From positions 30,594-94,593 of the IMG/VR virus record IMGVR_UViG_3300032237_000561: 64,000 nt of DNA, one strand, 5' to 3'. Origin of the DNA: a virus (taxonomy: Duplodnaviria; Caudoviricetes). Shown in pieces: positions 1-64,000 of this stretch. The notes beneath the pieces are model-generated. The model did no database searches. It saw only the letters and a program-made list of their open reading frames with translations, and had not been told where the DNA came from. The translations under genes and the position numbers were made by a program. Every line of letters begins with the position of its first letter. Position 1 is the stretch's first letter.

Positions 1-267
1 TTCTACGAATTGTGGAATGAGCCGGTCTGGTCACGTTTACCAGGGCTGGAAGGAACGAACAACCTTCTCGAAGTTCTGAAGCGGCAAATCCAGATGGGTG
101 AGGTCTCCTGCCGGAAGCTGATCAAGTCCCCGTCCGGGATCATCCGCGCCCGCGTCTACCACGGGTGTGTCCTGACCGACATCGACGAAGGCGAGCAGCT
201 CAACATCGGGACGATGACATTGCCCAAAACGATAACAATGCAATATATCAAGACCACTATCGTCTAG
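1..267 (+). CDS. Tail tube protein, C-terminal part (5' end outside window)
   Basis: Frame 1 is open from base 1. Beta-rich C-terminus (RVYHGCVLTDIDEGEQLNIGTMTLPKTITMQY). Lies upstream of the chaperone and tape measure, as expected in a myovirus. Confidence 0.6.
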   Translation, partial: FYELWNEPVWSRLPGLEGTNNLLEVLKRQIQMGEVSCRKLIKSPSGIIRARVYHGCVLTDIDEGEQLNIGTMTLPKTITMQYIKTTIV

Positions 268-276
268 GAGTCTGCT

Positions 277-1641
277 GTGTCTATGCCCATCCAACGCCAG
301 AGCGAACAGTATGGCGCGTTCGACAGCGGCCCGCGCTGGGAGCGGGACCGGGGCAGTCATGACCTCCCCAAGGGTTTAGCTGGTTTGATGAACAGCATGG
401 GGCCGAGCATCCAGGCCGGTTTGCTGAACACCCGACTGGCGGTCAACACCGAAGGCATGGACCCTGACAGCCACGCCTACCACACCGAGCTTCCGGTCAA
501 CGGCCCCGCGCCTGGCCGGATATACAACCCCGACTTCCGCGAGTACGAGCCGTCCGAACAGGACGAGCGCGACCAGGAGGGCGTGGCCGAGGACGACGAG
601 TCGGGCTACAACTGGGGACCCGATCCCCGCCGTGCGAGCCGCCACCCTTTTGACCGTACCGCCGGGGCGTGGCAGGACCTGATTGACAAAGACAGCCCCG
701 GCCCCTTTGACGGCGAAAACCCCGAAGATTTCTTCACCAACTGGTTGGAGCGTGGCGGCGAAGAAGAGCACCGCCACCAAAAAGAGTCCGGTCGAATTAA
801 TGACTTTATGCGGGGCAGTCACACCCCCGACCACGAGGTGCCGTGGGAAGAGACCGACGAGGGCTGGCATCATCCCGCGACCGGACAGAAAATCGTCCCC
901 TCCGACGACACTCCCGGTCACTGGCAGCTGACCTCTCCGACTGTCGGTGACCGTGGTATGGCCAAGATTCGGGCACCGCACGCCGACCCGCAGGCGATCA
1001 TGGACTGGCAGAAATATCAGATGGGCGGTCCGGCACCCGAGGGCCACAAGCCGCAATTCCGCGACCACATTTTCCCGCCGAACCCGATCCCATCACGTCA
1101 GTCAGGTCTGTTTCGCAACGCCGGATGCGAAACCTGTGGCGTTCCCGTCTACCACATTTCTGGCACCGGCTGGGTCCATGCCGACGACGACGACAAAGAC
1201 GGCGAAGAACACGACGAGGACCACCAGGCCGAGCCGGACCACGACGATGACCTCGGTCTGGGTTTGTCGTCGATGAACGCCGAACACGAACGGCGTGAGC
1301 TGCAGGGGCGGATCAGCGAGCCGGACGTGCATGTCCATCGTAATGAGCCGGATACCGAAGACTGGGAGAACGGCTACAAGGTCGAGCACAACGACCCCCG
1401 GTATCACCGGTACGAACCCGACATGGAGCGCGAGGGTCGCCGTACCGCTGCCGGTGAGGCTCCCGCCCCTGTACAGGCACCTCAGGGTGGCGGCTACCAG
1501 ATCGGTCACCGGATCGGTCTGGACTGGCGGGACAAAGTAATCCCCGGCACCGTCATCGGCCTTGACGGCCCGAGTGTCAAAATCCGTTGGGACGACAAAC
1601 AGTATTCCACCGAGGAGCCTCGTAATATCCGACTCCTCTAG
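277..1641 (+). CDS. Acidic, His/Asp-rich hypothetical protein with a short SH3-like C-terminus; possible virion protein
   Basis: 454-aa ORF; TAGGAG RBS at 265-270; inside the tail operon. Confidence 0.7.
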   Translation: MSMPIQRQSEQYGAFDSGPRWERDRGSHDLPKGLAGLMNSMGPSIQAGLLNTRLAVNTEGMDPDSHAYHTELPVNGPAPGRIYNPDFREYEPSEQDERDQEGVAEDDESGYNWGPDPRRASRHPFDRTAGAWQDLIDKDSPGPFDGENPEDFFTNWLERGGEEEHRHQKESGRINDFMRGSHTPDHEVPWEETDEGWHHPATGQKIVPSDDTPGHWQLTSPTVGDRGMAKIRAPHADPQAIMDWQKYQMGGPAPEGHKPQFRDHIFPPNPIPSRQSGLFRNAGCETCGVPVYHISGTGWVHADDDDKDGEEHDEDHQAEPDHDDDLGLGLSSMNAEHERRELQGRISEPDVHVHRNEPDTEDWENGYKVEHNDPRYHRYEPDMEREGRRTAAGEAPAPVQAPQGGGYQIGHRIGLDWRDKVIPGTVIGLDGPSVKIRWDDKQYSTEEPRNIRLL

Positions 1642-1659
1642 TCACAGAAAGAACAGTTC

Positions 1660-2229
1660 ATGACCCCTAGTGCAGACCCCCGAGTAGAAGAAGATGCCCC
1701 CATCGACCCCTCGGTCGATCCTGAAATCGTGCCACCCACAGCACCCGCTCCGGCCCGCCGCGTCGTCGCCGACGATTCTGTCCTTGATGAGGAAGAGACA
1801 CCTCGACCCGAGCCGGTGGAGGTTACTGAACTGTCCCCTCAGGAGAGGCTCGATTTCGCCTCTCTGATGACCTGTGGCCGACGTTCCAAGACCATCACGG
1901 TCATGGGCCACCCGGTAGTCATTCAGACCCTCACCGCCGCCGATGAGATGCGGATCGGGCTATTCACCAAGACCTACCTGGAATCCCAGATGGGCTTCCA
2001 GCGCGCCTACCAGGTAGCCGTCTGCGCCGCCGGGGTCCGCGAGGTCCAGGGCCAGCCTTTGTTCACCTCACTACGCGAGGTCACCAGTGAAGACGAGATT
2101 TTCGACAAGAGTGCCGAGGAGATACGGAAGTTCTATCCCATCGTGATCTCTCAGATTTACCAGGGGATCATGGACCTGGAGCGTGAATTTGCGGAGCTGG
2201 CGATCAAACTGGGAAAACTGTCCGGCTAG
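1660..2229 (+). CDS. Tail assembly chaperone (gpG-like)
   Basis: Precedes the tape measure and ends with the slippery heptamer G GGA AAA. Confidence 0.8.
   Translation: MTPSADPRVEEDAPIDPSVDPEIVPPTAPAPARRVVADDSVLDEEETPRPEPVEVTELSPQERLDFASLMTCGRRSKTITVMGHPVVIQTLTAADEMRIGLFTKTYLESQMGFQRAYQVAVCAAGVREVQGQPLFTSLREVTSEDEIFDKSAEEIRKFYPIVISQIYQGIMDLEREFAELAIKLGKLSG
2211..2217 (+). other. Programmed -1 ribosomal frameshift site GGGAAAA
   Basis: In-frame CTG GGA AAA; the -1 frame stays open from 2211 to TGA at 2594. Confidence 0.85.
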
Positions 2230-2594
2230 ACGATTACTCGGAGTCCGAGATACGTCTAGCCTTCCACCAGGGGCTGCTCAGCCAGCGCGACCTCAATGCC
2301 TTCCAGAAGTGGGCCTTGCGCTACGCCATCGACATGAACCGACGTATCCAGCTGCAGGACACCGAGGACACGTTGCAGAGGCAGACCTGGTACCTGGAGC
2401 CGGGACGCTACCAGGAGCTGTTCCTGGCCGGTGCCTTCAGTCCAGAACCTCTCACCATTGCCGGGAGGGATGTAGAAGAAGTAGTAGACGATGTCGATGA
2501 GCTGGACGCTTACTTTGAACAGCTGGAGAACCGGCGGACTATGACCGGGGCACAGGTGTTCGACACAGGGGCCGAGAACCAAGGATGGGTGTGA
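2211..2594 (+). CDS. Frameshift extension of the tail assembly chaperone (gpGT-like fusion 1660-2594)
   Basis: The -1 frame reads GKTVRLDDYSESEIRLAFHQ... into the 2316..2594 ORF, which has no good start of its own. Confidence 0.8.
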   Translation, partial: GKTVRLDDYSESEIRLAFHQGLLSQRDLNAFQKWALRYAIDMNRRIQLQDTEDTLQRQTWYLEPGRYQELFLAGAFSPEPLTIAGRDVEEVVDDVDELDAYFEQLENRRTMTGAQVFDTGAENQGWV

Positions 2595-2595
2595 C

Positions 2596-4788
2596 ATGAC
2601 GACCCCAGGCGGTGACGGCAATTTCGAATACACCGATGACTCGGTAATCGCTCGGGTCTCGGTCGATGTCCCCTCACAGGCCCTCACTGACCTCAATCAG
2701 CTGGCCGAGGCGATGGCTGCCATGCGGACCCAGTTGTCTGCTGTGGCGGATGCCCAGGAAAAGTGGTTGGAATTCCTCAACCAGATGCCCAAGGTCACTC
2801 AGGACACCAATGATGCCATCAAGGACCAGATCACCCTGCTGGAACGGCAGACCTACCTCCAGGGCGAGCTAGGCGGCGGTCGCGGCGGGGGCCAGGGTGC
2901 GTCCGCTGGTGGCGGGGGCAGTTATTCAACTGCCGCCCCGGCGGGATACGCGCCACCGTGGGCACCGGGTACCCCCGGCACTGGGGCCACCCCTCCGGCC
3001 CCTGAGCAGATTGCCGAGAAATATCAGCGGATTCAGGCCGAGAATCCCGGACTGGATGCAAACGTCCAGTCGGCGCACGGTGCTGTCAACCCGGCACTTC
3101 TCTCGGTGGTCGGCGCGGCAGCAGCGGCAGTCGACCGCAAGATGGGTAGAGGTGAGGGCCGGGCCGGGAATTCGTCCCCGCAGCCGACCGGCGCGGAACG
3201 TGATAGTTCCGCTGCCCCGGACCAAGGCCAGGGCGGTGCTCCGAGCACTGCCGGGGACCCGAATACCCCCGGCGATCCCAGCCCCGACGACACCGACGCG
3301 GCCAAGAAGGACACCCTCCTGACCCAGTTGGTCAACGACTTTAAGGGCGGTAAGGGTGGCCGCGCCAGGAGGATGGCCAGTACCCTGCTCGGTTCGGCCA
3401 GCAACAGTCTCAGCAATCCCTCCAGCGGTGGCGGGATCATCGGACAGATCATGGGCAGCACGGCAGGCAAGGCTGCCGGTGCGGTCGGCCTGGGGGCCTT
3501 GGCCTACAACAAGATTCAGGACCTCGGCGAGAAATACACCGAGTACCAGGGTCTTGGTTCGGTCCAGGGCGGCGACGCAATGACCGGCATGAAGTACGAG
3601 GCCCAGGCCCGGATCATGGGCCTCAACCCGTTCATCACCACCCAGCAGGCTCGTGAGGCGATGCAGAAGGCCCTCAAGGAGGGCTTCCGGGGCGAAAATT
3701 ATGACACCGTCCTCGACTTCATGACCGGTAACTTCAAGGAGCTGGGCATCTCGATGGGCCAGTCGATGGATTTGATGAAGGCCAGCGTCAAGGGACTCAA
3801 TGAGGGCGACAGTCAGGCCGGGACCAAGAGCGACCTCGATAAGACCCTCAACACCATGAAGGAGATGTCCGCCGAGGGCGGTCTGTCCTTCCCGGAGCGG
3901 GTCAACCAGCTGCAGGACATGAAAGAAGAGATGTCGGCTCAGGGGTTTTCCTCGGAGGCGATCAACCGGGCCGCGCTCGGCACCCAGGAGGGCCTGGGCG
4001 ACTCACTGGCACTCCGGGAGAGTGGTGGCCGGATCACGTCCCAGACCACCGGCTCCAACATGCTGATGACCCTGGCCGCGCAGAAGGCGGGGATCACCGG
4101 GATGCTTCCCAACGCCCTGCCCGCCGCCCTGGAAGCTGCGGGGATGGACCCCGACGAAATCCGCGACTCGGCGGCATCTCAGGTGGCCGGGTATGTGTCC
4201 GGCTACGCCGAGATGGGTAACCGGATCGCGGCATTCCAGATGCTGATGGGCCAGTACGGGGTAGAACTCACCTGGCCTGAGGCCGAGGCCCTCTACGGCA
4301 AGGTCAGTAAGGGGCAGGGCAGCCTGCCCTCCAAGCAGGCCAATAGCAAGGTCGCCCGCCAGGGCCAGACCCAGACCGCCGCCGGTTCGGCGGGCCGGAC
4401 CTCGAACAGCCCGGCGGACTCCGACTGGACAAAGAACCACCCCAACTACACCCCATCGGAGAACGCCGCCGGGGAATCGCAAAACTTCGAGGCAGCCGGT
4501 CGCGGCGGCGGCAACTTCTCGCCCAGCGGTAATGCCCCTGCCGCCATGCCGACGACCGGACAGCCGGTCCCCAGCTTCAGCAGTAACGGGACCGTCAGCG
4601 GCACGGTCACCATCACCGTCGACCAGGCGGGCCGGGTCACGGCACCGCCGACCATCCAGCTCACCGGCCAGCAGAAGGCTGCCCTAGCCGGATACAGCTC
4701 GGCTCAGCTCAACAACGCACCGCCAGGTGACCCGACCTATAACCATTCCTACAATGCCTTCCCGGCGGCGGCAGGGAGTGACGGATAA
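2596..4788 (+). CDS. Tape measure protein (short, 730 aa)
   Basis: Directly follows the frameshifted chaperone; Ala/Gly/Gln-rich and helical. Confidence 0.75.
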   Translation: MTTPGGDGNFEYTDDSVIARVSVDVPSQALTDLNQLAEAMAAMRTQLSAVADAQEKWLEFLNQMPKVTQDTNDAIKDQITLLERQTYLQGELGGGRGGGQGASAGGGGSYSTAAPAGYAPPWAPGTPGTGATPPAPEQIAEKYQRIQAENPGLDANVQSAHGAVNPALLSVVGAAAAAVDRKMGRGEGRAGNSSPQPTGAERDSSAAPDQGQGGAPSTAGDPNTPGDPSPDDTDAAKKDTLLTQLVNDFKGGKGGRARRMASTLLGSASNSLSNPSSGGGIIGQIMGSTAGKAAGAVGLGALAYNKIQDLGEKYTEYQGLGSVQGGDAMTGMKYEAQARIMGLNPFITTQQAREAMQKALKEGFRGENYDTVLDFMTGNFKELGISMGQSMDLMKASVKGLNEGDSQAGTKSDLDKTLNTMKEMSAEGGLSFPERVNQLQDMKEEMSAQGFSSEAINRAALGTQEGLGDSLALRESGGRITSQTTGSNMLMTLAAQKAGITGMLPNALPAALEAAGMDPDEIRDSAASQVAGYVSGYAEMGNRIAAFQMLMGQYGVELTWPEAEALYGKVSKGQGSLPSKQANSKVARQGQTQTAAGSAGRTSNSPADSDWTKNHPNYTPSENAAGESQNFEAAGRGGGNFSPSGNAPAAMPTTGQPVPSFSSNGTVSGTVTITVDQAGRVTAPPTIQLTGQQKAALAGYSSAQLNNAPPGDPTYNHSYNAFPAAAGSDG

Positions 4789-5495
4789 TGGCCTTCGGAG
4801 ATTACGAATTCCCCCAGAAGTCCGCCCCGATCAGTTCGGGTGAGAAGGGCATCGCCAGCCTGTCCCACCCCGAGGTCGGCACTTTGCGTTTTCGTTCCAA
4901 CCCCAAAGAGTTCAACTGGAGCTACACACTGACCAAGAGGGTCGACCAGACCTACGGGGGCCGGGTGATTCAGCTCCTGGGGACCCGGATCGAAGACTTC
5001 TCGTTCAAGGCCGACTGCGGTGCCGGTCGGTGGGATTACATGAACCGGGTCGCGACCTTCATGCGGGATGTGATGATCCGCCAGCGCGGCGGGACCCCGG
5101 CCACCTTCGAGTACACCACCCGTGGATGGAAGTTCAACGCCTTTGTCGCCTCGATCCCGTTCGCCGACGCGGTCGAGGAGGTCCTGCGCGAATTCGAGGT
5201 AGGGCTGAAGGTGCAGGAGGACATCTCCGGTGTCATGAGCAAAAACACCCTCGGTGCCGAGCTTCGTCGACTGCAGGACGGGGTCGGTTTCCGACGGTCT
5301 AAGTACAACGACCCGATCTTCGCCGAGAACCAGAATGGAATCACCACCCCCAACATGGGACCGATTGGCGACATGATCAACATCGTCACCACCCAGGAGC
5401 AGAACTTCCTCGGTCAGGCTGGTCAGGCTTTAGCCCAGTCCGCCGATCTACTGAGCAAGCTCACCGCACCGAATGGAGGGCCAACGAGTGGCTGA
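4788..5495 (+). CDS. Minor tail / tube-initiator-like baseplate protein
   Basis: TAATG coupling to the tape measure; LRFRSNPKEFNWSY segment typical of tube-fold proteins. Confidence 0.6.
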   Translation: MAFGDYEFPQKSAPISSGEKGIASLSHPEVGTLRFRSNPKEFNWSYTLTKRVDQTYGGRVIQLLGTRIEDFSFKADCGAGRWDYMNRVATFMRDVMIRQRGGTPATFEYTTRGWKFNAFVASIPFADAVEEVLREFEVGLKVQEDISGVMSKNTLGAELRRLQDGVGFRRSKYNDPIFAENQNGITTPNMGPIGDMINIVTTQEQNFLGQAGQALAQSADLLSKLTAPNGGPTSG

Positions 5496-5661
5496 TTTTG
5501 TAAGCAACTGCCCCATCTCCGGTCCGCGCAACGTCAACTGGAAACTCGCCTGGGACATCGGTGGGATGGGCTGGAGCTACGAGTGGGGCATGTTCTACGC
5601 CGTCTCCGGCCAAGACGATATGGTGCCGATGCGTAAACCCGATTTTCCATCGGGGGTTTGA
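5488..5661 (+). CDS. Small hypothetical protein
   Basis: GGAGG RBS at 5475-5479, GTG start at 5488, overlaps both neighbours. Confidence 0.65.
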   Translation: MADFVSNCPISGPRNVNWKLAWDIGGMGWSYEWGMFYAVSGQDDMVPMRKPDFPSGV

Positions 5662-6290
5662 TCATGTCCAAACTTGTTATCAAGGGCCACGGCGGCAAAA
5701 GGTTCGAACTGAACATCGTTCAGTTCCGTTCGCCGATGTCGGCGGCGATCAACTCGGTGCAGACCCGAAACATGATGCACCACTTCCCGATTCGCGCCGG
5801 GCAGCCCGACATCCAGTTCACTGCTCAGTTCGCGTCGATACCCGACAAGCACGAGTTTCAAGACTTTGTCCGAGACCACCAGCGCAACGCTCTCAACGAC
5901 AAGTACGGTTCTTCGTCAACCAGCTCCGGGGCGATCACCCTGCTCTGGCCGGAACGCAACATCGACAGCTGGACCGGATACATCATCAACATGCCGATCC
6001 GCGAGGCCCGATTCGACTACGCCCCTAAGGTGACTTTCGGTGTGGCCCTGGTGGATTCGCTGATGAGCGAGCGCACCTTCAACCTGAGCCTGGGTAATAA
6101 CTTCTGGACAATCCTCGGGGACGCGATCAGTGCTTACATTCCCCGTCCCGGTGATATCGACGGACTGATCCAGCCGCCGACGATCCCGTCCTCGGTCGTC
6201 ACCGATTACAACAACGCCAACAACAACAACAACAACAACACGACGACGGTCAACACCCTGTACTACAACACAGGACCGGGCAGGCAATGA
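5658..6290 (+). CDS. Minor tail/baseplate protein with a poly-Asn tail
   Basis: 210-aa ORF coupled to its neighbours in the tail operon. Confidence 0.7.
   Translation: MIMSKLVIKGHGGKRFELNIVQFRSPMSAAINSVQTRNMMHHFPIRAGQPDIQFTAQFASIPDKHEFQDFVRDHQRNALNDKYGSSSTSSGAITLLWPERNIDSWTGYIINMPIREARFDYAPKVTFGVALVDSLMSERTFNLSLGNNFWTILGDAISAYIPRPGDIDGLIQPPTIPSSVVTDYNNANNNNNNNTTTVNTLYYNTGPGRQ
6210..6239 (+). repeat. (AAC)n microsatellite encoding poly-Asn
   Basis: AAC AAC GCC followed by (AAC)7. Confidence 0.9.
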
Positions 6291-9172
6291 CCGCACCCGA
6301 CCCGGCCACCTCGGCGATCCAAGACACCAACGCTCAGGCCACCATCAACGGTCTGCCCGCACCTAGCAAGGCTCAGGCCGAGCAGAATGTCTTGACCAAC
6401 ATCGACCCCACCTCACCACCGGCGATGAAGACTCTGGTCTATTCACCGGATGTCCGTATCTATATCGCGCGCGGCAACAAACAGTACGATGTGTCTAACG
6501 ACATCGTCGCCTGGTCGATTCGGCGGGTGGAGAACTCGGTCTCTTCGGCAGTCTTCCGGTTGTCCAACAAGGCCACCGAAAGCGGTGGCAAGAAGATGCG
6601 CTACAACCAGCTCTTCGAGCGGATGGACCGGGTGGTGATCTGGCTCAAGCGTGTCGAATGGGTCCAGGTCTTCTCTGGCTATCTCGACAGTGTGCCGCAC
6701 GTCCAGCTTTATCCGGGCACGGTGAACTTCCGAGCCAGCTGCACCCTGAAGCGTCTGCTACACACCTACTGGGACCCAGGTCTTCCTGAGTCCCAGACCA
6801 TCTTTGATCAGCCGGGTCAGGCCCAGCAGGAGCTGGCCAACGGTGAGGCTGCCCTGGACATGGGTCTGGGTTCGCTGCTGCGCCGACTTCTGGTCCTTGT
6901 CGGCGGATGGGACGCGAAGAACATTCACGTCCAGAGGTTCCCCCTCGGCTTCTTCCAGTTCATGGAGCAGCAGATCAGGCAGATGACCCCCGGAGACGAA
7001 GCCGCCGTCGAGAGCTTCAAAGGCTTACTCCTGGGCGAGGGCGACACCAGCCTCGGTCCGGGACGGGCTGCCAGCATGCAGCAGGGCGTGACAATGGGCG
7101 GTTACGCCGTCGGACCGCAGGATCGAATGCTGGAAGTGATCCGGGCCGTGGACGAGATGGGCATGGGTGTCGACACGACCAGCCTGGCCGCAGCGCAAGG
7201 CATTGGGACTGCCGCTACGGGCGGTTCCGACAACAAGGATAAGCCCGCCTGGCAGGCCCAGCAGGAGGTCGGTAAGAACTGGTCTGAAGCGGCCTTGAAA
7301 AACGATGCCGCGATCCACTGCTACATGACTATCGCCGCCGAATCGAACTGGATCATGTACGCAAACCGGGCGATCCCGGAATCGTTGGGCTACCCCCATG
7401 AGGGCGAGTCCACCGACGGTACCTCGGTGGGCCTGTACCAGCAGCAGAACTATGGCGAGTGGGGCAGCCTCGCCCAGCGGATGAACGTCAAGGCATCTAC
7501 TCAGATGTTCCTCCAGTCCCTCAACCGGGTGCAATGGCGCAACATGGACCGGGCTGCGGCTTGTCAGGCGGTACAGCGGTCCAAGTTTGCCGACGGGTCG
7601 AACTACAAAATTCATGAGGCTGCCGCCATCGAGGCGGTCCGTTCTATCCGTTCTGGGACAGGGACCGCCCTCGGTGCTGCCGGTCAGAACAACACCAGCC
7701 CGACCAACCCCATCCCCGGAATCGGGGAGACCGTCATCGGTGGGGCACCTTCGCCTACCCTGCCCGGCACCGTGGGCACCCCGGTCCCCTCAATCCCGAC
7801 CACCAACGGAATGCCCACCGCGACGGCGGTGACATCCACGGCCACCAGAGGACCCCTCTACGACACCGGTGGTGCCCTCACCTGTGCCCTAGCCCAGTGC
7901 GGTAAGCCCTACGTCTACGGGTCCAACGGGCCGGATACCTTTGACTGTTCGAGCCTGACCCAGTTCGCCTACCGGTCCATCGGCCTGGAGATCGGTCGGA
8001 CCACCTACGTCCAGGCCGGAAACCTGCAACGTATCCCGCCCGCCAACCTGGTCCCCGGCGACATCATCCAGCCCCACCCCGGCCACACCGGAATGTATGT
8101 CGGTCCGGGTCAGTGGGTCGCGGCACCGCAGACCGGTGACGTAGTTCGGATACAGGACATCTATTTCCCGCTCCAGACCGCTGTCTGCTTCCGGGTACCA
8201 GGAGCCGAGTACGGCGGCACCCTGCCTGCCCCCTACGACTTGGCCCGAGCACTATCGGCTTCCAATGCTCAGGTTGGCACCGTCACCGGAGGACTCAACG
8301 GCAGCACCGGCACCGGCCAGACCGAGCCGATTGCCCGCAACCTCTTTACCTACCAATTCATGCCCGGACAGTTCACCAGTGATATCTCAATCCTATTCGG
8401 AGGTCAGAAAGGAAGCGAAGAAAAGGCTTTCATCAACGACCAGCCGTTGATTCAGACGGTGGTGAGTTTCGCCCAGGCCGGTTTACGCAATTTCCAGTCC
8501 GCGCCCAACGGGGATTTCATCGCCTATTACCCGGACTATTTCGGACTCGACGGCAAGGACGCGGTATTTGCCCTTGAAGACATTGAGATGAAGAACGTCC
8601 AGATCGACCTGAACGACGACGCGATGGCCACCCATGTTTATATCGCCGGTTCACAGACGATCAACGCCAGCGACAACGGAATCCTGGGCTGGCTCAACTC
8701 CAAGGGTGTCGCCACCGTGGAGAATGAGTGGCTGTTCCGGCGGATGACCGCCGCCGCACCACACGTCCCCGGTGAGCTATTCCAGTCCGGTAAGCAGATC
8801 ATGGAAAAGTTCGGTGTCCGGCCCCTGAGTCAGACCATGTCCTCGGTGATGGCCGGTCCTATGGAATTCCTACTGGCCGTGCAAATCTTTATGAAGAAAT
8901 GGGCCGAACAGTATTCGACCGTCATCGACACCACATTCATGCCGGAAATCTTCCCTGGAATGCGTGTCCACCTCGTCGGACACAACCTTCAGGTGTATGT
9001 TTCTGAGGTAACACATTCTGGAGATTTTGAGAACGGATTCGCCACGACCATGACCATTATGGCCCCGTCCAATCCAAACATCCTGAAGATGGCCACGTCG
9101 ATTTTCAGCGCAAAGGCCCAGGAAACGTCGAACCGCCAGGACCTTTTCCGTAATGCCTCGGAGTCCACCTAA
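6287..9172 (+). CDS. Baseplate hub protein with a lytic-transglycosylase-like domain and an NlpC/P60 peptidase
   Basis: AAES...SVGLYQQQ...WGS...AVQRS motif; GKPYVYG...FDCSSL...GHTGMYVG carries the NlpC/P60 Cys-His. Confidence 0.85.
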   Translation: MTAPDPATSAIQDTNAQATINGLPAPSKAQAEQNVLTNIDPTSPPAMKTLVYSPDVRIYIARGNKQYDVSNDIVAWSIRRVENSVSSAVFRLSNKATESGGKKMRYNQLFERMDRVVIWLKRVEWVQVFSGYLDSVPHVQLYPGTVNFRASCTLKRLLHTYWDPGLPESQTIFDQPGQAQQELANGEAALDMGLGSLLRRLLVLVGGWDAKNIHVQRFPLGFFQFMEQQIRQMTPGDEAAVESFKGLLLGEGDTSLGPGRAASMQQGVTMGGYAVGPQDRMLEVIRAVDEMGMGVDTTSLAAAQGIGTAATGGSDNKDKPAWQAQQEVGKNWSEAALKNDAAIHCYMTIAAESNWIMYANRAIPESLGYPHEGESTDGTSVGLYQQQNYGEWGSLAQRMNVKASTQMFLQSLNRVQWRNMDRAAACQAVQRSKFADGSNYKIHEAAAIEAVRSIRSGTGTALGAAGQNNTSPTNPIPGIGETVIGGAPSPTLPGTVGTPVPSIPTTNGMPTATAVTSTATRGPLYDTGGALTCALAQCGKPYVYGSNGPDTFDCSSLTQFAYRSIGLEIGRTTYVQAGNLQRIPPANLVPGDIIQPHPGHTGMYVGPGQWVAAPQTGDVVRIQDIYFPLQTAVCFRVPGAEYGGTLPAPYDLARALSASNAQVGTVTGGLNGSTGTGQTEPIARNLFTYQFMPGQFTSDISILFGGQKGSEEKAFINDQPLIQTVVSFAQAGLRNFQSAPNGDFIAYYPDYFGLDGKDAVFALEDIEMKNVQIDLNDDAMATHVYIAGSQTINASDNGILGWLNSKGVATVENEWLFRRMTAAAPHVPGELFQSGKQIMEKFGVRPLSQTMSSVMAGPMEFLLAVQIFMKKWAEQYSTVIDTTFMPEIFPGMRVHLVGHNLQVYVSEVTHSGDFENGFATTMTIMAPSNPNILKMATSIFSAKAQETSNRQDLFRNASEST

Positions 9173-12100
9173 TGGCATACGACACAGGATTCTCCCGACG
9201 CAGTAGCTCTGAGCGTGACCTCCAGCCGGTCGCGATCATCTCGGTGGACCCCATCAGCCGGACCGCCGTAGCGGTCACCCGGACCCGACACAACCTCACC
9301 ATCAACACCGCCTACGCGACCGGTGACACCATCACCGTCCCGGCCTCCGGCGAGCAGTGGTACATCGAAAGATTTGATGGCGAGTGGAGGCTCTACGGTC
9401 GTATCCCCTTCAACGATGAGACCCTCAACATCAAGCCTGAAGAGGGCCAGGTCTCAGTCGGGTCGGCACGCGGTCCCCTGGAACTGAACGGCCCCGAGGT
9501 GCGGTTCAACAGTAAGGTATTCCGGCTCAACGGAGTCTATTACCGGGACTCCGGTACGGCACTGGAGCGGTCTACCGATCAGGTCACCTGGGGGGCGGTC
9601 AGCGCGGCCACCGCGACCACCCTGGCTCAGGACCTCGCCGCCTCGCTGGCCGGATATCAGGGCACCGATGAGACCGGGGCATTATCGGCCCTCAAGGACT
9701 GGAGTGGTCTGGTACAGACCATCGTCGACAACTTTTCCGAGTTCTGGAATGTGTTGTGCCAGAACGTCTTTATCGGTGGACTCAAAGACTTGGGCTTCGG
9801 TGACACCGACCTGTCGAAGACCGTCAATGGCCTGCAGAACTTCTTGAACTACCTTTTCGGGGTAGTCTTCTGCGACTTCGACGGAAACCTAACACCACAG
9901 ACCGTCCTGGCCCGGCTGCGTGACCTGCTGTCCCCAATTATTTCTAACCCTTTCATCACCGGACTACAAGGGATCGCGACCGCCCTCGGTGTCAACGTCG
10001 GTAACCTGCTCAACGACGTAGTGGCGGGACTGACCGGACTGATCGAGCTGGTCTGGAATATCGTCACCTGCCAGTGGGACCAGCTCGACCTTACCGGTTT
10101 GCAGGCCATCATCGACATCTTCACCAACGGCACGGGCGACTTCGGCCCGGCGGCGATCATCAACTTCCTCAAGACAATCTTCCTTGATCCGATATTCAGC
10201 AATCTGGCTACGGGAACCCTCACCCCGATCATCGGCACCTTCCTCAACGGCCTCAAGCAGGTCGCCGATCTGATCACCGGGGCACTCACTGGGCAGCAGT
10301 TCGACTCGCTGCTGGAAGGTGTCGTCCAGGGCGTGCAGGATTTCGTCCAGCTCATCTATGACACGGTCACTGAAATCCTGGGCGGCAGCCCCCTGACCCG
10401 GCTGCCCGACATCGCCGCCATCATCGCCCTGATCACCGAGGGTGCCTCCGCGTTCTCCCCCGCCAACATCGTGCGCTCGGTGACCGACTTCTTCACCCTG
10501 TTCGGCTCCCCGACGTTCATCAACGACGGGGTCGACACGGGAATCCCCAACCCGGTGGGCATCTTCTTCACCGCGCTAGGGGACTTCTGGCAGGCGATCA
10601 TCGGCCTCATTCCCGGTGCCACCGACGGGGGCCTGTTCAAGAACGCGATCAACGCCGTCGCCGAGATGTTCAGCATCCTCCAGAGCCTGATCTTCGTTAA
10701 TCCTTTTGATGCAGAAAGCCTCGACGGCTTCAATGCGGCGGTGGCCAAGGTGGAGGCCGCGTTCGCCTCCACGCTCGCGGCGGCGGGGGTTCCGGCACAA
10801 ATCCTGAACGTACTAAAGACCATCCTGAACAGCCTCATCAACAACCCGCTCGTCAAGATCGCGCAAGAAATCTTCACCTATCTCGGAACTGGCCTCACCG
10901 GCACCAACCTGCTCGGCCAGATCGTGGACGGCAGCGAACAGGTCTTCAACCTCCTGATGAAGATCATAACCGATGTTCTGATCCCGCTTGACGATACGGC
11001 GTGGAACACGTTGCTGCCCTTCATCCCCGCCGCCGTCTGGGTCAACATTAGAGCGACCGCTCTCCCCGACTTCGGTGTGAACTTCCTCGGCGGACTCGGC
11101 CCGCTGCTGAAAGTCATTTTTGAGGCACTGGAGACCTTCCTCGGCCTGGACCCCGACAATATCTCCAACTTCTTCAAGAACATTCTGGTCTTCTTCGGCG
11201 ACACAGTGTCTCATTTCTTCACCCTTCTGTTCACCGACCAAACAGAAGCAATCAAGTATTTCCTCGTTGACGTGCTGGGAATCGCGGAGGACATCGGCGG
11301 CGGGGTACTTAACTTCGTCAGCAGCTTCATCGGCAACGCGGGCGATGTCCTCACCGACCTGCTGACCAAGCTGCTCTCGGTGTTCGGCATCGACTTCGAC
11401 CCGAGAGACGAGAACGGCGACCCGGTCGAGTTCAACGCCGCCACGGCCCTGACCGCCTTCGTCAACAAGTTCCTGACGACCGGGTTGGGCGGCGTGATCG
11501 GCACGACCGTCACCGAGTTGACGCGGTTCTTCACCCGACTCAAAAACTTATTCGGTCTTGCGGACTTCTTCACCTCGGGCACGTTCGACTTCGCCGCCGC
11601 CGCAACGGGTTTCATCAACAACGTGCTGTACTACGCCCCCACCGCCGCAGTCAGCACCTTGCAGGGGATCATCGAGACCGCCACCAGCCTGGTCTACAAG
11701 CTCGCGCAGGCCGTCATCACCGCGATCCGGGGAATCCCGTTCGTCGGCACCGGGATCGCCGACTTCCTGCAAACGCAGCTCAACAACTTCGTCAATTTCA
11801 GCCGGTTCGGGGTCAGGTCGGGGACCAACCTCATCTCCGACCCCGGCGGCGAGATCGCCACGTTCTGGACCGCAGTCGATTCCAGCAACGTGCGGATACA
11901 ACCCAACGTCGAGCAGAACACCAACACCGCCTACCGGCGTTCCGGCTCGACCAGCCTGACGATCACCTCCGACGGCGCGTCCCCCCGGTGGTTCTTCTGG
12001 AACGTCAACGACCTCGGTGTGATCACCCCCATCACCACCGAACCGGGGGAGGTGTTCTCGGCCTCGTGCTGGGTCCTGTACCCGGTCACCGTGTCCGGTG

Positions 12101-14172
12101 TCGCCAACCCCGGCGCGTCGGGCACCGTCACCGTGTTCGCCCAGTTCTACAGCAGCACCGGTGCCGTGGCGTTGCAGACCTACTACGCCGACAAGGCGGT
12201 GACCCAGAACAACACCACCTGGGTCCAGGTGTCGGGCGGGTTCACGGTCCCCGCCGGGTACGACCGGGTCTCGTTCGGCTTCATGTTGAGGAACAACTAC
12301 ACCACCTCGGGTGCCAAGTTCTACGTCGATGACATGCTGGTCCGCGAGACCACCGCCGTCCAGAACGTCACTGATGCCACTGTCCAGGCCGTCGTCGGCG
12401 GCACCGGGACCGGCTACACCCCCGCCGACGTTACGACTGCGCTCGGCGGTGTCAACAACATGGCGCAGGGGTACACCCAGTCGGGCACCAACCTCCTGGC
12501 CGACCCGAAGATCGACTACCCGGCGTTCTGGGTCGGGTCGGCGACCGGGCTGACGACCAGCACCACCTACTACAACTCGTCGGCGCGGAGCCTGGAGCTG
12601 ACCGCGAACGGCAGCAGCATCAGCTTCGACTGGACGGTCAACAACAACCACGCCGTCGCCCCGGTGTCCGCCTACGCCGGACGAATCTTCTACGTCGAGT
12701 GCACCACGTTCACCCCGACCTCCCAGACGGCGACGGTCGCCCTGCGCGCCCGTGGCTACAGCTTCAAGACCAGGGCCTACGGATCGGCCCTCACCGCGAA
12801 GACGTTCACCGCAGCCGGGACGTGGTCGGCGGTGTCGACCCCCAACCCCTACACCGCTGGCACCACCGCCAACAACGGGTTGTGGACGAACAAACTGTAC
12901 GGCTACTTCACGGTGCCGGTCGGGTACGACGGCTTCACCGCCGGGATCACGGTGACCTCCGCCTCGACCACGGCCAAGTTCTACTTTGACGACCTGGCCA
13001 TCTACGACGTGACCGAGTCGGTCAACACCAACGAAAGGCTGTACAATCGTCCGACCCCCGCTACGGCGATCATCACCGATGCGATCCCGACAGGCATCCC
13101 GGCGGCGAACGTCGCGGGCCTCACCGGAGTGGGAAGCATTTCCGCAACAGTCGACGGCCTCAACACCACGGTCAACACGGCAGGAACTGGCCTAGTCGCC
13201 AAAACGAGTGCCCTCGACAGCACGGTCAACACGGCAGGAACTGGCCTAGTCGCCAAAACGAGTGCCCTCGACAGCACGGTCAACACGGCGGGAACCGGGC
13301 TTAAAGCGGTCAGTGACGGCACCAACACGGCACTGTGGGGAACCACCACCAACGGCACCACGTTCCTCGCCTCCAAGCTGTCGACGTTGATCAGCAGCCT
13401 GTCTACCATCAAGGCCGACGGCACCGATCCCATGTCGACCCTGCTGAACAACATAACCACGTCCCTGAGCAAGAACACCTACACCACGTCAACCGTCGCC
13501 GGTGTCAAGCTCGCCACCGACAAGGCAAGGACGGACGCGGACACCTCCGCTCTCAGGATCAACGCCACCAACACCCTGCTGTACGGGGCCGACGCTGGCG
13601 GCAACGGCGGCAAGATTCTGCTCACCGCCCTGCCCGACTCGTTGAGCACCGTGGGGTCGGGCGCGATCATCGCGAGGCAGAATCCTGGCTCCAACTACCC
13701 GATCAACGCCACTGGTCAGACCACCCTGGCCTCGTTCTTCAACCAGCCGATCAGGGTGACCCCCGACATTACGATGCCGACAGGCTCCTATGGCGGGTAC
13801 AACTGGTACACGGCGGAGTTCATCGTGAGCAAGGCCGGGTGGTACGGCTGCGAGATTGGTTTGAGGCTGGCAAACCCCTACGCGGGCGGCAACTACAACT
13901 TCACGCCAATCATCTACAAGAAACCGAGCGGGGGCGTGTCCGCCGTCCACAGGTACGGAACCGAAATCATCGGATTGCAGACGGCGACAGGCACCAGGAA
14001 GGCCCGGTTCGCCAACTCAAGCTGGATACTGTACCTCGCTGCTGGTGATTCGGTGCAGGCGGGATACGATGCAGGTCTGATCGACGGCGACGGGACTCAG
14101 CGTCTCAACTTCTTCACCCAGGACAACACCGGCAACGACAGCTACTTCGCCATCTCCCTGCTCAACCTGTAA
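9172..14172 (+). CDS. Large minor tail protein (spike-like N-terminus, long amphipathic helical region, two CBM-like domains)
   Basis: 1666 aa; follows the hub; two beta domains start with NLISDP and NLLADP and end with FYVDD and FYFDD. Confidence 0.75.
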   Translation: MAYDTGFSRRSSSERDLQPVAIISVDPISRTAVAVTRTRHNLTINTAYATGDTITVPASGEQWYIERFDGEWRLYGRIPFNDETLNIKPEEGQVSVGSARGPLELNGPEVRFNSKVFRLNGVYYRDSGTALERSTDQVTWGAVSAATATTLAQDLAASLAGYQGTDETGALSALKDWSGLVQTIVDNFSEFWNVLCQNVFIGGLKDLGFGDTDLSKTVNGLQNFLNYLFGVVFCDFDGNLTPQTVLARLRDLLSPIISNPFITGLQGIATALGVNVGNLLNDVVAGLTGLIELVWNIVTCQWDQLDLTGLQAIIDIFTNGTGDFGPAAIINFLKTIFLDPIFSNLATGTLTPIIGTFLNGLKQVADLITGALTGQQFDSLLEGVVQGVQDFVQLIYDTVTEILGGSPLTRLPDIAAIIALITEGASAFSPANIVRSVTDFFTLFGSPTFINDGVDTGIPNPVGIFFTALGDFWQAIIGLIPGATDGGLFKNAINAVAEMFSILQSLIFVNPFDAESLDGFNAAVAKVEAAFASTLAAAGVPAQILNVLKTILNSLINNPLVKIAQEIFTYLGTGLTGTNLLGQIVDGSEQVFNLLMKIITDVLIPLDDTAWNTLLPFIPAAVWVNIRATALPDFGVNFLGGLGPLLKVIFEALETFLGLDPDNISNFFKNILVFFGDTVSHFFTLLFTDQTEAIKYFLVDVLGIAEDIGGGVLNFVSSFIGNAGDVLTDLLTKLLSVFGIDFDPRDENGDPVEFNAATALTAFVNKFLTTGLGGVIGTTVTELTRFFTRLKNLFGLADFFTSGTFDFAAAATGFINNVLYYAPTAAVSTLQGIIETATSLVYKLAQAVITAIRGIPFVGTGIADFLQTQLNNFVNFSRFGVRSGTNLISDPGGEIATFWTAVDSSNVRIQPNVEQNTNTAYRRSGSTSLTITSDGASPRWFFWNVNDLGVITPITTEPGEVFSASCWVLYPVTVSGVANPGASGTVTVFAQFYSSTGAVALQTYYADKAVTQNNTTWVQVSGGFTVPAGYDRVSFGFMLRNNYTTSGAKFYVDDMLVRETTAVQNVTDATVQAVVGGTGTGYTPADVTTALGGVNNMAQGYTQSGTNLLADPKIDYPAFWVGSATGLTTSTTYYNSSARSLELTANGSSISFDWTVNNNHAVAPVSAYAGRIFYVECTTFTPTSQTATVALRARGYSFKTRAYGSALTAKTFTAAGTWSAVSTPNPYTAGTTANNGLWTNKLYGYFTVPVGYDGFTAGITVTSASTTAKFYFDDLAIYDVTESVNTNERLYNRPTPATAIITDAIPTGIPAANVAGLTGVGSISATVDGLNTTVNTAGTGLVAKTSALDSTVNTAGTGLVAKTSALDSTVNTAGTGLKAVSDGTNTALWGTTTNGTTFLASKLSTLISSLSTIKADGTDPMSTLLNNITTSLSKNTYTTSTVAGVKLATDKARTDADTSALRINATNTLLYGADAGGNGGKILLTALPDSLSTVGSGAIIARQNPGSNYPINATGQTTLASFFNQPIRVTPDITMPTGSYGGYNWYTAEFIVSKAGWYGCEIGLRLANPYAGGNYNFTPIIYKKPSGGVSAVHRYGTEIIGLQTATGTRKARFANSSWILYLAAGDSVQAGYDAGLIDGDGTQRLNFFTQDNTGNDSYFAISLLNL
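13167..13289 (+). repeat. 54-bp tandem repeat, about 2.3 copies (TVNTAGTGLVAKTSALDS)
   Basis: Identical units start at 13167, 13221 and 13275 (the last is partial). Confidence 0.95.
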
Positions 14173-14204
14173 CCCGAAAACCCCGACCCGGAAAGGGAAC
14201 ACCA

Positions 14205-14438
14205 ATGGAATACACGATAGGTCACGTCAAGCGCAACACCACCACCGGTGAGGTCGCCGTCCGCACCCTGTTCCCCCTCGGCGAGAACATCCAGCAGCAG
14301 ATGATGGAGTGGCTCTGCGCCGCCCCTAGCAGCGGCCCCCGCAGCACCTGGACGACCGAGGTCGAGGGGAGCGACTGGGAAGACCTGTACGTCCCGCCGC
14401 CCGCTGAACCCACCCCCGCCCCCGAACCCACCCCCTAG
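14205..14438 (+). CDS. Small hypothetical protein (possible fibre chaperone)
   Basis: GAAAGGGA RBS; follows the fibre gene. Confidence 0.7.
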   Translation: MEYTIGHVKRNTTTGEVAVRTLFPLGENIQQQMMEWLCAAPSSGPRSTWTTEVEGSDWEDLYVPPPAEPTPAPEPTP

Positions 14439-14456
14439 CAGAAAGACACATCCATC

Positions 14457-14684
14457 ATGACGAAACATATCCGCATCGAGGTCAATGGCGCAGAGCTGGT
14501 CAACGGCGAGTTCTCCGAGATCAGCTTCACCGACGGCTCCAACGGGGTCAAGTTCGAGGCCAAGAATGGGCGCATCTCCGGCAACAGTGATGGTAATGGC
14601 CTACTCGACCTGCTCACCAAGGCCAGCAAGGCCCGGACCGCCGATCCGGTCGTTGAGGTGGTCGGCGAGGCCATCGAAGCCTAG
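14457..14684 (+). CDS. Hypothetical protein
   Basis: AGAAAG RBS; typical codon usage. Confidence 0.7.
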   Translation: MTKHIRIEVNGAELVNGEFSEISFTDGSNGVKFEAKNGRISGNSDGNGLLDLLTKASKARTADPVVEVVGEAIEA

Positions 14685-14737
14685 CCCGACCCTGTGGTGG
14701 CCCTCCACAGCGACCATAACTACTGAGGAGGGCCGCG

Positions 14738-15187
14738 ATGAGCTACAGCCTGGCCATTGTCGATGGCGACCTGGCCCAGAGGGGTTCGCGGCTGGATGCC
14801 GTCTACGGTGTGGACAAGCTCAAGCAGGACATGTACTGCTGGCTCACCGAGAGGTACGGCGGGGACCGTTTCCATGTCAACATGGGGTCCATCCTTGAGG
14901 AATTCATTGGCGGCATCGCCAAGGAGTCCACCCGCGTCGAGGTGCAGTCCGAAATCTTCCGGGTCCTCCAGAACTACCAGGCCATGCAGCTACGCCGATT
15001 CAAGGAAAACCCCGAGAAGATGTCGTCCAGCGAGCTGCTTCTCTCGGTCGAGGACATCGTCGCCAAGATGAACTACGACACCATCTGGGTGACGGTCAAG
15101 GTTCGCAACGGCTCCAAAGAGTTCACCACCATCAAGATCACCAGCGGCCAGGGTGCCGGACAGATGATCAACCCGCCGAACCGATAA
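14738..15187 (+). CDS. Baseplate wedge protein, gp25/W-like
   Basis: GAGGAGG RBS; YGGDRFHVNMGS motif; immediately upstream of the J-like gene. Confidence 0.75.
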   Translation: MSYSLAIVDGDLAQRGSRLDAVYGVDKLKQDMYCWLTERYGGDRFHVNMGSILEEFIGGIAKESTRVEVQSEIFRVLQNYQAMQLRRFKENPEKMSSSELLLSVEDIVAKMNYDTIWVTVKVRNGSKEFTTIKITSGQGAGQMINPPNR

Positions 15188-15205
15188 GTCCCGATAGGAG
15201 CCAAA

Positions 15206-17071
15206 GTGGCGAAGACTCCCGACGTTGTCGCTAAAGAAATCATCAACAAGCTGCAGGTCACCGCACCGGGCTTCTCGCTGGAACTGGGCACCCCCGAGCG
15301 CAAGATCGTCGATGCGGTCGCTGAGTCGATCTCGGAAGCCTATATCGACCAGTACCTCGTCGGCTCGCTCCTCGACATCGAGAGCAAGGCCGGACTGGAG
15401 CTGGAGCAGTTCTGCGGCATTTTCGGATTCGGTCGGCTCCAGGGAAAGAAGGCCACCGGGACCGTCCGGGTCGAGCTGAACACCGCCAATAGCCAGGACA
15501 TCAACATCGCTCTGGGCAGCCAGTTCTACACCCGGCAGTCTTTGCCGGGAGCGGGCAGCCCGATGTTCTTCTCGTCCACACAGGCGGTGATCATCCCGGC
15601 GGGTAGCTACCTCGTGGACGTGCCGGTCCAGTGCACCGTCCCCGGCACCACCGGCAACGTACCCCCCGACACCATCGTCTATGTCGGGGACATCCTCGGC
15701 TCCACCTCGGTGACCAACCTTCAGGCCCTGACCGGCGGCGTGGACACCGAGTCCGATGGCGAACTGCGTCAGAGGTTTAAGGACACCTTCCTGCGGTCGG
15801 TGGTGGGGACCGAGGACTGGTATCTGGGTCTGTGCTACCAGAACACAAACATCTCCAAAGCGGCCTGCTTCGGTCCGGTCAAGAAATACGCCACCCAGCT
15901 CGTCATCCCCGCTGATACCGGCAGCAACCCCACCCCGGTTTACATGGACCCCCTGATTGCCCAGGACATCAAGTACGCCTGGGACGGCAACCAGCATGTC
16001 ACCGTGTACAAGAATCTCGGTCAAGATAATGAGGTCTTCTACCGTCGCGGTGTGGACTACCTGTGGGTAGCCGGACCCACCCCGCGCCTGGCTCGAATCG
16101 TGAACGGCTCACTTGATGTCGGCGACCTGATCGACTTGGAGTTTGAGTACGCCACCCGGTCGAGCCGTAACGACCCCGCGAATGGGATCACCAACAAGGT
16201 CGATATTTTCGTCAACGGTTCGGTCCCCTACACCGTCACCGAGCGGACCAAAATATCCTCGACCACCCTGTCCGCCACCGCCACCGACCGCCTGTATCGG
16301 GGCAACTTCGTTCGGGTCGGTACCGATGGCCTGCCCGGTCAGAACTCCACCTTGACCGGATTTGAAAGCCACCGCTTCACCCGGCTCGGCTCGACCCCGG
16401 TGATCTCGTTCCCGTCGATCATCACCATCACCAGTATCGTCAACAGCACCCCTATCTCCGAGAATTATGTTCAAGGAATTGACTTTCACCTGATCCGATC
16501 CGCGCCGGAGAACAACGCCAACCCCACCACACTCCTGGCCGGTTCACCGTATGAGATCGCCGGAATCGAGTGGATGCCCGAAGGGCCAAGTATCGGCACC
16601 GCCGTCACTTTGAGCTACATCTACAACCGGACCCCGGAAATGCTGCAGGCGGTCATCAAGACCAGCAAGCAGATCACCACCGACGTTCTGGTCCATCAGG
16701 CGGGATACCAGTACCTCACAATCTGCCTTTCGGTGGAATACGACCGGGGATTCGGGGTGCAGCAGGTCAATAACGCAATACAGGACCGGCTGCGGTCCTA
16801 TTTCTCCGGTCTGGGATTCGGTGCCTGGATCGAAATGAGCGACCTAACCCTCGCCGTGCATCAGGTGCTGGGAGTGGACAACGTCAAGATCACTAAATCA
16901 ACCGACCCCGGAGTGGCCGAAACCAATAGCGAGAACTACGGGGTCAAGGTGTTCGGCGACAGCGCGGATGTTGTTGCGGCACAACACTATGACAACGAGG
17001 ACTTCAAGCTGCGCGACAACCAGCTTCCTGTTTTCCTCGAAGCCATTATCCGCCGGATGGCGAACCGGTGA
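15206..17071 (+). CDS. Baseplate J-like protein
   Basis: ATGTVRV, VQCTVPGTTGNV and VTNLQALTGGVDTESDGELRQR are hallmark Baseplate_J motifs. Confidence 0.9.
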   Translation: MAKTPDVVAKEIINKLQVTAPGFSLELGTPERKIVDAVAESISEAYIDQYLVGSLLDIESKAGLELEQFCGIFGFGRLQGKKATGTVRVELNTANSQDINIALGSQFYTRQSLPGAGSPMFFSSTQAVIIPAGSYLVDVPVQCTVPGTTGNVPPDTIVYVGDILGSTSVTNLQALTGGVDTESDGELRQRFKDTFLRSVVGTEDWYLGLCYQNTNISKAACFGPVKKYATQLVIPADTGSNPTPVYMDPLIAQDIKYAWDGNQHVTVYKNLGQDNEVFYRRGVDYLWVAGPTPRLARIVNGSLDVGDLIDLEFEYATRSSRNDPANGITNKVDIFVNGSVPYTVTERTKISSTTLSATATDRLYRGNFVRVGTDGLPGQNSTLTGFESHRFTRLGSTPVISFPSIITITSIVNSTPISENYVQGIDFHLIRSAPENNANPTTLLAGSPYEIAGIEWMPEGPSIGTAVTLSYIYNRTPEMLQAVIKTSKQITTDVLVHQAGYQYLTICLSVEYDRGFGVQQVNNAIQDRLRSYFSGLGFGAWIEMSDLTLAVHQVLGVDNVKITKSTDPGVAETNSENYGVKVFGDSADVVAAQHYDNEDFKLRDNQLPVFLEAIIRRMANR

Positions 17072-17083
17072 TCGGGGCGCAGT

Positions 17084-17206
17084 GTGGGCAGGCATCCGTT
17101 CAAACCCGACCCACACCATGCGGCGTATATCGGACTGATCCTGTCCTTGATCTCTTTCGGGGTATCGGTGGCCGCTCTGGGCGCAGCCGTATCTCTGGGC
17201 CGGTGA
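17084..17206 (+). CDS. 40-aa single-TM peptide (not in the ORF track)
   Basis: Translates as MGRHPFKPDPHHAAYIGLILSLISFGVSVAALGAAVSLGR and fills the gap exactly. Confidence 0.5.
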   Translation: MGRHPFKPDPHHAAYIGLILSLISFGVSVAALGAAVSLGR

Positions 17207-17210
17207 TCTG

Positions 17211-18671
17211 ATGGCATCCCAGACCCCGTTCCCCTTGATGCCGCCGAAATCCACCGAGCTTCGGCTTGATCACTTTGATGAAAGGGTGTACCGGACCGAC
17301 CAGGAAACCCTGCTGTTCAAATTCGTCGATGCGATGTGCGGAGACGCGGGTGCGGGGACCCTCAAGAAGCAGATTTTCCTGCAACGGATATCCGGCGCGT
17401 TGGACAACATCTACGGCTCAGATTTGGACTACATCTTCGGCAATATCCGTTTCCTGAGCCGGGCCGAATCCGAGTCGTACACCCACAACACGATGAGTTC
17501 CATGCTGGTCTCCGAACAGTGGGATGAGGTGTCCGCCAAGGACGCTCAGTACCGCAGCCGTATCCGCGAGTTCTTTACCGCTTGCGGACACGGCAACACC
17601 GCCGAAGGAATCCGTCAGGTGGTGCACGCCGCGACCAGCGCGGACTGTCAGGTCATCGAAAGCTGGAGGTACATCGACAACTTCGGCATCACTGAGTCCC
17701 TCGGGCGCGCTGACGGCCTGTCATATGCCGCCGTAGACCTTTCCACCGGGCACCGGGTCCTGTTCGACACCGAAAGTGCCGCAACGGATTTCATCACCGG
17801 AAAGAGCGACTGGCAAATTCAGGAGAACAAGGCCCGTTCCGAGGTCACCGTCGTCCCGCACAAAGAAGGGGGACTGACCGAAAAAGAAAACCGACTCCTG
17901 CTGCAGATGCTCAACCGGATGCGTAATGTCGACACCGTCGTCACCATTGACCCGGACGGATTGAGTGTGCATTCCCCGGTCGGTATTCGCGCGGTCAGCT
18001 CCGACTCCACCTACTACCAGGTGGAGAAAGTCGTCACCGGTACCCCGGTCCTTGATCAGATGCCTGCACCGGAAATGTTGGCCATCGACCTGGACCCGAC
18101 CGAGAGCTGGCTCAAGGCCAACTCGCCAGAGCTGGCCCCCTACGCCCAGTTCAACATCAGTCAGGAATACGGATATACCTACCTGATCTCCGGCGGCAAG
18201 CGGTCACCCATCGACCAGGTCAGCTATGGGACCCTTCAGAAGGACGGTAGCGTCAAGAACGAAGCGGCCTTTGAGTGGTACGAGCAGACCGAGCAGTACG
18301 GGGCGTGGACGGCCTACGAGAAGGCCGACAGCCCCGACAACTACCCCGGTGGTCGTAACGGTCTGACACCTACCGCCGCACCGGCCCTGAACGCCGACCG
18401 TTCGGCTTACCGATTCGCTTACTCCAGCCAGGCCCAGTATGTGGCGCAGAAGCAGATCGAGATCAATAACCTTGGTGGGCAAGCCAACGATGTTCGTTAC
18501 CGGATGCCCGCCCAGAAGACCAACACCTCGAAGCGGTCTTACACCCCGGACCTCGCCATCGCCTACACGGCCCCGGTCCGGGAGTCCACCGTGACCAGTA
18601 GTTGGACGGCACAAAAGCCACGCACATTCCTTGCGGAGCTTCGCGACCCGTCGCCATTTGTGAAGGGATAG
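17211..18671 (+). CDS. Baseplate wedge/tail protein (I-like position)
   Basis: Follows J; LDYIFG...YRSRI pattern. Confidence 0.65.
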   Translation: MASQTPFPLMPPKSTELRLDHFDERVYRTDQETLLFKFVDAMCGDAGAGTLKKQIFLQRISGALDNIYGSDLDYIFGNIRFLSRAESESYTHNTMSSMLVSEQWDEVSAKDAQYRSRIREFFTACGHGNTAEGIRQVVHAATSADCQVIESWRYIDNFGITESLGRADGLSYAAVDLSTGHRVLFDTESAATDFITGKSDWQIQENKARSEVTVVPHKEGGLTEKENRLLLQMLNRMRNVDTVVTIDPDGLSVHSPVGIRAVSSDSTYYQVEKVVTGTPVLDQMPAPEMLAIDLDPTESWLKANSPELAPYAQFNISQEYGYTYLISGGKRSPIDQVSYGTLQKDGSVKNEAAFEWYEQTEQYGAWTAYEKADSPDNYPGGRNGLTPTAAPALNADRSAYRFAYSSQAQYVAQKQIEINNLGGQANDVRYRMPAQKTNTSKRSYTPDLAIAYTAPVRESTVTSSWTAQKPRTFLAELRDPSPFVKG

Positions 18672-18675
18672 CCCA

Positions 18676-21600
18676 GTGGCTAACAACACCAGTTTCTATT
18701 ACGACTTCAACCACTCACTGCCCCTGGTGCAGATGATCTTGAAGTTGCTCGGCAAGAGTGACGACCCCAATCAGGCGCAGATGACCGCCGACACCAACCG
18801 TGAATGGTTTTCACAACCGCGTCCGGGAAAGTCACCCGAAACTGAGTGTGTCACAGTCGCTTTCCGCATCCCGCTCTCGGTCTCAGAGATTTCCACCGAG
18901 GTCCTTCGGATGCCGTGCAATGCCGAGCTGTGGTACCAGGACCGATCCAACAACTGGCGACCTATTCTGGACATGCAGCGTTTCCCGCTCAAGGCGCGGA
19001 TAAACCGATCCGATACCAAGAGCTGGTTCAAGTGGTCCAACAAGTGCTACCCGATTGTGGCCAAGAAGGTTCAGGTACGACTGACCCGCTATTACGATGC
19101 GGTCCTTGACACCACCGAATTCCCGGTCGGCCTGCGTAACACCTTGATTCGAAGAAATGTCTACGACCGCAGTCAGGGCGGTTTCTTCGAGGACGAGATG
19201 GACGTGATGGGCAATGTGGTGTCCAAGTACGTCCGGGACTGGGACGCGACCAAAGCTGTCGACGACAATTACACCTCGTTCTGGAAGTCCGCCCCCCAGC
19301 CCGACCCGTCGGCGGTAGTCTCGCTGTATCTGGATGTACGCGCCGAGGACGGCAGTCCTCAGGTTATCGACAAGGTCTACATCGACCCCGTTTACGCCAA
19401 CCAACATCTCAATCTGTACTACAGCTCCGATTCCGCTATCGGAACCCGTTCCCTGTCGCCGATCACCCTGCCTCCGGCGGTAGGGACAGAAGCTGAACCC
19501 ACCGTGCTCAACGCCGAATGGCGTTACGGTCGCGGACTGACCGACACGGCCACAGGAGTCGGCGACTCCTACTACACCTGGCCGCTGAACGTCGGTCCAC
19601 AGAACAACAAGGATGCCTGGATCGGCGTGGAGTGGAGACCCAACTTCTCCACCGCACCCGACCCCAACCTGGCCCACAATCCGATCCTGTTCGCTGCCGG
19701 TGAGCCGACCAGCACGACGGCCAAACCATGCCTGTCCTACGACCCGGCCAACCGCACCTTCGCCTTGGATTTCTTCGGCAAGGATGTCGAAGGAAACGTC
19801 TTCGCCGTAGGCGATTCCTATGTCACTTCCGAGATCAGCCAGGAATGGGAAGCCGGTGACTCGATCAAGATCGTCGCCGGGTGGCGCACGGTTTCTAAAA
19901 TCTGGAGCGTCTGGATCAAGGTGGTCGATGCCCGTGGCCGGACCATCGCCTCCCTCGACCAACAAGACATCGACCTACCAGACTTGGTCAGCTTCGACGG
20001 GACCGCCAAGGTGGCCGACTTCCGGGGCAGCCTGGCCAACCTGGTGATCAAGATAGAGAGCCACACCGACTCCTCGGAGTCCTTTCTGGCCAACCCGGAA
20101 ATCTATTGCGAACCCGACCCGGTTCTGCCCAACGACTCCGGCAAGTATCCGGCCACGACCCTCGACAACGCCATCTATGTGGCCCCCTGGTTGGGCCGAG
20201 AGCACGGCTCGGGTGGTTCGTCGCCGTCGCACTTCGAGGACAAGACGTGGACCCCGATCTGGCGCGACTACATCGCCATCAAGGGCATGCTGCATCTGCC
20301 GCAGCCGATCTCGATGCAGTACCTCAAGCTGGAGTTCACCAACCTCACCGAGCAGCCGTACCCGATCTACGAGTCCGGCATCGACGTGAAGTACAAGATT
20401 TTCCCGGTCTCGGTAACTCAAACCTCCTCCCTCGGACCCCGGCTCTACACCGGCGAGGGTGGATTCCTGGGACTGGGCACCTTCGTCTCGGCCAACGGGG
20501 TCAAGTCGGTCAACTGGCTGGACCCCAACTCGGTGATGCAGGCTATCGGGGCGGTCACCACCATCCAGACCCCGCCGGTGGTGATCAACACCGGCAACCC
20601 CTATCTGAGCGACACCTTGCCCAACCAGGGGGTGGCAGAGGTTGAGAATTCCCGGCGAATCGAAGCGGCCTCCAGCTACGTCTACTCCCGTGACGTAATC
20701 CAGCCCTACGTGATGGCCCAGGACCGGTACAACACAATCATTCGGGCCGAAGGACTCCAGGCGATCCAGCCCTATGTCGACGTGCCGTGGACCGAGATTG
20801 AAGCCGCCAACCCCAACACGATCACTAAAGTGAAGTCGACCGGCACCATGCCGATCCGGGGCACAGATTGGTGGATTTATCCCGGCCAGCAGCTCAAGGT
20901 TCCGGCTTCGGTGATGCGTAAACTCACCGACACCCAGACCGTGACCGAACGTAAGTTCACCCTGGAGCGTCGGGTCCGGTTCAACACCACCAGCGTCCAC
21001 CGCTATGAGTGGCGGACCGTCAAGCGCGATGCGGCCATCGCCTACTTCGCCGGTCTCCGCGAGGTGCAGCCCTACACCTCAACCTACATCTCCGGCGAGG
21101 ACACCCCGGTCTACAAGTTCCCCAGCTACACCGATCAGCACTGGGTGCTCACCAACGCCAAGCGTTTTTCTGAAGAAGTCACCGACAGCGACGGCACCCA
21201 TAAGGTCGATTACAGCCCGATCACTGCCGCCCTCCCGGCGGTCTTCGGAGTGATCAGCTCCAAGGAACTAATCAGCCAATCCGACTTCTCCAAGGTGGCT
21301 CTGGATTTTCAGGATTCCGGTCTGGCCAAGTCCAACCCGATGTGGGTCGACATCGACGAGAACACCGCCAGCATCGACGACACCGAACTGTCGCCCTACT
21401 TCGGGGTGATCCCGGAGAACATCTCCAAGTCCAGCTGGAACGATGCCATTGCCGCCTGGGGTGTCCCCAACTCGACCAGCGGGCTATCCGTCGACCCGAA
21501 ATTTGATACCGAGTGGGGTGCCCCCTACGGTCTGGTGAGCATCAACGTCGACAATGACCGACGGTACCTGGGCAAGCGGGTAATTCACTTCACCCGCGCC

Positions 21601-22746
21601 GCCGGGGCCGGTCAGGCAGGGATCAAACTCAGGCAATGGACGAACTTCTCCCCCGGAGCGCAGTTTCGAATCGGGGCGGTCTTCTACCGCCCCCGGAGCA
21701 CCGGGAACAACATCATCCTCCGGCTCAAGCGTGATGATGGCACCACGGTGATCGAGGAGACCCTCGGCACCTCCCGTTCGGTGATCACCACCAATGTCAA
21801 TATCCGCACACCGGGTTCCGCCGTCGGTGATACCGCCTCGGCGAGTAACAACCTGATCTATCTGTCTGGCCAGACCAAGTCCTCCGAAAACGGACTGTAT
21901 CGGTTCAAGGGGGACACCACGCCCCTGGAATGGGTGCCGGACTACGTGCCCTCGGGGCGGTGGTTCGAGGCGGTCACCTCTTTCGCCGAAATCCCCGAGA
22001 CCCTGGCCAATTCCAGCTTCGACAACAACCTCATCGGCTGGATTCCTGCGGGCGGCACCTGGACGGCGGTCAGCGACAAGGGCTACACCGGACTGAAGTC
22101 GGCCAAGCTCACCACCAACTCCACCCTGTCCACCCTGACCTCGGAGGGCATCGAGTGTGTCCTGGGGAGCACCGTGAAAGCCTCGGCCTGGGTGAACTGG
22201 TCGGGCCTGACGGCCACCGGGGGCGGCATCACGCTCCGGGCATTGTTCTACAACAGCGACGACGAACTCGTCCTCAACGAGGGGGCCGGGGAGGTGTTTT
22301 TCCCGTCCTCTGCGGCAAGCGAGGGCTGGGTACCGCTGTCCGGGGCGGTGATCGTCCCGACCGGCCTGGGGATCACTCAGGTGGCCTTCCAGGTGGCCGT
22401 AGACGGCGATCTGGGGGCCGGTGGTTCGGTGTGGGTCGATGACTTCACTACCGACGTTCCCGGTGCCCCACGACAGCAGTACGTCGTCGAGCTGACCATC
22501 GAAGGAGACGAGGAGGAGGAGCTGTATGTCTCGGAGCTGTACACCGAGACCACCCCTATCCGCTACTTCGTCCGGCTGGGTCCGCCGGGGACCACCCCCA
22601 TCGAGGTGACCGACCTCCGGTACACCAAGGCCCAGGCCATCGTGACGGCTACCGAGCCGGTCAACCAGATGCAGGTGCAGGCGGTCATCACCAGCGACAG
22701 CTCGTATGCCTTCGGATGCACGATCACCCCCAACTACCTGAAGTAG
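18676..22746 (+). CDS. Large baseplate/minor tail protein with a CBM-like insert
   Basis: 1356 aa; LANSSFD...WVDD domain; LSGQTKSSENGLY fibre-type motif. Confidence 0.7.
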   Translation: MANNTSFYYDFNHSLPLVQMILKLLGKSDDPNQAQMTADTNREWFSQPRPGKSPETECVTVAFRIPLSVSEISTEVLRMPCNAELWYQDRSNNWRPILDMQRFPLKARINRSDTKSWFKWSNKCYPIVAKKVQVRLTRYYDAVLDTTEFPVGLRNTLIRRNVYDRSQGGFFEDEMDVMGNVVSKYVRDWDATKAVDDNYTSFWKSAPQPDPSAVVSLYLDVRAEDGSPQVIDKVYIDPVYANQHLNLYYSSDSAIGTRSLSPITLPPAVGTEAEPTVLNAEWRYGRGLTDTATGVGDSYYTWPLNVGPQNNKDAWIGVEWRPNFSTAPDPNLAHNPILFAAGEPTSTTAKPCLSYDPANRTFALDFFGKDVEGNVFAVGDSYVTSEISQEWEAGDSIKIVAGWRTVSKIWSVWIKVVDARGRTIASLDQQDIDLPDLVSFDGTAKVADFRGSLANLVIKIESHTDSSESFLANPEIYCEPDPVLPNDSGKYPATTLDNAIYVAPWLGREHGSGGSSPSHFEDKTWTPIWRDYIAIKGMLHLPQPISMQYLKLEFTNLTEQPYPIYESGIDVKYKIFPVSVTQTSSLGPRLYTGEGGFLGLGTFVSANGVKSVNWLDPNSVMQAIGAVTTIQTPPVVINTGNPYLSDTLPNQGVAEVENSRRIEAASSYVYSRDVIQPYVMAQDRYNTIIRAEGLQAIQPYVDVPWTEIEAANPNTITKVKSTGTMPIRGTDWWIYPGQQLKVPASVMRKLTDTQTVTERKFTLERRVRFNTTSVHRYEWRTVKRDAAIAYFAGLREVQPYTSTYISGEDTPVYKFPSYTDQHWVLTNAKRFSEEVTDSDGTHKVDYSPITAALPAVFGVISSKELISQSDFSKVALDFQDSGLAKSNPMWVDIDENTASIDDTELSPYFGVIPENISKSSWNDAIAAWGVPNSTSGLSVDPKFDTEWGAPYGLVSINVDNDRRYLGKRVIHFTRAAGAGQAGIKLRQWTNFSPGAQFRIGAVFYRPRSTGNNIILRLKRDDGTTVIEETLGTSRSVITTNVNIRTPGSAVGDTASASNNLIYLSGQTKSSENGLYRFKGDTTPLEWVPDYVPSGRWFEAVTSFAEIPETLANSSFDNNLIGWIPAGGTWTAVSDKGYTGLKSAKLTTNSTLSTLTSEGIECVLGSTVKASAWVNWSGLTATGGGITLRALFYNSDDELVLNEGAGEVFFPSSAASEGWVPLSGAVIVPTGLGITQVAFQVAVDGDLGAGGSVWVDDFTTDVPGAPRQQYVVELTIEGDEEEELYVSELYTETTPIRYFVRLGPPGTTPIEVTDLRYTKAQAIVTATEPVNQMQVQAVITSDSSYAFGCTITPNYLK

Positions 22747-22759
22747 AAAGAAGAAAAAC

Positions 22760-23989
22760 ATGACGATGTACGTCCGGGTTGTCACGCCGACGACGATCAC
22801 GATCAGCGACCCCAATCAGATCGACGACGTTCTGCTCGACGGCAATCATCCGTATGCGATCCTGCCGCTGTGGGCCGCGCAGCGTCCCGAGTTTCAAGAG
22901 CTGTGGGCCGACGAGCGGGTCGAGGTCGCCACCGACCCCGCGTTCAACAACCTCATCACTGAGATTCCGGCCAGCGAGTTGCCCGGCACCGGCGGCTCGA
23001 TTCCCACCTCGCTCCATGTCGAGGAAATCGTAGACGTAGATGGCCACACGGTGCTGCGTCTGGCCGACGGCACCGCAACCCCCGGCACCGCGTCTAACTA
23101 CCTCGTCGTCACCAACGCCAACGTCGGCGACGCGCCGTCCATCGCGGTCGAGGCGACCGTCGATACCAACGTCGACCTGGAGGTGTCCTCGCTGGGCACC
23201 GGCAAGTTCTTTGCCAAGAACAGCGGCGGGACCATGCTGGAGACCTGGGGCTACCCGAACGCCGTCCACCACCTGGCCATCGCCAACTCGGCGGCGGGCC
23301 AGCCCGTGGAGTTCGGTGTAATCGGCCAGCCCGGCGATGTCGACATCAACGCCTACCCGATGGGCACCGGCAGGTTTAACGTCAACCAGGCCCCGGTCAT
23401 CACCGGCGTGCAGTCGCTAAACAACCAGGGCGCGCCGAGGTGGAGCTACAGCTCGCCGACCAACTCACTCGGTCAGTACGCCGTGCAGGAGAACTCGCTG
23501 GCGGTGGGGCTGCCCAACCCGGCGTGGGCGGCGGACATCGTCGCCAGTCCCGGCGACTACCTCATCAGCTTCAACGGGGGGCCGCAGGACGTGCCCATCT
23601 CCGGGATCACCGGACCGGGCGCGGGGACCAACGTCTACACCCTGACCGGGACCTGGCCCGCGAACGCGACCGGCTTCCCGATCACCATCGCCGCCGCCGT
23701 GAGTCAGTCGTACACGCTGCAAGCCAGCGACGTGGGCAAGTTGATCGCCGTGAACAGTGGCGACACCTTCACCGTCAACATACCGCTGATGGCCGTGTCC
23801 GGTTTCCAGGTGGGTGCCCGGATCGAGTTGGCCCAGACCGGCACCGGTGGGGTGTATGTGTCCCTCGCGGACGAATCCATCAGCCTAATTTCTCACCAGG
23901 GTTGGACGGCACTCAATGGCCGGGGGGCCACCGCGACCCTGACCCTGGTCGCCCAGAACACCTGGCTCCTGGCGGGGTCGCTGGACTAG
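22760..23989 (+). CDS. Tail fibre / virion accessory protein
   Basis: C-terminal YTLQASDVGKLI...WLLAGSL domain of a kind common at phage fibre ends. Confidence 0.6.
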   Translation: MTMYVRVVTPTTITISDPNQIDDVLLDGNHPYAILPLWAAQRPEFQELWADERVEVATDPAFNNLITEIPASELPGTGGSIPTSLHVEEIVDVDGHTVLRLADGTATPGTASNYLVVTNANVGDAPSIAVEATVDTNVDLEVSSLGTGKFFAKNSGGTMLETWGYPNAVHHLAIANSAAGQPVEFGVIGQPGDVDINAYPMGTGRFNVNQAPVITGVQSLNNQGAPRWSYSSPTNSLGQYAVQENSLAVGLPNPAWAADIVASPGDYLISFNGGPQDVPISGITGPGAGTNVYTLTGTWPANATGFPITIAAAVSQSYTLQASDVGKLIAVNSGDTFTVNIPLMAVSGFQVGARIELAQTGTGGVYVSLADESISLISHQGWTALNGRGATATLTLVAQNTWLLAGSLD

Positions 23990-24303
23990 TCCTGGTACCA
24001 CATGCCGTTCGCGCGGACGTACCGGGCGATCCCGAGGGTGTCGTGCTGTGCGGCCTCGATGGCGCGGCGCGCGGCGCGGGTGAGGGCGGCAGCGGCCAAG
24101 CCGTTGCCTTTCATCTCCGAGTAGAGCTGCCAGCCCGACACGGTGGTCGGGATGGTCACCTCTTTGCCCTGGTAGGTGTCCTCGATGAGGTCGGCGAACA
24201 CCCCACGCGGCTCGGTGTCCCAGGCCCCGAAGTGGGCGTAGCTTTCCTGGGCCTGCTCGAACTTCTTGACCGCGTCGGCGAAGCTCAGTGTGGTGGTGGT
24301 CAT
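23986..24303 (-). CDS. Hypothetical protein
   Basis: ATG at 24303 with an AGAAAGAG RBS. Confidence 0.75.
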   Translation of the reverse strand: MTTTTLSFADAVKKFEQAQESYAHFGAWDTEPRGVFADLIEDTYQGKEVTIPTTVSGWQLYSEMKGNGLAAAALTRAARRAIEAAQHDTLGIARYVRANGMWYQD

Positions 24304-24304
24304 G

Positions 24305-24730
24305 TCAGTTGCTCTCTTTCTTGTTGCCGGGGAAGTGCTCGCTGCGGCGCAGCAGGCCGACGACGTAGGACAGCACCTCACGGCGACCGTCGTTGTAGGC
24401 CCGCTTGCCGTCGTTGAGGCGGCTGCCGCCGGTGTCGTCGGGGTGCTGGGTGGCCAGACCGGCGACGGTGTCGTACTGGGCCAGCAGGGTCTCCTGCATG
24501 GTCCAGCCCTGCTCGACACCCCAGTGCACGATCTCGTAGAACTCCTTCTCCAGGTAGGCGAGCACGTCGGCCTGGCCCCGAAGGCGTTCGATGTTGATGG
24601 CCGCGTCGATGATGCGGCTAGACGGCCTCTCGGTGATCCGACCGACGGCATCGGTGATGATGTTGCGGATGTCTTCGGCCCGCTGGTTGCGGTAGAGCTT
24701 GAGCGGGAGGGTGATGGTGGTGGCGGTCAT
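24305..24730 (-). CDS. Hypothetical protein
   Basis: ATG at 24730 after a CCCACCCAC-AGAAGAAAGCAGG leader. Confidence 0.75.
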   Translation of the reverse strand: MTATTITLPLKLYRNQRAEDIRNIITDAVGRITERPSSRIIDAAINIERLRGQADVLAYLEKEFYEIVHWGVEQGWTMQETLLAQYDTVAGLATQHPDDTGGSRLNDGKRAYNDGRREVLSYVVGLLRRSEHFPGNKKESN

Positions 24731-24813
24731 GGTGCCTGCTTTCTTCTGTGGGTGGGCGGTGGTCATGTATTCAATTGTAGTTTCGGGGTCTGACAAAAAT
24801 CAGACTTCACGGA

Positions 24814-25011
24814 TCACAGCTCTACAACGCGAGCCTGGCGCACCGGATTGAACAGGTTGTAATACTGGGCCTGCTTTTCGGCGGAATTACGAGTGGCGTA
24901 CCGGCCACGAGCGAGAAAGTATCCCTCGGTGAGAGTCTCCCCGCGCTGGACGGCGCGGTGCACCGACAATTTGTCCCGCCAAATTTCAACGGCGTAAGGG
25001 CGGGTGCTCAT
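24814..25011 (-). CDS. Hypothetical protein
   Basis: Start abuts the stop of the upstream gene. Confidence 0.6.
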   Translation of the reverse strand: MSTRPYAVEIWRDKLSVHRAVQRGETLTEGYFLARGRYATRNSAEKQAQYYNLFNPVRQARVVEL

Positions 25012-25326
25012 CTAGGCCAGCACCTCGCGGCCCAGATCGGTGATCCGGTAGTCCGGCAGCAGCCGGGCGTTGAACAGATCGAACAGGCCCTCGGCGGTCG
25101 GCTCGATGAGGCCCTTCTCCTTGAGGGCGAGAAGCACGTCGGCCAGGGCCAGGCCCTTGGGCTTGTTGCCCATGCCCTCCCAAGCCGTCCAGGTGGTGGC
25201 CGGGATCACGCCGTTGTCGCTCCAGGCGAACGCGCCTAGGATGCGGTGCTGACGGGAGCCGAGCTTGACGGTGCCCCGGCTTGTCTCGTAGGTGGAAATT
25301 TTGCGGTTAGTGGTGGAATATGCCAT
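25012..25326 (-). CDS. Winged-helix-like DNA-binding protein, leaderless
   Basis: LADVLLALKEKGLIE...YRITDLGREVL; ATG lies 7 nt after the TATCGT -10. Confidence 0.55.
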   Translation of the reverse strand: MAYSTTNRKISTYETSRGTVKLGSRQHRILGAFAWSDNGVIPATTWTAWEGMGNKPKGLALADVLLALKEKGLIEPTAEGLFDLFNARLLPDYRITDLGREVLA

Positions 25327-25333
25327 ATCAGGA

Positions 25334-25362
25334 ACGATACATGAGCAACAGCTTGATTGCAA
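25334..25362 (-). promoter_or_regulatory. SigA-type promoter with spacer box
   Basis: TTGCAA-TCAAGCTGTTGCTCATG-TATCGT. Confidence 0.75.
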
Positions 25363-25398
25363 ATCATGTGACAAAAAAACTTCTCTGCCTGGCTTATG

Positions 25399-25427
25399 TT
25401 GACATCATGATGTAGTGAGAGTACCGT
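25399..25427 (+). promoter_or_regulatory. SigA-type promoter with spacer box
   Basis: TTGACA-TCATGATGTAGTGAGAG-TACCGT. Confidence 0.75.
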
Positions 25428-25464
25428 CAATACTGTCACCACCCACCGACCCAAGGAGCACCGC

Positions 25465-25965
25465 ATGACCCGCAGCTACGAGCGCGACGGCAAGCACTAC
25501 GATTTCGCCGTCCTGACCCATCTGGTCGAGACCGGCGAGGCCACCTTCTACGAAGGCCCCTCCATCTACGTCATCAAGACCGAAGACGGCACGGTCGCGG
25601 TCCGCCCCCATCAGGTGATCTTTACCTCGACCCCGGCACCCTTCACCCTGACCCAGGTCGAGGAGATCGCCGCACCCTCACCGATGGACGGCTACTACGG
25701 CCAGGAACGCTACGACGGCGAAGACATCGGCCCGCACGGCGTGGTCTTCCAGGGCGCGCAGGAGCTGGCCGTGAAGTTTCTGGGCGATAACCCGGACGGC
25801 ATCGACCCCCTGGAGATCGTCCGCCGCATCCTCGACGACCAGACCGGCGAGTACACCCGGTTCCTGCAGAACGAGATCGACGGTACTGCGCCCCTCGCCC
25901 GCCGTAGCTCATCCTGGGTCTCGGCGGACGAGGAGGATGAAATCCTGAAGCACTTTGGTATCTGA
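25465..25965 (+). CDS. Hypothetical protein
   Basis: AAGGAG RBS. Confidence 0.8.
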   Translation: MTRSYERDGKHYDFAVLTHLVETGEATFYEGPSIYVIKTEDGTVAVRPHQVIFTSTPAPFTLTQVEEIAAPSPMDGYYGQERYDGEDIGPHGVVFQGAQELAVKFLGDNPDGIDPLEIVRRILDDQTGEYTRFLQNEIDGTAPLARRSSSWVSADEEDEILKHFGI

Positions 25966-26025
25966 GACCGTTTCATGCTACAGTGAGCATGTAGCATCCA
26001 CACACTATCGAAAGGAGCCATCCAC

Positions 26026-26217
26026 ATGGCGAAGAAGACAAACCCCGGCATCGTGATGGCCCCCGCCATGACCCAGGCCCAGCTGCAGAAGCTGCTCGGC
26101 CTGCGGAGCAGCTCTGCTGCCCTGCCCCAGGCCAGCAAGCGCGATCTACTGGGCCGTCGCAACGGCAAGATCGCCCGCCGGAACCGCGCCGAGTCCCTAC
26201 GCCGGGACTCCTGGTAA
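26026..26217 (+). CDS. Small basic hypothetical protein
   Basis: GAAAGGAG RBS. Confidence 0.7.
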   Translation: MAKKTNPGIVMAPAMTQAQLQKLLGLRSSSAALPQASKRDLLGRRNGKIARRNRAESLRRDSW

Positions 26218-26256
26218 AACCAAAAAACTCCACCCACCCACTCAGGAGGAACCCTG

Positions 26257-26496
26257 ATGACGAAGTATCCCAGTAAGGAAGCCCGCGAGATCGTCAAGAT
26301 GGCCCGCAAGCTCGGGTGGGCCTTCATCGGGTACACCGGCACCAATCATCTACTGCTGGTCCACGAGAACGGGAGCCGCTACGTCCTGGCCGCGACCCCC
26401 TCTAGTCACCGGAACCGAGCGAACTCGATCTCCATGCTGGAGAAGCTGGCCGGGTGCAAGCTGCACCCTAAAGGCCGGATGAGACAGGTCAGCTGA
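26257..26496 (+). CDS. hicA: HicA-like toxin/RNase domain protein
   Basis: 79 aa; REIVKMARKLGW...TGTNHLLLVH...ATPSS matches the HicA pattern with its conserved His. Confidence 0.65.
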   Translation: MTKYPSKEAREIVKMARKLGWAFIGYTGTNHLLLVHENGSRYVLAATPSSHRNRANSISMLEKLAGCKLHPKGRMRQVS

Positions 26497-26752
26497 ATTT
26501 CTCCAGGGAATTGACGAAACTCGACCATACGACCTCGTCGTGGCCGTTCTCTCCCGGCGGTCGCGGTCTCCCGGCCTTCATCCAAGCACGATGAGCCTGG
26601 TATCCGCCCGGAATAGTTTTCGTCCAGGGTCGGCGGAAGTATTCGGCCTCGTTGCCTTCATGCAGGATGCCGATGGCCCGCAGAATCATCGCCCACCGCT
26701 CCACACCGCGCTTGACGCGGCGTTCGGATTCGGAGCCGGGTTCAATGGGCAC
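26489..26752 (-). CDS. Hypothetical protein (probably leaderless)
   Basis: GTG at 26752 just after TGGTATAGGAT; reads VPIEPGSESERR... Confidence 0.5.
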   Translation of the reverse strand: MPIEPGSESERRVKRGVERWAMILRAIGILHEGNEAEYFRRPWTKTIPGGYQAHRAWMKAGRPRPPGENGHDEVVWSSFVNSLEKFS

Positions 26753-26872
26753 GGCACCGATCCTATACCACACCGCCCAAGAATCGTTACCCGAAATTTC
26801 ACTGGGTAGTGACGACGAACACATGGGAATAGGTGAGCGGCACCGTGCCGAACGGGATCGAGGTAATCGCCT

Positions 26873-27142
26873 GTGGCTTTGTCCGAGCATTACGAACGAG
26901 CCAATGACAGCCTGGTCAAGCGCACCTGTAAGACCTGTGAGTGGTACAAGACCATGCCACCTCATGAGCAGGACTTCTTCGACGAGAAGGTCCGCGAAGC
27001 CCTCCTGACGCGGGGGAACATGCAGCGTCTGCGTCGGGCCGTCCTTGCCGAAGGTCATGAGGTCGCCCGGTCGACCTTCCACGGCCATGTCCATGAACAT
27101 CATCTGGAACTATCCGCTCAACGGCGGGAAGGAACCCTGTGA
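26873..27142 (+). CDS. Small CxxC...HxxxH protein
   Basis: CKTC and HVHEH; coupled to the phosphoesterase gene. Confidence 0.7.
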   Translation: MALSEHYERANDSLVKRTCKTCEWYKTMPPHEQDFFDEKVREALLTRGNMQRLRRAVLAEGHEVARSTFHGHVHEHHLELSAQRREGTL

Positions 27143-28314
27143 GCCTCGAAGATTCCTGGGACGAAGTCAACGGCACCGATGATCAACATTCCTGGCGGGC
27201 CGACTGGGCCGGTGACGAGGGCACCATCACCACCGGCGCGCTACCGGACGGATTCGACCCCCACGATTTTGACGAGGTCCTGAACCGGCTCGGCTACGCC
27301 CCCGGCGAGGTCCGCATGGAGCTGGTCTCGGCCAGCCGGTGGGAGCAGCGGACCGCCGTCCGGGGCGACGACGGACGTAAGACCGGCGAGATGACTTCGG
27401 TCTACCTCAACGCCTACAAGTACAAGGCCTTGAGAAACGCCTTCATGGTCAATCTCCCGGCTTTATACGCCGCCGTGAAGGCATCCCGGCCCAGTAAGTC
27501 CGAACCCAAGCTCACGGGCCGCTCAGCGGTCGTCTGCTGGGCTGATATCCAGGTGGGGAAGACCGATCACCTGGGGGGCCTGGAGGAGCTGCTTCAACGC
27601 CTGGAGGATAAGCGGGTCGCACTCCAGGCGTGGCTCAAAGAGGAGAAGATCGACCATGTCGTGCTCTGCGATGTCGGCGACATCGTTGAGGGCTTCGAGA
27701 ACGTGTCGTCCCAGACCCGGACCAACTGTTTGAGCCTGATGCAGCAGATCGACACCGCCGCCACCGAGTTCTGGCGCACCATCAAGGTCTGCGAGAAAGC
27801 CGGTCCGGTCGATGTGCTTTCCATCCCGTCCAACCATTGCCAGTGGCGCAAGGGCAAGGGACTGGTCGGTAAACCCGGCGACGACTGGGGGCTGCACATC
27901 TCTCAGCGTCTGGAGCAGCTCAACGAAGAAGCCGGACTTCGGGCAACCTTTCACCGCCCCGATACCGACTGGAACGAGGGGATGACCTTCAAAGTGGGCG
28001 GCGGCATAATCGGCCTGGCTCACGGCCACCAGGCCAGCGGACCTAACGGAATCATCCCCTGGTGGATGAAACAGAAGCACCAGGGTCGGCTGTGCTGCGA
28101 CGTTTTGGTCACCGGACATTTTCACTTCCCCAGCTTCCGGCCCTCCGGTCGCGACCCGGAGACCGGCAAGTCCAGTTACCACATCCAGGCATCTACTCTC
28201 GACAACGGTTCGTCCTGGGTGGCCAACAAGTTTGGTGAAGACGGGGACCCCGCTTTGACAGTTTTTGTGATGGACCAGGATGGTTTCGACGTTCGCAGTT
28301 TCGCGCTACTTTAA
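27139..28314 (+). CDS. Calcineurin-like metallophosphoesterase
   Basis: ADIQ, GDIVEG, SNH, HGH and GHFH motifs. Confidence 0.85.
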   Translation: MSLEDSWDEVNGTDDQHSWRADWAGDEGTITTGALPDGFDPHDFDEVLNRLGYAPGEVRMELVSASRWEQRTAVRGDDGRKTGEMTSVYLNAYKYKALRNAFMVNLPALYAAVKASRPSKSEPKLTGRSAVVCWADIQVGKTDHLGGLEELLQRLEDKRVALQAWLKEEKIDHVVLCDVGDIVEGFENVSSQTRTNCLSLMQQIDTAATEFWRTIKVCEKAGPVDVLSIPSNHCQWRKGKGLVGKPGDDWGLHISQRLEQLNEEAGLRATFHRPDTDWNEGMTFKVGGGIIGLAHGHQASGPNGIIPWWMKQKHQGRLCCDVLVTGHFHFPSFRPSGRDPETGKSSYHIQASTLDNGSSWVANKFGEDGDPALTVFVMDQDGFDVRSFALL

Positions 28315-28327
28315 AGGGGCTGGACAC

Positions 28328-28633
28328 ATGCAGGTGAGGGTCATCAAGTTCTTCGGTCGAGAAGTGCTGAGAATCGAAAACCATTACGAGGCAACGGTTT
28401 CCGATGTCATCAAGGCGATGATTGAGGCACGCGAGGCGACTGAAGAAATTCAGTACGTCTGCGAGTGTAGCTGTGGCGATGAGGAGGACGACGACGAGGA
28501 GGAGAGCGACGAAGAAGGCATTCGAGGCAGGTTCTCTGACATGACCGACCGGATTGTCTGGGATGCCCGAACCGACGACTACCCGCTCCCGTTTTCCAAC
28601 CCCGATAACGAAGAGGACGAGCCTAAACCATAA
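28328..28633 (+). CDS. Acidic hypothetical protein
   Basis: ATG at 28328; D/E run. Confidence 0.6.
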   Translation: MQVRVIKFFGREVLRIENHYEATVSDVIKAMIEAREATEEIQYVCECSCGDEEDDDEEESDEEGIRGRFSDMTDRIVWDARTDDYPLPFSNPDNEEDEPKP

Positions 28634-29126
28634 TTTCGGGTCGTCCCAAGTCGACAATATCGGTGAGTAAATGCAGCTTGACCTGGGGCAGCGCGTGAGT
28701 AGGTCCGTGACCAAGATCAGTAAGTGTTGACTTGTCTAACAGCTCCTGCGCTTCGGCATAGCCGACAAAATTAACAATGTTTTCCCGAACAATCGCCAAG
28801 ATATAAATGTCTGCCGGATTCTGCGCCTTCTTAGGGGTCGCGAGCAGACGACCATCTGTTCGGGTAGTCGCCTTGATGTCGATACGGATACCGTCAATCA
28901 CCGAATCAATGCTTCCGCTACGGGGCTTGACTCCGAAATCTGGATAAGTGTTAGTGGCCTTGCCCCAGGCCATCTCGGCCACCATGCCGGTCATCTCAAG
29001 CTCAATGGCCTGATGGTTTTTGTCAAGCCTCCGGTCGATGACACTCAACGACTGGTTGATACAACGCCGCATAGTCGACATGAAATGAACAACACCCATT
29101 TCGCTGGGATTAAGTTCGACAATCAT
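28623..29126 (-). CDS. Hypothetical protein, possible PD-(D/E)xK nuclease fold; lower GC than neighbours
   Basis: TAATG coupling to the helicase; AE...ID...IDIKAT. Confidence 0.6.
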   Translation of the reverse strand: MIVELNPSEMGVVHFMSTMRRCINQSLSVIDRRLDKNHQAIELEMTGMVAEMAWGKATNTYPDFGVKPRSGSIDSVIDGIRIDIKATTRTDGRLLATPKKAQNPADIYILAIVRENIVNFVGYAEAQELLDKSTLTDLGHGPTHALPQVKLHLLTDIVDLGRPEIMV

Positions 29127-30988
29127 TACGGTGCCTCTCCGAACAACAGCCATTCCAGGTTGTGGTTCTCATCGCGGGTGGAAAGGTCACCATAACTAAG
29201 TTCTTCTTGAGTTCCTTGCACCGCTGCGGCGAGTCGCCGACGATTTTCGCAGGTCTCCCACACCCGCTCCTCGACCGAGTCCTCGGTGATGAGGACGTAA
29301 GCCGTCAGGCCGTCCAGGTGGGAGTCGGCGCGGTCGATGCGGGCGTTGCGTTGGGCCAGGTCGTCATAGCTGTAGGTCGGGTCCACGTTGATCACGTAGC
29401 GGGCCTCTTGCAGGTTCAGGCCGTGGGTCCCGGCATCGCTGGAACAGAAGGCGGTGATGTTGGGGTCGGCTTTGAACCGGTCCTGGGCGCGCTGAGACTC
29501 TTTGGCCGACTGGCCGGTCCCGTAGTGCAGGACGTGCGGCACCGTGAGATGTCGGGCCAGCGGCAGCAGACCCAGCTCGGTCCAGTGGCAGAAGACCACC
29601 GCTTTGTCCTGGCCCTCCCGGATGTCGTCGAGGAGACCGTTAAGGACCTCGATCTTGGAGCTGTGCGCTGCATCGAGTAATTCAGGTCGCTCGGCGAGAA
29701 GCTCGGCGGCTTCAGGAGATGAGCTGTGCCGCAATGCTTCTGGGTTGATGCAGGCGATCCGGGCCATCAGATAGAAGGGGGACAGACCCTCACCGTTGCG
29801 GTGAGCGATCCGGGCCTTGGCGGTGATGAGGTCGAGTAGCTCACGGGTGCCAGGTGTCGCCTGGACCGAAACCTCCAGTGTCTCAATGCCTTTAAACTGT
29901 TCCCGAACTCCGGGGTCGGTCTTGCGGACCGCCATCGTCCGGTCCCCGACCCGGTGTCGGACCTCTTGGAGCTTGGTGAGGTTCCAGTCGTAGGTGGTGA
30001 AGGAGAACTGCCCGCCGCTCTTGGTCCGTACCGGGACGCTGTTGACCCGGTCGGCGTAGCGGGAGATGAAGTCGGTCTTGGTCGACAGCGGGTTGCGGGC
30101 CGGGCGACCGTCGAGGGAAAAGACATCCCTGAATCTCAGCGGATTGCCGCCGACGACGGTCGCCGACATCGGCCACACGGTGGCGGTACAGGCGGCGGTC
30201 AGCCGGTCCAGGGCCATCCTGGCCTTGTTCTGCCCGTTGTCGGTAATCAACTTGTGACCCTCGTCGAGGACCCACAAGACACGACGACCGAAGGTCAGGG
30301 CGGCGATCTCCTCCTCGTCGTGCCACAACTTTTCGTAATTCATGACAAAAACCTGGTGCGGATCGTCATACCCCTTACGACGCTTGGCCTTGGTCCCGTC
30401 GTTGATCACCGCATCCAGACCGGCGGGGTTGACGAAGGTCCGGCGCAGGTTTTCCTTGAGCTTGCTCAGGGTGCAGGCGATGACGAGGTCGATGTCGTCG
30501 GAGTCGAAGAGGGCCTTGGCGGCGGCACCGGAAGTGAAACTCTTTCCGGCACCGGCAGACCAATTCCAGAAGTACAGCCGGTCGGGGCTTTCGGTGCCCT
30601 GACGGGCACGCTCCAGGGCACGATTGAGGGAGAAGGTCTGAAAGGGCCGGAGCGTGTATCCCTCGATCTCCAGGGGCTGTGACCAGCGTTCTATATCAGA
30701 TTGGATATGAGCGGTCGAGGGGGTCCAGAAGACGTGGTAGCCGTCCTGGCCCAGGAGGTCGGTGAATCGACGAGCGAGGTGAACCTCGTTGAGGATCAGG
30801 TGACGGGACATCCAGTCCTCGTAGGAGCCGTAGAACAGTCCCCGAGCGGTCGCATCGAGCGGCTCAAAGCTCAGGTATCCGGGGTAGTCGGGGTGTTCCT
30901 CGACAAGGATGATCCGGGCCGGTGGGATGCCCGAGTCCAAAAGGTCGGCGACGCGCTTCTCCACGTCATCCAGGGTGGGTAACGACAT
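29126..30988 (-). CDS. SF2 (SNF2-like) helicase
   Basis: AGAGKS, DEGH, SAT and GLNLQ...QRNARIDR motifs. Confidence 0.9.
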   Translation of the reverse strand: MSLPTLDDVEKRVADLLDSGIPPARIILVEEHPDYPGYLSFEPLDATARGLFYGSYEDWMSRHLILNEVHLARRFTDLLGQDGYHVFWTPSTAHIQSDIERWSQPLEIEGYTLRPFQTFSLNRALERARQGTESPDRLYFWNWSAGAGKSFTSGAAAKALFDSDDIDLVIACTLSKLKENLRRTFVNPAGLDAVINDGTKAKRRKGYDDPHQVFVMNYEKLWHDEEEIAALTFGRRVLWVLDEGHKLITDNGQNKARMALDRLTAACTATVWPMSATVVGGNPLRFRDVFSLDGRPARNPLSTKTDFISRYADRVNSVPVRTKSGGQFSFTTYDWNLTKLQEVRHRVGDRTMAVRKTDPGVREQFKGIETLEVSVQATPGTRELLDLITAKARIAHRNGEGLSPFYLMARIACINPEALRHSSSPEAAELLAERPELLDAAHSSKIEVLNGLLDDIREGQDKAVVFCHWTELGLLPLARHLTVPHVLHYGTGQSAKESQRAQDRFKADPNITAFCSSDAGTHGLNLQEARYVINVDPTYSYDDLAQRNARIDRADSHLDGLTAYVLITEDSVEERVWETCENRRRLAAAVQGTQEELSYGDLSTRDENHNLEWLLFGEAP

Positions 30989-31008
30989 GATGTGTAGAGA
31001 CTACAGGA

Positions 31009-31782
31009 TCAGAACGGGTATCCATAGCGACTGGCGGTGATGTGATCGTCACGAAGCCCGTGATCCATGATCGGGTTCCAGTCATTTCCGTAATGACTGA
31101 AGTCGTCGGACTCTTCGGCGTTGTGCGGCACTCTGAGGTCTCGTATTGTCAGCGGGGCCTTCTTATGCTTGAGCATGACTTCGTACTCGTGGTTGAAGTT
31201 TCCAGACCCGGCACGGTTGTGGTTTTCACCGGCATGATTCCAGTCGGCATCAAGGAAGGTCGGCAAGTACCGCCCGTACCCGGAAGAGTTGTATGACCCT
31301 TCCCCGATCCCTCGACCGTAATTGTCGGCAACATCAAAGTCGGTACTCCAATGCTCCCCGGTGCCGCCCTTGGCCCTGAAACCGTCCAGAATTGCGTCGG
31401 CCAGTCCGGGGTGGTCGAACTCGCCGCCCCGGTCGTCGTAACGGATGTCAGCATCGGGGAACAGTCCAGGGTCATCGACCGGCTGGCCCTGGCCGTAGGT
31501 CATCTGCCAGACCTTGCGGAAAGCCGGGTCGTGAGTGTCAATGGGAACGCCGCGCATCAGGCGACCGACCTCACCCTTGACCTTTTCCATACCGGGAAGG
31601 GTCGGCTGGGGTAGCCGTTCTTTGCCGGAAAACTCAGAGTTTTTGGGACGAGATGCCCACTCGGCTTGGGCACCCGGATCGCCCTTGATTTTCTTCTCGT
31701 AATTTTTACGATCCCTGGTCGGGCCATGAGTCCACGGCCCCAGCATTTCTGCTTGCTCGCGGGCGGTGATGATGCGGCGCAT
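31009..31782 (-). CDS. Putative ADP-ribosyltransferase (R-S-E clade)
   Basis: LMRG, HWSTD and HEYEV occur in the canonical order; GGAGG RBS. Confidence 0.6.
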   Translation of the reverse strand: MRRIITAREQAEMLGPWTHGPTRDRKNYEKKIKGDPGAQAEWASRPKNSEFSGKERLPQPTLPGMEKVKGEVGRLMRGVPIDTHDPAFRKVWQMTYGQGQPVDDPGLFPDADIRYDDRGGEFDHPGLADAILDGFRAKGGTGEHWSTDFDVADNYGRGIGEGSYNSSGYGRYLPTFLDADWNHAGENHNRAGSGNFNHEYEVMLKHKKAPLTIRDLRVPHNAEESDDFSHYGNDWNPIMDHGLRDDHITASRYGYPF

Positions 31783-31838
31783 GAAACGACCTCCTGCTGA
31801 TTCAAGGCGGTCATGGCCGACACGGCAGGGGGAGGGTG

Positions 31839-31867
31839 TTGCACCCCGAATGACACGGGTGTAACTT
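31839..31867 (+). promoter_or_regulatory. SigA-type promoter
   Basis: TTGCAC-17 nt-TAACTT. Confidence 0.6.
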
Positions 31868-31872
31868 GTGGC

Positions 31873-32290
31873 GAAGGCCCCCGACTACAAGAGCCGAGGG
31901 CCTTCACAACTTAATAAAAAACATCCACCAGAGATTTTACCTCACACTCTAAACTGGGTCAAACCCCCAGTCATCTCCCGAGGTCTCCGGTTAACAGCCG
32001 GAAGCAAGAGCCGTCAGAGGGTGTGTCCCTCCGACCCGCCACCCGGCAGCGTTCAAGGCAGACCCGGCGTGCAAGTACCCACGAGGTGGCGGGATATGTC
32101 CGGTTCTGCGGCAGGCGAGTAATACCCGTAGCCGACAGTGACGCGACGACCCTGCGGGCAGTGAAATACCATAAGGAACCCCAGGACTCGGTAAACGGAC
32201 GGGGGTCATTCCCTGTTGTTTCGCGGTGCTGTTCCTGCTAGTGCAGGGACAGCTCTGCTCTCCCCTTCCTGGTGCCGGATCAGGGGATGA
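31873..32290 (+). ncRNA. Candidate large structured RNA
   Basis: Eight consecutive helices found by eye; no credible ORF; promoter directly upstream. Confidence 0.55.
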
Positions 32291-32331
32291 AAAGACCAAA
32301 GAAACATCAGAGATGCTGTAGTGTGACCCAC

Positions 32332-32715
32332 ATGCAAGTCAAGGATGAACGTCTCTGGCTAGAACAGCTCTCGGAGCTGAAGGCCGATGAGATGAGCCAG
32401 AAGTTCTCCGATTTCCTGGTTTTCTGGGGTAATACTGCCGACACTATGCTGGGCGAGAGCAATGAAGATTTACAGCCATATGATGCGGTAAGCAAAGCCT
32501 TTGAGGTAGCCGAGCAAACTTTTGGCTTCCTGTCGGTCGAGTGGCTAGGGCAGATGCTCCTGGTGATCATCGAGCACTGGTTCCAGGGCGATTGTCTGTG
32601 GGATTCGCTGTCGTTGTTCGAGCGTCGTATGGTCGAACAGGCGACCGCCTTGAAGATCGTGGAGATGCAGAACCTCGCCGCCGAGAGTGTGCCGACACCA
32701 GCGGAAACGCCGTAG
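32332..32715 (+). CDS. Hypothetical protein (probably leaderless)
   Basis: ATG lies 7 nt after TGTAGTGT. Confidence 0.7.
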   Translation: MQVKDERLWLEQLSELKADEMSQKFSDFLVFWGNTADTMLGESNEDLQPYDAVSKAFEVAEQTFGFLSVEWLGQMLLVIIEHWFQGDCLWDSLSLFERRMVEQATALKIVEMQNLAAESVPTPAETP

Positions 32716-32781
32716 TTTGACTTTGTCTGGGCTATAGCTTATTCTGGTGATACCACCCACTGAGACGAAAGAAGTGATCAC

Positions 32782-33510
32782 ATGACCAAGCCAAACAAGA
32801 ACCTCGCCCCCAACGAGATCATCGCGTTGCTGAAGAAGCACGACAAGAATCTCGTCAAGGCCATCCTCAAGGAGGTCGACACCGCTGCCGCTCAGGAGAA
32901 GAGCGGTAACAACGTCGAGCTGCGGAAGGCGGCGATGCAGAAGGCCCTCAAGGATTCCAACAGCATCGTCCTGGCCAAGTACACCGAGGCCGCGAATGAC
33001 CTGATCCCGTTCGGCCAGAAGCTGTCGGCCAACGGCGACCGGATCGTCTCTGAGGGTCTCGACGAGAACGAGGTCGTCACCGCGATGGAGCTGTACCTCA
33101 AGGTCAAGCTGACCACCGAGGGCGCGGATGCCATGAAGGACATGGTCCGCAACATGGTCTTCCGTTCGATGGACTTGGCTGCCGCCGAGCAGGGCGAGGA
33201 ATTCCCCGAGCACACCAACATGGTGATGGACGTGCCCGAGATCGGTAAGCGTTTTTGCCGCGAAGGTGCGGGCCGTAAGGATGCCGAGTTCGACATGGAC
33301 GCGCTGCGCGCTTCTGTCGGCGATGAGGTCTTCTTCGCCATCACCACCGAGAAGGTCGAGGTCACCCGTGTGGTGGACGACCAGGCCCTCTCGGTGGCCA
33401 TCCTGGCCAACCCGCAGATCATGGAAAAGATGCGGGACGCGGTCGCCCCCGGTGAGTGGAAATCCGCTCGCCTGATGGTCCGGGACATCCCGGCCAACGA
33501 GAAGGAGTAA
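32782..33510 (+). CDS. Hypothetical protein
   Basis: Upstream TTGACT...TATTCT promoter; strong codon bias. Confidence 0.85.
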   Translation: MTKPNKNLAPNEIIALLKKHDKNLVKAILKEVDTAAAQEKSGNNVELRKAAMQKALKDSNSIVLAKYTEAANDLIPFGQKLSANGDRIVSEGLDENEVVTAMELYLKVKLTTEGADAMKDMVRNMVFRSMDLAAAEQGEEFPEHTNMVMDVPEIGKRFCREGAGRKDAEFDMDALRASVGDEVFFAITTEKVEVTRVVDDQALSVAILANPQIMEKMRDAVAPGEWKSARLMVRDIPANEKE

Positions 33511-33513
33511 CAG

Positions 33514-34122
33514 ATGAACGACAGCGACACTATTGTCGAGGTCGTGGATCACACTACTGATCGCCCCGTTTTTAGCGAACGGGGCGATCAGCCTGTCCAC
33601 GCCGAAGAAGACGAAAAACCCACCAAGCCGAAGAAGCCCCGTAAGCGTAGGAACCCCCGCGCCGCTGATGAGATGAGCGACGAGGAGCTACTCCGCGATG
33701 CCGGGGTCGAGCCGATCTTCTCGACTTCTGAGGCGGCGGAATTCTTCGACCGGAGTAACCAATGGCTTTACTGGGGTCTCCGGGAGCAGGTCTTCACCGA
33801 GGCCGACGGGACCCCCATCGACCCAGACCGGATCGGTCACCCGGTACGCGGTCGGCGGCGTTTCACGATCCCGTTGCTCCGGGAGATCATGAAGTCGAGC
33901 TACCGACGGGGCAACCTCGACAGCGAGCAGCTGACGACCATCATGCGCCGGATCAAGTTCGCCGAGCAGGGCGTGGAGTGGCGCGAACGGGAGGGCTGGA
34001 ATTACACCCACCTGGGCCGTAACCGGTACCGGTGGCTCAAGCCCGAGATGACGGTCTGGAACTCCAAAGCCGGGGAGTGGAACCTGCACCCCGACGTGAA
34101 GCTCCGTAGCCACACCGACTGA
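33514..34122 (+). CDS. HTH DNA-binding protein (MerR/excisionase-like)
   Basis: FSTSEAAEFFDRSNQWLYW...GRRRFT. Confidence 0.7.
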   Translation: MNDSDTIVEVVDHTTDRPVFSERGDQPVHAEEDEKPTKPKKPRKRRNPRAADEMSDEELLRDAGVEPIFSTSEAAEFFDRSNQWLYWGLREQVFTEADGTPIDPDRIGHPVRGRRRFTIPLLREIMKSSYRRGNLDSEQLTTIMRRIKFAEQGVEWREREGWNYTHLGRNRYRWLKPEMTVWNSKAGEWNLHPDVKLRSHTD

Positions 34123-35279
34123 TGACCGACCCGCAGGAAGCCCTACGTCGGGTGATCGAGACGGACGTGCTGGGGCCGCGACTGAGAGATCAGATCGCGG
34201 TCCTGGCATTGTCTGCCGATGATCCCCTGCCGGTCGCCCGCGCCGATCTTTTGTATCTGTGGGACGACTACCACACCGAGATGCTGGACTTCGCGATGAC
34301 GGTCAGCCCCTTGGGTCACCGTCATGCCCCCATCATCGGGACCCTCATCGAGCACATGAACCATTACGGCTTCACGGCCCCTCAGGGGCAGCATGCGCTT
34401 CGTTGGCCTGTCCTGTACGCCAAGGACATCTCTGACAGCTTCTCGGGGCCGTCAGAGGCCCGCAAGGTGCTGTTCTGTGAGGGTTCCCATGAGGCAATCA
34501 GTCAGGCGGTCCTGTTGGCCCGACATCACACCGAGAGGTTTGAGACGGCGGTCCTCGACACCGGGTGGCACGACTGGCTCCCCAGCCGTCAGCTGTTCTC
34601 CTACGACGACTGGAACCGGGTCGACTGGGCACGGTACGGGGCACTGGTGATGGCCCCGGTCGACAGCTCTTACGCTCAGGTCCCTGCGGCCCGTGAGTGG
34701 ATGATGAGTGCCCGGACCGCCGGGGTCCCGGTCATTATGGACGAGACCGTCACCGGCTTCGGTCGGACCGGATTGCTGTGGGGCCAGGAGCACATCGGCA
34801 TGGTGGCCGAGATGACCGTCCTGGGTGGCCCCGTCGGTGGCGGTCTGCCTCTGGGTGCGGTGGTCGGTCTGCCGGATTTCTTCACCAACACCGAGGTGAT
34901 GTCGCGGACCGGTCCCCTGGCCGGTCACCCGTGGGCCTGCGCCGCCGGACAGATCACCCTGTCCGCGATCCATGCCGGGGTCCTCGAACATGTCGTCGAG
35001 TCTGCTGCGGTCCTCTCCACCGCCCTGGACGGTCTCCAGGGGCAGTTCCCGGACCGGATCACCGGACACCACGGTGTCGGGCTTCTCCGGGCGATCCGTT
35101 TCCATGACCCGGACCGCGCCGCCGCGCTCCCCCTCGCCGCCCGCGCCCACGGCCTACATCTGCCACCGGCGGTCGGGGACACGGTCCTGCTGGCCCCGGC
35201 CCTGGTATCGAGCACCTACGAGGTGACACGCGGGGTCGACCTGATGGCTGCGGTGCTGATGTCCTGGGAGGATAGCTGA
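34122..35279 (+). CDS. Class III aminotransferase-fold protein lacking the Schiff-base Lys
   Basis: DETVTGFGRTG and GGGLPLGA are present; Gly occupies the expected Lys position. Confidence 0.8.
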   Translation: MTDPQEALRRVIETDVLGPRLRDQIAVLALSADDPLPVARADLLYLWDDYHTEMLDFAMTVSPLGHRHAPIIGTLIEHMNHYGFTAPQGQHALRWPVLYAKDISDSFSGPSEARKVLFCEGSHEAISQAVLLARHHTERFETAVLDTGWHDWLPSRQLFSYDDWNRVDWARYGALVMAPVDSSYAQVPAAREWMMSARTAGVPVIMDETVTGFGRTGLLWGQEHIGMVAEMTVLGGPVGGGLPLGAVVGLPDFFTNTEVMSRTGPLAGHPWACAAGQITLSAIHAGVLEHVVESAAVLSTALDGLQGQFPDRITGHHGVGLLRAIRFHDPDRAAALPLAARAHGLHLPPAVGDTVLLAPALVSSTYEVTRGVDLMAAVLMSWEDS

Positions 35280-35313
35280 ACCAGGTCAACCGAGTCGGGA
35301 GAGTCCAGAAGTC

Positions 35314-35742
35314 ATGACAGTAATTGTGGTGCCACAGTGGACAGAGGACGACGACGTGAGCCGAACCGGCGATATCGACATCGGTCTTGAGTCTGATCAG
35401 ATCATGCAGCGGTACCTGGTCCGTCGGATTTTCCGTGAGGTCGAGTTCAAGGTCAAAGAGTCCGATGGGCAGATCATCGTCGGCTATATCACCGGATTCG
35501 ACGACAAATGTCTACAGATGTCGACGACCCCCGAGCATGAGGCCGATGAACCGCATTCGGTCCTGATCTTCTGGCCGGTCGCCAAGATCGAGGAGACCGG
35601 TCGTCGACTAGAAGACCTGGAGCATGAGCACCGTTCAAAAATCCGAAGCTACAGCCATGCGCTCAAGTCGCAGTGCGAGTCGGTACTGACCAATCGCAGT
35701 TCACAGCAGAATCGGAAACGCGACACCGCCACCCTCACCTGA
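35314..35742 (+). CDS. Hypothetical protein (possible Sm-like fold)
   Basis: GGAGAG RBS; IVGYITGFDD. Confidence 0.7.
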   Translation: MTVIVVPQWTEDDDVSRTGDIDIGLESDQIMQRYLVRRIFREVEFKVKESDGQIIVGYITGFDDKCLQMSTTPEHEADEPHSVLIFWPVAKIEETGRRLEDLEHEHRSKIRSYSHALKSQCESVLTNRSSQQNRKRDTATLT

Positions 35743-35763
35743 TTTCCCCCGTCATGGGTTATA

Positions 35764-35781
35764 GTGATCCTGCAGGATCAC
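35764..35781. promoter_or_regulatory. Perfect 18-bp palindrome at a predicted transcription start (operator candidate)
   Basis: GTGATCCTGCAGGATCAC overlaps the end of the TATAGT -10 at 35760-35765. Confidence 0.6.
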
Positions 35782-35807
35782 GATATGGCGAAAGAGGTTG
35801 GAGATAC

Positions 35808-36200
35808 GTGGCTTTCAGTGATACGGACCCCCTGGAAAAAGACATGGGCGTGCGGTGCGAGGACATGAACCCCGACCAGCTCGTGACCTACATCAAGACC
35901 TACCAGGAAGCCTTCGGGCTGAACCTCAAGATCGACGGCTTCCCCGAGCGTGCGGTCTTCAAGGGCATGCAACGCATCTATGGACAGACCGATGCCGGTC
36001 TCATCGTCAAGTGGGTTTTCTACAAGTACAAGGGCCGATACGACAACGAACCGGTCCGGCACCTCTCGTTCGCCAAGGGACGTAAATGGTGGGTTGACAA
36101 GATGCACCTGGAGATGCAGGAAGAGCTGCGCCGCGCCGCGCCGATGTCCTACACCGCCTCTGCCGCCGCGTTCGGTGTCCGAAGCCTGTCGGACTTGTGA
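35808..36200 (+). CDS. Hypothetical replication-associated protein
   Basis: GTG start after GGAG; GTGA overlap with the dnaC-like gene. Confidence 0.75.
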   Translation: MAFSDTDPLEKDMGVRCEDMNPDQLVTYIKTYQEAFGLNLKIDGFPERAVFKGMQRIYGQTDAGLIVKWVFYKYKGRYDNEPVRHLSFAKGRKWWVDKMHLEMQEELRRAAPMSYTASAAAFGVRSLSDL

Positions 36201-36985
36201 GTGACATCCGAACCCGCTACCTCACCGACACCGAGGCCGAGCGGATGTACCGTAACCACCCCCAGCTGGGTCGCTCCTGGGAGAAATACTGTCCGACGTG
36301 TGACAAGACCGGGAGCTACTTCTGGCGCGGCAGGGACAACATCTGCGACTGTGAGTATCAGCTGCAATTGCACAAGCATTACCTCGCTGCCGGGGTCGGG
36401 GTGACCTACCAGAGGCTGGACTGGGACGACTACGCCGGTCCCATCGAGGCCCTCACCGGGGTCACCAAGTACCTCGACCGCCGGGAGCAGTTCCTCCGGC
36501 GGGGGATGGGTATCTATTTCCTCGGTTCCTACGGGACCGGAAAGACCATGCTCGCCAATCTGGTCCTCAAGGAACTTGTAAAGGATGGGTTTACATGCTG
36601 GGCGACGACCTTCTCCCAGACTGTAGAGATGTTCACCGCTGGGTGGAGCGACAAGGCCGACAAGAATTACTTCCAGACCAAGTTCATCAACAGCCAGGTC
36701 CTGCTCCTTGATGATGTCGGCAAGGAACTGCGCGGGACCCGAATTGCCTTGGCAGAGACCACATTTGACGCGATCCTGCGTCAACGTGTCCAGGCCGGTA
36801 GGACCACTTTCATCACCACCAACATGAGCCACGATGAGCTGGAAGACGGTTACGGTTCGGCGATCTTGAGCCTGCTCCGGGAAAAGTCTCTGGTCCAGGC
36901 ATTCGAGGGCAACGACTTCCGGGTCGCGGCCAACGACCGTGAGGTCTCTGAGGTATTCCGGGGGGAGGTGAGACCAATTGTCTAG
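36197..36985 (+). CDS. dnaC: DnaC/IstB-like helicase loader
   Basis: GSYGTGKT, LLLDDVGKE, TFITTN; N-terminal CPTC/CDC. Confidence 0.9.
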   Translation: MSDIRTRYLTDTEAERMYRNHPQLGRSWEKYCPTCDKTGSYFWRGRDNICDCEYQLQLHKHYLAAGVGVTYQRLDWDDYAGPIEALTGVTKYLDRREQFLRRGMGIYFLGSYGTGKTMLANLVLKELVKDGFTCWATTFSQTVEMFTAGWSDKADKNYFQTKFINSQVLLLDDVGKELRGTRIALAETTFDAILRQRVQAGRTTFITTNMSHDELEDGYGSAILSLLREKSLVQAFEGNDFRVAANDREVSEVFRGEVRPIV

Positions 36986-38240
36986 CCATGAACGCAAGCT
37001 CCTGGTCAAGATGACCGACCTCCATGAGATCACCCGCATCTGGGATATGGGTGTCCGCCGTGAAGTCTTCGAGGACCCGATCAACGGTTTCGCCTTCCAG
37101 TTCATGATCGAATACTGGAAAGACGCGCAGATGCGTACCGCCCCGACCCTGTCGGTGATGGAGTCCGAGTTCCCGCAGCTACCCCTGCCGGTGATAGTCG
37201 AGGAGACCACCGACTGGCTGGTCGACTGGATGAAGCACCGGTACTCCAGCCGGACCGTCCAGACCATCGTCCGGGACGTGATGAAGCTGACCGCCTCTGA
37301 GCCGGTCGCGGCCCTGGAGAAGCTCTGGCACGATGCCTACGACGCTTCCCAGAACAATGTCCCCCGCTACAGCCGGGTCGATATGGCCCAGACCGTGGCC
37401 GACCGCCGGGAACGCTACAACCGTGAGGTCCGCGACAACCAGATGGCCGGGGTCTCTATCGGCCTGGCCGAGCTGGACGAGCACACCCGAGGAATCCTTC
37501 CCGGCGAGCTGTGTGCCGCCGCCGCCTACACCAAGACCGGCAAGAGCTGGCTCTTGGCCAACGCCTTTGTCGCCGCCCACCGTAGTGGCTTACGTCCGCT
37601 GTTCTTCACCCTGGAGATGGGGGTCCCGGAGATCGAGGACCGCATCGACGCGATCTACTCCGGGGTGAGCTACCAGAGGTACAGCCAGCGTGACCTCAAC
37701 CCCGCCGAGTCCGCCGCCCTGCGGGACTCGCAGGACGCGATGGCGGCATCCGGCCCGGCCTGGGTGGAACGGCCCCAGCGTGGCGAGCGGACGGTCAAAC
37801 ACATGGTCTCCCGTGCCCGACAGCTCGGGGCCGATTTCCTCATCATCGACCAGTTGAGTTTCATCGACGCGGAGCGCGACTACACCGGAGACTCCGCGCT
37901 ACGGATGAAGCAGGGCGACATCATCTTCGAGCTGAAGGACGAGATCGCCCGTGAGTCTGCCGGGAAGATACCGTGCCTGCTGGCCGTCCAGCTCAACCGG
38001 CAGGCTGCCGCCGGGGGCGGACGCGGCGAGCTGTACAACTTCGCCAATTCCTCGATGATCGAACAGACCGTCGATCTGGCTCTAGGGCTGTGGCGCAACA
38101 CCGAGATGCGAGCCAATAACGCAATGGGCCTGGACATTATGGGATCGCGACGCTGCGACACCCGGAGCTGGACCCTGGCCTGGCACCTGACCGACCGTAC
38201 CGAAATCCGAATCCGAGAGGAGTACATCGAAAATGACTGA
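36978..38240 (+). CDS. dnaB: DnaB-like replicative helicase
   Basis: AYTKTGKS, FFTLEM, IIDQL, QLNR and IEQTVD motifs. Confidence 0.92.
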   Translation: MSSHERKLLVKMTDLHEITRIWDMGVRREVFEDPINGFAFQFMIEYWKDAQMRTAPTLSVMESEFPQLPLPVIVEETTDWLVDWMKHRYSSRTVQTIVRDVMKLTASEPVAALEKLWHDAYDASQNNVPRYSRVDMAQTVADRRERYNREVRDNQMAGVSIGLAELDEHTRGILPGELCAAAAYTKTGKSWLLANAFVAAHRSGLRPLFFTLEMGVPEIEDRIDAIYSGVSYQRYSQRDLNPAESAALRDSQDAMAASGPAWVERPQRGERTVKHMVSRARQLGADFLIIDQLSFIDAERDYTGDSALRMKQGDIIFELKDEIARESAGKIPCLLAVQLNRQAAAGGGRGELYNFANSSMIEQTVDLALGLWRNTEMRANNAMGLDIMGSRRCDTRSWTLAWHLTDRTEIRIREEYIEND

Positions 38241-38382
38241 TGTCGGCATGGAAAACGACAGCATGGGGCATGTCCATGTCTGGGAAAGAAAGATGGGCGC
38301 GTGCGTGTGCGGTGCCAAGGTCCCGTCATGGCTGCAAGCCGCCTGGAACCGTCACGCTGAGAAGAAACCCGCCAGTTCATGA
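38233..38382 (+). CDS. 49-aa HxH/CxC peptide (not in the ORF track)
   Basis: MTDVGMENDSMGHVHVWERKMGACVCG...; overlaps the dnaB stop and the primase ATGA. Confidence 0.55.
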   Translation: MTDVGMENDSMGHVHVWERKMGACVCGAKVPSWLQAAWNRHAEKKPASS

Positions 38383-39425
38383 GGATGGCCTTGGACCGGC
38401 TCGCCGCCGACGCGCAGTACCACGAGTACCGCCGCCGTCTGGATGCTCGCGCGGTCCTCGACCATTACGGTGTGGAGAACGATCACGATGAGGTGACCAA
38501 CACCGGCGAGACCGAGGTGATCCATTCATGTCTCCTCGACCGCGTCGACCGTCACCACAACAACGGCGACCAAAACCCTTCTGCCGCTTGCAATCTCGAT
38601 AAGAAGCTCTATGTCTGCTACGCCTATTGGGGCGGTGATCTGTTCCATCTGATCCAAAAGATGGAGAACAAGGACAGCTTCGAGGAAATCCTTCCGCTGG
38701 TCACCCAGTTCCTGGCCGGTGCCACCCTAAGCCTCGACGACTGGGAGGCCGAGATCGCTGCCCTCCAGGCGATGATCAACGGCGGCGCGTATTCGGTTGA
38801 GCTGCCGACCTATTCTTCTCGGGTACTGACCCCGTGGGCCTTCGTCCACCCCTACCTCCATGAGCGGGGTATCGACTCCGAGACCGCGTCCCGGATGCAG
38901 ATCGGGTGGCGTGAGGACGACAACCGGATCATCATTCCGCACTTCTGGGACGGCAAGCTGGTCGGCTGGCAGGCCCGCGCGGTCCCTGACCGTCCCGGAC
39001 AGTGGCCGGGCACCGTCAACGATCAACCCAAGTACAAGTCGACCTCTGGCTTCCCCAAAAGTGACACGTTCTACCACGACCATTCCCGCCCGCTCCCCAC
39101 CAAGGGTGAGGTGATTCTGGTGGAGTCGCCATTCTCGGTAATTAAAGCCACCGCCCTCGGCGTGGACATCCCGGTGATTGCCAGTTTCGGGGCTAAAGTT
39201 TCCAAGACGCAGACCGACATGCTCTTCGACTTTGACCGGGTGATCTTGTGGGCCGATCCCGACCCCGCCGGTCAGGTAATGGAGCGGACTGTGATGGCTC
39301 GACTCAATGACCATCCCGGTCTGGTCATCGTCAGCCCTGATGAAGGCAAGGACCTGGCAGACTGCCAAACCCTTGACGAAGTCAAGGAAAAGATTGAGTC
39401 CGCCATCCCGGCGGTGCTGAAATGA
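38379..39425 (+). CDS. DNA primase (Zn-binding + TOPRIM)
   Basis: HSC...H...GDQNPSA...C; YLHERGI; LVESPFS; ADPDPAG; KDLAD. Confidence 0.88.
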   Translation: MRMALDRLAADAQYHEYRRRLDARAVLDHYGVENDHDEVTNTGETEVIHSCLLDRVDRHHNNGDQNPSAACNLDKKLYVCYAYWGGDLFHLIQKMENKDSFEEILPLVTQFLAGATLSLDDWEAEIAALQAMINGGAYSVELPTYSSRVLTPWAFVHPYLHERGIDSETASRMQIGWREDDNRIIIPHFWDGKLVGWQARAVPDRPGQWPGTVNDQPKYKSTSGFPKSDTFYHDHSRPLPTKGEVILVESPFSVIKATALGVDIPVIASFGAKVSKTQTDMLFDFDRVILWADPDPAGQVMERTVMARLNDHPGLVIVSPDEGKDLADCQTLDEVKEKIESAIPAVLK

Positions 39426-39437
39426 AAGGCGACCACG

Positions 39438-39677
39438 GTGGGCGATAAAATACCTTCGGTCCGCACCCTGCCCTCTGGCGAGAAAGTTCTACACAGCCCC
39501 GACGGCAGCCAGCGGCTGATCCCGGAAGGCAAGGCTGGCAAGTTCCTGTCGGCTCTCGCTGCCGACATTGAGCAGCAGGCCGCTGCCCTCGACACCGCGA
39601 TGATCGACGCGATTCAAGCCAAGCGCGAATCTCTCGATGCTGGAGACGCGGTCCCTCATGACAAGCGACCCATCTAG
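39438..39677 (+). CDS. Hypothetical protein
   Basis: GAAAGG RBS. Confidence 0.6.
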   Translation: MGDKIPSVRTLPSGEKVLHSPDGSQRLIPEGKAGKFLSALAADIEQQAAALDTAMIDAIQAKRESLDAGDAVPHDKRPI

Positions 39678-40383
39678 GGTCTTCGACTCTCGCTTCTCCG
39701 CTGCCCCAGGAGCGGGATTCCCCTCGTGCAACACCGAGCTGTGTCGGATGCCGCGCAATTCCGCCGACCCTCATGGCTACTACGCCGAGATCGGGGTGCT
39801 GCCGTGGGCGACCGAAGATGAGATACGCACCGCCGTGCGCCACTTGTACCGTCGGCTACACCCTGATACTGGGGCACGTCCCGACCCTGAACGACTTCAG
39901 CGGGTCAAGTTGATCGCCGAGGTTCTACTGGACCCCGATGCCCGCCATCGCTACAACCAGACCCCGCCGGGGAAGAGGATGCTCGACGCGGTTTACCGTT
40001 CGGAGCTGAGCGCGCTGGACTTCTCCGGGATGGACCCCGAGGAGATTGAGGAAATGCTCTCCCCCGAGCCGGAACAAACAAATACCGGTCGTTGGTTCGA
40101 CTACCTGGCAGTCGACCGCCAGGGCGGCGAGATGCACCTGGCCCAGAGGTGGTACGCCGCACTGATTCATGTCGCTCCGGTCGTCGGCTATCGCCGACGG
40201 ATCAAGGTCCTCATCCATGACGGTCCGGCTTTCTACCATCCCGAGACCGCCGTGATGGCGATCCCCCGCCACTGGACCCCTTCCGCCGCTATGGCATTCG
40301 GGTTATTCACCGCCGTCGCTGGTCTAATTCCCGGCAGCCGACACGCCCGCATGGGAACACCTTCTGTCAGTACCGTGGTGTAG
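39658..40383 (+). CDS. J-domain (DnaJ-like) protein
   Basis: YYAEIGV...ATEDEIR...LHPD...VLLDPDARHRYN. Confidence 0.85.
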   Translation: MTSDPSRVFDSRFSAAPGAGFPSCNTELCRMPRNSADPHGYYAEIGVLPWATEDEIRTAVRHLYRRLHPDTGARPDPERLQRVKLIAEVLLDPDARHRYNQTPPGKRMLDAVYRSELSALDFSGMDPEEIEEMLSPEPEQTNTGRWFDYLAVDRQGGEMHLAQRWYAALIHVAPVVGYRRRIKVLIHDGPAFYHPETAVMAIPRHWTPSAAMAFGLFTAVAGLIPGSRHARMGTPSVSTVV

Positions 40384-40462
40384 TCTCCTCAACAGTCGTC
40401 CAAAGGCGACGGCCAATAAATTCGGGCCAGAAATCTGGCCCCAAGACAGAATTGAGATCAGC

Positions 40463-41389
40463 ATGCGCGTTGGTTTGAGTGCCCTGGATACCCCGGCCAA
40501 GTCTGGCAGCAGTGGCGGTGGCGGGATGGGACGTTACCTCTCCTACTTCATCCTCGGCGATGGCGAGACCAAGATCGTCCGATTCCTCACCGATGCCACC
40601 GATCTGGTGGCCGTGAAGTTCCATGAGTTCATTCAGGACAAAAACGGAAAGTTCCAGAACTTCGTCTATGCCCCCGACTTCCACGGCGGCGGCGAGGACT
40701 GGGTGGAAAAGTACGGCGGCAGGACCACCGACTACACCACCAAGGAACTGGTGGCTTCCAAGCCCCGTGAGCGTATCGTCGGTATCTGCGTCGAGCGTGA
40801 GGAAATCCAGGTCGAGGAGAAGGGCCGGAAGGTCATCAAGACCCAGGACAAGCTCACGCAGTTCGAGGGCAAGGATGGCAAGACCTACAACGCCCGCAAC
40901 TTCATGATCGTCAAGCAGTACAACGCTTTCTGGCGGCAGCTCGGCGGCTACCATAATGAGTTCGGGACCATCTGCGACCGCGATTACAAGATCGGTCGTA
41001 CCGGGACCGGTCGCGACATCGTCTATTCGATCATCCCCAAGAACCCGGACCCGGAATGGGACAACGACGGCTCCTCGCTGATGCTGATGCAGGAACAGTA
41101 CGGGTACGGGACCGGTAAGGACATGGATGGCAATGCCCTGACGATGGAGTCCGAGGACCGGTTCCTGTACTGCCGCGAGACCCTCACCGAGTGGCTGGCC
41201 AACCAGGCATCCGAGGACCGGGTCCGTGAGGCCCTGGTCGGCGGGGAGGACTTCCCGGCGGTCAACAGCCCGTCACCGGCACCCTCCTGGTCCTCTGACG
41301 GCCCTGACGAGCCGCAGGCAGCCCCTGCCCCGGCTGCGGCCAACACCGATGTGTCTTCGCTGCGTGCCCGCCTGGAGCGGCACCGCTAA
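40463..41389 (+). CDS. Single-stranded DNA-binding protein (gp32-like)
   Basis: KIVRFL and DRDYKIGRTGTG motifs; acidic/Pro tail; sits next to the polymerase. Confidence 0.7.
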   Translation: MRVGLSALDTPAKSGSSGGGGMGRYLSYFILGDGETKIVRFLTDATDLVAVKFHEFIQDKNGKFQNFVYAPDFHGGGEDWVEKYGGRTTDYTTKELVASKPRERIVGICVEREEIQVEEKGRKVIKTQDKLTQFEGKDGKTYNARNFMIVKQYNAFWRQLGGYHNEFGTICDRDYKIGRTGTGRDIVYSIIPKNPDPEWDNDGSSLMLMQEQYGYGTGKDMDGNALTMESEDRFLYCRETLTEWLANQASEDRVREALVGGEDFPAVNSPSPAPSWSSDGPDEPQAAPAPAAANTDVSSLRARLERHR

Positions 41390-41399
41390 GACGCGATAG

Positions 41400-41600
41400 A
41401 CCCCCCACTCCGGTAGGCCCACAAGGCCGACCCCATCGGAGACCCGGCACAGTCCGGTACGGGGCCGACCTCACCCGATATGGGGATAGCGGGTGGGGTG
41501 CGGAAGGTACTGGGAGTCCCAGACAAGTCTGGCCATCAAAGCTCCCAGTGCCTTCCCCACCCGGCACTTCCCCCACCCACCACTGACAGCAGGGAGACCA
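41400..41600 (+). promoter_or_regulatory. Structured 5' leader / intergenic RNA in front of dnaE
   Basis: 16-bp stem 41502-41517/41541-41556 plus flanking helices. Confidence 0.55.
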
Positions 41601-44600
41601 GTGACTCTGCATAATCACAGCGAGCACAGCTTCCTCGATGGTCGTTCCCGGACCCTGGAGATGGCGCAGGCCGCTCTGGCCAACGGCGACGAGGCCCTGG
41701 CGATCTGTGACCATGACGAGGTCGGTGGTCACCTGGAGTTCCAGAAGTCCTGCCGTCAGGTCGGCATCAAGCCGATCTTCGCTACCGAGGCCCGGTGGTT
41801 GCACTCCATCGCCGCCAGCCGAGAGGCGAAAACCTCCGGTCGCGACTCCTCCCACATCATCCTGCTGGCCGGGGACCAGACGGGATTACGCAACCTGTGG
41901 TCGTTGTCGAGCCTGGCCTACGAACCAGAGAACTTCTACGGTAAACCCCAGCTGGAACCAAACCTGTTGCGGCAGTACGCATCCGGGCTGTGGGCTTCCG
42001 ACGGTTGCGGACTGACCCGGTTCACCGACCACGTCGAGGCTGGTGATGAGGACGCGGCCCGCCGTGAGTGGGGTGTCCTTCTGGACATCTTCGGCGACAG
42101 GTTCTACAGCGAGCTGCACACCTTCCAGATCATCGACCCGGTCACCGAGGAAGACAAGAAGCTCAACGCCCGGATCACCGCCATGAACCAGGCTAAGGTC
42201 CGGTTCGCTCATGAGATGGGTGTGCCGTTAGTCGTCGTTAATGATGCCCACTACGCGCTCAAACACCAGTGGGAAGAGCACCGCCTGGTCTACAACCTGA
42301 GCACCCAGGCGTACCGCAAGGACCAGGTCGAGGCCAAGGGCCAGGCAGCCGACTGGCTGATGAATCCCGAGGAGATGGTCTATTACCTTGGTCGGCACGG
42401 TATTCCGGTCTCTGTGGCCCAGGAGGCCATCAAGAACACCCGCCGGATCGCCGACCAGTGCAATGTGGAGATCAAGCCCACCCTGGCGATGCCCCGACTG
42501 CATCCCTCCGATGCCGACGACGTGAACGCCTTCCTCGACAGCATCGCCGAGGGGTTCAAGAAGTTCGTTGTTGACAAGGGCCTGCCCGAGGATGCGTACT
42601 TCGAGCGGCTGGAGTATGAGGCGAAGGTCATCACCGACGCGGGCATGGCCGGTTACTTCAACATCGTCGGCGACTACGTGATGGCCGCACGATCCGGGAC
42701 ATACCTCCCGTGGATCAAGCCCAATGCCGACCCTGACCCCTGCCTGTGCGGACCCGGTCGTGGTTCCGGTGGCGGCTCATTGGTCAACTACGTCCTCGGG
42801 ATCACCTCCCTGGACCCGATCAAATACGACTTGATGTTTGAGCGTTTCCTCAACCCGGATCGACCCGACTATCCCGATATCGACGTGGATTTCCAGAAGT
42901 CCAAACGTGGCGACATCAAGGACTATCTGGGTGCCCGGTACGGCTCTGAGAACGTGTGCTCCATCGGCACCCGCAGCCGGTCCGGGCCAAAGCAGATGCT
43001 CAAAGACCTCTGTCGGGCGATGGGAATCGAGTTCGCCGACACCCTCAAGATGGTTGACCTCATCGATCAGGTCGACAACATCATCCCCGACGAGGACGAG
43101 CTGGACGAGGACCAGCAGTCTCCTGCCTGGGATGAGGTGCTGTCCACTCTCGGCGGTGACCTCGCACCGTGGGCACGCAAGTACCCCTTGATGTTTCAGC
43201 GTTTAGAGCAGATGGTTGGCCTGGTTCGTCAGGCCGGGGTGCACGCCGCCGGTGTCGTCGTCAACACCGAGCCTCTGCTGGGCAACATTCCTACCCGTGT
43301 CAAGAAGGGTGTCCGGGCCACCCAGTTCGACATGAACGAGATCGCCGAGATGGGCGGTGTCAAGGATGACCTCTTGGCTAACAAGGGACTCGACGTGTTG
43401 GCCATCGCCCGTAAGCTGATCTTTGAGCGTCACCGGGTCTGGCTTGACTATGACGGTTTCGGATTCGGGGTGCCTGCCGGTGCCGTCCAGGTGATCAGCT
43501 TTGGCGACGAACAGTACAACGACCCCGTCATCTGGGACCAGATCGACCGTGGACAGACCGCAGGCATCTTCCAGATCGGCACACCCGGAGGCACCAAGCA
43601 GGCCATGCGGTTCAAGCCACGCACTTTGGTCGAGCTGGCCGACCTCGCGTCTATCAACCGGCCCGGCGTGATCCGCGCCGGACAGCTGGAGCACTACCTG
43701 AAACGTCGCAATGGCGACGAAGACATTACCTACGACCACCCGATGATGGTGGAGATCACCGGCCCGTCCGCGTCAACCTTCACCTACGGAATCCTGGTCT
43801 ACCAGGAGCAGCTGATCCGCACCGCCCGCATCCTCGCCGGTTTCACTGCCGGGGAATCCGAGGAGCTGCGGAAGGCCATCGGCAAGAAGCTGGCCGACAA
43901 GATCGCCGAGATCAAGCCGAAGTTTATCGAGGGCTGCCTGGCCAATCCCGACTTCACCGGCCAGGGCGGTACCCGCAACACCGCCCTGAAAATCTGGGGG
44001 AGCCTGGAAGCCGCCGGGGCATACGCATTCAACAAAGCCCACGCCACCGGGTACGCCATGCAGCCCTGTTGGGAGATATGGACGAAGCACTACTACTTCG
44101 ATGAGTTCATCATCGGCTGCCTTACCGTAATGCCCGAGAAGACAACATCTTTCATCCGCGAGTGCCGCAAGCGGGGCCGACCGATCCTGCCGCCGGATAT
44201 CAACAAGAGCGGGACCTACTTCACCCTCACCGATGAGGGCATCCGTTACGGCCTCACTGACATCAGGGGGATCGGCAAGGCGGCAATGCCGGACATCATC
44301 CACAACCGGCCCTACGCCTCGTTAGAGGACTACCTGGAACGGACTACGGTGGGCCGCAAGAAGGGCATCATCGACTCCCTGGTCAAGATCGGGGCCTTCG
44401 ACAGCCTGTCCGACGATCCGCGTCAAGGACTCCTTGACAAGGTCTACTACCACCGCGCTGCCGGTGAGGTGTCTCCCAACAAATGGGTAAAGCTCTCCGA
44501 GGACGAGCGCAACGTGATTGTCGCCGAGAAGTGGGAGAACAAGCCCGAGGAATACCCAACTTTCCCCTTCACCGAGGAGAAGTTCCTCTACGAGATGGAG

Positions 44601-44957
44601 ACCGAGCTTCTGGGCACCCATGTGACCGTGGACCCGATGTCCCGCTACATCCCGATGATCGAGGGCGAATGCATCCGGCACCCCTCCGATATCGACGACT
44701 ACGACACCGGGGCACGATTTGTCATTGGCGGCGAGCTGGTCAAGGTCAAAAAGCACAAGCAGAAGAACGGCAAGGAGATGGCTTTCATGACGGTCCGGTG
44801 GGCCGAGGAGGACTTCGAGATCGTCTCCTTTGCCGATGGCTGGGAGGCCAATAAGCGCATGCTGCAGGACACCGGCGTACCGGTCGCCTGTGAGGTCATC
44901 AAGCTCAGTGGTCGGGGATGTCAGTTGAGCACGGTAGAACGTCTGGATTGGGTATAA
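41601..44957 (+). CDS. dnaE: DNA polymerase III alpha subunit
   Basis: PHP motif LHNHSEHSFLDG; GRGSGGGSLV; PDIDVDF; YQEQL; YAFNKAHA. GTG start at 41601 after GGGAG. Confidence 0.97.
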   Translation: MTLHNHSEHSFLDGRSRTLEMAQAALANGDEALAICDHDEVGGHLEFQKSCRQVGIKPIFATEARWLHSIAASREAKTSGRDSSHIILLAGDQTGLRNLWSLSSLAYEPENFYGKPQLEPNLLRQYASGLWASDGCGLTRFTDHVEAGDEDAARREWGVLLDIFGDRFYSELHTFQIIDPVTEEDKKLNARITAMNQAKVRFAHEMGVPLVVVNDAHYALKHQWEEHRLVYNLSTQAYRKDQVEAKGQAADWLMNPEEMVYYLGRHGIPVSVAQEAIKNTRRIADQCNVEIKPTLAMPRLHPSDADDVNAFLDSIAEGFKKFVVDKGLPEDAYFERLEYEAKVITDAGMAGYFNIVGDYVMAARSGTYLPWIKPNADPDPCLCGPGRGSGGGSLVNYVLGITSLDPIKYDLMFERFLNPDRPDYPDIDVDFQKSKRGDIKDYLGARYGSENVCSIGTRSRSGPKQMLKDLCRAMGIEFADTLKMVDLIDQVDNIIPDEDELDEDQQSPAWDEVLSTLGGDLAPWARKYPLMFQRLEQMVGLVRQAGVHAAGVVVNTEPLLGNIPTRVKKGVRATQFDMNEIAEMGGVKDDLLANKGLDVLAIARKLIFERHRVWLDYDGFGFGVPAGAVQVISFGDEQYNDPVIWDQIDRGQTAGIFQIGTPGGTKQAMRFKPRTLVELADLASINRPGVIRAGQLEHYLKRRNGDEDITYDHPMMVEITGPSASTFTYGILVYQEQLIRTARILAGFTAGESEELRKAIGKKLADKIAEIKPKFIEGCLANPDFTGQGGTRNTALKIWGSLEAAGAYAFNKAHATGYAMQPCWEIWTKHYYFDEFIIGCLTVMPEKTTSFIRECRKRGRPILPPDINKSGTYFTLTDEGIRYGLTDIRGIGKAAMPDIIHNRPYASLEDYLERTTVGRKKGIIDSLVKIGAFDSLSDDPRQGLLDKVYYHRAAGEVSPNKWVKLSEDERNVIVAEKWENKPEEYPTFPFTEEKFLYEMETELLGTHVTVDPMSRYIPMIEGECIRHPSDIDDYDTGARFVIGGELVKVKKHKQKNGKEMAFMTVRWAEEDFEIVSFADGWEANKRMLQDTGVPVACEVIKLSGRGCQLSTVERLDWV

Positions 44958-44972
44958 GAGAGAAGGAAGAAA

Positions 44973-46073
44973 ATGGCAAATGTGTTGTTAGACAAGCTGA
45001 TCGCCGATGTGCAAGGCAAGTATGGTGCTGACGCGATCATGTTCGCTAGCGATGTACCTGTGCGTGATCCGATCACCTCTGGATCGCTCGCGCTGGACTT
45101 CGCGACTGGCATAGGCGGTCTTCCGTCTGATCGCGTCATCGAGGTCGCAGGCGATGAGGGTTCAGGTAAGACCACCCTCGGACTGCTGACCATGATGCAC
45201 TACCTTGATGAGCACCCCGACAGGGCCGCACTGATCCTTGACACCGAGCACAAGCTCACGATGGACTGGGTCACGTATCTCATTGGCGCAGAACGGATGT
45301 CGCGCGTCATCTACGCCCAGCCTGATTACATGGAACAGGCGACCAACATCTATGTCGATCTGGTCGGGTCGGGACTGATCGGATTCTGCTTGTTCGACTC
45401 CATTGGTGGCAGCCCCACCAAGGCCGCAGCCGAGAAGGAAGCCGAGAAGGTTCAGGTCGGCGGTAACGCCGGTGCCGTAACCAAATTCGCCCGGCTGGCA
45501 TCGACCTACTCGGCGAAGTACCACTGCCTGACGTTCTGCGTCAATCAGATACGGGCTGACATGGACGGATTCCGCCGTCACATGACACCGGGCGGTCATG
45601 GATTCAAGCATGCCTGCGTGATGCGTATCAAGCTGCGCCGTTCCACCCAGGACAAGGTCGAGGCTGTCGTCAACGGGGAAAAGATGGTTGTCGGCTTCAA
45701 GGTCTTCGCCAGCGTCATCAAAAACCAGCTGGCCGCACCGGGACGGACCGCCTGGTGGTGGTTCTACAATGTCGAGACCGAGCAATACGGTTTCGGCATC
45801 GACACGATGGACGAGATCACCCGACTGGCCATCGCGACGAACGTGATCACCCAGGCCGGTTCCTGGTACTCCCACGCCGCGCTGCCGGAGTACAAGAGCA
45901 CCGGCGAACATAAGGTCCAGGGGATCAAGGGCCTCGCCGACATTCTTTCGGTCGACATCGCCGCCCGTCAGTCAATCATCAGCGAGACGATGGCTGTCCT
46001 CAAGACCGACGGAACGCTGGCGGCGGACATCGCCCCGATGGACCCTGATGCTGTCGAGGAAGACCTGGCGTGA
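44973..46073 (+). CDS. recA: RecA-like recombinase
   Basis: SGSLALDFATGIGGLP, GDEGSGKTT, DTEH, NQIR and TPGG motifs. Confidence 0.95.
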   Translation: MANVLLDKLIADVQGKYGADAIMFASDVPVRDPITSGSLALDFATGIGGLPSDRVIEVAGDEGSGKTTLGLLTMMHYLDEHPDRAALILDTEHKLTMDWVTYLIGAERMSRVIYAQPDYMEQATNIYVDLVGSGLIGFCLFDSIGGSPTKAAAEKEAEKVQVGGNAGAVTKFARLASTYSAKYHCLTFCVNQIRADMDGFRRHMTPGGHGFKHACVMRIKLRRSTQDKVEAVVNGEKMVVGFKVFASVIKNQLAAPGRTAWWWFYNVETEQYGFGIDTMDEITRLAIATNVITQAGSWYSHAALPEYKSTGEHKVQGIKGLADILSVDIAARQSIISETMAVLKTDGTLAADIAPMDPDAVEEDLA

Positions 46074-46435
46074 GACATGATCTGGGCTGGGCAGCCTGGG
46101 AGTCCTATATCAACCGGCTGCTCGGCCTGGACTCAACCCTGGCCTCTGGAAGTCAGGCCCATGATGTGGGCGACGGGGTTGACCGCCGACACCACTCCGA
46201 GACCGACTATGCCCTGATGGTCGACTGTAAGTACACCGAGCAGAAGTCATTCTCGGTCAACGCCAAGCTGATGGCTCAGTATGTCCGCCGGGCGGCAGAG
46301 AATGGAAAATCTTTCCTTCTCCCGGTGCGCCTCTCCGACACTTCCACCAAACAAGTCCATGATTATGTTGTGGTTCCGCTACAGGACTACGTGATGCTGT
46401 TGGAGAGCTACCGGGAGGTAGAGCGTGGCCAGTAG
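46070..46435 (+). CDS. Hjc-like Holliday junction resolvase / PD-(D/E)xK nuclease
   Basis: G..WE, ASGS...GD, VDCK. Confidence 0.65.
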   Translation: MRHDLGWAAWESYINRLLGLDSTLASGSQAHDVGDGVDRRHHSETDYALMVDCKYTEQKSFSVNAKLMAQYVRRAAENGKSFLLPVRLSDTSTKQVHDYVVVPLQDYVMLLESYREVERGQ

Positions 46436-47192
46436 TCCTTATGGTTCAGTCCTGTCGTCGCTGATGGATAAGGAGTTACTCCTTCCGTATTTCCGCAACG
46501 CTCTGCTCAGCAAGCAGTGGCCGGATAACTATCAGGTTGTCATCGACTCCAGCCCGTATTACGGTCATGGTGACGGGATGTTCCATCCGAGCACTCACGC
46601 GCTTATGGGAGCACGCGAGTTGTACTACCGGTTCCACCCCGACCACCAGGAGCACCTCATCCACGAGGTCCGCAACGTCCAGTCGGAGATGACCCTGGCG
46701 ATGGGGAGCGCGCTGCACGGTATCGTCCAGGCCCAGTTCCAGATGGCCGGACTGATCAAAGACGAGTCCGATGTCGAGGTCGAGTACATCATTGAGGAAC
46801 ACAAGGCACGGGGCCGGGTTGACTTCCTGGTCCACCACCCCGACAACAACGTCTATCCAGTCGAGCTGAAGACCCAGAACTCCCGCAGCTTCGAGCTGCA
46901 GAACGAGATCAAGAAGACCTGGGACGCACAGCTCTCAATGGGCTTGCACGGGACCGGCTATGCCACCGGCGTGCTCCTGGTGTTGGAAAGTGGATACCCC
47001 TACCGCATGAAGGAATTCCGGGTCAACCGCAATGATGCTCTGCTCAGCGAAATCTTCACCAAGTTTGATTACGTCCGGGAGTGCATCGCCAACAACACTC
47101 CACCCGAGCATTGCTGCCCACTGGACTCGACACAGATGAAGGCCTGCCCGGCACGGTTCGAGTGTTGGTTGAAGGGAAAGGGCGCGAAGTGA
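46425..47192 (+). CDS. Cas4/RecB-like exonuclease
   Basis: HPS, GSALH, GRVD, VELKT, QL; C-terminal Cys cluster. Confidence 0.8.
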   Translation: MASSPYGSVLSSLMDKELLLPYFRNALLSKQWPDNYQVVIDSSPYYGHGDGMFHPSTHALMGARELYYRFHPDHQEHLIHEVRNVQSEMTLAMGSALHGIVQAQFQMAGLIKDESDVEVEYIIEEHKARGRVDFLVHHPDNNVYPVELKTQNSRSFELQNEIKKTWDAQLSMGLHGTGYATGVLLVLESGYPYRMKEFRVNRNDALLSEIFTKFDYVRECIANNTPPEHCCPLDSTQMKACPARFECWLKGKGAK

Positions 47193-47608
47193 GCTGCCCC
47201 GAATTCTTTGTCCCTGGTATCCCCCAACCTCAAGGCTCCAAGCGGGGTTTTGTTTCGGCCAACGGCAAGGTCTCGATGGTCGAGTCCTCTGCCGGTGTTC
47301 ACCCCTGGCGTGCCGACGTGAAAGTCTTTGCCGCAGAGGCGATGCGGGGACGGGACCTGATGACCGGACCCGTTTTTCTGCACTGTGACTTCATCATGAA
47401 ACGCCCAGTGTCCACACCCAAATCCAAGCCAACCCCACCGGCGACCAAGAAGCCCGACCTGGACAAGTTGTTGAGGGCCATTGGCGATGCCCTGAAGGGG
47501 ACCGTGTACGCCGAGGACTCGTTGATCGTGGAAATGGTGGGCACCAAGCGCATTGCGGAAGAAGGCGAGCAGCCGGGTGTGAACATTAACGTGGGAGACA
47601 AGTCGTGA
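47189..47608 (+). CDS. rusA: RusA-like resolvase
   Basis: PQGSK; KPDLDKLLRAIGDAL; EDSLIV. Confidence 0.9.
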   Translation: MSCPEFFVPGIPQPQGSKRGFVSANGKVSMVESSAGVHPWRADVKVFAAEAMRGRDLMTGPVFLHCDFIMKRPVSTPKSKPTPPATKKPDLDKLLRAIGDALKGTVYAEDSLIVEMVGTKRIAEEGEQPGVNINVGDKS

Positions 47609-48336
47609 GCTGGGATCACGAGGGTGACATGGCCAAGTCGGTGGCCCGTCAGCTGCAGAACGAGTGGCTGGAGAAGATCGCCGCCGACGGATCGGCTTTT
47701 GTCGATGAAGAGCCGGTGATGCTCGCCGAGTCCAAGTCGATCTTCTCCAAGATCACCTTCCGGTGGCGTGCCGACGAGCAGAGTCAGCTCGACCGTATCC
47801 GGGCGGCGGTCGACCGGGTGATGGGCGACCTCTACGACGACGGCAAGCAGTCCATCGACAACTTCTACGCCCGGCTGCGTATCCCGGAGTGCGACTCCGA
47901 TACCGGTGTCGTCATCACCGACTCCGGGGGCCGGATCGTCTGGAGGAAGAACGAACGCGGCCAGGAGATCGAAGACTGGTCTCAGCTCACCGGGCAGGAC
48001 ATCGAGCAGTGCCTGATGGAGCTGAGCCGGGTCAAGCTGGAGATCGCCCCGAAGGTCAATGAGCTTCTGCTGGAAGCAGTTTTCTCCAAGCACATTCATG
48101 ACGACCAGTTTCAGGATGCCTATTCGGAATTGGTGGAAGAGACCATTCCCGGTCGTAATGCCTACGCCGCGCGCAAGACCCGCCAGGACAAGTACCACGC
48201 ATTCTTTTGCTATTACTTATGGTCCAGCGCGAAGACTTTCCTGACCGAAATTGACAACTTCTGTCGCGTCCTTGAACGGGTGCGCTATTGGCGGATCGAG
48301 GAGAACAAGAATGGGAAGAAGACTTCCTACCTATGA
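47605..48336 (+). CDS. Hypothetical protein
   Basis: GTGA coupling; 243 aa. Confidence 0.8.
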   Translation: MSWDHEGDMAKSVARQLQNEWLEKIAADGSAFVDEEPVMLAESKSIFSKITFRWRADEQSQLDRIRAAVDRVMGDLYDDGKQSIDNFYARLRIPECDSDTGVVITDSGGRIVWRKNERGQEIEDWSQLTGQDIEQCLMELSRVKLEIAPKVNELLLEAVFSKHIHDDQFQDAYSELVEETIPGRNAYAARKTRQDKYHAFFCYYLWSSAKTFLTEIDNFCRVLERVRYWRIEENKNGKKTSYL

Positions 48337-48850
48337 CCCGGATATGGACGGTGAGTATTCTTCGTCTAAACGTCGGACCCAAGTATTCAAGAGGGTCTAT
48401 CAAAACTTTTACCACTGGCAGTCGTTGCGTGAGACCGGGGAAGTATCCGACATCCTGGCGGTCGACGGCGAAGAGATTTACATCGGAGACCTAATGACCG
48501 GGATCGAGACCCTCCCGTTGCGCCAGAGGCAAGCCTTTGAGCTGATCTGTCTGCGCGGCTACACCGAGTCCGCCGCTACCGCGATTCTTCTACCCAATTC
48601 TCGTTGGTCGACACCGGTCCAGCAATACTCCGACGACGGCCTCAAGAAGATGATCGCCGCCTACGACGCGAAGCAGAACGGCACCTGGAACCCCGCCGCT
48701 GTACGCCGGAAACGCCGAAAAAAGACCTGTGAAGACACGCCGGAGGAACAAGAATTTGTAGCGGCCCCAGAATCGGGGTGTAGCATGTCCACAGAAACTG
48801 AAAGGCTGAAGTCAGCCGAACCGGACACCGGAGATAATCCGGGTGCCTGA
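48311..48850 (+). CDS. Sigma-70 region-4-like HTH protein
   Basis: LPLRQRQAFELICLRGYTESAATAIL. Confidence 0.7.
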   Translation: MGRRLPTYDPDMDGEYSSSKRRTQVFKRVYQNFYHWQSLRETGEVSDILAVDGEEIYIGDLMTGIETLPLRQRQAFELICLRGYTESAATAILLPNSRWSTPVQQYSDDGLKKMIAAYDAKQNGTWNPAAVRRKRRKKTCEDTPEEQEFVAAPESGCSMSTETERLKSAEPDTGDNPGA

Positions 48851-48903
48851 CCTAAAGTCGATGTGCGCCGAAGTGGCATCCCAGGTGAAGGATCACCGCC
48901 GAG

Positions 48904-49173
48904 ATGTCCATGCTCGACGATTTGTACAGCGGAATCAATTCCGATCTGGAGGAGCAGGCCAACGCCCTCCTCCGCGAAGGTCGAAGGGGAATTACCGCCC
49001 TCTCCGAGAAAAAAGATTACCTCACCGAAGAGCAGCTCAATTTGCGGCAGGCTCGCGAGGTACTCAACAGCAACGGGTTCCCCGACCCCTCTATACGGCA
49101 GGGTCTGTACCGGCGGGTCTACAGCCCCCTGGCCGGTGCCAGGCCGGGCCGCAGGCCCAACGAAGACATGTAA
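48904..49173 (+). CDS. Hypothetical coiled-coil protein (start uncertain)
   Basis: Good codon bias in this frame. Confidence 0.6.
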   Translation: MSMLDDLYSGINSDLEEQANALLREGRRGITALSEKKDYLTEEQLNLRQAREVLNSNGFPDPSIRQGLYRRVYSPLAGARPGRRPNEDM

Positions 49174-49192
49174 ACCCACCAGGAGGACGACG

Positions 49193-49963
49193 GTGACCAA
49201 CCCACAGCCCCGACGCGCCCTACCCGCCGGAAACCTCACCGGGCGGCAGCTGGAGAGCGAAATCAACCGCGAGGTTGCCGCCATCCGGGCCGAGCATCAG
49301 GACCGGCTGCCTGAGAATCGGTGCCGGGTCTGTCAGGACCCCGAGTCGCGCAGCCGTGTCAACCGTCTCCTCGCCTACGGGATGAAGATCGGCGAGATCG
49401 AGGGGCTGATTGAGGACCTCAATGAGAAGAGGTCCAAGAATAAAAAGATCACCTACTGGTCGCTGCTGCGCCATTCCGAGCGTCACTTCAATGTCCAAGA
49501 CCCCACCAACGCCGCCCGTCGGCGTATTTTGGAACGCCGCAAGGCCCAGGTAGCCGAGGAGCTGGGGGACGCGGCAGCGCATCTCCTGTCCGGCATGGCC
49601 TACCTGGACATCGTCGCCCAGAAAGGCTTTGAGCACCTCATCGACGACGACACCGTTGTCGACTACGAGACCGGCCTCAAGGCTCAGCTCAAGCTGGAGG
49701 ACATGCAGCGCGATGGCGCGGTCGAGGAGCAGGTCGCCGCGATGCGCCGAGATGTGGCCATGCTCCAGCAGGCCGTCCGCGATGTGGTCCCCGCGAGTCT
49801 GATGGCTCAGATCGCCGACCGCATCGACGAGCTGAAGGGTAATTCCCGCGATGATGTGATGGAGGCCGAGGTCATCGACGACGAAGACCCCGACGATGAC
49901 GATGACGTGGGCTACGACCCAGTGCTGTCCCCAGACGCGAACGACACCCTCGGCGAGGACTAG
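49193..49963 (+). CDS. CxxC...HxxxH protein with an acidic tail
   Basis: AGGAGG RBS; GTG at 49193; CRVC and HSERH. Confidence 0.75.
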   Translation: MTNPQPRRALPAGNLTGRQLESEINREVAAIRAEHQDRLPENRCRVCQDPESRSRVNRLLAYGMKIGEIEGLIEDLNEKRSKNKKITYWSLLRHSERHFNVQDPTNAARRRILERRKAQVAEELGDAAAHLLSGMAYLDIVAQKGFEHLIDDDTVVDYETGLKAQLKLEDMQRDGAVEEQVAAMRRDVAMLQQAVRDVVPASLMAQIADRIDELKGNSRDDVMEAEVIDDEDPDDDDDVGYDPVLSPDANDTLGED

Positions 49964-50022
49964 GCCACCTGTAAAGCCGCCATTGACCGGCCACAAAGGG
50001 TAGTAGCAAGGAAGAGGCAATA

Positions 50023-53000
50023 GTGGCCACCGAGACGACCGTGCAAGTGATCCCCTCGTCGGCGGACGTGCCGGGGATGAGTGTCGCCACCTCTTCTCGC
50101 AATCAGGCCGCGCCCCGTTCGGGCCTGATCTACAACCCCACCACCCTGGCGGCTGCGGTCCCGGTGTGGTTTCATCCCATGCCCAGCGGTCGTTACCTGA
50201 CGCTGTTCTCCCGCCGCCTGACCGACGCGACCCTGTCCGCTGACACCATCGGTGGTGTGTTGCTCTACACCGGATATCAGGTCAGCGATGAGCCGTGCTG
50301 GGCCACCATCGGACCCCGCACCGGCGACCCGGAGCCGGTCAAGTTGATTCCGTCCGAGCAGCCGGGCACCCGACACCTGATCGGCGCGGCCAGCCGTGGC
50401 AGCTATCTGTTCACGCTCAACTGGTACAAGAAGTCTCCTGACGATGACGAGACCTACGCCCTGCTGCAGAACTTCCGGGTCTCGGGTCAGGGGATCACCC
50501 TGCTGGGTGAGGAGACCGTCCCACGCAACCTCGGGCTGGGTATCTACTGCGACCGACGCTATTTGTGGATGTTCGGCAATGATGGTGAAGGCAAGCTCGC
50601 ACTGGCCCGCAAGAACTGGGGCAGGATCGGCACCAACTCCGATGCCAATCCGATAATGAATTGGCAGTTCTGGGGACAAGGAAGCTGGAATTCCAGCTCC
50701 GATCAGCTCTCTGCAGTCCTTGACAATAAGGGACAGAAGATCGCTGTCGACGGGCCGTGTTCGATGGCCCGATATCGTGACACCTTCTACCTGATGGCCA
50801 GCACTAAATCTAAGACCAAACCGACCGGCCCGTCCGGCACCGACCGGCTGTCGATGGCACTAAACCCGGACGGCACTCGCCTTTATGTCGCCGACTACAC
50901 CGCTAACACCATCTCGGTGATCGACACTGAAACTAACAAAATCACGACCACCATCAAGACTCTGGCAGGACCGTGGTCAGTGATGTTCGATCCAGACGGA
51001 ACACGTCTTTATGTATCGACCCACAAGAACAACATCATCTCGGTGATCGACCCCTCCAAAAACAAGGTCACCGAAGAGATCACCGTCAGCAAGGCACCTG
51101 GCGCAATGGTGTTCCACCCCAACGGAACTCGCATGTATCTAGTCAACACCGCCGTGAAATTGTTGACCATTGTTGACGTGGGTTCCAAGAAGGTCCTCGA
51201 CACCATCACCGTCGGCAATGATCCTTCCGGGGTGGTAATCAACGCCGACGGTTCCCGTCTCTACGTCACAAATACCGGAGACAAGACGGTGTCGGTGATC
51301 AACACCGTGACCAACAAGGTGATCAAGACCGCTTCGGTCGGCTACACCAACACCCCCTCTGTGACGGCAATCAAGGGGACTAAGGTTTACGTCGGCGGAA
51401 CCGACTCGGTCCTGTCTCTCGACACCACACGGAACCGGGTCACCGCATCCTTCCCGGTTCTCAACATTGGCCTGAGCCTCGTGCCTCACCCGACACTGGA
51501 CCGGCTGTACCTCGCCAACCTCCTCGACACCATCACCGTGATCGACACCACCGACAACACCGTCGAGACCACCATCCCTACGGGCACCGATATGGGCGCG
51601 GTCCAGATTGTGTTGAGCAGCAACGGAAGTCGTCTTTACGCCACCAACACTCACGATAAAACCGTGTCAGTCATCGACACCGCCACTAACGAAATCACCA
51701 AAGTCATACCGCTTTCAGAAACATCGACATCTTCCACCATGACGATGAATTCCCTTGTGGCACAACTGACTGCGCTCCTCAATGGGGTCATCAACGATTT
51801 CATTCCAACCACCACCGGCACGGTCACCATGATCGCAAACATCCTCGATCAGGCCGTCTCCTTGGTCACTGGCCAGTCGGGTCTGGTCAACTCTGGGGTC
51901 ACCACCCTTGTCACTCAGCTCCTGGGTTCCCTCACCGGCACCGGCACCACCCTGACCGACCCCGCCTCAATCCTTGAGGAGATCATCCGGTCCATCACTG
52001 GAATTCCTGGCGTGTCTACCGTCACCGCCATCGCTGAAAACTTCTTCTCCGGCGTGATCGACAACATCCTGGGTGTGGTCACCGCCGTCACTGCCGCGCC
52101 GGTGGCATTGCTGGATGAGATCATCCGCACCATCACCGGAATCCTCACCGGCACCGGTAACGACGGCGGCTCCCCCTCCCCGGCGATCACCATCGGCACC
52201 AGTCAGGTCAGCCTGACCCCGGAGCCTTCTTGGAACGGTGTCGTCTACTCCAGTCGCAAGGCCGAGCAGAGCTGGACCCCGCATGGATTCAGTCTGCCCA
52301 TCGCCAAGACCACCACCGTTTACCAGGACGGCGGCGGCTACCTGCAGGAGCAGATACCGATCACGCCGGGGTACGGGGTCACCACGACCAGCTTCGGTAT
52401 CAGCTTCCTCGACACCACCAGCGACCACATCCAGGTCTACACCGGCACCAACCCGCACACCGTGATCCTTCCCCCGACGGCCAAGGTGGTCGGGACCACC
52501 ATCAGCACCGAAGGGGCTATCGAAGTTCCCGACACCCCGGTCGTTTTCATCCCCGCGATCACCATCGGTGATGCGACCGTCACCGAAGGCAACTTTGGAC
52601 CTTCTACGGTTCGCTTCCGGCTCAGTCTGTCCTCTGCCTCGTCGAGCACCATCACCGTCACCTACGCCACCACCAACGGCACCGCGACCGCCGGAACCGA
52701 CTACACCGCGATCACCGGCAAGGTCACCTTCGTTCCGGGCATCATCTCTCAGGAAATCGCCGTCCAGGTATCCGGTGACTGGAACTACGAGACCGACGAG
52801 ACTTTTAGGGTCGTTCTGTCCCTGCCGGTGAATGCCACCATCGAAGACGATTCCGCCGTGTGCACCATCGTCAACGACGACCGAAATACTTTGATCGAGT
52901 CCTTGCTGGTGAATTTGAAGAACATTCTTGACGGTGTTGCTACCGGCTCTATCCAGGTCGGCAGGGCCGTCGTAACCTCTGTTACCACCATCCTTGAACA

Positions 53001-54396
53001 ATCCACCAGGACACTGACGGGCGTGGTTGGTGATACCGGAGAATTGGTACTGGGGATGGTTGACACATTCCTCAACGCCGTATCGGGTGGGGAAGTTGAT
53101 CTCGGCGAATTCGCTTCTCCCGCAGAGCTTCTTGCCAGCATCATGAGCCGCATCACCGGAGGTGCTGGTTCGGTTTTGTCGGAAGTGAACGAATTGGCCC
53201 AGACGTTCTTCGCCGCCGTCTTCGCCCCACTGAACTCTTTTGCCAATAACCTGGTGGGGGCTTTTCAGAATCTGATCGGATCAATCTTCACCCCCTTCTC
53301 CGGCGCATCGTTAATGTCTGAGACGGTTATGTCGCTGTCGTCTACCGGAAACGAGTCTGCCGATCCGGTCGTCTACATGCCGTACACGATCCACAATCAG
53401 TCCACGTTCGACATCGTGGTGATGGCATCCAACCGCGATAAGACCATCACGGTCCCCCACGGCACCGGATTGAAGTTCACCCCGTATGTCTCCGAACCCG
53501 CGTCGTCCAAAGACTGGTCGTGGACTTACGCCTCTGAACGCGCCCCCCGTACCCGTCAGGGTTTCCCATACCTCTCCACCAACCGGCTCAACATCAACTC
53601 CTACCTGATCGACATCACCGGCGCACCTACATCCGGGGTATTCCGTCTAGCCCACGATGGTCACATCAGCGAGCTGGTTACCGTCGGCTCCTCGTCATCG
53701 GCGACAGCCGACAGTATCCGACTGGCTATCGCCTCACTGTCGTCGGTCAGCACCTTCACCGTCACCGCCGTATCGGCCACTCAGTTCTCCGTAGTCCTGG
53801 TTGAGGATTGCTCTACTTTGGACATCTATTCCTACCGATTCCTCGGCGGAACAGTGCCGAAAGTTCAAGTGAGCCTAGACAATTCGGACTCCACACTGCT
53901 GACCAGGTGGGGTGTATTCCAACCCGATCCCAAGCCCGCCACTCCATCAAAAGTGAGTGCCGAAGTCGCCACCTCAACCGCCGAGGTTCCTTCCGGCCTG
54001 ACCGACATCATCACCCGATTCACCAAAGTCATCACCGTGGTCAGCACCGGGGTGGTCTCACTAGGGACTGGCGTGATCGCCACCGTCACTGACATTCTCG
54101 CCGAGGCCGTTTATCTGATCACCGGACAGCAGATTGCCAACGCCGACGGCAAGATCACCACCCAGGTCGCCGATTTCCTCACCAAGCTCGCCGTCGAGGA
54201 CGGTGTCAGTAACGACGCAGGCACCAGCTTCGAGAACATCCTGCGCCAGATCACCGGCGGCACCGGCACCACCGCGATCAGCACCGTTCCGGCACCGCTG
54301 GACTTCGTCACCAACGCCGTCGATGCCGCCGAGAACACGATTGAGACCCTGGCGGAATGGCTGCAGAAAATCCTTAACGCCATCACCGGTAATTAG
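50023..54396 (+). CDS. Large mosaic protein with YVTN beta-propeller repeats, a Calx-beta domain and three amphipathic repeats; probable virion adhesin
   Basis: Repeated PDGTRLYV...ISVIDT; ITIGDATVTEGN...GTATAGTDY...ETDETF...IVNDD. Confidence 0.85.
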   Translation: MATETTVQVIPSSADVPGMSVATSSRNQAAPRSGLIYNPTTLAAAVPVWFHPMPSGRYLTLFSRRLTDATLSADTIGGVLLYTGYQVSDEPCWATIGPRTGDPEPVKLIPSEQPGTRHLIGAASRGSYLFTLNWYKKSPDDDETYALLQNFRVSGQGITLLGEETVPRNLGLGIYCDRRYLWMFGNDGEGKLALARKNWGRIGTNSDANPIMNWQFWGQGSWNSSSDQLSAVLDNKGQKIAVDGPCSMARYRDTFYLMASTKSKTKPTGPSGTDRLSMALNPDGTRLYVADYTANTISVIDTETNKITTTIKTLAGPWSVMFDPDGTRLYVSTHKNNIISVIDPSKNKVTEEITVSKAPGAMVFHPNGTRMYLVNTAVKLLTIVDVGSKKVLDTITVGNDPSGVVINADGSRLYVTNTGDKTVSVINTVTNKVIKTASVGYTNTPSVTAIKGTKVYVGGTDSVLSLDTTRNRVTASFPVLNIGLSLVPHPTLDRLYLANLLDTITVIDTTDNTVETTIPTGTDMGAVQIVLSSNGSRLYATNTHDKTVSVIDTATNEITKVIPLSETSTSSTMTMNSLVAQLTALLNGVINDFIPTTTGTVTMIANILDQAVSLVTGQSGLVNSGVTTLVTQLLGSLTGTGTTLTDPASILEEIIRSITGIPGVSTVTAIAENFFSGVIDNILGVVTAVTAAPVALLDEIIRTITGILTGTGNDGGSPSPAITIGTSQVSLTPEPSWNGVVYSSRKAEQSWTPHGFSLPIAKTTTVYQDGGGYLQEQIPITPGYGVTTTSFGISFLDTTSDHIQVYTGTNPHTVILPPTAKVVGTTISTEGAIEVPDTPVVFIPAITIGDATVTEGNFGPSTVRFRLSLSSASSSTITVTYATTNGTATAGTDYTAITGKVTFVPGIISQEIAVQVSGDWNYETDETFRVVLSLPVNATIEDDSAVCTIVNDDRNTLIESLLVNLKNILDGVATGSIQVGRAVVTSVTTILEQSTRTLTGVVGDTGELVLGMVDTFLNAVSGGEVDLGEFASPAELLASIMSRITGGAGSVLSEVNELAQTFFAAVFAPLNSFANNLVGAFQNLIGSIFTPFSGASLMSETVMSLSSTGNESADPVVYMPYTIHNQSTFDIVVMASNRDKTITVPHGTGLKFTPYVSEPASSKDWSWTYASERAPRTRQGFPYLSTNRLNINSYLIDITGAPTSGVFRLAHDGHISELVTVGSSSSATADSIRLAIASLSSVSTFTVTAVSATQFSVVLVEDCSTLDIYSYRFLGGTVPKVQVSLDNSDSTLLTRWGVFQPDPKPATPSKVSAEVATSTAEVPSGLTDIITRFTKVITVVSTGVVSLGTGVIATVTDILAEAVYLITGQQIANADGKITTQVADFLTKLAVEDGVSNDAGTSFENILRQITGGTGTTAISTVPAPLDFVTNAVDAAENTIETLAEWLQKILNAITGN

Positions 54397-54457
54397 TTCC
54401 CTGTGGTGTAGTCTCTGTCACGCCCGGACAAAGACCGCCCACAGAAATGGAGCACCA

Positions 54458-55471
54458 GTGCTAGTCGCCGATCTCAAAGAACACCTCTCCGGCGTGCGGG
54501 AACGCAGTATGGAGATGACCCTCGGGGATATCGAGGTGGATTCCGAGGCCCGCAGCATCCGCACCCACAGCGGAGAAGAGTTTCAGCTCGACGAGCAGGC
54601 CGAGCGGAGCCTCGCCGCCTACCTGGGGGTGTCGAAGGCGTACCTGGCGAAGTGCCCCGCCGACCTCAAGGCGCACAACCTGAACTACTGGCTCAAGAAG
54701 CGCGAGAATGCCGCCGCTGTGATCGAGGCCGTCGGTGATCATTGGGTCACCATCCACAAGCCGGGTCTGTTGATCTTGCCCCTGGCGCGTGTCGCCGATG
54801 TGATCACCGCGACGATGAACCCCGACTACGAGGTGGTCTCGCTGATCCGCAACGACACCAAATTCCACATCGACATCATCACCGATCATCATGTCGAGAT
54901 CGAGTCGGACAACCGGATCGAGGATCGCACTCAGGGGACCCGAACCGTCGGTGACATCACCCACGGCGGGGTCCGCATCATCTCCAACCCCACCGAGGTC
55001 GAAGCACCTCAGGTACTGACCTACCTCCACAGGCTCTGGTGCACCAACGGCTCCACGTCCCCGGAGAGCGAGGGAATCATCCGCCTGAAGGGCAACACCA
55101 TCGACGACGTTTTCGTCGAGCTGGAGGGCGCATGCCGCCGTGTAATGGGCGACCTCAACAACAAGCTGGAAGACTACGCTGCCCTGGCCCGTACCTTCCC
55201 GCCCGGCAGCCCGATCCGTTTTGCCTATCAGCTGGGTCGTGAGTACGGACTGACCCAGAAGCTCATGGACCGTATCATCGAGCGTGTCAATGTCCTGCCC
55301 GAAGACGCGACGCTCTACGACATCCAGCAGGTCTTCACCGAATTGGCAAATGGCGCAGTCAATTACAAGACCATGATCAAGCTGCAGCACCTTTCCGGTG
55401 ACCTGGCATTCAACACCGAAGCCGTCACCCACCGCTGCAATACCTGCGAGCGTTTGCTCCCGGAGGCGTGA
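54458..55471 (+). CDS. DUF932-like protein
   Basis: HRLWCTNG motif; GTG start after GGAG. Confidence 0.65.
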   Translation: MLVADLKEHLSGVRERSMEMTLGDIEVDSEARSIRTHSGEEFQLDEQAERSLAAYLGVSKAYLAKCPADLKAHNLNYWLKKRENAAAVIEAVGDHWVTIHKPGLLILPLARVADVITATMNPDYEVVSLIRNDTKFHIDIITDHHVEIESDNRIEDRTQGTRTVGDITHGGVRIISNPTEVEAPQVLTYLHRLWCTNGSTSPESEGIIRLKGNTIDDVFVELEGACRRVMGDLNNKLEDYAALARTFPPGSPIRFAYQLGREYGLTQKLMDRIIERVNVLPEDATLYDIQQVFTELANGAVNYKTMIKLQHLSGDLAFNTEAVTHRCNTCERLLPEA

Positions 55472-55474
55472 ACG

Positions 55475-55936
55475 ATGGAGATCGGTAAGACCGCCGAAAT
55501 CAAGGAGCTGTACGAGACCGAGAAGGTCACCCTGACCGAGATTGGCAGGGTGATGCGGACCCGATACGCGAACTCCGGCCTGTCCACGCCCAAGGAGGAA
55601 GTCGACCGGCGCAACCGCTACGCCAAGGAATTGCGTGAGCGATGCGCCGAGGCTGGTTTCGTTGCCGATGTGGAATGGGTCTGGGCATCCGACGAGAAGG
55701 ATGCCGATGACATCCCGTTGCGTCAGTCGCCGTGCGTATCTGACAACCCCGACGACCAGAATCTCTACTACATCCCCCGACTGATCATCTCTGGCCGGAC
55801 CGACGCACTCAGGGAGTACGACCACGACCGTCAGACCCACGAGGTCCGCCAGGGCGCGTTCGACGGCATCAAGGGTGTTATCGACCCGAACACCGGAACC
55901 CTTAAAGAAGACTCCAAGAAAAAGGACATTTACTGA
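55475..55936 (+). CDS. Hypothetical protein
   Basis: GGAGG RBS. Confidence 0.8.
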   Translation: MEIGKTAEIKELYETEKVTLTEIGRVMRTRYANSGLSTPKEEVDRRNRYAKELRERCAEAGFVADVEWVWASDEKDADDIPLRQSPCVSDNPDDQNLYYIPRLIISGRTDALREYDHDRQTHEVRQGAFDGIKGVIDPNTGTLKEDSKKKDIY

Positions 55937-56349
55937 TGGCTGATATGCCGAAAAAGGCTACCGCACAATCGTTTTCGGCGGGGATGAACACCGAAACGGG
56001 ATTGTCTCCGCTGCACTGGAACGATAAGTGTTTCCTCTGCAACATCGAAATCGGTGAGACCGAACCGCGCCAGTTCTACCAAGGCAAAGCGGCAATGATG
56101 TTGTGCCACACCGGTTGCCTGAACGTCATGAACACCAACGGCGGCAAGCCAATTGATTACCACCGAGCAATGGGAGATGGTGTTGTCGCTTCGGCTGGCC
56201 TGGACCCCAGCTCTCCGGCCTACTCCGGTCCTGGTTGGTTGGAGTTCCCGGACCTGACCGAGATGCAAACCTACCTATCCGCTAAGGGCGCGATCCCGAC
56301 CCACGTCAAGGTGACAGTCGCTGGGGCTGTGATCCAGGCGGGAGAATGA
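55936..56349 (+). CDS. Hypothetical protein with CxxC...HxxC
   Basis: TGATG coupling. Confidence 0.75.
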   Translation: MADMPKKATAQSFSAGMNTETGLSPLHWNDKCFLCNIEIGETEPRQFYQGKAAMMLCHTGCLNVMNTNGGKPIDYHRAMGDGVVASAGLDPSSPAYSGPGWLEFPDLTEMQTYLSAKGAIPTHVKVTVAGAVIQAGE

Positions 56350-56519
56350 GGGGCGGGGGGACCCGGACCGGGTTCGAGTCACGTTCGGTCAGTAAGGCCA
56401 GCCGACGGCGGCGTGATCGTTATACCCGTGACGCGGCCCGCGACCCGTGGGGCAGCAAGCGCAAACTGATGCTCGACGACAAGGATCGCGATGACGATGA
56501 GGTTGACACCGCGTGCTGA
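56346..56519 (+). CDS. 57-aa charged peptide (not in the ORF track)
   Basis: ATGA overlap with the upstream stop; open to TGA at 56519. Confidence 0.45.
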   Translation: MRGGGTRTGFESRSVSKASRRRRDRYTRDAARDPWGSKRKLMLDDKDRDDDEVDTAC

Positions 56520-56796
56520 GATCGACATTCAGGGCACCCTGGTGGGATTCCTGCGTCGCGACATCCGACAGATCAGCGACCAGGAGCGAGAACTGGTCGA
56601 CCGGCTGGTGGACAGTCAGCAACGGGAAGCTGGAGTGGGCAGCCGCGTCACCCGCATTGTCATTGAAACCGACTACCCCGACCCCGACCGCCTGGCTTAC
56701 ACCGCCAGCTTCCGGGTCGAAGTCAACGGAGAGGACCCTGATGCCCCCGCCGAAGCCAATGAAGGTGATGGTTGCGGCCAGCATGATGGACGCTGA
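56491..56796 (+). CDS. Hypothetical protein
   Basis: Codon bias consistent with neighbours. Confidence 0.6.
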   Translation: MTMRLTPRAEIDIQGTLVGFLRRDIRQISDQERELVDRLVDSQQREAGVGSRVTRIVIETDYPDPDRLAYTASFRVEVNGEDPDAPAEANEGDGCGQHDGR

Positions 56797-57010
56797 GATC
56801 GTCAAAGAGCATTGCCCTAAGTATCACTTCCATGCCGTGCTAACCCCTGACCGCATGTTGTCGGGGTTCACCGCCTCTGATTACGTCTGGACACCCGAAG
56901 CCAGCGAACTTCCCGCCTCGGTTCGTTTCCGGTTACGCGGGATGCTGTCATCACTGATCGGTCCAGATTCTGTCGAAGAAGAATTCTCTCCGACCCTGTT
57001 GTCCTGGTGA
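56783..57010 (+). CDS. Hypothetical protein
   Basis: 3' part of ORF 56513..57010. Confidence 0.5.
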   Translation: MMDAEIVKEHCPKYHFHAVLTPDRMLSGFTASDYVWTPEASELPASVRFRLRGMLSSLIGPDSVEEEFSPTLLSW

Positions 57011-57064
57011 TCACTGTCACGAAGGGGTGAACAGTTATCCGTTCACGAGAGAAGGCCCAGAGTC

Positions 57065-57178
57065 ATGGCGGTGGCGAAGACGATTCTGATGATTGCCGGT
57101 TGCTCTCTCCTCGTGACCGGGGTCTGGTTTGGCGTGGTGTATTTCGGGGTCTCCGAGTTTTCCCGGATGGTGGACTGA
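57065..57178 (+). CDS. 37-aa single-TM peptide (not in the ORF track)
   Basis: MAVAKTILMIAGCSLLVTGVWFGVVYFGVSEFSRMVD; AGAAGG RBS; TGATG coupling. Confidence 0.6.
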   Translation: MAVAKTILMIAGCSLLVTGVWFGVVYFGVSEFSRMVD

Positions 57179-57315
57179 TGGGCGAGTATCCGGCTCTATC
57201 CGATGATGACATCGAGGTCATTGCCCGCCAGCTCAAGGGGCGGATGCCGAGCAACATCTTCTTGCGCCATGTCACCATCACTACCGACGACTTCGAGACG
57301 GTGAGTTCGACATGA
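57178..57315 (+). CDS. Small hypothetical protein
   Basis: Coupled on both sides. Confidence 0.55.
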   Translation: MGEYPALSDDDIEVIARQLKGRMPSNIFLRHVTITTDDFETVSST

Positions 57316-57653
57316 TTGAAGCGAGGGCATTCGGAAAATCCTGGTGGTGTCATGGTGGCGGGGCAGCGACCCTGATCCTCATGATTGTCGTCAGCGTCTT
57401 CCGGGCACCTCGCGATCTGATCTTCTGGGCGGCGGTGGCCTTCTTCGCCGGGCATACCGCGATGGCCGTCCGCCGTTACCTCATCGAACGCGCGGCCCGC
57501 GCCACCGCGACGGTGACCCGCCACCACCAGACCCACACCGCCACTAATGGCGGCGGTGGGATCATCTTCACCCCGCGTCCGGCCACCAGCATCCTGGTTC
57601 CGTTGAAAATTAACGGCAATTCACTCCCGCAGCAAACAAAAAACCACCTCTGA
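57312..57653 (+). CDS. Membrane protein (two hydrophobic segments)
   Basis: ATGA overlap; LILMIVVSVF and LIFWAAVAFFAG. Confidence 0.6.
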   Translation: MIEARAFGKSWWCHGGGAATLILMIVVSVFRAPRDLIFWAAVAFFAGHTAMAVRRYLIERAARATATVTRHHQTHTATNGGGGIIFTPRPATSILVPLKINGNSLPQQTKNHL

Positions 57654-57741
57654 CCAGTCATGACTTCCGGGTGGCTAAAACTCGGCATGGTATACTGATG
57701 ATGTAGCACCCACCCACACCCACCACCCCGGAGGTATCCGC

Positions 57742-58032
57742 ATGAACCAAAAAAGACGCTTCAAATCCGACTGGACCCCCTCGATCCTGCGCGAGTTCGA
57801 GGTCTCCTCGACCGGCAAGACTTACAAGCTCCAGGCCGGAATGTGGGTCTCTGTGACCCGCCGACCCGGTCTGATGGCCGGACAGTACGAGGTCCTCTAT
57901 GCCGAACGGACCTCCGACGGGACGCTCCTCATCACCGCCGACGGCCCCCTGAGCCGTGAGCGTCGCCGTAAAACCATCCGCGAGACCGACATCAAGACCG
58001 TGCACGTCAAGACGCGCCCGAAGGGGGATTAG
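57742..58032 (+). CDS. Hypothetical protein
   Basis: GGAGGT RBS; TATACT -10 at 57691. Confidence 0.8.
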   Translation: MNQKRRFKSDWTPSILREFEVSSTGKTYKLQAGMWVSVTRRPGLMAGQYEVLYAERTSDGTLLITADGPLSRERRRKTIRETDIKTVHVKTRPKGD

Positions 58033-58041
58033 TCCCCCGGC

Positions 58042-58070
58042 TTGTGTTCATCCTGTAGCTCGTGTATTGT
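58042..58070 (+). promoter_or_regulatory. SigA-type promoter with spacer box
   Basis: TTGTGT-TCATCCTGTAGCTCGTG-TATTGT. Confidence 0.7.
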
Positions 58071-58105
58071 CGTAGACACACCACCCATCTACGAGAGGCA
58101 CGATC

Positions 58106-58267
58106 ATGACGAAGCAGTACACGACCCGCAACCTGACCGCCGACGAGACCGAGACCCTGATGCGGGAACTCCGTTTGGTCACCGGCGGCAAGACCGATCT
58201 GATCAACTCGGTGCTTCGCGTGTTCGCCGACCAGGGCCTCGGCATCTTCGTCGCCGAAGCCAAGTAA
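58106..58267 (+). CDS. 53-aa hypothetical protein (not in the ORF track)
   Basis: GAGAGG RBS; MTKQYTTRNLTADE... Confidence 0.7.
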   Translation: MTKQYTTRNLTADETETLMRELRLVTGGKTDLINSVLRVFADQGLGIFVAEAK

Positions 58268-58308
58268 CCCACCACCCACCACCCACCCACTACAGGAAGG
58301 CACGACCC

Positions 58309-58545
58309 GTGTCCAAGACCCCCGCCTACGCCCAGGCCAAGAAGATCACCTCGATGTCGGGCGCGAGAGCGACCCAAAAGCACATCGGCACCTTGCAGCG
58401 GACCCAGATGATCCTGCTCGCTCAGGGCGACGAGGCCAGCCGCCAGGCGGCGATGGTGATCGGCATGACCATCCAGAACTACCGCACCGAACTGCGGGCG
58501 TTCTACGACTCCGATGCCTACCCGTACCGGATCGTCGCCAGCTAG
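58309..58545 (+). CDS. Hypothetical protein
   Basis: AGGAAGG RBS; GTG start. Confidence 0.7.
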   Translation: MSKTPAYAQAKKITSMSGARATQKHIGTLQRTQMILLAQGDEASRQAAMVIGMTIQNYRTELRAFYDSDAYPYRIVAS

Positions 58546-58586
58546 TCCCCTCCACCCATCCACCCACCCGCAGGAAGGCACCACCC

Positions 58587-58931
58587 ATGACCGCACCGAG
58601 CATCACCCACATCGAGGCCATGAAGGCCAAGGCCGTCGCCACCCTGGCCCGCCAGGACAGCGTCACCGCCACCCCCGACCAGATCGAGTTCATCAAGTTC
58701 GAGGGCGTACTGGAGGACATCGGCGAAGGCCGGACCTATCTGTCCACCAACCTCGCCGGGCAGTACCTCATCGTCCGCGACGGTGAGACCGTCCTGGCCA
58801 TCTACAAGGTCCAGCTCCGGTTCGGTTCGCCCAAGGCCGTCCGGGACGAGCACGGGATCGTCAACTACGTCGTCGACTCGATGTCGTTCGGACTCAAGCG
58901 GGTCAAGCGCGCCCCAAAGGGACTCATCTGA
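58587..58931 (+). CDS. Hypothetical protein
   Basis: AGGAAGG RBS. Confidence 0.8.
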   Translation: MTAPSITHIEAMKAKAVATLARQDSVTATPDQIEFIKFEGVLEDIGEGRTYLSTNLAGQYLIVRDGETVLAIYKVQLRFGSPKAVRDEHGIVNYVVDSMSFGLKRVKRAPKGLI

Positions 58932-58947
58932 TGGCCACCTAACCTGG

Positions 58948-58976
58948 TTGCAATCAAGCTGTAGACCAGGTATCGT
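58948..58976 (+). promoter_or_regulatory. SigA-type promoter with spacer box
   Basis: TTGCAA-TCAAGCTGTAGACCAGG-TATCGT. Confidence 0.8.
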
Positions 58977-59015
58977 CCCGGACACAACCCCACCCACCCA
59001 CTGAAAGTAGGAGCA

Positions 59016-59309
59016 ATGCCCCACCTCGATGATCTCGACGCGAAGCTGATCAAACTGGCCCGCGCTGCCGCCGGTCACGCCGGTGCCCTAGGCGCGCGTG
59101 GCACGACGTTCAATGACGAGCTGCTGGCCGACGACGGTTCACGGGTCGCCATCACCGTCACCGTCACGGCGGTCGTCCACAGCACCGTCAGCCCGGCGGG
59201 CCTGTGGCGGATCACCGCCGCCAGCGACCCGGCCCTCGACGGCATGACCTTCATCCAGGCCGCGCTGCCGGGCCGGTCCACCTCGCATGCCGTTGAGGTG
59301 TCAGCATGA
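59016..59309 (+). CDS. Hypothetical protein
   Basis: AGGAG RBS. Confidence 0.7.
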   Translation: MPHLDDLDAKLIKLARAAAGHAGALGARGTTFNDELLADDGSRVAITVTVTAVVHSTVSPAGLWRITAASDPALDGMTFIQAALPGRSTSHAVEVSA

Positions 59310-59578
59310 TCACCCGCGTCAACCGCGACGAAGAGCTGGAGACCCTGGCCGTTCAGGCCGAGGCTGTCGCCGACGGACTCCATCGGATGATCGGCGAGCT
59401 GCGCGATCTGGCTGACCGGATGCTGTCGCTGGAACTCATCGACGACATGGGCGGCGACCGGGGATACAACTGGTCCCTGCAGTCCGATCTGGCCGGTGCT
59501 CAGGGCTTCGTCTACTCGACCTCCGTTAAGGCCCGCCAGGTGTCCCGGCACGCCCGTTACGGGAAGACCGACCAGTGA
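59306..59578 (+). CDS. Hypothetical protein
   Basis: ATGA coupling. Confidence 0.7.
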   Translation: MITRVNRDEELETLAVQAEAVADGLHRMIGELRDLADRMLSLELIDDMGGDRGYNWSLQSDLAGAQGFVYSTSVKARQVSRHARYGKTDQ

Positions 59579-59838
59579 CCCGCGCTCTTGCCCTCCTGGG
59601 GGCCGTATTGGCCGCTGTGGGCCTCGCTACGGGCGTGTACGCCCCGTCGGCGGGTGCACTGCCCGGCCAGTGCTGGAATAGCCCCTTCGGCGGCTACTGC
59701 GACACCGCCCCGATGTCGGACGGCAGCTTCCAGCACTGCCTGAGTTTCGGCGGATCGTCGTTCTGCACGCAGGCCTGCCACGACCCGGCCAGCAATCAGG
59801 CTCTGCCCACCGACATGGACCCCAACACCCCCTGCTGA
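59575..59838 (+). CDS. Small secreted Cys-rich protein (mycobacterial CDGP-like)
   Basis: Signal peptide ending APSAGA; GGYCDTAPMSDGSFQHC; six Cys. Confidence 0.7.
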   Translation: MTRALALLGAVLAAVGLATGVYAPSAGALPGQCWNSPFGGYCDTAPMSDGSFQHCLSFGGSSFCTQACHDPASNQALPTDMDPNTPC

Positions 59839-59849
59839 GAAGGAGCAGA

Positions 59850-60098
59850 ATGACCACCTCTACCCACACCGTCACGCCGAGCGTGACAAAGCTGTTCCAG
59901 CGCAAAGGCGTGGCTGGGCAGTTCGCTGTCCAGTGCACGGTTACCTACCCTGGCGAGGAGCCGCGCACCATAGAATTCGTCGGCTCCTCCTACGGCGGGC
60001 CGGTGCTCATGGTGACCGAAACCAGCGAGACCTGGGTCACCGAGCCTGGCCGGTTTGGCAAGTTTGGCAAGGGCTGGGTTCGGCGGTTCTTCGAGTGA
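59850..60098 (+). CDS. Hypothetical protein
   Basis: AAGGAG RBS. Confidence 0.75.
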   Translation: MTTSTHTVTPSVTKLFQRKGVAGQFAVQCTVTYPGEEPRTIEFVGSSYGGPVLMVTETSETWVTEPGRFGKFGKGWVRRFFE

Positions 60099-60436
60099 GC
60101 GAGCTGGAGAACTCGGCTCGCGCTCGTGTGCGCTCGGTCCATCGCCCGTCGGCGAAGCACGACATCACCGGCACCGTCCGTAGGTCGATCACCAATTGGG
60201 GGTTCGCCCACTACATCAAGCTGAGTCAGCCCCCCGGCCAACGGTGCTGGATGTGCTATGACTGCTATGGGCCTACTGACGACATCCTGCCCGACAGCTC
60301 GTTCCTCACCGATGAGGAAATGGATGCCCGCAACGATACCCAGGTGGTCTACGTCCCGATGGACGACGATGCCTGGGCGCACATGCATGGCCTCAACCCC
60401 AATCCCAACATCGAAGACAAGGACGAAATCGTATGA
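60095..60436 (+). CDS. Hypothetical protein
   Basis: GTGA coupling; CWMC. Confidence 0.6.
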   Translation: MSELENSARARVRSVHRPSAKHDITGTVRRSITNWGFAHYIKLSQPPGQRCWMCYDCYGPTDDILPDSSFLTDEEMDARNDTQVVYVPMDDDAWAHMHGLNPNPNIEDKDEIV

Positions 60437-60618
60437 GCCGCAACACAATTAGCCAAGCCGAGATGCGCCGCCGCAGCAAGCAGGCCGAGATTCTCATCAC
60501 CGCCGCCCACACCCTCCGGCACTTCGGTCGATTCGAGCTGTCCGATGAGGTCAACCATTTGGCCGAGCAGGTCCGTACCGGGAAAGCCTTGCCGGACAAG
60601 AACACTGGGGAAAGCTGA
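60433..60618 (+). CDS. Hypothetical protein
   Basis: ATGA coupling. Confidence 0.65.
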   Translation: MSRNTISQAEMRRRSKQAEILITAAHTLRHFGRFELSDEVNHLAEQVRTGKALPDKNTGES

Positions 60619-60842
60619 TGGAATTCGAGGAGTGGCTGCGGATCGGCATGGAGAAGGGGTGGTGCGGCCCGGCGGTCTGTCAGACCCATGACGGGACCCC
60701 GACCACCGAGGCAGAGGACGAGGAGTTCGAGGAAGGCGACCCCTGCCTGCACATCATTCGTCTTTACGCCGATGAGACCACCCGTGAGGGTGTCGAGCGC
60801 AACCACGCGCCGTCCGTCTGGCGACGCACCAATATGGGCTGA
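60618..60842 (+). CDS. Hypothetical protein
   Basis: TGATG coupling; CQTHDG...GDPC. Confidence 0.75.
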   Translation: MEFEEWLRIGMEKGWCGPAVCQTHDGTPTTEAEDEEFEEGDPCLHIIRLYADETTREGVERNHAPSVWRRTNMG

Positions 60843-60843
60843 T

Positions 60844-60873
60844 TTGCGTTTCATGCTGTAGTGCGCGTAACAT
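60844..60873 (+). promoter_or_regulatory. SigA-type promoter with spacer box
   Basis: TTGCGT-T-TCATGCTGTAGTGCGCG-TAACAT. Confidence 0.7.
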
Positions 60874-60907
60874 GAATCGCAACCACCACCACAGGAAGCG
60901 AGAACAC

Positions 60908-61084
60908 ATGATGGCACTCATCATCGGCGCGACCGTCTATGTCAAAGACGACGACGGCAAGAAGCACGAGGCCACCATCACGGGCATCACCAAGCTCTTC
61001 GGCCCGTTCCGCACCTACGAGGTCGTCATCGAGGACAGCGGCCAGATTCTCAACCTCATGCCCGAGTCCCTCACCAACGCCTGA
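60908..61084 (+). CDS. Small SH3-like hypothetical protein
   Basis: AGGAAG RBS. Confidence 0.7.
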   Translation: MMALIIGATVYVKDDDGKKHEATITGITKLFGPFRTYEVVIEDSGQILNLMPESLTNA

Positions 61085-61122
61085 CCACCACCCACCGATC
61101 CACCCACCCGAAGGAGAAACCC

Positions 61123-61443
61123 ATGAGCGACAAGCTCTATGTCGTCCGCCTGACCAACGGCGGCTCGATCCAGTGCACCATCGAGGCCAAGGCCCGTGCG
61201 GCCTTCGCCAAGAATCCCGGCTCGACGTTGGGCTGGCAGCCATTCCCGTCGCCGGTGAAGATGCCGTGGATTGACGGCGGCGACTACACCTTCGCGCCCG
61301 CCTTCGATGGCGACGGCGTGGTGGCCACCTACACCCCGCTGGGCGTGTCCGGCTGGGGCGACGACGCGGGCGAGGCGTACTCGGCCATGCTCCGGGCGAT
61401 CCGGGCGCACCTGGAGCGCGAGACCGAGACGGTGATCGCGTGA
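61123..61443 (+). CDS. Hypothetical protein
   Basis: GAAGGAG RBS. Confidence 0.75.
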   Translation: MSDKLYVVRLTNGGSIQCTIEAKARAAFAKNPGSTLGWQPFPSPVKMPWIDGGDYTFAPAFDGDGVVATYTPLGVSGWGDDAGEAYSAMLRAIRAHLERETETVIA

Positions 61444-61712
61444 AGACTCCCCGCTACACCTTCGACCCGATTGCCAGCAACAACCTGAACGGCAGTTTCA
61501 CCGTGAGCCGCCGCAACGAGATCACCGGGTACTACACCACCTGGTACGTCGAGCCGGATTCGACCAGCTCCACCGGCTGGCGCATCTGGCGACCCACGCC
61601 GTCCAACCGCCCGATGGTTATCACGCCCACCGGCTCGCTGGGCCGTCGTATCCTGGCCATCGTGACCGCGACCCAGGCCCGATTTAGTGATCAAGCTGTA
61701 GGGGGTGTATAG
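61440..61712 (+). CDS. Hypothetical protein
   Basis: GTGA coupling. Confidence 0.65.
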   Translation: MKTPRYTFDPIASNNLNGSFTVSRRNEITGYYTTWYVEPDSTSSTGWRIWRPTPSNRPMVITPTGSLGRRILAIVTATQARFSDQAVGGV

Positions 61713-61713
61713 T
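61685..61713 (+). promoter_or_regulatory. Promoter with spacer box driving a leaderless mRNA
   Basis: TAGTGA-TCAAGCTGTAGGGGGTG-TATAGT; ATG 7 nt downstream. Confidence 0.7.
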
Positions 61714-61720
61714 GAGTACC

Positions 61721-61954
61721 ATGACCACTTCCACGATCACCGTCACCAACGGCAAGACCCACACAGGCGACGACCCGCTCGAAATGCAGGTCGCTCTCCA
61801 GATGCTCGTCTCCGAGATCATGTTCGACGTGGACTGGACCGCCGAGGTCGTCCTCGCCGCGATCCTGGCCCAGCACGAGCTGCTCCGGGGCATCGACACC
61901 GAGCGGGTCAAGGCGACCCTCCGCGACGGCCTGAGCTTCCGGTCCATCGCGTGA
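61721..61954 (+). CDS. Hypothetical protein
   Basis: Leaderless ATG at 61721. Confidence 0.7.
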   Translation: MTTSTITVTNGKTHTGDDPLEMQVALQMLVSEIMFDVDWTAEVVLAAILAQHELLRGIDTERVKATLRDGLSFRSIA

Positions 61955-62304
61955 CCGAGCCGTCGTTGCCGGACCCACGGCAGCCTAGGGTCGTTTATCA
62001 GCCGCCCCTGGTGGATCACATCCATGCCGCCCTCACATGGGCCTACCGGGCCTCTCAGGCGGTCGGATCGCCTCGGTTTGTGGAGACCATCCGGCGGGCC
62101 TCGTTTTACTTCGCTCGCGCCGCCAGCCACGCCCATACGCCCGGCGAGGAGGCGGTCGTCTCCGGTCTCCAGTCAATGATTGATGGATTGGTCACCGCCG
62201 ACGCGGCGGGCCGTTACCTGCTGGCCGGTTCGGTCTCAGGCATGGATGCCGTCGAGGCATGCGAGTTCATTGAGATGATCGAGGCCGGGGAGAACCCGGA
62301 GTAG
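61951..62304 (+). CDS. Hypothetical protein
   Basis: GTGA coupling. Confidence 0.6.
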   Translation: MTEPSLPDPRQPRVVYQPPLVDHIHAALTWAYRASQAVGSPRFVETIRRASFYFARAASHAHTPGEEAVVSGLQSMIDGLVTADAAGRYLLAGSVSGMDAVEACEFIEMIEAGENPE

Positions 62305-62330
62305 ACATCAAGCTGTAGTACCTGTATCGT
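62302..62330 (+). promoter_or_regulatory. SigA-type promoter with spacer box
   Basis: TAGACA-TCAAGCTGTAGTACCTG-TATCGT. Confidence 0.8.
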
Positions 62331-62368
62331 CGAAGACACATCACCACCCACCACAGAAAGCAGGAGAG

Positions 62369-62686
62369 ATGAGCAAGACCTCGATCCGCGACTACCCGGT
62401 CGCTAGCCCCCTGAAGTTTCGCACCGTCCAACTCAGCGGTCACTTCTACGGGACCGACGCAAAGTTCTGGTACTCGATCCAGGCCCCGACCAACCAGTGG
62501 TACCTGGACGAGAACGATAACCGTGTCCTGCACACCGACTGGGAACTCAGCGTCTTCGACCTGACCCCCGGCGAGCCGGGCACGCACGCCTTCGACACCT
62601 ACAGCCGCCGGACCTTCATCCGTGCCACCAAGGACGAGGTCTTCCGCCTCGCCGCCGACCTGTCGGCCTTCGCTGCCAGTATCTGA
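62369..62686 (+). CDS. Hypothetical protein
   Basis: AGAAAGCAGGAG RBS. Confidence 0.8.
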   Translation: MSKTSIRDYPVASPLKFRTVQLSGHFYGTDAKFWYSIQAPTNQWYLDENDNRVLHTDWELSVFDLTPGEPGTHAFDTYSRRTFIRATKDEVFRLAADLSAFAASI

Positions 62687-62718
62687 CCCACCCACCCACT
62701 GAAGAATCGAGGAATGTC

Positions 62719-62964
62719 ATGTCCACCACCGTCATCGTCAATGTCCGGCAGCTCGACCCCGAGGATTACTACGACCAGACCGGTAATGCCGCGATGGCCA
62801 TCGAGCTGGCCGAGAAAAGCGGCGGCACCCAGACCGGAGGTGGGACCGATTTCACCACCGGCCAATCCGACATCGACTTCGAGGTCGATGTGGTCCAGGT
62901 GTTTGGCTTCACCGCCGCGCTGGAAGCCTTCGGGCTGATCTACAAAGTCTTCATCGACGACTGA
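62719..62964 (+). CDS. Hypothetical protein
   Basis: GAGGA RBS. Confidence 0.75.
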   Translation: MSTTVIVNVRQLDPEDYYDQTGNAAMAIELAEKSGGTQTGGGTDFTTGQSDIDFEVDVVQVFGFTAALEAFGLIYKVFIDD

Positions 62965-62999
62965 CCCCACCACTACCTGACAAGAAAGCGAGACCCGAA

Positions 63000-63263
63000 A
63001 TGCCCTACCTCCTTCACCGCCCGCTGATGAAGCTGGCCAACATCGCCGCCGGGACCGCCGACGTGCACATGCTCACCGACGACCCGGCGATGCCCGGCTA
63101 CGTCAACCGGCGGGTGCTCGGTTCGGTCTACCGGCTCGACACCGGCCAGTGGGTGCCCCTCACCCTGAGCAGGATCGCCCAATCGAAGCCGCCGACCTAT
63201 CCCCGGTTCCCGACCCGCCAGGAGGCCGCACAGGCCCTCGCTGACGGCAACGTCGTTTACTGA
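63000..63263 (+). CDS. Hypothetical protein
   Basis: AGAAAG RBS. Confidence 0.75.
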   Translation: MPYLLHRPLMKLANIAAGTADVHMLTDDPAMPGYVNRRVLGSVYRLDTGQWVPLTLSRIAQSKPPTYPRFPTRQEAAQALADGNVVY

Positions 63264-63295
63264 TCCACCCACCGAGAAGAAAGCAGGAAACCATC

Positions 63296-63967
63296 ATGAA
63301 GTTTGTCATCAGCGACCACCGGAGCGAAGACCGGAGTGCTAACACCCGGCGCGACATCACCGGCACGGTCACCGAAGCTCCGGCGAGTCTTCATCGCGGC
63401 CATTCGGAAAACTACGACCAGCGCAAGACCCGTGACAGCCGTCAGGCCGTCATCGACCTGGAGCCGGAAGACTACACCGGCGAGCTGGCCGTACCGCAGA
63501 TTATGAAGGGCCGCTCCGTCGGCAAGCACGGCGGTGAGTTCTTCGTCAAGCGGATTGTGGTCCAGCACTCCCGGTCCTACTCCAACGGCGACAAGGACGT
63601 GGACAACTGGGGCCGGTTCGGTGCCATCTACGTCAGTGGCCCCAACCGCCGGGCTGACGGCACCGAGGGGGCCAAAGACAATGGCCTGAAGTTCCCGAAT
63701 GTCCGCGAGATCGACGGCCCCGAAAACTGGACCCTGGAAGAGATCGAGACCACCTCCGTCCGGTACGCCGACGGTTCGATCCCGCCCTACCGGCTGAACA
63801 TGATCGGGACCCCGAAGAAGGTCCGGGTCGTCGACCCCCTGCCGGACTGGCTCGCGGCCATTGTGGTCCGGGTCCACCCCCGGACGGGGCTGGCCTTCGC
63901 CTACGGCGATGAGCACCGGTTCGGGGAGTTCGGACCCCAGATGGAGCTGCAGCTGGCCACGGTCTGA
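63296..63967 (+). CDS. Hypothetical protein
   Basis: AGAAAGCAGG RBS; 223 aa. Confidence 0.8.
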   Translation: MKFVISDHRSEDRSANTRRDITGTVTEAPASLHRGHSENYDQRKTRDSRQAVIDLEPEDYTGELAVPQIMKGRSVGKHGGEFFVKRIVVQHSRSYSNGDKDVDNWGRFGAIYVSGPNRRADGTEGAKDNGLKFPNVREIDGPENWTLEEIETTSVRYADGSIPPYRLNMIGTPKKVRVVDPLPDWLAAIVVRVHPRTGLAFAYGDEHRFGEFGPQMELQLATV

Positions 63968-64000
63968 CGGCTGACGCGAGGCCCCCGAGAAAATAACTTC

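Follow-up and report, generated by a model that had tools for sequence, protein, structure and literature searches.

Seven Box Promoters in the Genome of an Uncultured Myovirus

The window analysed here, a stretch of 64,000 nucleotides (IMGVR_UViG_3300032237_000561:30594-94593), is the right part of a 94.6-kb record from an uncultured Ceeclamvirinae-like (cluster-C/Myrna-like) lytic myovirus. The source virus is mycobacteriophage-like, with an actinobacterial host and a high G+C genome, and the sole public run that contains the DNA of the window is a metagenome. Seven promoter-like sequences, one leftward and six rightward, carry an 11-bp box in the spacer (Table 1). The pattern TCAWSMTGTWG has exactly seven matches, at 25356(-), 25405, 58048, 58954, 60851, 61691 and 62308, and no eighth copy was found anywhere in the 94.6-kb record; shuffles matched 0.27 times on average and at most twice. 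As the degenerate pattern had been built from these seven sites, this enrichment is inflated. With a 29-nt position weight matrix the seven sites scored 30–41 bits (12.6–33 bits in leave-one-out scoring), the next best site in the record 12.8 and the best shuffle 19.7.

All seven sites share a single register (hexamer, box, 6 nt, TANNNT). They had been found from the box alone, and TANNNT is present in every one, directly preceded by an invariant G. These positions, the matrix and the fixed register bear out the original prediction that each copy starts 17 nt before a TANNNT hexamer. The -35 hexamer is TTGnnn in five promoters and weak in the others (TAGTGA at 61691, TAGACA at 62308); the predicted hexamers were found as listed, but not all lie directly before the box, since TTGCGT at 60851 is one base further upstream and leaves an 18-nt spacer. 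GACAC near +1 was recognized, as expected, at 58048, 58954 and 62308. All seven promoters point toward the genes that come next, and a Pfam search of these genes gave no family above threshold, in agreement with the claim that small genes of no known function follow. At least one promoter-like site of the window (32717-32745) has no box. These data support the view that the seven sites represent a non-random spacer element, which would define a set of non-structural small-gene cassettes.

Table 1. Box promoters of the window and associated features (window coordinates), with their counterparts in other phages
Feature	Position	Strand	Description	Counterparts
Leftward box promoter	25324..25362	-	-35 TTGCAA 25362-25357; box TCAAGCTGTTG 25356-25346; -10 TATCGT 25339-25334	Orthologous leftward promoter in G007 and G009
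ATG of leftward promoter's gene	25326-25324	-	In frame, 7 nt past -10, hence leaderless mRNA predicted; 104-aa winged-helix (wHTH) gene 25012-25326	
Segment between divergent promoters	25363..25398	.	A/T tract GTGACAAAAAAAC	Conserved in G007
Rightward box promoter	25399..25467	+	-35 TTGACA 25399-25404; box TCATGATGTAG 25405-25415; -10 TACCGT 25422-25427	Orthologues in G007, G009 47150(-), Myrna 20167
Leader of rightward promoter		+	CA-rich, with CACCACCCACC and AAGGAG; ATG 25465; gene 25465-25965	
Hairpin and box promoter	58023..58108	+	Terminator-like hairpin 58023-58038; -35 TTGTGT 58042-58047; box TCATCCTGTAG 58048-58058; -10 TATTGT 58065-58070	Orthologues G001 32084(-), G009 15391(-), Myrna 133407; 94% identity over 48 nt to G005 6865-6912
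Genes behind 58048 promoter		+	Leader, ATG 58106 (53-aa gene), then 58309-58545, 58587-58931	
Box promoter	58948..59018	+	-35 TTGCAA; box TCAAGCTGTAG 58954-58964; -10 TATCGT 58971-58976; leader; ATG 59016	
Cassette behind 58954 promoter	59016-60098 and beyond	+		
Box promoter, 18-nt spacer	60844..60913	+	-35 TTGCGT 60844-60849; box TCATGCTGTAG 60851-60861; -10 TAACAT 60868-60873; leader; ATG 60908/60911	Orthologue G009 11735(-); subtype TGCGTT-box-TGCGCG-TAAnnT also in G005, G006
Box promoter	61685..61723	+	Weak -35 TAGTGA; box TCAAGCTGTAG 61691-61701; -10 TATAGT 61708-61713	Orthologue G009 10355(-), likewise leaderless with 7-nt gap
ATG of 61691 promoter	61721	+	In frame, 7 nt past -10, hence leaderless mRNA predicted; 77-aa gene 61721-61954	
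Box promoter	62302..62371	+	-35-like TAGACA; box TCAAGCTGTAG 62308-62318; -10 TATCGT 62325-62330	
Leader of 62308 promoter		+	CACCACCCACC and AGGAG; ATG 62369; cassette 62369-63967	

Box Promoters in Related Viruses

When the motif search was extended to relatives, as the original prediction had proposed, the seven copies of the record grew to 37 direct and 13 inverted copies in seven contigs (371 kb in total, six of them related viral contigs), compared with 0.6 and 0.3 in shuffles. About 43 of these 50 copies sit in the relatives, in either orientation. Each of the 50 is placed within the 17–18-nt spacer of a promoter, usually of the form TTGnnn/TAnnnT. The consensus across the family, TC(A/G)NN(C/A)T(G/A)TAG, is an asymmetric 11-mer located at about -29 to -19. 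The inverted 11-mers, found in G005, G006 and G009, occupy the spacer at -30 to -20 of otherwise normal promoters, and inversion shifts the CTRTAG core by 6 bp. The distance from box to -10 is constant (a 6-nt gap) and the -35 floats by 1 nt; TTG stands 17–18 nt before the -10 in 38 copies, position -13 is almost always G or C, and the copies in G008 have a perfect TTGACA-17-TATAAT.

Every copy is co-oriented with the genes behind it, and in 16 of the 50 the downstream ORF opens with an A/GTG 6–7 nt past the -10 (binomial 1.5e-8), which implies leaderless mRNAs for about one third of the copies. The 52 nt upstream have a median folding energy of -18.7 kcal/mol, versus -15.5 kcal/mol in random windows (p = 7e-4), and a strong upstream hairpin exists in about half of the promoters. 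The likeness among the CA-rich leaders is due to a different motif, which is found ahead of internal genes as well. Box promoters are restricted to non-structural regions: in G009 there are at least 16, clustered in a small-gene region of about 24 kb plus one divergent pair, and no box promoter was found in its structural and replication modules. In relatives, some box promoters are followed by lysin and terminase genes, so the label "early" is not secure.

Selection on the Box

The box holds 18.6 bits of information, the -35 hexamer 4.0 and the 6-nt gap 2.7, values that are inflated for the copies of the relatives because these were gathered by patterns including the box and TA...T; this bias touches neither the window's own seven sites nor the comparison of orthologues. 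In eight orthologous promoter pairs, from genomes 66–82% identical overall, identity is 80% in the box, 77% in the -10 and 56% in the -35 zone; it falls to 42% for the gap, 33% for the discriminator and 28% for the DNA upstream. The box is thus under purifying selection, as judged from the sequences of orthologues. Together with the TANNNT of all seven window sites, the identity of box and -10 supports the earlier proposal of SigA-type promoters with a selected spacer element, which would head a co-regulated set of small genes.

Nucleotide similarity between the window and G005 is confined to the box promoters, and in the comparison with G009 the promoters at 58048, 60851 and 61691 are kept, the genes between them being partly unrelated. 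Promoter subtypes have entire stretches of 30–50 nt in common between phages, so that part of the similarity may stem from cassette exchange.

A Putative Operator for a Phage Regulator

That the box is under selection and occurs in both orientations speaks for a DNA-binding protein acting in trans, and fits less well with direct contact by RNA polymerase or with recent duplication. Because the box recurs in either orientation across relatives, it is probably the docking site of a phage regulator. The original prediction of an asymmetric operator for a phage protein gains from the 13 inverted copies, but neither of the proteins that it named is supported (see below). Whether the regulator would activate or repress is suggested by the promoters themselves: many copies have near-consensus TTGACA/TATAAT and optimal 17–18-nt spacers and thus should need no help, which argues for a repressor over an activator. 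We consider the chances about even that the box serves a single DNA-binding protein of the phage as its operator and that this protein switches all of the promoters, most likely as a shut-off repressor.

The mechanism would be as follows. A clade-wide family of phage promoters, with at least 50 copies heading small non-structural gene cassettes in uncultured Ceeclamvirinae-like lytic myoviruses, would be transcribed by the host's housekeeping RNA polymerase, of the SigA type; transcription would start 6–8 nt past the -10, and about a third of the messages would be leaderless. A single sequence-specific phage protein may dock on the 11-mer and switch the set together, the bound protein occluding the spacer and shutting these strong promoters off after the early phase. 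It is quite conceivable, if still doubtful, that this would be a hitherto unknown type of phage regulator, probably a small monomer, which reads an 11-bp asymmetric word in either orientation in the spacers of at least 16 host-type promoters per genome. It would thereby time all the host-takeover genes in a clade of large actinophages that is widespread and for the most part uncultured.

Neither protein of the window that had been put forward as the regulator is a convincing reader of the box. The protein encoded at 25012-25326 (P0001), next to the divergent promoter pair, has a wHTH fold, but its gene is missing from G009 (97% complete, with its numerous box promoters) and from the 40 kb of G007 that were examined and span the syntenic locus, so it is unlikely to be the binder. 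The MerR-like candidate at 33514-34122 is a DUF7229 protein with weak matches to MerR-family folds (E 0.04–0.5, TM about 0.24). Its recognition helix stays the same in lineages with a different box or with none found; it does not change in step with the box, and thus nothing ties DUF7229 to this box.

Unlikely, though not far-fetched, is a box that acts purely in cis, through DNA shape or direct contact with host RNA polymerase, RbpA or CarD, and needs no phage protein. The fixed gap to the -10 and the nearly invariant -13 position fit such an element, as do the shorter TNTAG core found 5–6 nt before the -10 in promoters of Myrna, G003 and G004 and the lack of a binder among the sigma, MerR_1, HTH_17 and WYL searches and the wHTH and DUF7229 comparisons. 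The early promoters of T4 and T5 are likewise known to have extra conserved blocks beyond the hexamers without a dedicated factor. However, a polymerase contact at a fixed place should be lost on inversion, and hence the 13 promoters in which the 11-mer is turned round at nearly the same place, with its core displaced, argue for a trans-acting reader; moreover, the information in this mixed-composition sequence is far above what shape effects usually need, and other promoter-like sites of the same genome do without the box.

Rather improbable is a site for an activator or co-activator working with SigA, like the PafBC -26 element or T4 MotA, or MerR-like on the far spacer face. It would account for the poor -35 of some copies, e.g. 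TAGTGA and TAGACA, and for the Myrna class B promoters that have no -35 at all, and is consistent with the weak MerR-like fold of DUF7229 and with the position of the box in the zone of the PafBC -26 element (PMC8635444). PafBC promoters, however, lack a -35, whereas here the TTG is usually kept and is under selection, the -35 zone being more identical among orthologues than the flanks (about 30%); the G008 promoters are perfect, the spacers are already optimal, unlike those of MerR promoters, and an asymmetric site is used in both orientations. In addition, no match was found for the WYL domain (PF13280) in G000, G009, G001, G005 and G006, nor at E <= 1 for MerR_1 (PF13411) and HTH_17 (PF12728) in the record.

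The two remaining explanations are weak. It is very improbable that box and TANNNT together are a promoter for a sigma factor or RNA polymerase encoded by the phage, instead of one for host SigA: the box exceeds the -35 in information, and CTATAG loosely resembles the promoter cores of the T7/SP6 type, but Sigma70_r2 and Sigma70_r4 had no match in the three box-lineage records searched, G000, G001 and G005, TTG and TANNNT are canonical and spaced 17–18 nt apart, the leaderless starts fit a start site behind TANNNT and not behind the box, and inverted copies exist. A recent copying of one promoter cassette, by duplication, which the original prediction named as an alternative, or by gene conversion (as in mobile cassettes of the PeSL type, see below), with no selection on the box itself, is now largely refuted and highly unlikely: subtypes do share 45–80-nt stretches between unalignable phages, and cassette contents are swapped between conserved promoters, but conservation in the eight pairs is position-specific (77–80% in box and -10, versus 33–42% in the intervening 6 nt and discriminator, and 28–42% with the upstream part included), and the CA-rich leader likeness is a separate matter.

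Myrna and the Prospects for Experiment

The cultured cluster C2 phage Myrna belongs to the same group and has the same cassette layout. It has two promoter classes, TTGCRn...TCTAG-N5-TAnnnT and CTRTAG-N6-TATAGT without a -35 (class B); that at 20167, ahead of gp51, is of class A. In common with the box lineage, Myrna has ATG starts that are leaderless, the leader motif CCACCCACC and, 5–6 nt ahead of the -10, the TNTAG core, but it lacks the TCA half of the box, and at two orthologous positions TCTAG-N5-TAnnnT promoters stand in place of boxed ones. If the proposed regulator is real, its counterpart open to experiment would be the spacer words of Myrna-like mycobacteriophages in culture, TCTAG and CTRTAG.

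A literature search found nothing on transcription control in large lytic mycobacteriophages of the cluster C type, and this field thus appears uncharted. A compact, portable module that pairs a core of the SigA type with an 11-bp switch word, and exists in leaderless and leadered forms, would explain how the many small takeover genes are timed. It would also suggest a new regulator that binds the spacer, and could furnish mycobacterial genetics with orthogonal promoters that can be switched. The 50 promoters, with their eight orthologous pairs and inverted copies, form a comparative set for testing, and the analogous boxes of Myrna make the idea testable in Mycobacterium smegmatis.

Comparison with Known Systems

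Promoters of the MerR family have spacers of 19–20 bp and dyad-symmetric operators. The site between -35 and -10 is similar, but the analogy made in the original prediction does not hold: spacers here are 17–18 bp, the box is asymmetric, with only its CTRYAG core pseudo-palindromic, and the MerR_1 and HTH_17 profiles found nothing in the record.

The gp71 repressor of mycobacteriophage L5 recognizes asymmetric 13-bp operators or stoperators, many per genome; at Pleft the operator overlaps the -35 and spacer of a SigA-type early promoter. L5 is temperate; most of its stoperators lie away from promoters, share one orientation and act by blocking elongation. The short asymmetric site repeated in one genome (seven copies here, at least 16 in G009) is alike. 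However, the strict copies of the window's record are all within promoter spacers, box sites occur in either orientation, and box-only matches in relatives are few, a distribution unlike that of stoperators. The present group is cluster-C-like, and the integrase profiles PF00589 and PF00239 had no match in G000 (62% complete), G001, G006, G007 and Myrna.

PafBC promoters of mycobacteria combine a -26 element (-23 to -28) with a canonical -10 in the absence of a -35, a situation termed "sigma adaptation" (PMC8635444). There, too, a regulon of Actinobacteria is marked by a sequence-specific element in a similar zone, at a fixed distance from a TANNNT of the SigA type. The present promoters differ in the TTG of most copies, in the unrelated sequence and two orientations of the box, in the lack of a WYL-domain protein in the five genomes searched, and in that repression is favoured.

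In genome organization the present cassettes resemble the promoter-early stem-loop cassettes (PeSLs) of T4-type phages (PMC2839356, PMC4122927). In both, modules of terminator and promoter are repeated before groups of small ORFans in plastic regions of a large lytic myovirus, the hairpin being joined to the promoter (e.g. 58023-58038); the modules are kept in relatives while the genes between are swapped, and nucleotide similarity between stretches that are unrelated in all else is limited to them. However, the T4-type phages infect Gram-negative hosts, whereas the present phages have actinobacterial hosts and high-G+C genomes; roughly one in three of the promoters is leaderless, and a strong hairpin upstream is confined to about half of them. 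The unit of the PeSL is the whole promoter with its stem-loop, whereas here a discrete 11-bp box in the spacer is conserved, in both orientations.

Box promoters in the window and in related viral contigs

A pattern search recovered the 11-bp box TCAWSMTGTWG at all seven places originally claimed, with exactly seven matches against 0.27 expected, and no further copies exist elsewhere in the 94.6-kb record. The fixed register also held, in that a -35-like hexamer precedes every box and TANNNT follows it after 6 nt in all seven, except that at 60851 the hexamer TTGCGT sits one base further upstream. When a 29-nt PWM was run over the whole record, these sites scored 30-41 bits and everything else 12.8 bits or less. 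An in-frame ATG lies 7 nt past the -10 at 25356(-) and 61691, and the other five promoters have a CA-rich leader with a Shine-Dalgarno sequence. The downstream genes are small and matched no Pfam family. The A/T tract in the divergent pair may be a UP-like element serving both promoters.

IMG/VR was searched by pattern scans and protein-anchored searches; exact-variant scans gave mostly chance single matches, which were filtered by PWM. Six contigs carrying the same element were obtained: G005 (16.9 kb), G001 (42 kb, with replication genes about 72% identical to those of the window's virus), G006, G007 and G008 (recovered by a second pattern scan), and G009 (150.1 kb, 97% complete), which is colinear with the window's genome at 66-82% nucleotide identity. 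The TCA box is absent from phage Myrna and from two further relatives, G003 and G004. With a relaxed pattern, 371 kb in seven contigs yielded 37 direct copies, compared with 0.6 in shuffles. Of 50 copies, direct and inverted, 38 have TTG at a distance of 17-18 nt upstream of the -10, and 16 have an A/GTG start 6-7 nt past it (binomial 1.5e-8). The 52 nt upstream of the copies have a hairpin propensity above that of random windows (p = 7e-4), and about half of the copies are therefore composite terminator-promoter modules. Box words in the full texts of papers matched only unrelated primers, and literature searches yielded nothing for either cluster C promoters or Bxz1.

Positions of the promoters, motifs and genes discussed (window coordinates unless another sequence is named)
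Feature	Sequence	Position	Description
Divergent box promoters	Window	25356(-), 25405	
Other box promoters	Window	58048, 58954, 60851, 61691, 62308	
A/T tract	Window	25363-25398	GTGACAAAAAAAC, between the two divergent -35 hexamers; conserved in G007
Promoter-like site without TCA box	Window	32717-32745	TTGACT-17-TATTCT before gene 32782, leader with CCACCCAC; spacer CTATAG in another register, 2 nt upstream of the -10
Best sub-threshold PWM site (12.8 bits)	Whole record	G000:C1:20081-20115	10.5 kb before window start; ATAACCTGTAG-CTTAGT-TATAGT-GTGC-TATAGT; Myrna class-B-like (CTGTAG-N6-TATAGT, no TTG) plus second TATAGT
CCACCCAC(C) motif	Window	24755(-), 26230, 32753, 41573, 57710, 58270, 58560, 61086, 62688, 63265 and others	Lies 5-15 nt ahead of the ribosome-binding site in many non-structural genes, some of them operon-internal
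Class A promoters	Myrna	2997, 4592, 4929, 9329, 11803, 13344, 20167, 52013, 56684, 57029, 133407, 134634 (+)	TTGCRn...TCTAG-N5-TAnnnT; 12 copies, mostly ATG after 6 nt (leaderless)
Class B promoters	Myrna	21111, 23375, 25793, 32964, 103912, 123148, 157148 (+)	CTRTAG-N6-TATAGT, no -35; 7 copies
LysA (M23 + amidase), LysB-like and large terminase genes	Relatives	L077 (G005) 11404-14628; L212 (G008) 3693-6234; G001 21521-26729	After small-gene cassettes
Winged-helix protein	Window	25012-25326	104 aa
79-aa protein	Window	26257-26496	HicA-toxin Pfam match sub-threshold (E 2e-4, 21.9 bits, cut-off 27); also phrog_2089
89-aa protein	Window	26873-27142	CxxC and HGHVHEHH motifs, Cys/His-rich; 81-94% identical in G007 and G009
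DUF7229 protein	Window	33514-34122	phrog_3092
Basic 96-aa protein	Window	57742-58032	Conserved in G001 (71%), G009 (61%) and Myrna (56%); no Pfam family
tblastn match	Window	61930-62301	52% identical to a 163-aa G009 protein

The virus and its genome

The window is the final 64 kb of the IMG/VR record, whose completeness was estimated by CheckV at 62%. PHROG matches reveal a replication module with a DnaE-type polymerase, DnaB, DnaC, a primase, a UvsX-like recombinase and a Cas4-like exonuclease, together with a run of families numbered 27xx-29xx. The record was linked by tblastn to the cluster C mycobacteriophages Myrna (taxonomy Ceeclamvirinae), ScoobyDoobyDoo and Rizal; no integrase profile matched in the record, G001, G006, G007 or Myrna, and no phage sigma factor profile in the record, G001 or G005. 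Because of these links and absences, the virus is taken to be an uncultured myovirus of the Myrna type, probably lytic, with an actinobacterial host. Among GenBank phages, megablast and blastn searches queried with three pieces (right arm, divergent region, one 78-nt cassette) found no nucleotide-level relative, and a search of sequencing runs gave no RNA run, only the source metagenome. The missing part of the record probably contains LysA, LysB-like and large terminase genes with further box promoters. Based on the tblastn match at 61930-62301, the gene after 61721-61954 is longer than the 51-aa ORF at 62024-62179.

Layout and conservation of the box promoters

In G009, the box copies are clustered in a small-gene region of about 24 kb that wraps round the contig ends, with one divergent pair between the tail/lysis and replication modules and none within the structural or replication modules. 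The window has the same layout (pair at 25.3-25.4 kb, five copies at 58-62.3 kb), and the genes between the conserved promoters differ between the two genomes. The window and G005 share a 48-nt promoter stretch at 94% identity, the rest being unalignable, and tblastx of G005 against the window's genome gave only noise. Some copies in the relatives are followed downstream by lysin and terminase genes, so calling these promoters early is no more than plausible.

The box holds 18.6 bits of information; the 6-nt gap to the -10 holds 2.7 bits and the -35 hexamer 4.0 bits. Flanking genes allowed eight promoter pairs to be recognised as orthologous (with G009 those at window 58048, 60851, 61691, 25405 and 25356, with G007 the divergent pair, and with G001 58048), and their identity was 80% in the box, 77% in the -10, 56% in the -35 zone, 42% in the 6-nt gap, 33% in the discriminator and 28% in the upstream DNA. 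Such segment-wise identity reflects selection and not recent copying, so that recent duplication of one promoter cassette, the alternative offered in the original prediction, is rejected. The cassettes do share downstream similarity; this is a separate CCACCCACC motif, outside the promoter unit, which is also present before ribosome-binding sites of internal genes and in Myrna. The CCACCCAC(C) motif occurs in Myrna, G005, G006 and G009 as well, independently of box promoters, and resembles a leader or translation signal.

Promoter classes of Myrna

Myrna, a cultured phage, has two analogous promoter classes, A and B, both undescribed and all on the + strand. Two class A copies are orthologous in position to window 25405 and 58048, and TATAG-N6-TATAGT is also found in G003 and G004. 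From the sites in these three genomes it follows that a TNTAG core near -20 is old in the group; the TCA half of the box is specific to the window's lineage.

Inverted copies and the role of the box

A search without the -10 requirement found 13 further copies in G005, G006 and G009, all of them antisense. On the sense strand, each of these lies within a normal promoter, in the order terminator hairpin, TTG(C/T)G, inverted box CTAYAGnnnGA, 5-8 nt and TAnnnT, followed by a leaderless ATG 7 nt on or by a CA-rich leader and Shine-Dalgarno sequence. Direct copies of the 11-mer span -29 to -19 and inverted ones about -30 to -20, and the CTRTAG core shifts 6 bp on inversion.

The originally proposed operator and regulon is the best explanation of these features. 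A protein recognising the 11-mer would act by occupying the spacer, and repression would shut off a strong early promoter class. Activation is less favoured than repression because a near-consensus TTGACA-17-TATAAT occurs in many copies (G008) and spacers are optimal in all. The two orientations, with their 6-bp core shift, are hard to reconcile with a fixed RNA polymerase contact, and a spacer-occupying protein would explain them. Other readings considered from the sequence were a dyad-symmetric site, a repeat in direct orientation with the -10, sigma-54-like -24/-12 logic and a T7-like promoter; all four were dropped in view of the inverted copies, the presence of -35 elements and the leaderless geometry. 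Judged from sequence, the box is rather probably a protein-binding site of some kind, and the chances that it is specifically a repressor's operator seem evenly balanced.

Candidate regulators

Neither of the two regulators originally named is supported. The predicted fold of the 25012-25326 protein (pLDDT 83) has as its best matches only MarR/PadR-type winged helices (E 0.01-0.1), so the label of winged helix is fair; however, its homologues are confined to a few metagenomic fragments, and it is not a conserved reader of the box because it is missing from G009 and from 40 kb of G007 covering the syntenic locus. Its alignment (P0001) found no related loci in metagenome and genome contigs, and query P0011 had no tblastn match in the phages collection. 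The DUF7229 protein, the MerR-like candidate, has weak MerR-family fold matches and is conserved from the window's virus to Myrna. Lineages whose boxes differ, or in which none was found, keep the protein's putative recognition helix, SNQWLYWGLR, unaltered, a constancy that speaks neither for nor against this protein as box reader. No profile matches were obtained for MerR_1 or HTH_17 in the record, or for WYL in the record, G009, G001, G005 and G006.

Myrna gp64, annotated as DNA-binding and with a weak sigma region 4 match, was set aside, having no homologue in the box lineage. The distribution of the 89-aa protein fits the box lineage and it could bind DNA; it was not found in Myrna, no family lead was obtained, and the ESM Atlas was uninformative. 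The gene of the basic 96-aa protein lies directly upstream of an orthologous promoter in the window, G001, G009 and Myrna alike.

Comparison with known systems

The MerR mechanism of the original prediction is unsupported, as neither spacer length nor symmetry fits MerR-type control. The L5 gp71 system resembles the box family in its asymmetric repeated site, but differs in lifestyle, site placement and orientation rule. In the "sigma adaptation" of PafBC, an element at -23 to -28 is coupled to a canonical -10 (PMC8635444); box promoters share this element position and coupling, whereas PafBC promoters lack a -35 and depend on an activator with a WYL domain. In the PeSL cassettes of T4-type phages, modules are kept while gene content is swapped, as in the box cassettes (PMC2839356, PMC4122927). 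Overall, the closest kind is the PeSL early promoter-terminator cassette, from which the box promoters differ by a predicted discrete operator in the spacer, two orientations, leaderless variants and an actinophage setting.

Follow-up and report, generated by a model that had tools for sequence, protein, structure and literature searches.

A predicted family of structured non-coding RNAs in an exchangeable slot beside the replication operon of uncultured relatives of Bixzunavirus phages

Cluster A mycobacteriophages L5, D29, and StarStuff carry an abundant, stable, and toxic non-coding RNA (ncRNA) beside the early lytic promoter Pleft (PMC5712189). The intergenic gap described here resembles the Pleft RNA locus in its actinobacteriophage setting, in its ~0.4–0.5 kb of non-coding sequence directly downstream of a promoter—here a predicted one—that heads early genes, and in the lack of a conserved ORF. 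The phages with the Pleft RNA are temperate siphophages, whereas those considered here are relatives of large myophages with a predicted RNA. GOLLD and ROOL of phages and prophages and the raiA motif of Actinobacteria are likewise long multi-helix ncRNAs with conserved unpaired nucleotides, were found comparatively, and are often phage-carried. It is rare for a large structured RNA to have invariant loops, and such RNAs have often proved to be ribozymes, sensors, or the cores of RNA–protein machines. ColE1 RNA II and the T4 origins oriF and oriG feature, as predicted for the gap, a promoter-driven structured transcript at the edge of replication genes, the fold of which would matter. The pRNA of phi29 is a phage-encoded structured RNA from an early promoter, with relatives very different in sequence, and in this it is like the RNA of the gap. 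In the switch of the temperate coliphage 186, the promoters pR and pL face each other with starts that lie tens of bases apart, an arrangement shared by the two facing promoters predicted here, P1 and P_L (~55 nt).

The window—the whole stretch of 64,000 nt analyzed here, positions 30,594 to 94,593 of IMG/VR record IMGVR_UViG_3300032237_000561—is part of a 94.6-kb viral contig with a completeness of 62%. As judged by protein similarity (30–45% identity), the nearest cultured relatives are mycobacteriophages of the genus Bixzunavirus, of ~150 kb, and large Gordonia and Rhodococcus phages; the phages that carry the RNA termed type A below are related to these myophages. The gap spans 31783–32331 (~550 bp) and is bounded by two start codons, the ATG of a leftward ORF of 257 aa and the rightward ATG at 32332. 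The rightward operon begins with a Tad4-like gene, which is followed by genes for DUF7242, DUF7229, a class III aminotransferase, a phage Hfq, a DnaC-like loader, DnaB, primase, a DnaJ-domain protein, and Pol III alpha. A preliminary description had placed the gap at the head of the replication module of a myophage, which is fair given the DnaC/DnaB/primase/Pol III genes of the operon and the nearest cultured relatives. It read the gap as an undescribed ncRNA of ~420 nt with eight or nine helices or, alternatively, as an R-loop/primer RNA marking the replication origin, and proposed an Rfam covariance-model scan, folding energies against shuffled controls, and a comparison of syntenic gaps in relatives as checks. 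No tRNA or tmRNA genes were found by ARAGORN in the window or in the whole 94.6-kb contig, and recognizable lysogeny genes are absent from the window. The features of the locus are listed here by window coordinates and strand.

29126–30988, leftward (−): SF2 helicase gene.
31009–31782 (−): 257-aa gene of no known family, from the ORF list; homologues exist, and neither Pfam nor PHROG gives a match.
31839–31867 (+): candidate rightward promoter P1, TTGCAC (31839–31844), 17 nt, TAACTT (31862–31867), from sequence; start predicted near 31873.
31873–31905 (+): hairpin H1, the predicted 5′ end of the RNA, from an inverted repeat, folds, and compensatory changes; common to type A and type B loci.
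31906–31974 (+): variable A+T-rich linker with a small hairpin at 31953–31971; weakly conserved and partly deleted in loci L006 and L025.
31934–31962 (−): predicted leftward sigma-70-like promoter P_L, TTGACC, 17 nt, TAAAAT, from the promoter scan; faces P1.
31975–32294 (+): type A core, a predicted structured RNA of ~320 nt, from the match to covariance model R1, covariation, strand bias, and the lack of a coding signal.
31986–32002, 32013–32035, 32035–32093, ~32102–32146 (UAAUAC loop), ~32150–32184 (conserved 20-nt loop), 32228–32253, and ~32257–32288 (+): predicted helices of the core.
32317–32334 (+): predicted leaderless-type promoter P2 (TGTAGTGT, 7 nt), with the start codon ATG of the Tad4-like gene, from sequence; TAGTGT at 32319–32324.
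32332–32715 (+): Tad4-family gene of 127 aa, the first of the rightward operon (Pfam PF25186, E = 3e-23).

The gap is non-coding. No ORF is shared among its homologues, in which stop-free stretches vary in frame and strand and resemble G+C-rich noise. The variable columns are distributed over the three codon positions without periodicity (30/32/34, p = 0.88), the indels between homologues measure 1–2 nt, and the three ORFs of the window that fall into the gap have no Pfam or PHROG match. The earlier statement that the gap holds no credible gene was hence borne out over 31783–32331, where no coding signal was detected.

Relatives of the locus were obtained via the contigs of metagenomic homologues of the 257-aa and Tad4-like proteins. 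Twenty loci, numbered with the prefix L, have a common layout of a leftward gene, a gap of 430–580 bp, and the Tad4-like gene. The gaps are of the following types.

Type A: the window, L006, L008, L009, L019, L020, L021, L022, L025/26, L034, L035, and the diverged, truncated L012.
Type B: L004, L010, L013, L016, L017, L023/24, and the diverged L033.
Type C: Bixzunavirus, in Mycobacterium phage Alice at 100,768–101,199 (L014 2569–3000) and in Bxz1 at 103,657–104,017.

Types A and B have the first ~100 bp in common, which contain promoter-like hexamers and H1, and are unrelated beyond H1.

Eight type A cores were used to build the covariance model R1. On the window core, R1 scores 359.6 bits (E = 1.9e-111), and it matches 10 further metagenomic phage loci; with 143–370 bits, the core is found in L006, L008, L009, L012, L019, L020, L021, L022, L025/26, L034, and L035. 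Every copy of the core sits upstream of a Tad4-like gene, and the phage's own 94.6-kb contig carries one. Pair counts were taken from an alignment of 11 type A sequences fitted to R1, with the structure predicted on the + strand. Standard pairs make up 96.9% of the cells of this alignment. Double-sided changes occur in 13 of 85 pairs compared with 6.2 ± 1.3 in shuffles, none of 500 shuffles reaching 13, and sliding the 3′ partners by 1–3 columns leaves only 1–4 of them. The number of independent changes is low because seven of the 11 aligned sequences are >85% alike. In the diverged copy L012, the long helix is made of a different sequence, CCAGGUGG/CCACCUGG in place of CCCGCCACC/GGUGGCGGG. 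As judged by this comparison, at least seven helices of the core are maintained by compensatory changes, and the proposed look at syntenic gaps has thus supplied both further type A loci and covariation above that of shuffles. A covariation search for pseudoknots in type A gave no supported additional helix.

The + strand is indicated as the RNA strand by the excess of G-U over A-C cells in the type A alignment (105 versus 7); G-U pairs had already been named as a sign of RNA in the preliminary description. In line with this, several type A pairs switch between G-U and G-C or A-U and are mismatched if read on the opposite strand. The consensus energy shows a slight preference for the same strand (−113.7 on the + strand, −108.5 on the minus strand). 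Folding is better than in shuffles, but moderately so: for 31873–32300, z-scores of −3.39 (+ strand) and −2.38 (minus strand) were obtained, and for the core alone one of −2.37. The main support for the fold is therefore covariation, not folding energy. In addition, the core evolves more slowly than the neighboring genes, with DNA identities among loci of 85–93% in the core and of 68–93% in the flanking genes, and with DUF7242 protein identities across the same loci that range from 50% to 95%. The unpaired segments AAGGCAGACC, GUAAUACC, CAGUGAAAUAACAUAAGGAACC, and CUCUGCUCUCCCCUUCC are nearly invariant among type A copies, which points to contacts beyond simple pairing.

The conserved unit consists of H1 and the 320-nt core with a variable linker between them, and replaces the continuous structure of ~420 nt first proposed. 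Six of the nine helices drawn originally hold. H1 shows compensatory changes in L006 (A-U to G-C) and L004 (G-C to C-G), and the helices at 31986–32002, 32013–32035, 32035–32093, 32228–32253, and ~32261–32287 are supported by comparison among type A loci. Two others were mis-paired. The strands of CTGCGGCAGG/CCTGCGGGCAG are not complementary, and the conserved fold features at this place the hairpins at ~32102–32146, with its UAAUAC loop, and ~32150–32184 (CCCUGCGGG...CCCCAGG); the second of these hairpins also takes the place of GGAACCCC/GGGGTCATTCC. The remaining helix, ACTGGG/CCCAGT at 31953–31971, lies within the variable linker, which is partly deleted in L006 and L025, and is not conserved.

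Type B has a fold of its own with 14 double-change pairs, compared with 4.0 ± 1.5 in shuffles and 3–7 in slid controls. Its consensus energy clearly prefers the + strand (−72.8, against −52.4 on the minus strand), and a type B example folds with z = −0.6. Whether its filters are at their defaults or switched off, R1 matches neither type B nor type C, and the model R2 does not match type A. On the Bixzunavirus gap, R2 gives a local match of 7 bits (E = 0.19) to one hairpin only, so that homology of type B and type C is unproven. Upstream of the Tad4-like gene, 205 Bixzunavirus genomes have ~430 bp without annotation at the equivalent place, which are ≥99% identical in 191 of them. This gap folds with z = −6.4 compared with shuffles and ends in the run GGGAGGGGGGUUUGGGGGGAGGGG; it may encode an RNA, in phages that are cultured and tractable.

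The type of RNA is not predicted by the similarity of neighboring proteins. The DUF7242 protein is 92% identical to that of the window in L023, a type B locus, and 50% identical in L025, a type A locus. The promoter module of the type B-like L033 is nearly identical to that of the window. This independence from the neighbors, together with the common promoter module of the window and L033, suggests that the slot is a recombination cassette, and the slot indeed behaves as an exchangeable one by this sequence comparison. Gordonia phage RedWattleHog and Rhodococcus phage Finch have nothing in the slot; in both, a gap of 40–60 bp precedes the same, retained replication operon. In Gordonia phages Skog (725 bp; L028 1715–2439) and SCentae (275 bp; L027 936–1209), the slot holds other unannotated sequence, which neither of the two RNA models nor Rfam matches.

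Three promoters, P1, P_L, and P2, are inferred at the locus. The TTGCAC-17-TAACTT sequence reported in the preliminary description is present at 31839–31867, and its arrangement, TTGCnn-16/17-TAAnnn, recurs at an equivalent position in each of the 15 related loci examined, of types A and B. Its agreement with the E. coli consensus is limited to 6 of 12 positions, and the promoter consensus scan did not report it. The P1 sequence occurs once in the window, and alignments show P1 together with H1 to be retained in 15/15 loci. A hairpin at +1 is a typical 5′ stabilizer that protects RNA ends. P_L lies in the linker, is the sole promoter-like site found by the scan of 31500–32600 (1.1 kb), and agrees with the consensus at 10 of 12 positions; a −35/−10 pair is present at its position in 11 of 15 related loci. 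P_L probably drives the 257-aa gene, since this gene is preceded by a Shine-Dalgarno sequence and there is no space for another promoter. The transcripts predicted from P1 and P_L overlap by ~55 nt including H1, and the face-to-face arrangement predicts transcriptional interference as well as this short antisense overlap. The leaderless promoter that had been assigned to the next gene is also found: TAGTGT at 32319–32324 is followed by 7 nt and the ATG, a Shine-Dalgarno sequence is missing before this ATG, and the motif TGTAGnnT-N7-ATG/GTG is kept, including its spacing, in most relatives. A short module, GTGTTaCCCCAGATAGAG and variants thereof, can be appreciated between the RNA core and the Tad4-like gene in L008, L006, L010, L023, and L025, in types A and B alike; the window, L019, and L034 lack it. 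A regulator might bind there, or the module could provide the −35 region for the leaderless promoter.

Rfam 15 (4227 models) was run on 31000–33200 at E up to 10 and gave no + strand match inside the core; the best scores anywhere in this region are 12.7–25.6 bits at thresholds of 35–90. The models covered include RNase P, tmRNA, 6S, SRP, riboswitches, GOLLD, ROOL, raiA, pRNA, YrlA, and small ribozymes. The type B, type C, and Gordonia phage loci have no Rfam match at E up to 1. By blastn, the window gap has no DNA match in 50,697 phage records; searches of phage records with it and with a type B gap gave nothing beyond a chance match of 38 nt. Exact-motif scans for type A gave no hit in viral contigs, one in metagenome contigs (L012, in the same context), and none in genome contigs, and no carrier of type A was found among cultured phages. 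The corresponding scan for type B retrieved only the three known viral contigs and nothing in bacterial genomes. A literature search found no description of the type A RNA, and no public RNA runs are listed with the window sequence. Type A is, by these comparisons, a real, conserved family of structured ncRNA that is not in Rfam and was previously undescribed. The suggestion of an undescribed phage ncRNA thus finds support in the non-coding status, in an evolution slower than that of the flanks, in compensatory changes, in the G-U bias, and in the lack of any match in the Rfam scan that had been proposed for it.

Individual identities and partners were considered and rejected. A P4-like pairing of bacterial RNase P RNA, which can be traced by eye in type A (GUCCGG/CCGGC) and in type B (AGUCCGCC/GGCGGGCU), is uncompensated where it is broken, namely by G to A changes in L006 and L012 and in the diverged type B locus L033, and no RNase P model of Rfam matches. 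A tRNA-like anticodon arm, also drawn by eye, with a 5-bp stem and the loop UUAACAG, is supported neither by the variation in other copies nor by ARAGORN. Antisense targets elsewhere in the contig amount to matches of 10–13 nt, which is chance level. The phage Hfq was dropped as an argument for a role as its partner RNA, since RedWattleHog and Finch have Hfq without the gap and Skog and SCentae have gaps without Hfq; across five cultured relatives, the presence of Hfq does not track the RNA slot.

Compared with the known systems, the type A locus features several differences. The Pleft RNA has no detectable relation to it in sequence or structure, with R1 and R2 reaching ≤4.1 bits on L5 50500–52297 with filters off. 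Unlike the Pleft locus, the type A slot holds alternative unrelated RNAs and has a facing convergent promoter. The 320-nt core is shorter than GOLLD and ROOL, does not lie beside tRNA genes, and is not matched by their Rfam models at E up to 10. In contrast to the ColE1 and T4 systems, origin features (iterons, a skew turn, a conserved unwinding element, and a consistent G-rich tract) were not found, and there is no evident overlapping antisense regulator as in ColE1 RNA I except the P_L leader, which overlaps H1 only. The pR/pL region of coliphage 186 has no counterpart of the 320-nt structured core; the window has no recognizable lysogeny genes, and P1 and P_L are predicted promoters. The pRNA model of Rfam is unmatched, and the phages with pRNA are small and replicate by protein priming; types A and B, for comparison with the divergent relatives of phi29 pRNA, have no common fold as judged by covariance models.

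The reading that we favor, and consider probable, is that the gap encodes the type A ncRNA, which occurs in uncultured phages of ~150 kb, as a discrete early RNA. Rightward transcription would proceed from the conserved P1 (31839–31867), and the RNA would begin with H1, a 5′ stem of the end-protecting kind. It would be early, discrete, and stable, and would end no further downstream than the leaderless promoter that precedes the Tad4-like gene. The invariant unpaired segments, through which the RNA would act, may, with low certainty, be sites at which a protein binds or tertiary contacts form. With similarly low certainty, the RNA might be a scaffold or a decoy in host takeover—compare the Pleft RNA of cluster A mycobacteriophages. 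A protein-binding action in trans is a tentative proposal as well, drawn from analogy and from the conservation of the loops. Transcription from P1 would run head-on into P_L and could damp the leftward genes.

An RNA made from P1 could also serve the rightward early/replication operon in cis as its 5′ leader. Transcripts from P1 would then continue into the Tad4-like, DUF7242, and later genes, and the structure would govern read-through, processing, or stability of this mRNA as an attenuator, a put-like antiterminator (HK022), or a 5′ stabilizer; this is a possible, though rather unlikely, explanation. The element always lies directly upstream of the same operon, and H1 at +1 resembles a typical 5′ stabilizer. 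The hairpin at 32228–32253 is followed by a C/U-rich tract and not by a U tract, and no clear intrinsic terminator was found between the core and the Tad4-like gene, so that the RNA may be a leader that runs into the operon; a canonical terminator is likewise absent at this place in type B loci. In the window, only ~25 nt separate the last helix from the P2 −10, which leaves a poor −35. Against a leader stands the start of the Tad4-like gene, which has no Shine-Dalgarno sequence and a leaderless-type promoter, likewise conserved, at a distance of exactly 7 nt from the start codon: such a gene needs no leader and could hardly be translated from one. In addition, 320 nt is far above the size of known attenuators and put-type RNAs, the invariant loops suggest more than a simple on/off hairpin, the cis-regulatory families of Rfam give no match, and in RedWattleHog and Finch the same operon works behind a gap of 40–60 bp. 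The empty slots of these two phages, which keep their replication genes, also weigh against a replication origin, at which the P1 transcript would persist as an R-loop or primer (as for ColE1 RNA II and T4 oriF/oriG) and its fold would govern hybrid formation. This second suggestion of the preliminary description is improbable. The region does lie between the divergent SF2 helicase gene and the operon of DnaC-like loader, DnaB, primase, and Pol III alpha; P1 is followed by an A+T-rich stretch (31906–31950), types B and C have G runs close to the 3′ end, and the exchange of the slot as a cassette, to which no protein variation is coupled here, would be open to a self-contained cis element. However, there are no iterons or repeated boxes other than two-copy repeats at chance level, the locus shows no turn in cumulative GC skew, the purine content of the 3′ tail is inconsistent (0.46–0.66) without a consistent G-rich 3′ tract, the A+T-rich linker is not conserved, and an R-loop has no need of invariant loops.

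It is highly improbable that the gap has no functional RNA at all and that DNA-level signals, such as overlapping promoters and regulator sites, or recent recombination explain its conservation, with helices that arise by chance in G+C-rich DNA. The modest folding z-scores, a minus strand that folds nearly as well, the close relation of most type A copies, and the two or three promoters that the region does contain would fit this explanation. Promoters, however, take up <100 bp compared with a core of 320 nt, and this core is conserved where the flanking proteins have diverged to 50–80% identity. Double-sided changes exceed all shuffles and slid controls in two independent RNA types, L012 keeps its helices with a different sequence, and G-U cells are far more frequent than A-C cells. 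A bolder version of the favored reading, which we regard as unlikely, takes the slot as an exchange site for RNA effectors, in which unrelated structured RNAs of ~300 nt (type A, type B, and perhaps type C) would be swapped among related phages because each binds or mimics a fast-evolving host component. If so, these would be RNA-based factors of host takeover or anti-defense beside a protein anti-defense gene, a class of phage weapon undescribed at such a size.

On the favored reading of a discrete type A ncRNA, the RNA would sit at the control point between two early transcription units in phages that are widespread among soil and freshwater actinophages. Type B in sister phages and the foldable gap of Bixzunavirus suggest a general RNA layer in the early program of such phages. 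The proposal provides a link to the unexplained abundant and toxic early RNA of L5 and D29, and the counterpart of the type A slot in Bixzunavirus is accessible in phages of Mycobacterium smegmatis.

The genes on both sides of the gap bear features of their own. The frame of the Tad4-like gene is open upstream as far as GTG 32272 and ATG 32287; this extension is probably untranslated, since the Pfam match and all homologues begin at ATG 32332. The genes for DUF7242, DUF7229, and class III aminotransferase (32782–35279) form an operon that is kept between the phage of the window and Bixzunavirus. The Hfq-like gene of the same operon lies at 35314–35742 (+) and matches PF23874 with E = 6e-42; Actinobacteria are regarded as being without Hfq. 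On the leftward side, the 257-aa gene is a variable accessory, the place of which is taken at other loci by unrelated ORFs of 147, 188, or 212 aa or by none. Homologues of its protein (59% identity) are encoded in a different context in L002 (5001–5858) and L007 (1538–2401), where they directly follow an endolysin (Peptidase_M23/Amidase_2) and a holin. This position beside lysis genes, together with its exchange or absence in sister phages, points to a mobile accessory gene that is perhaps linked to lysis.
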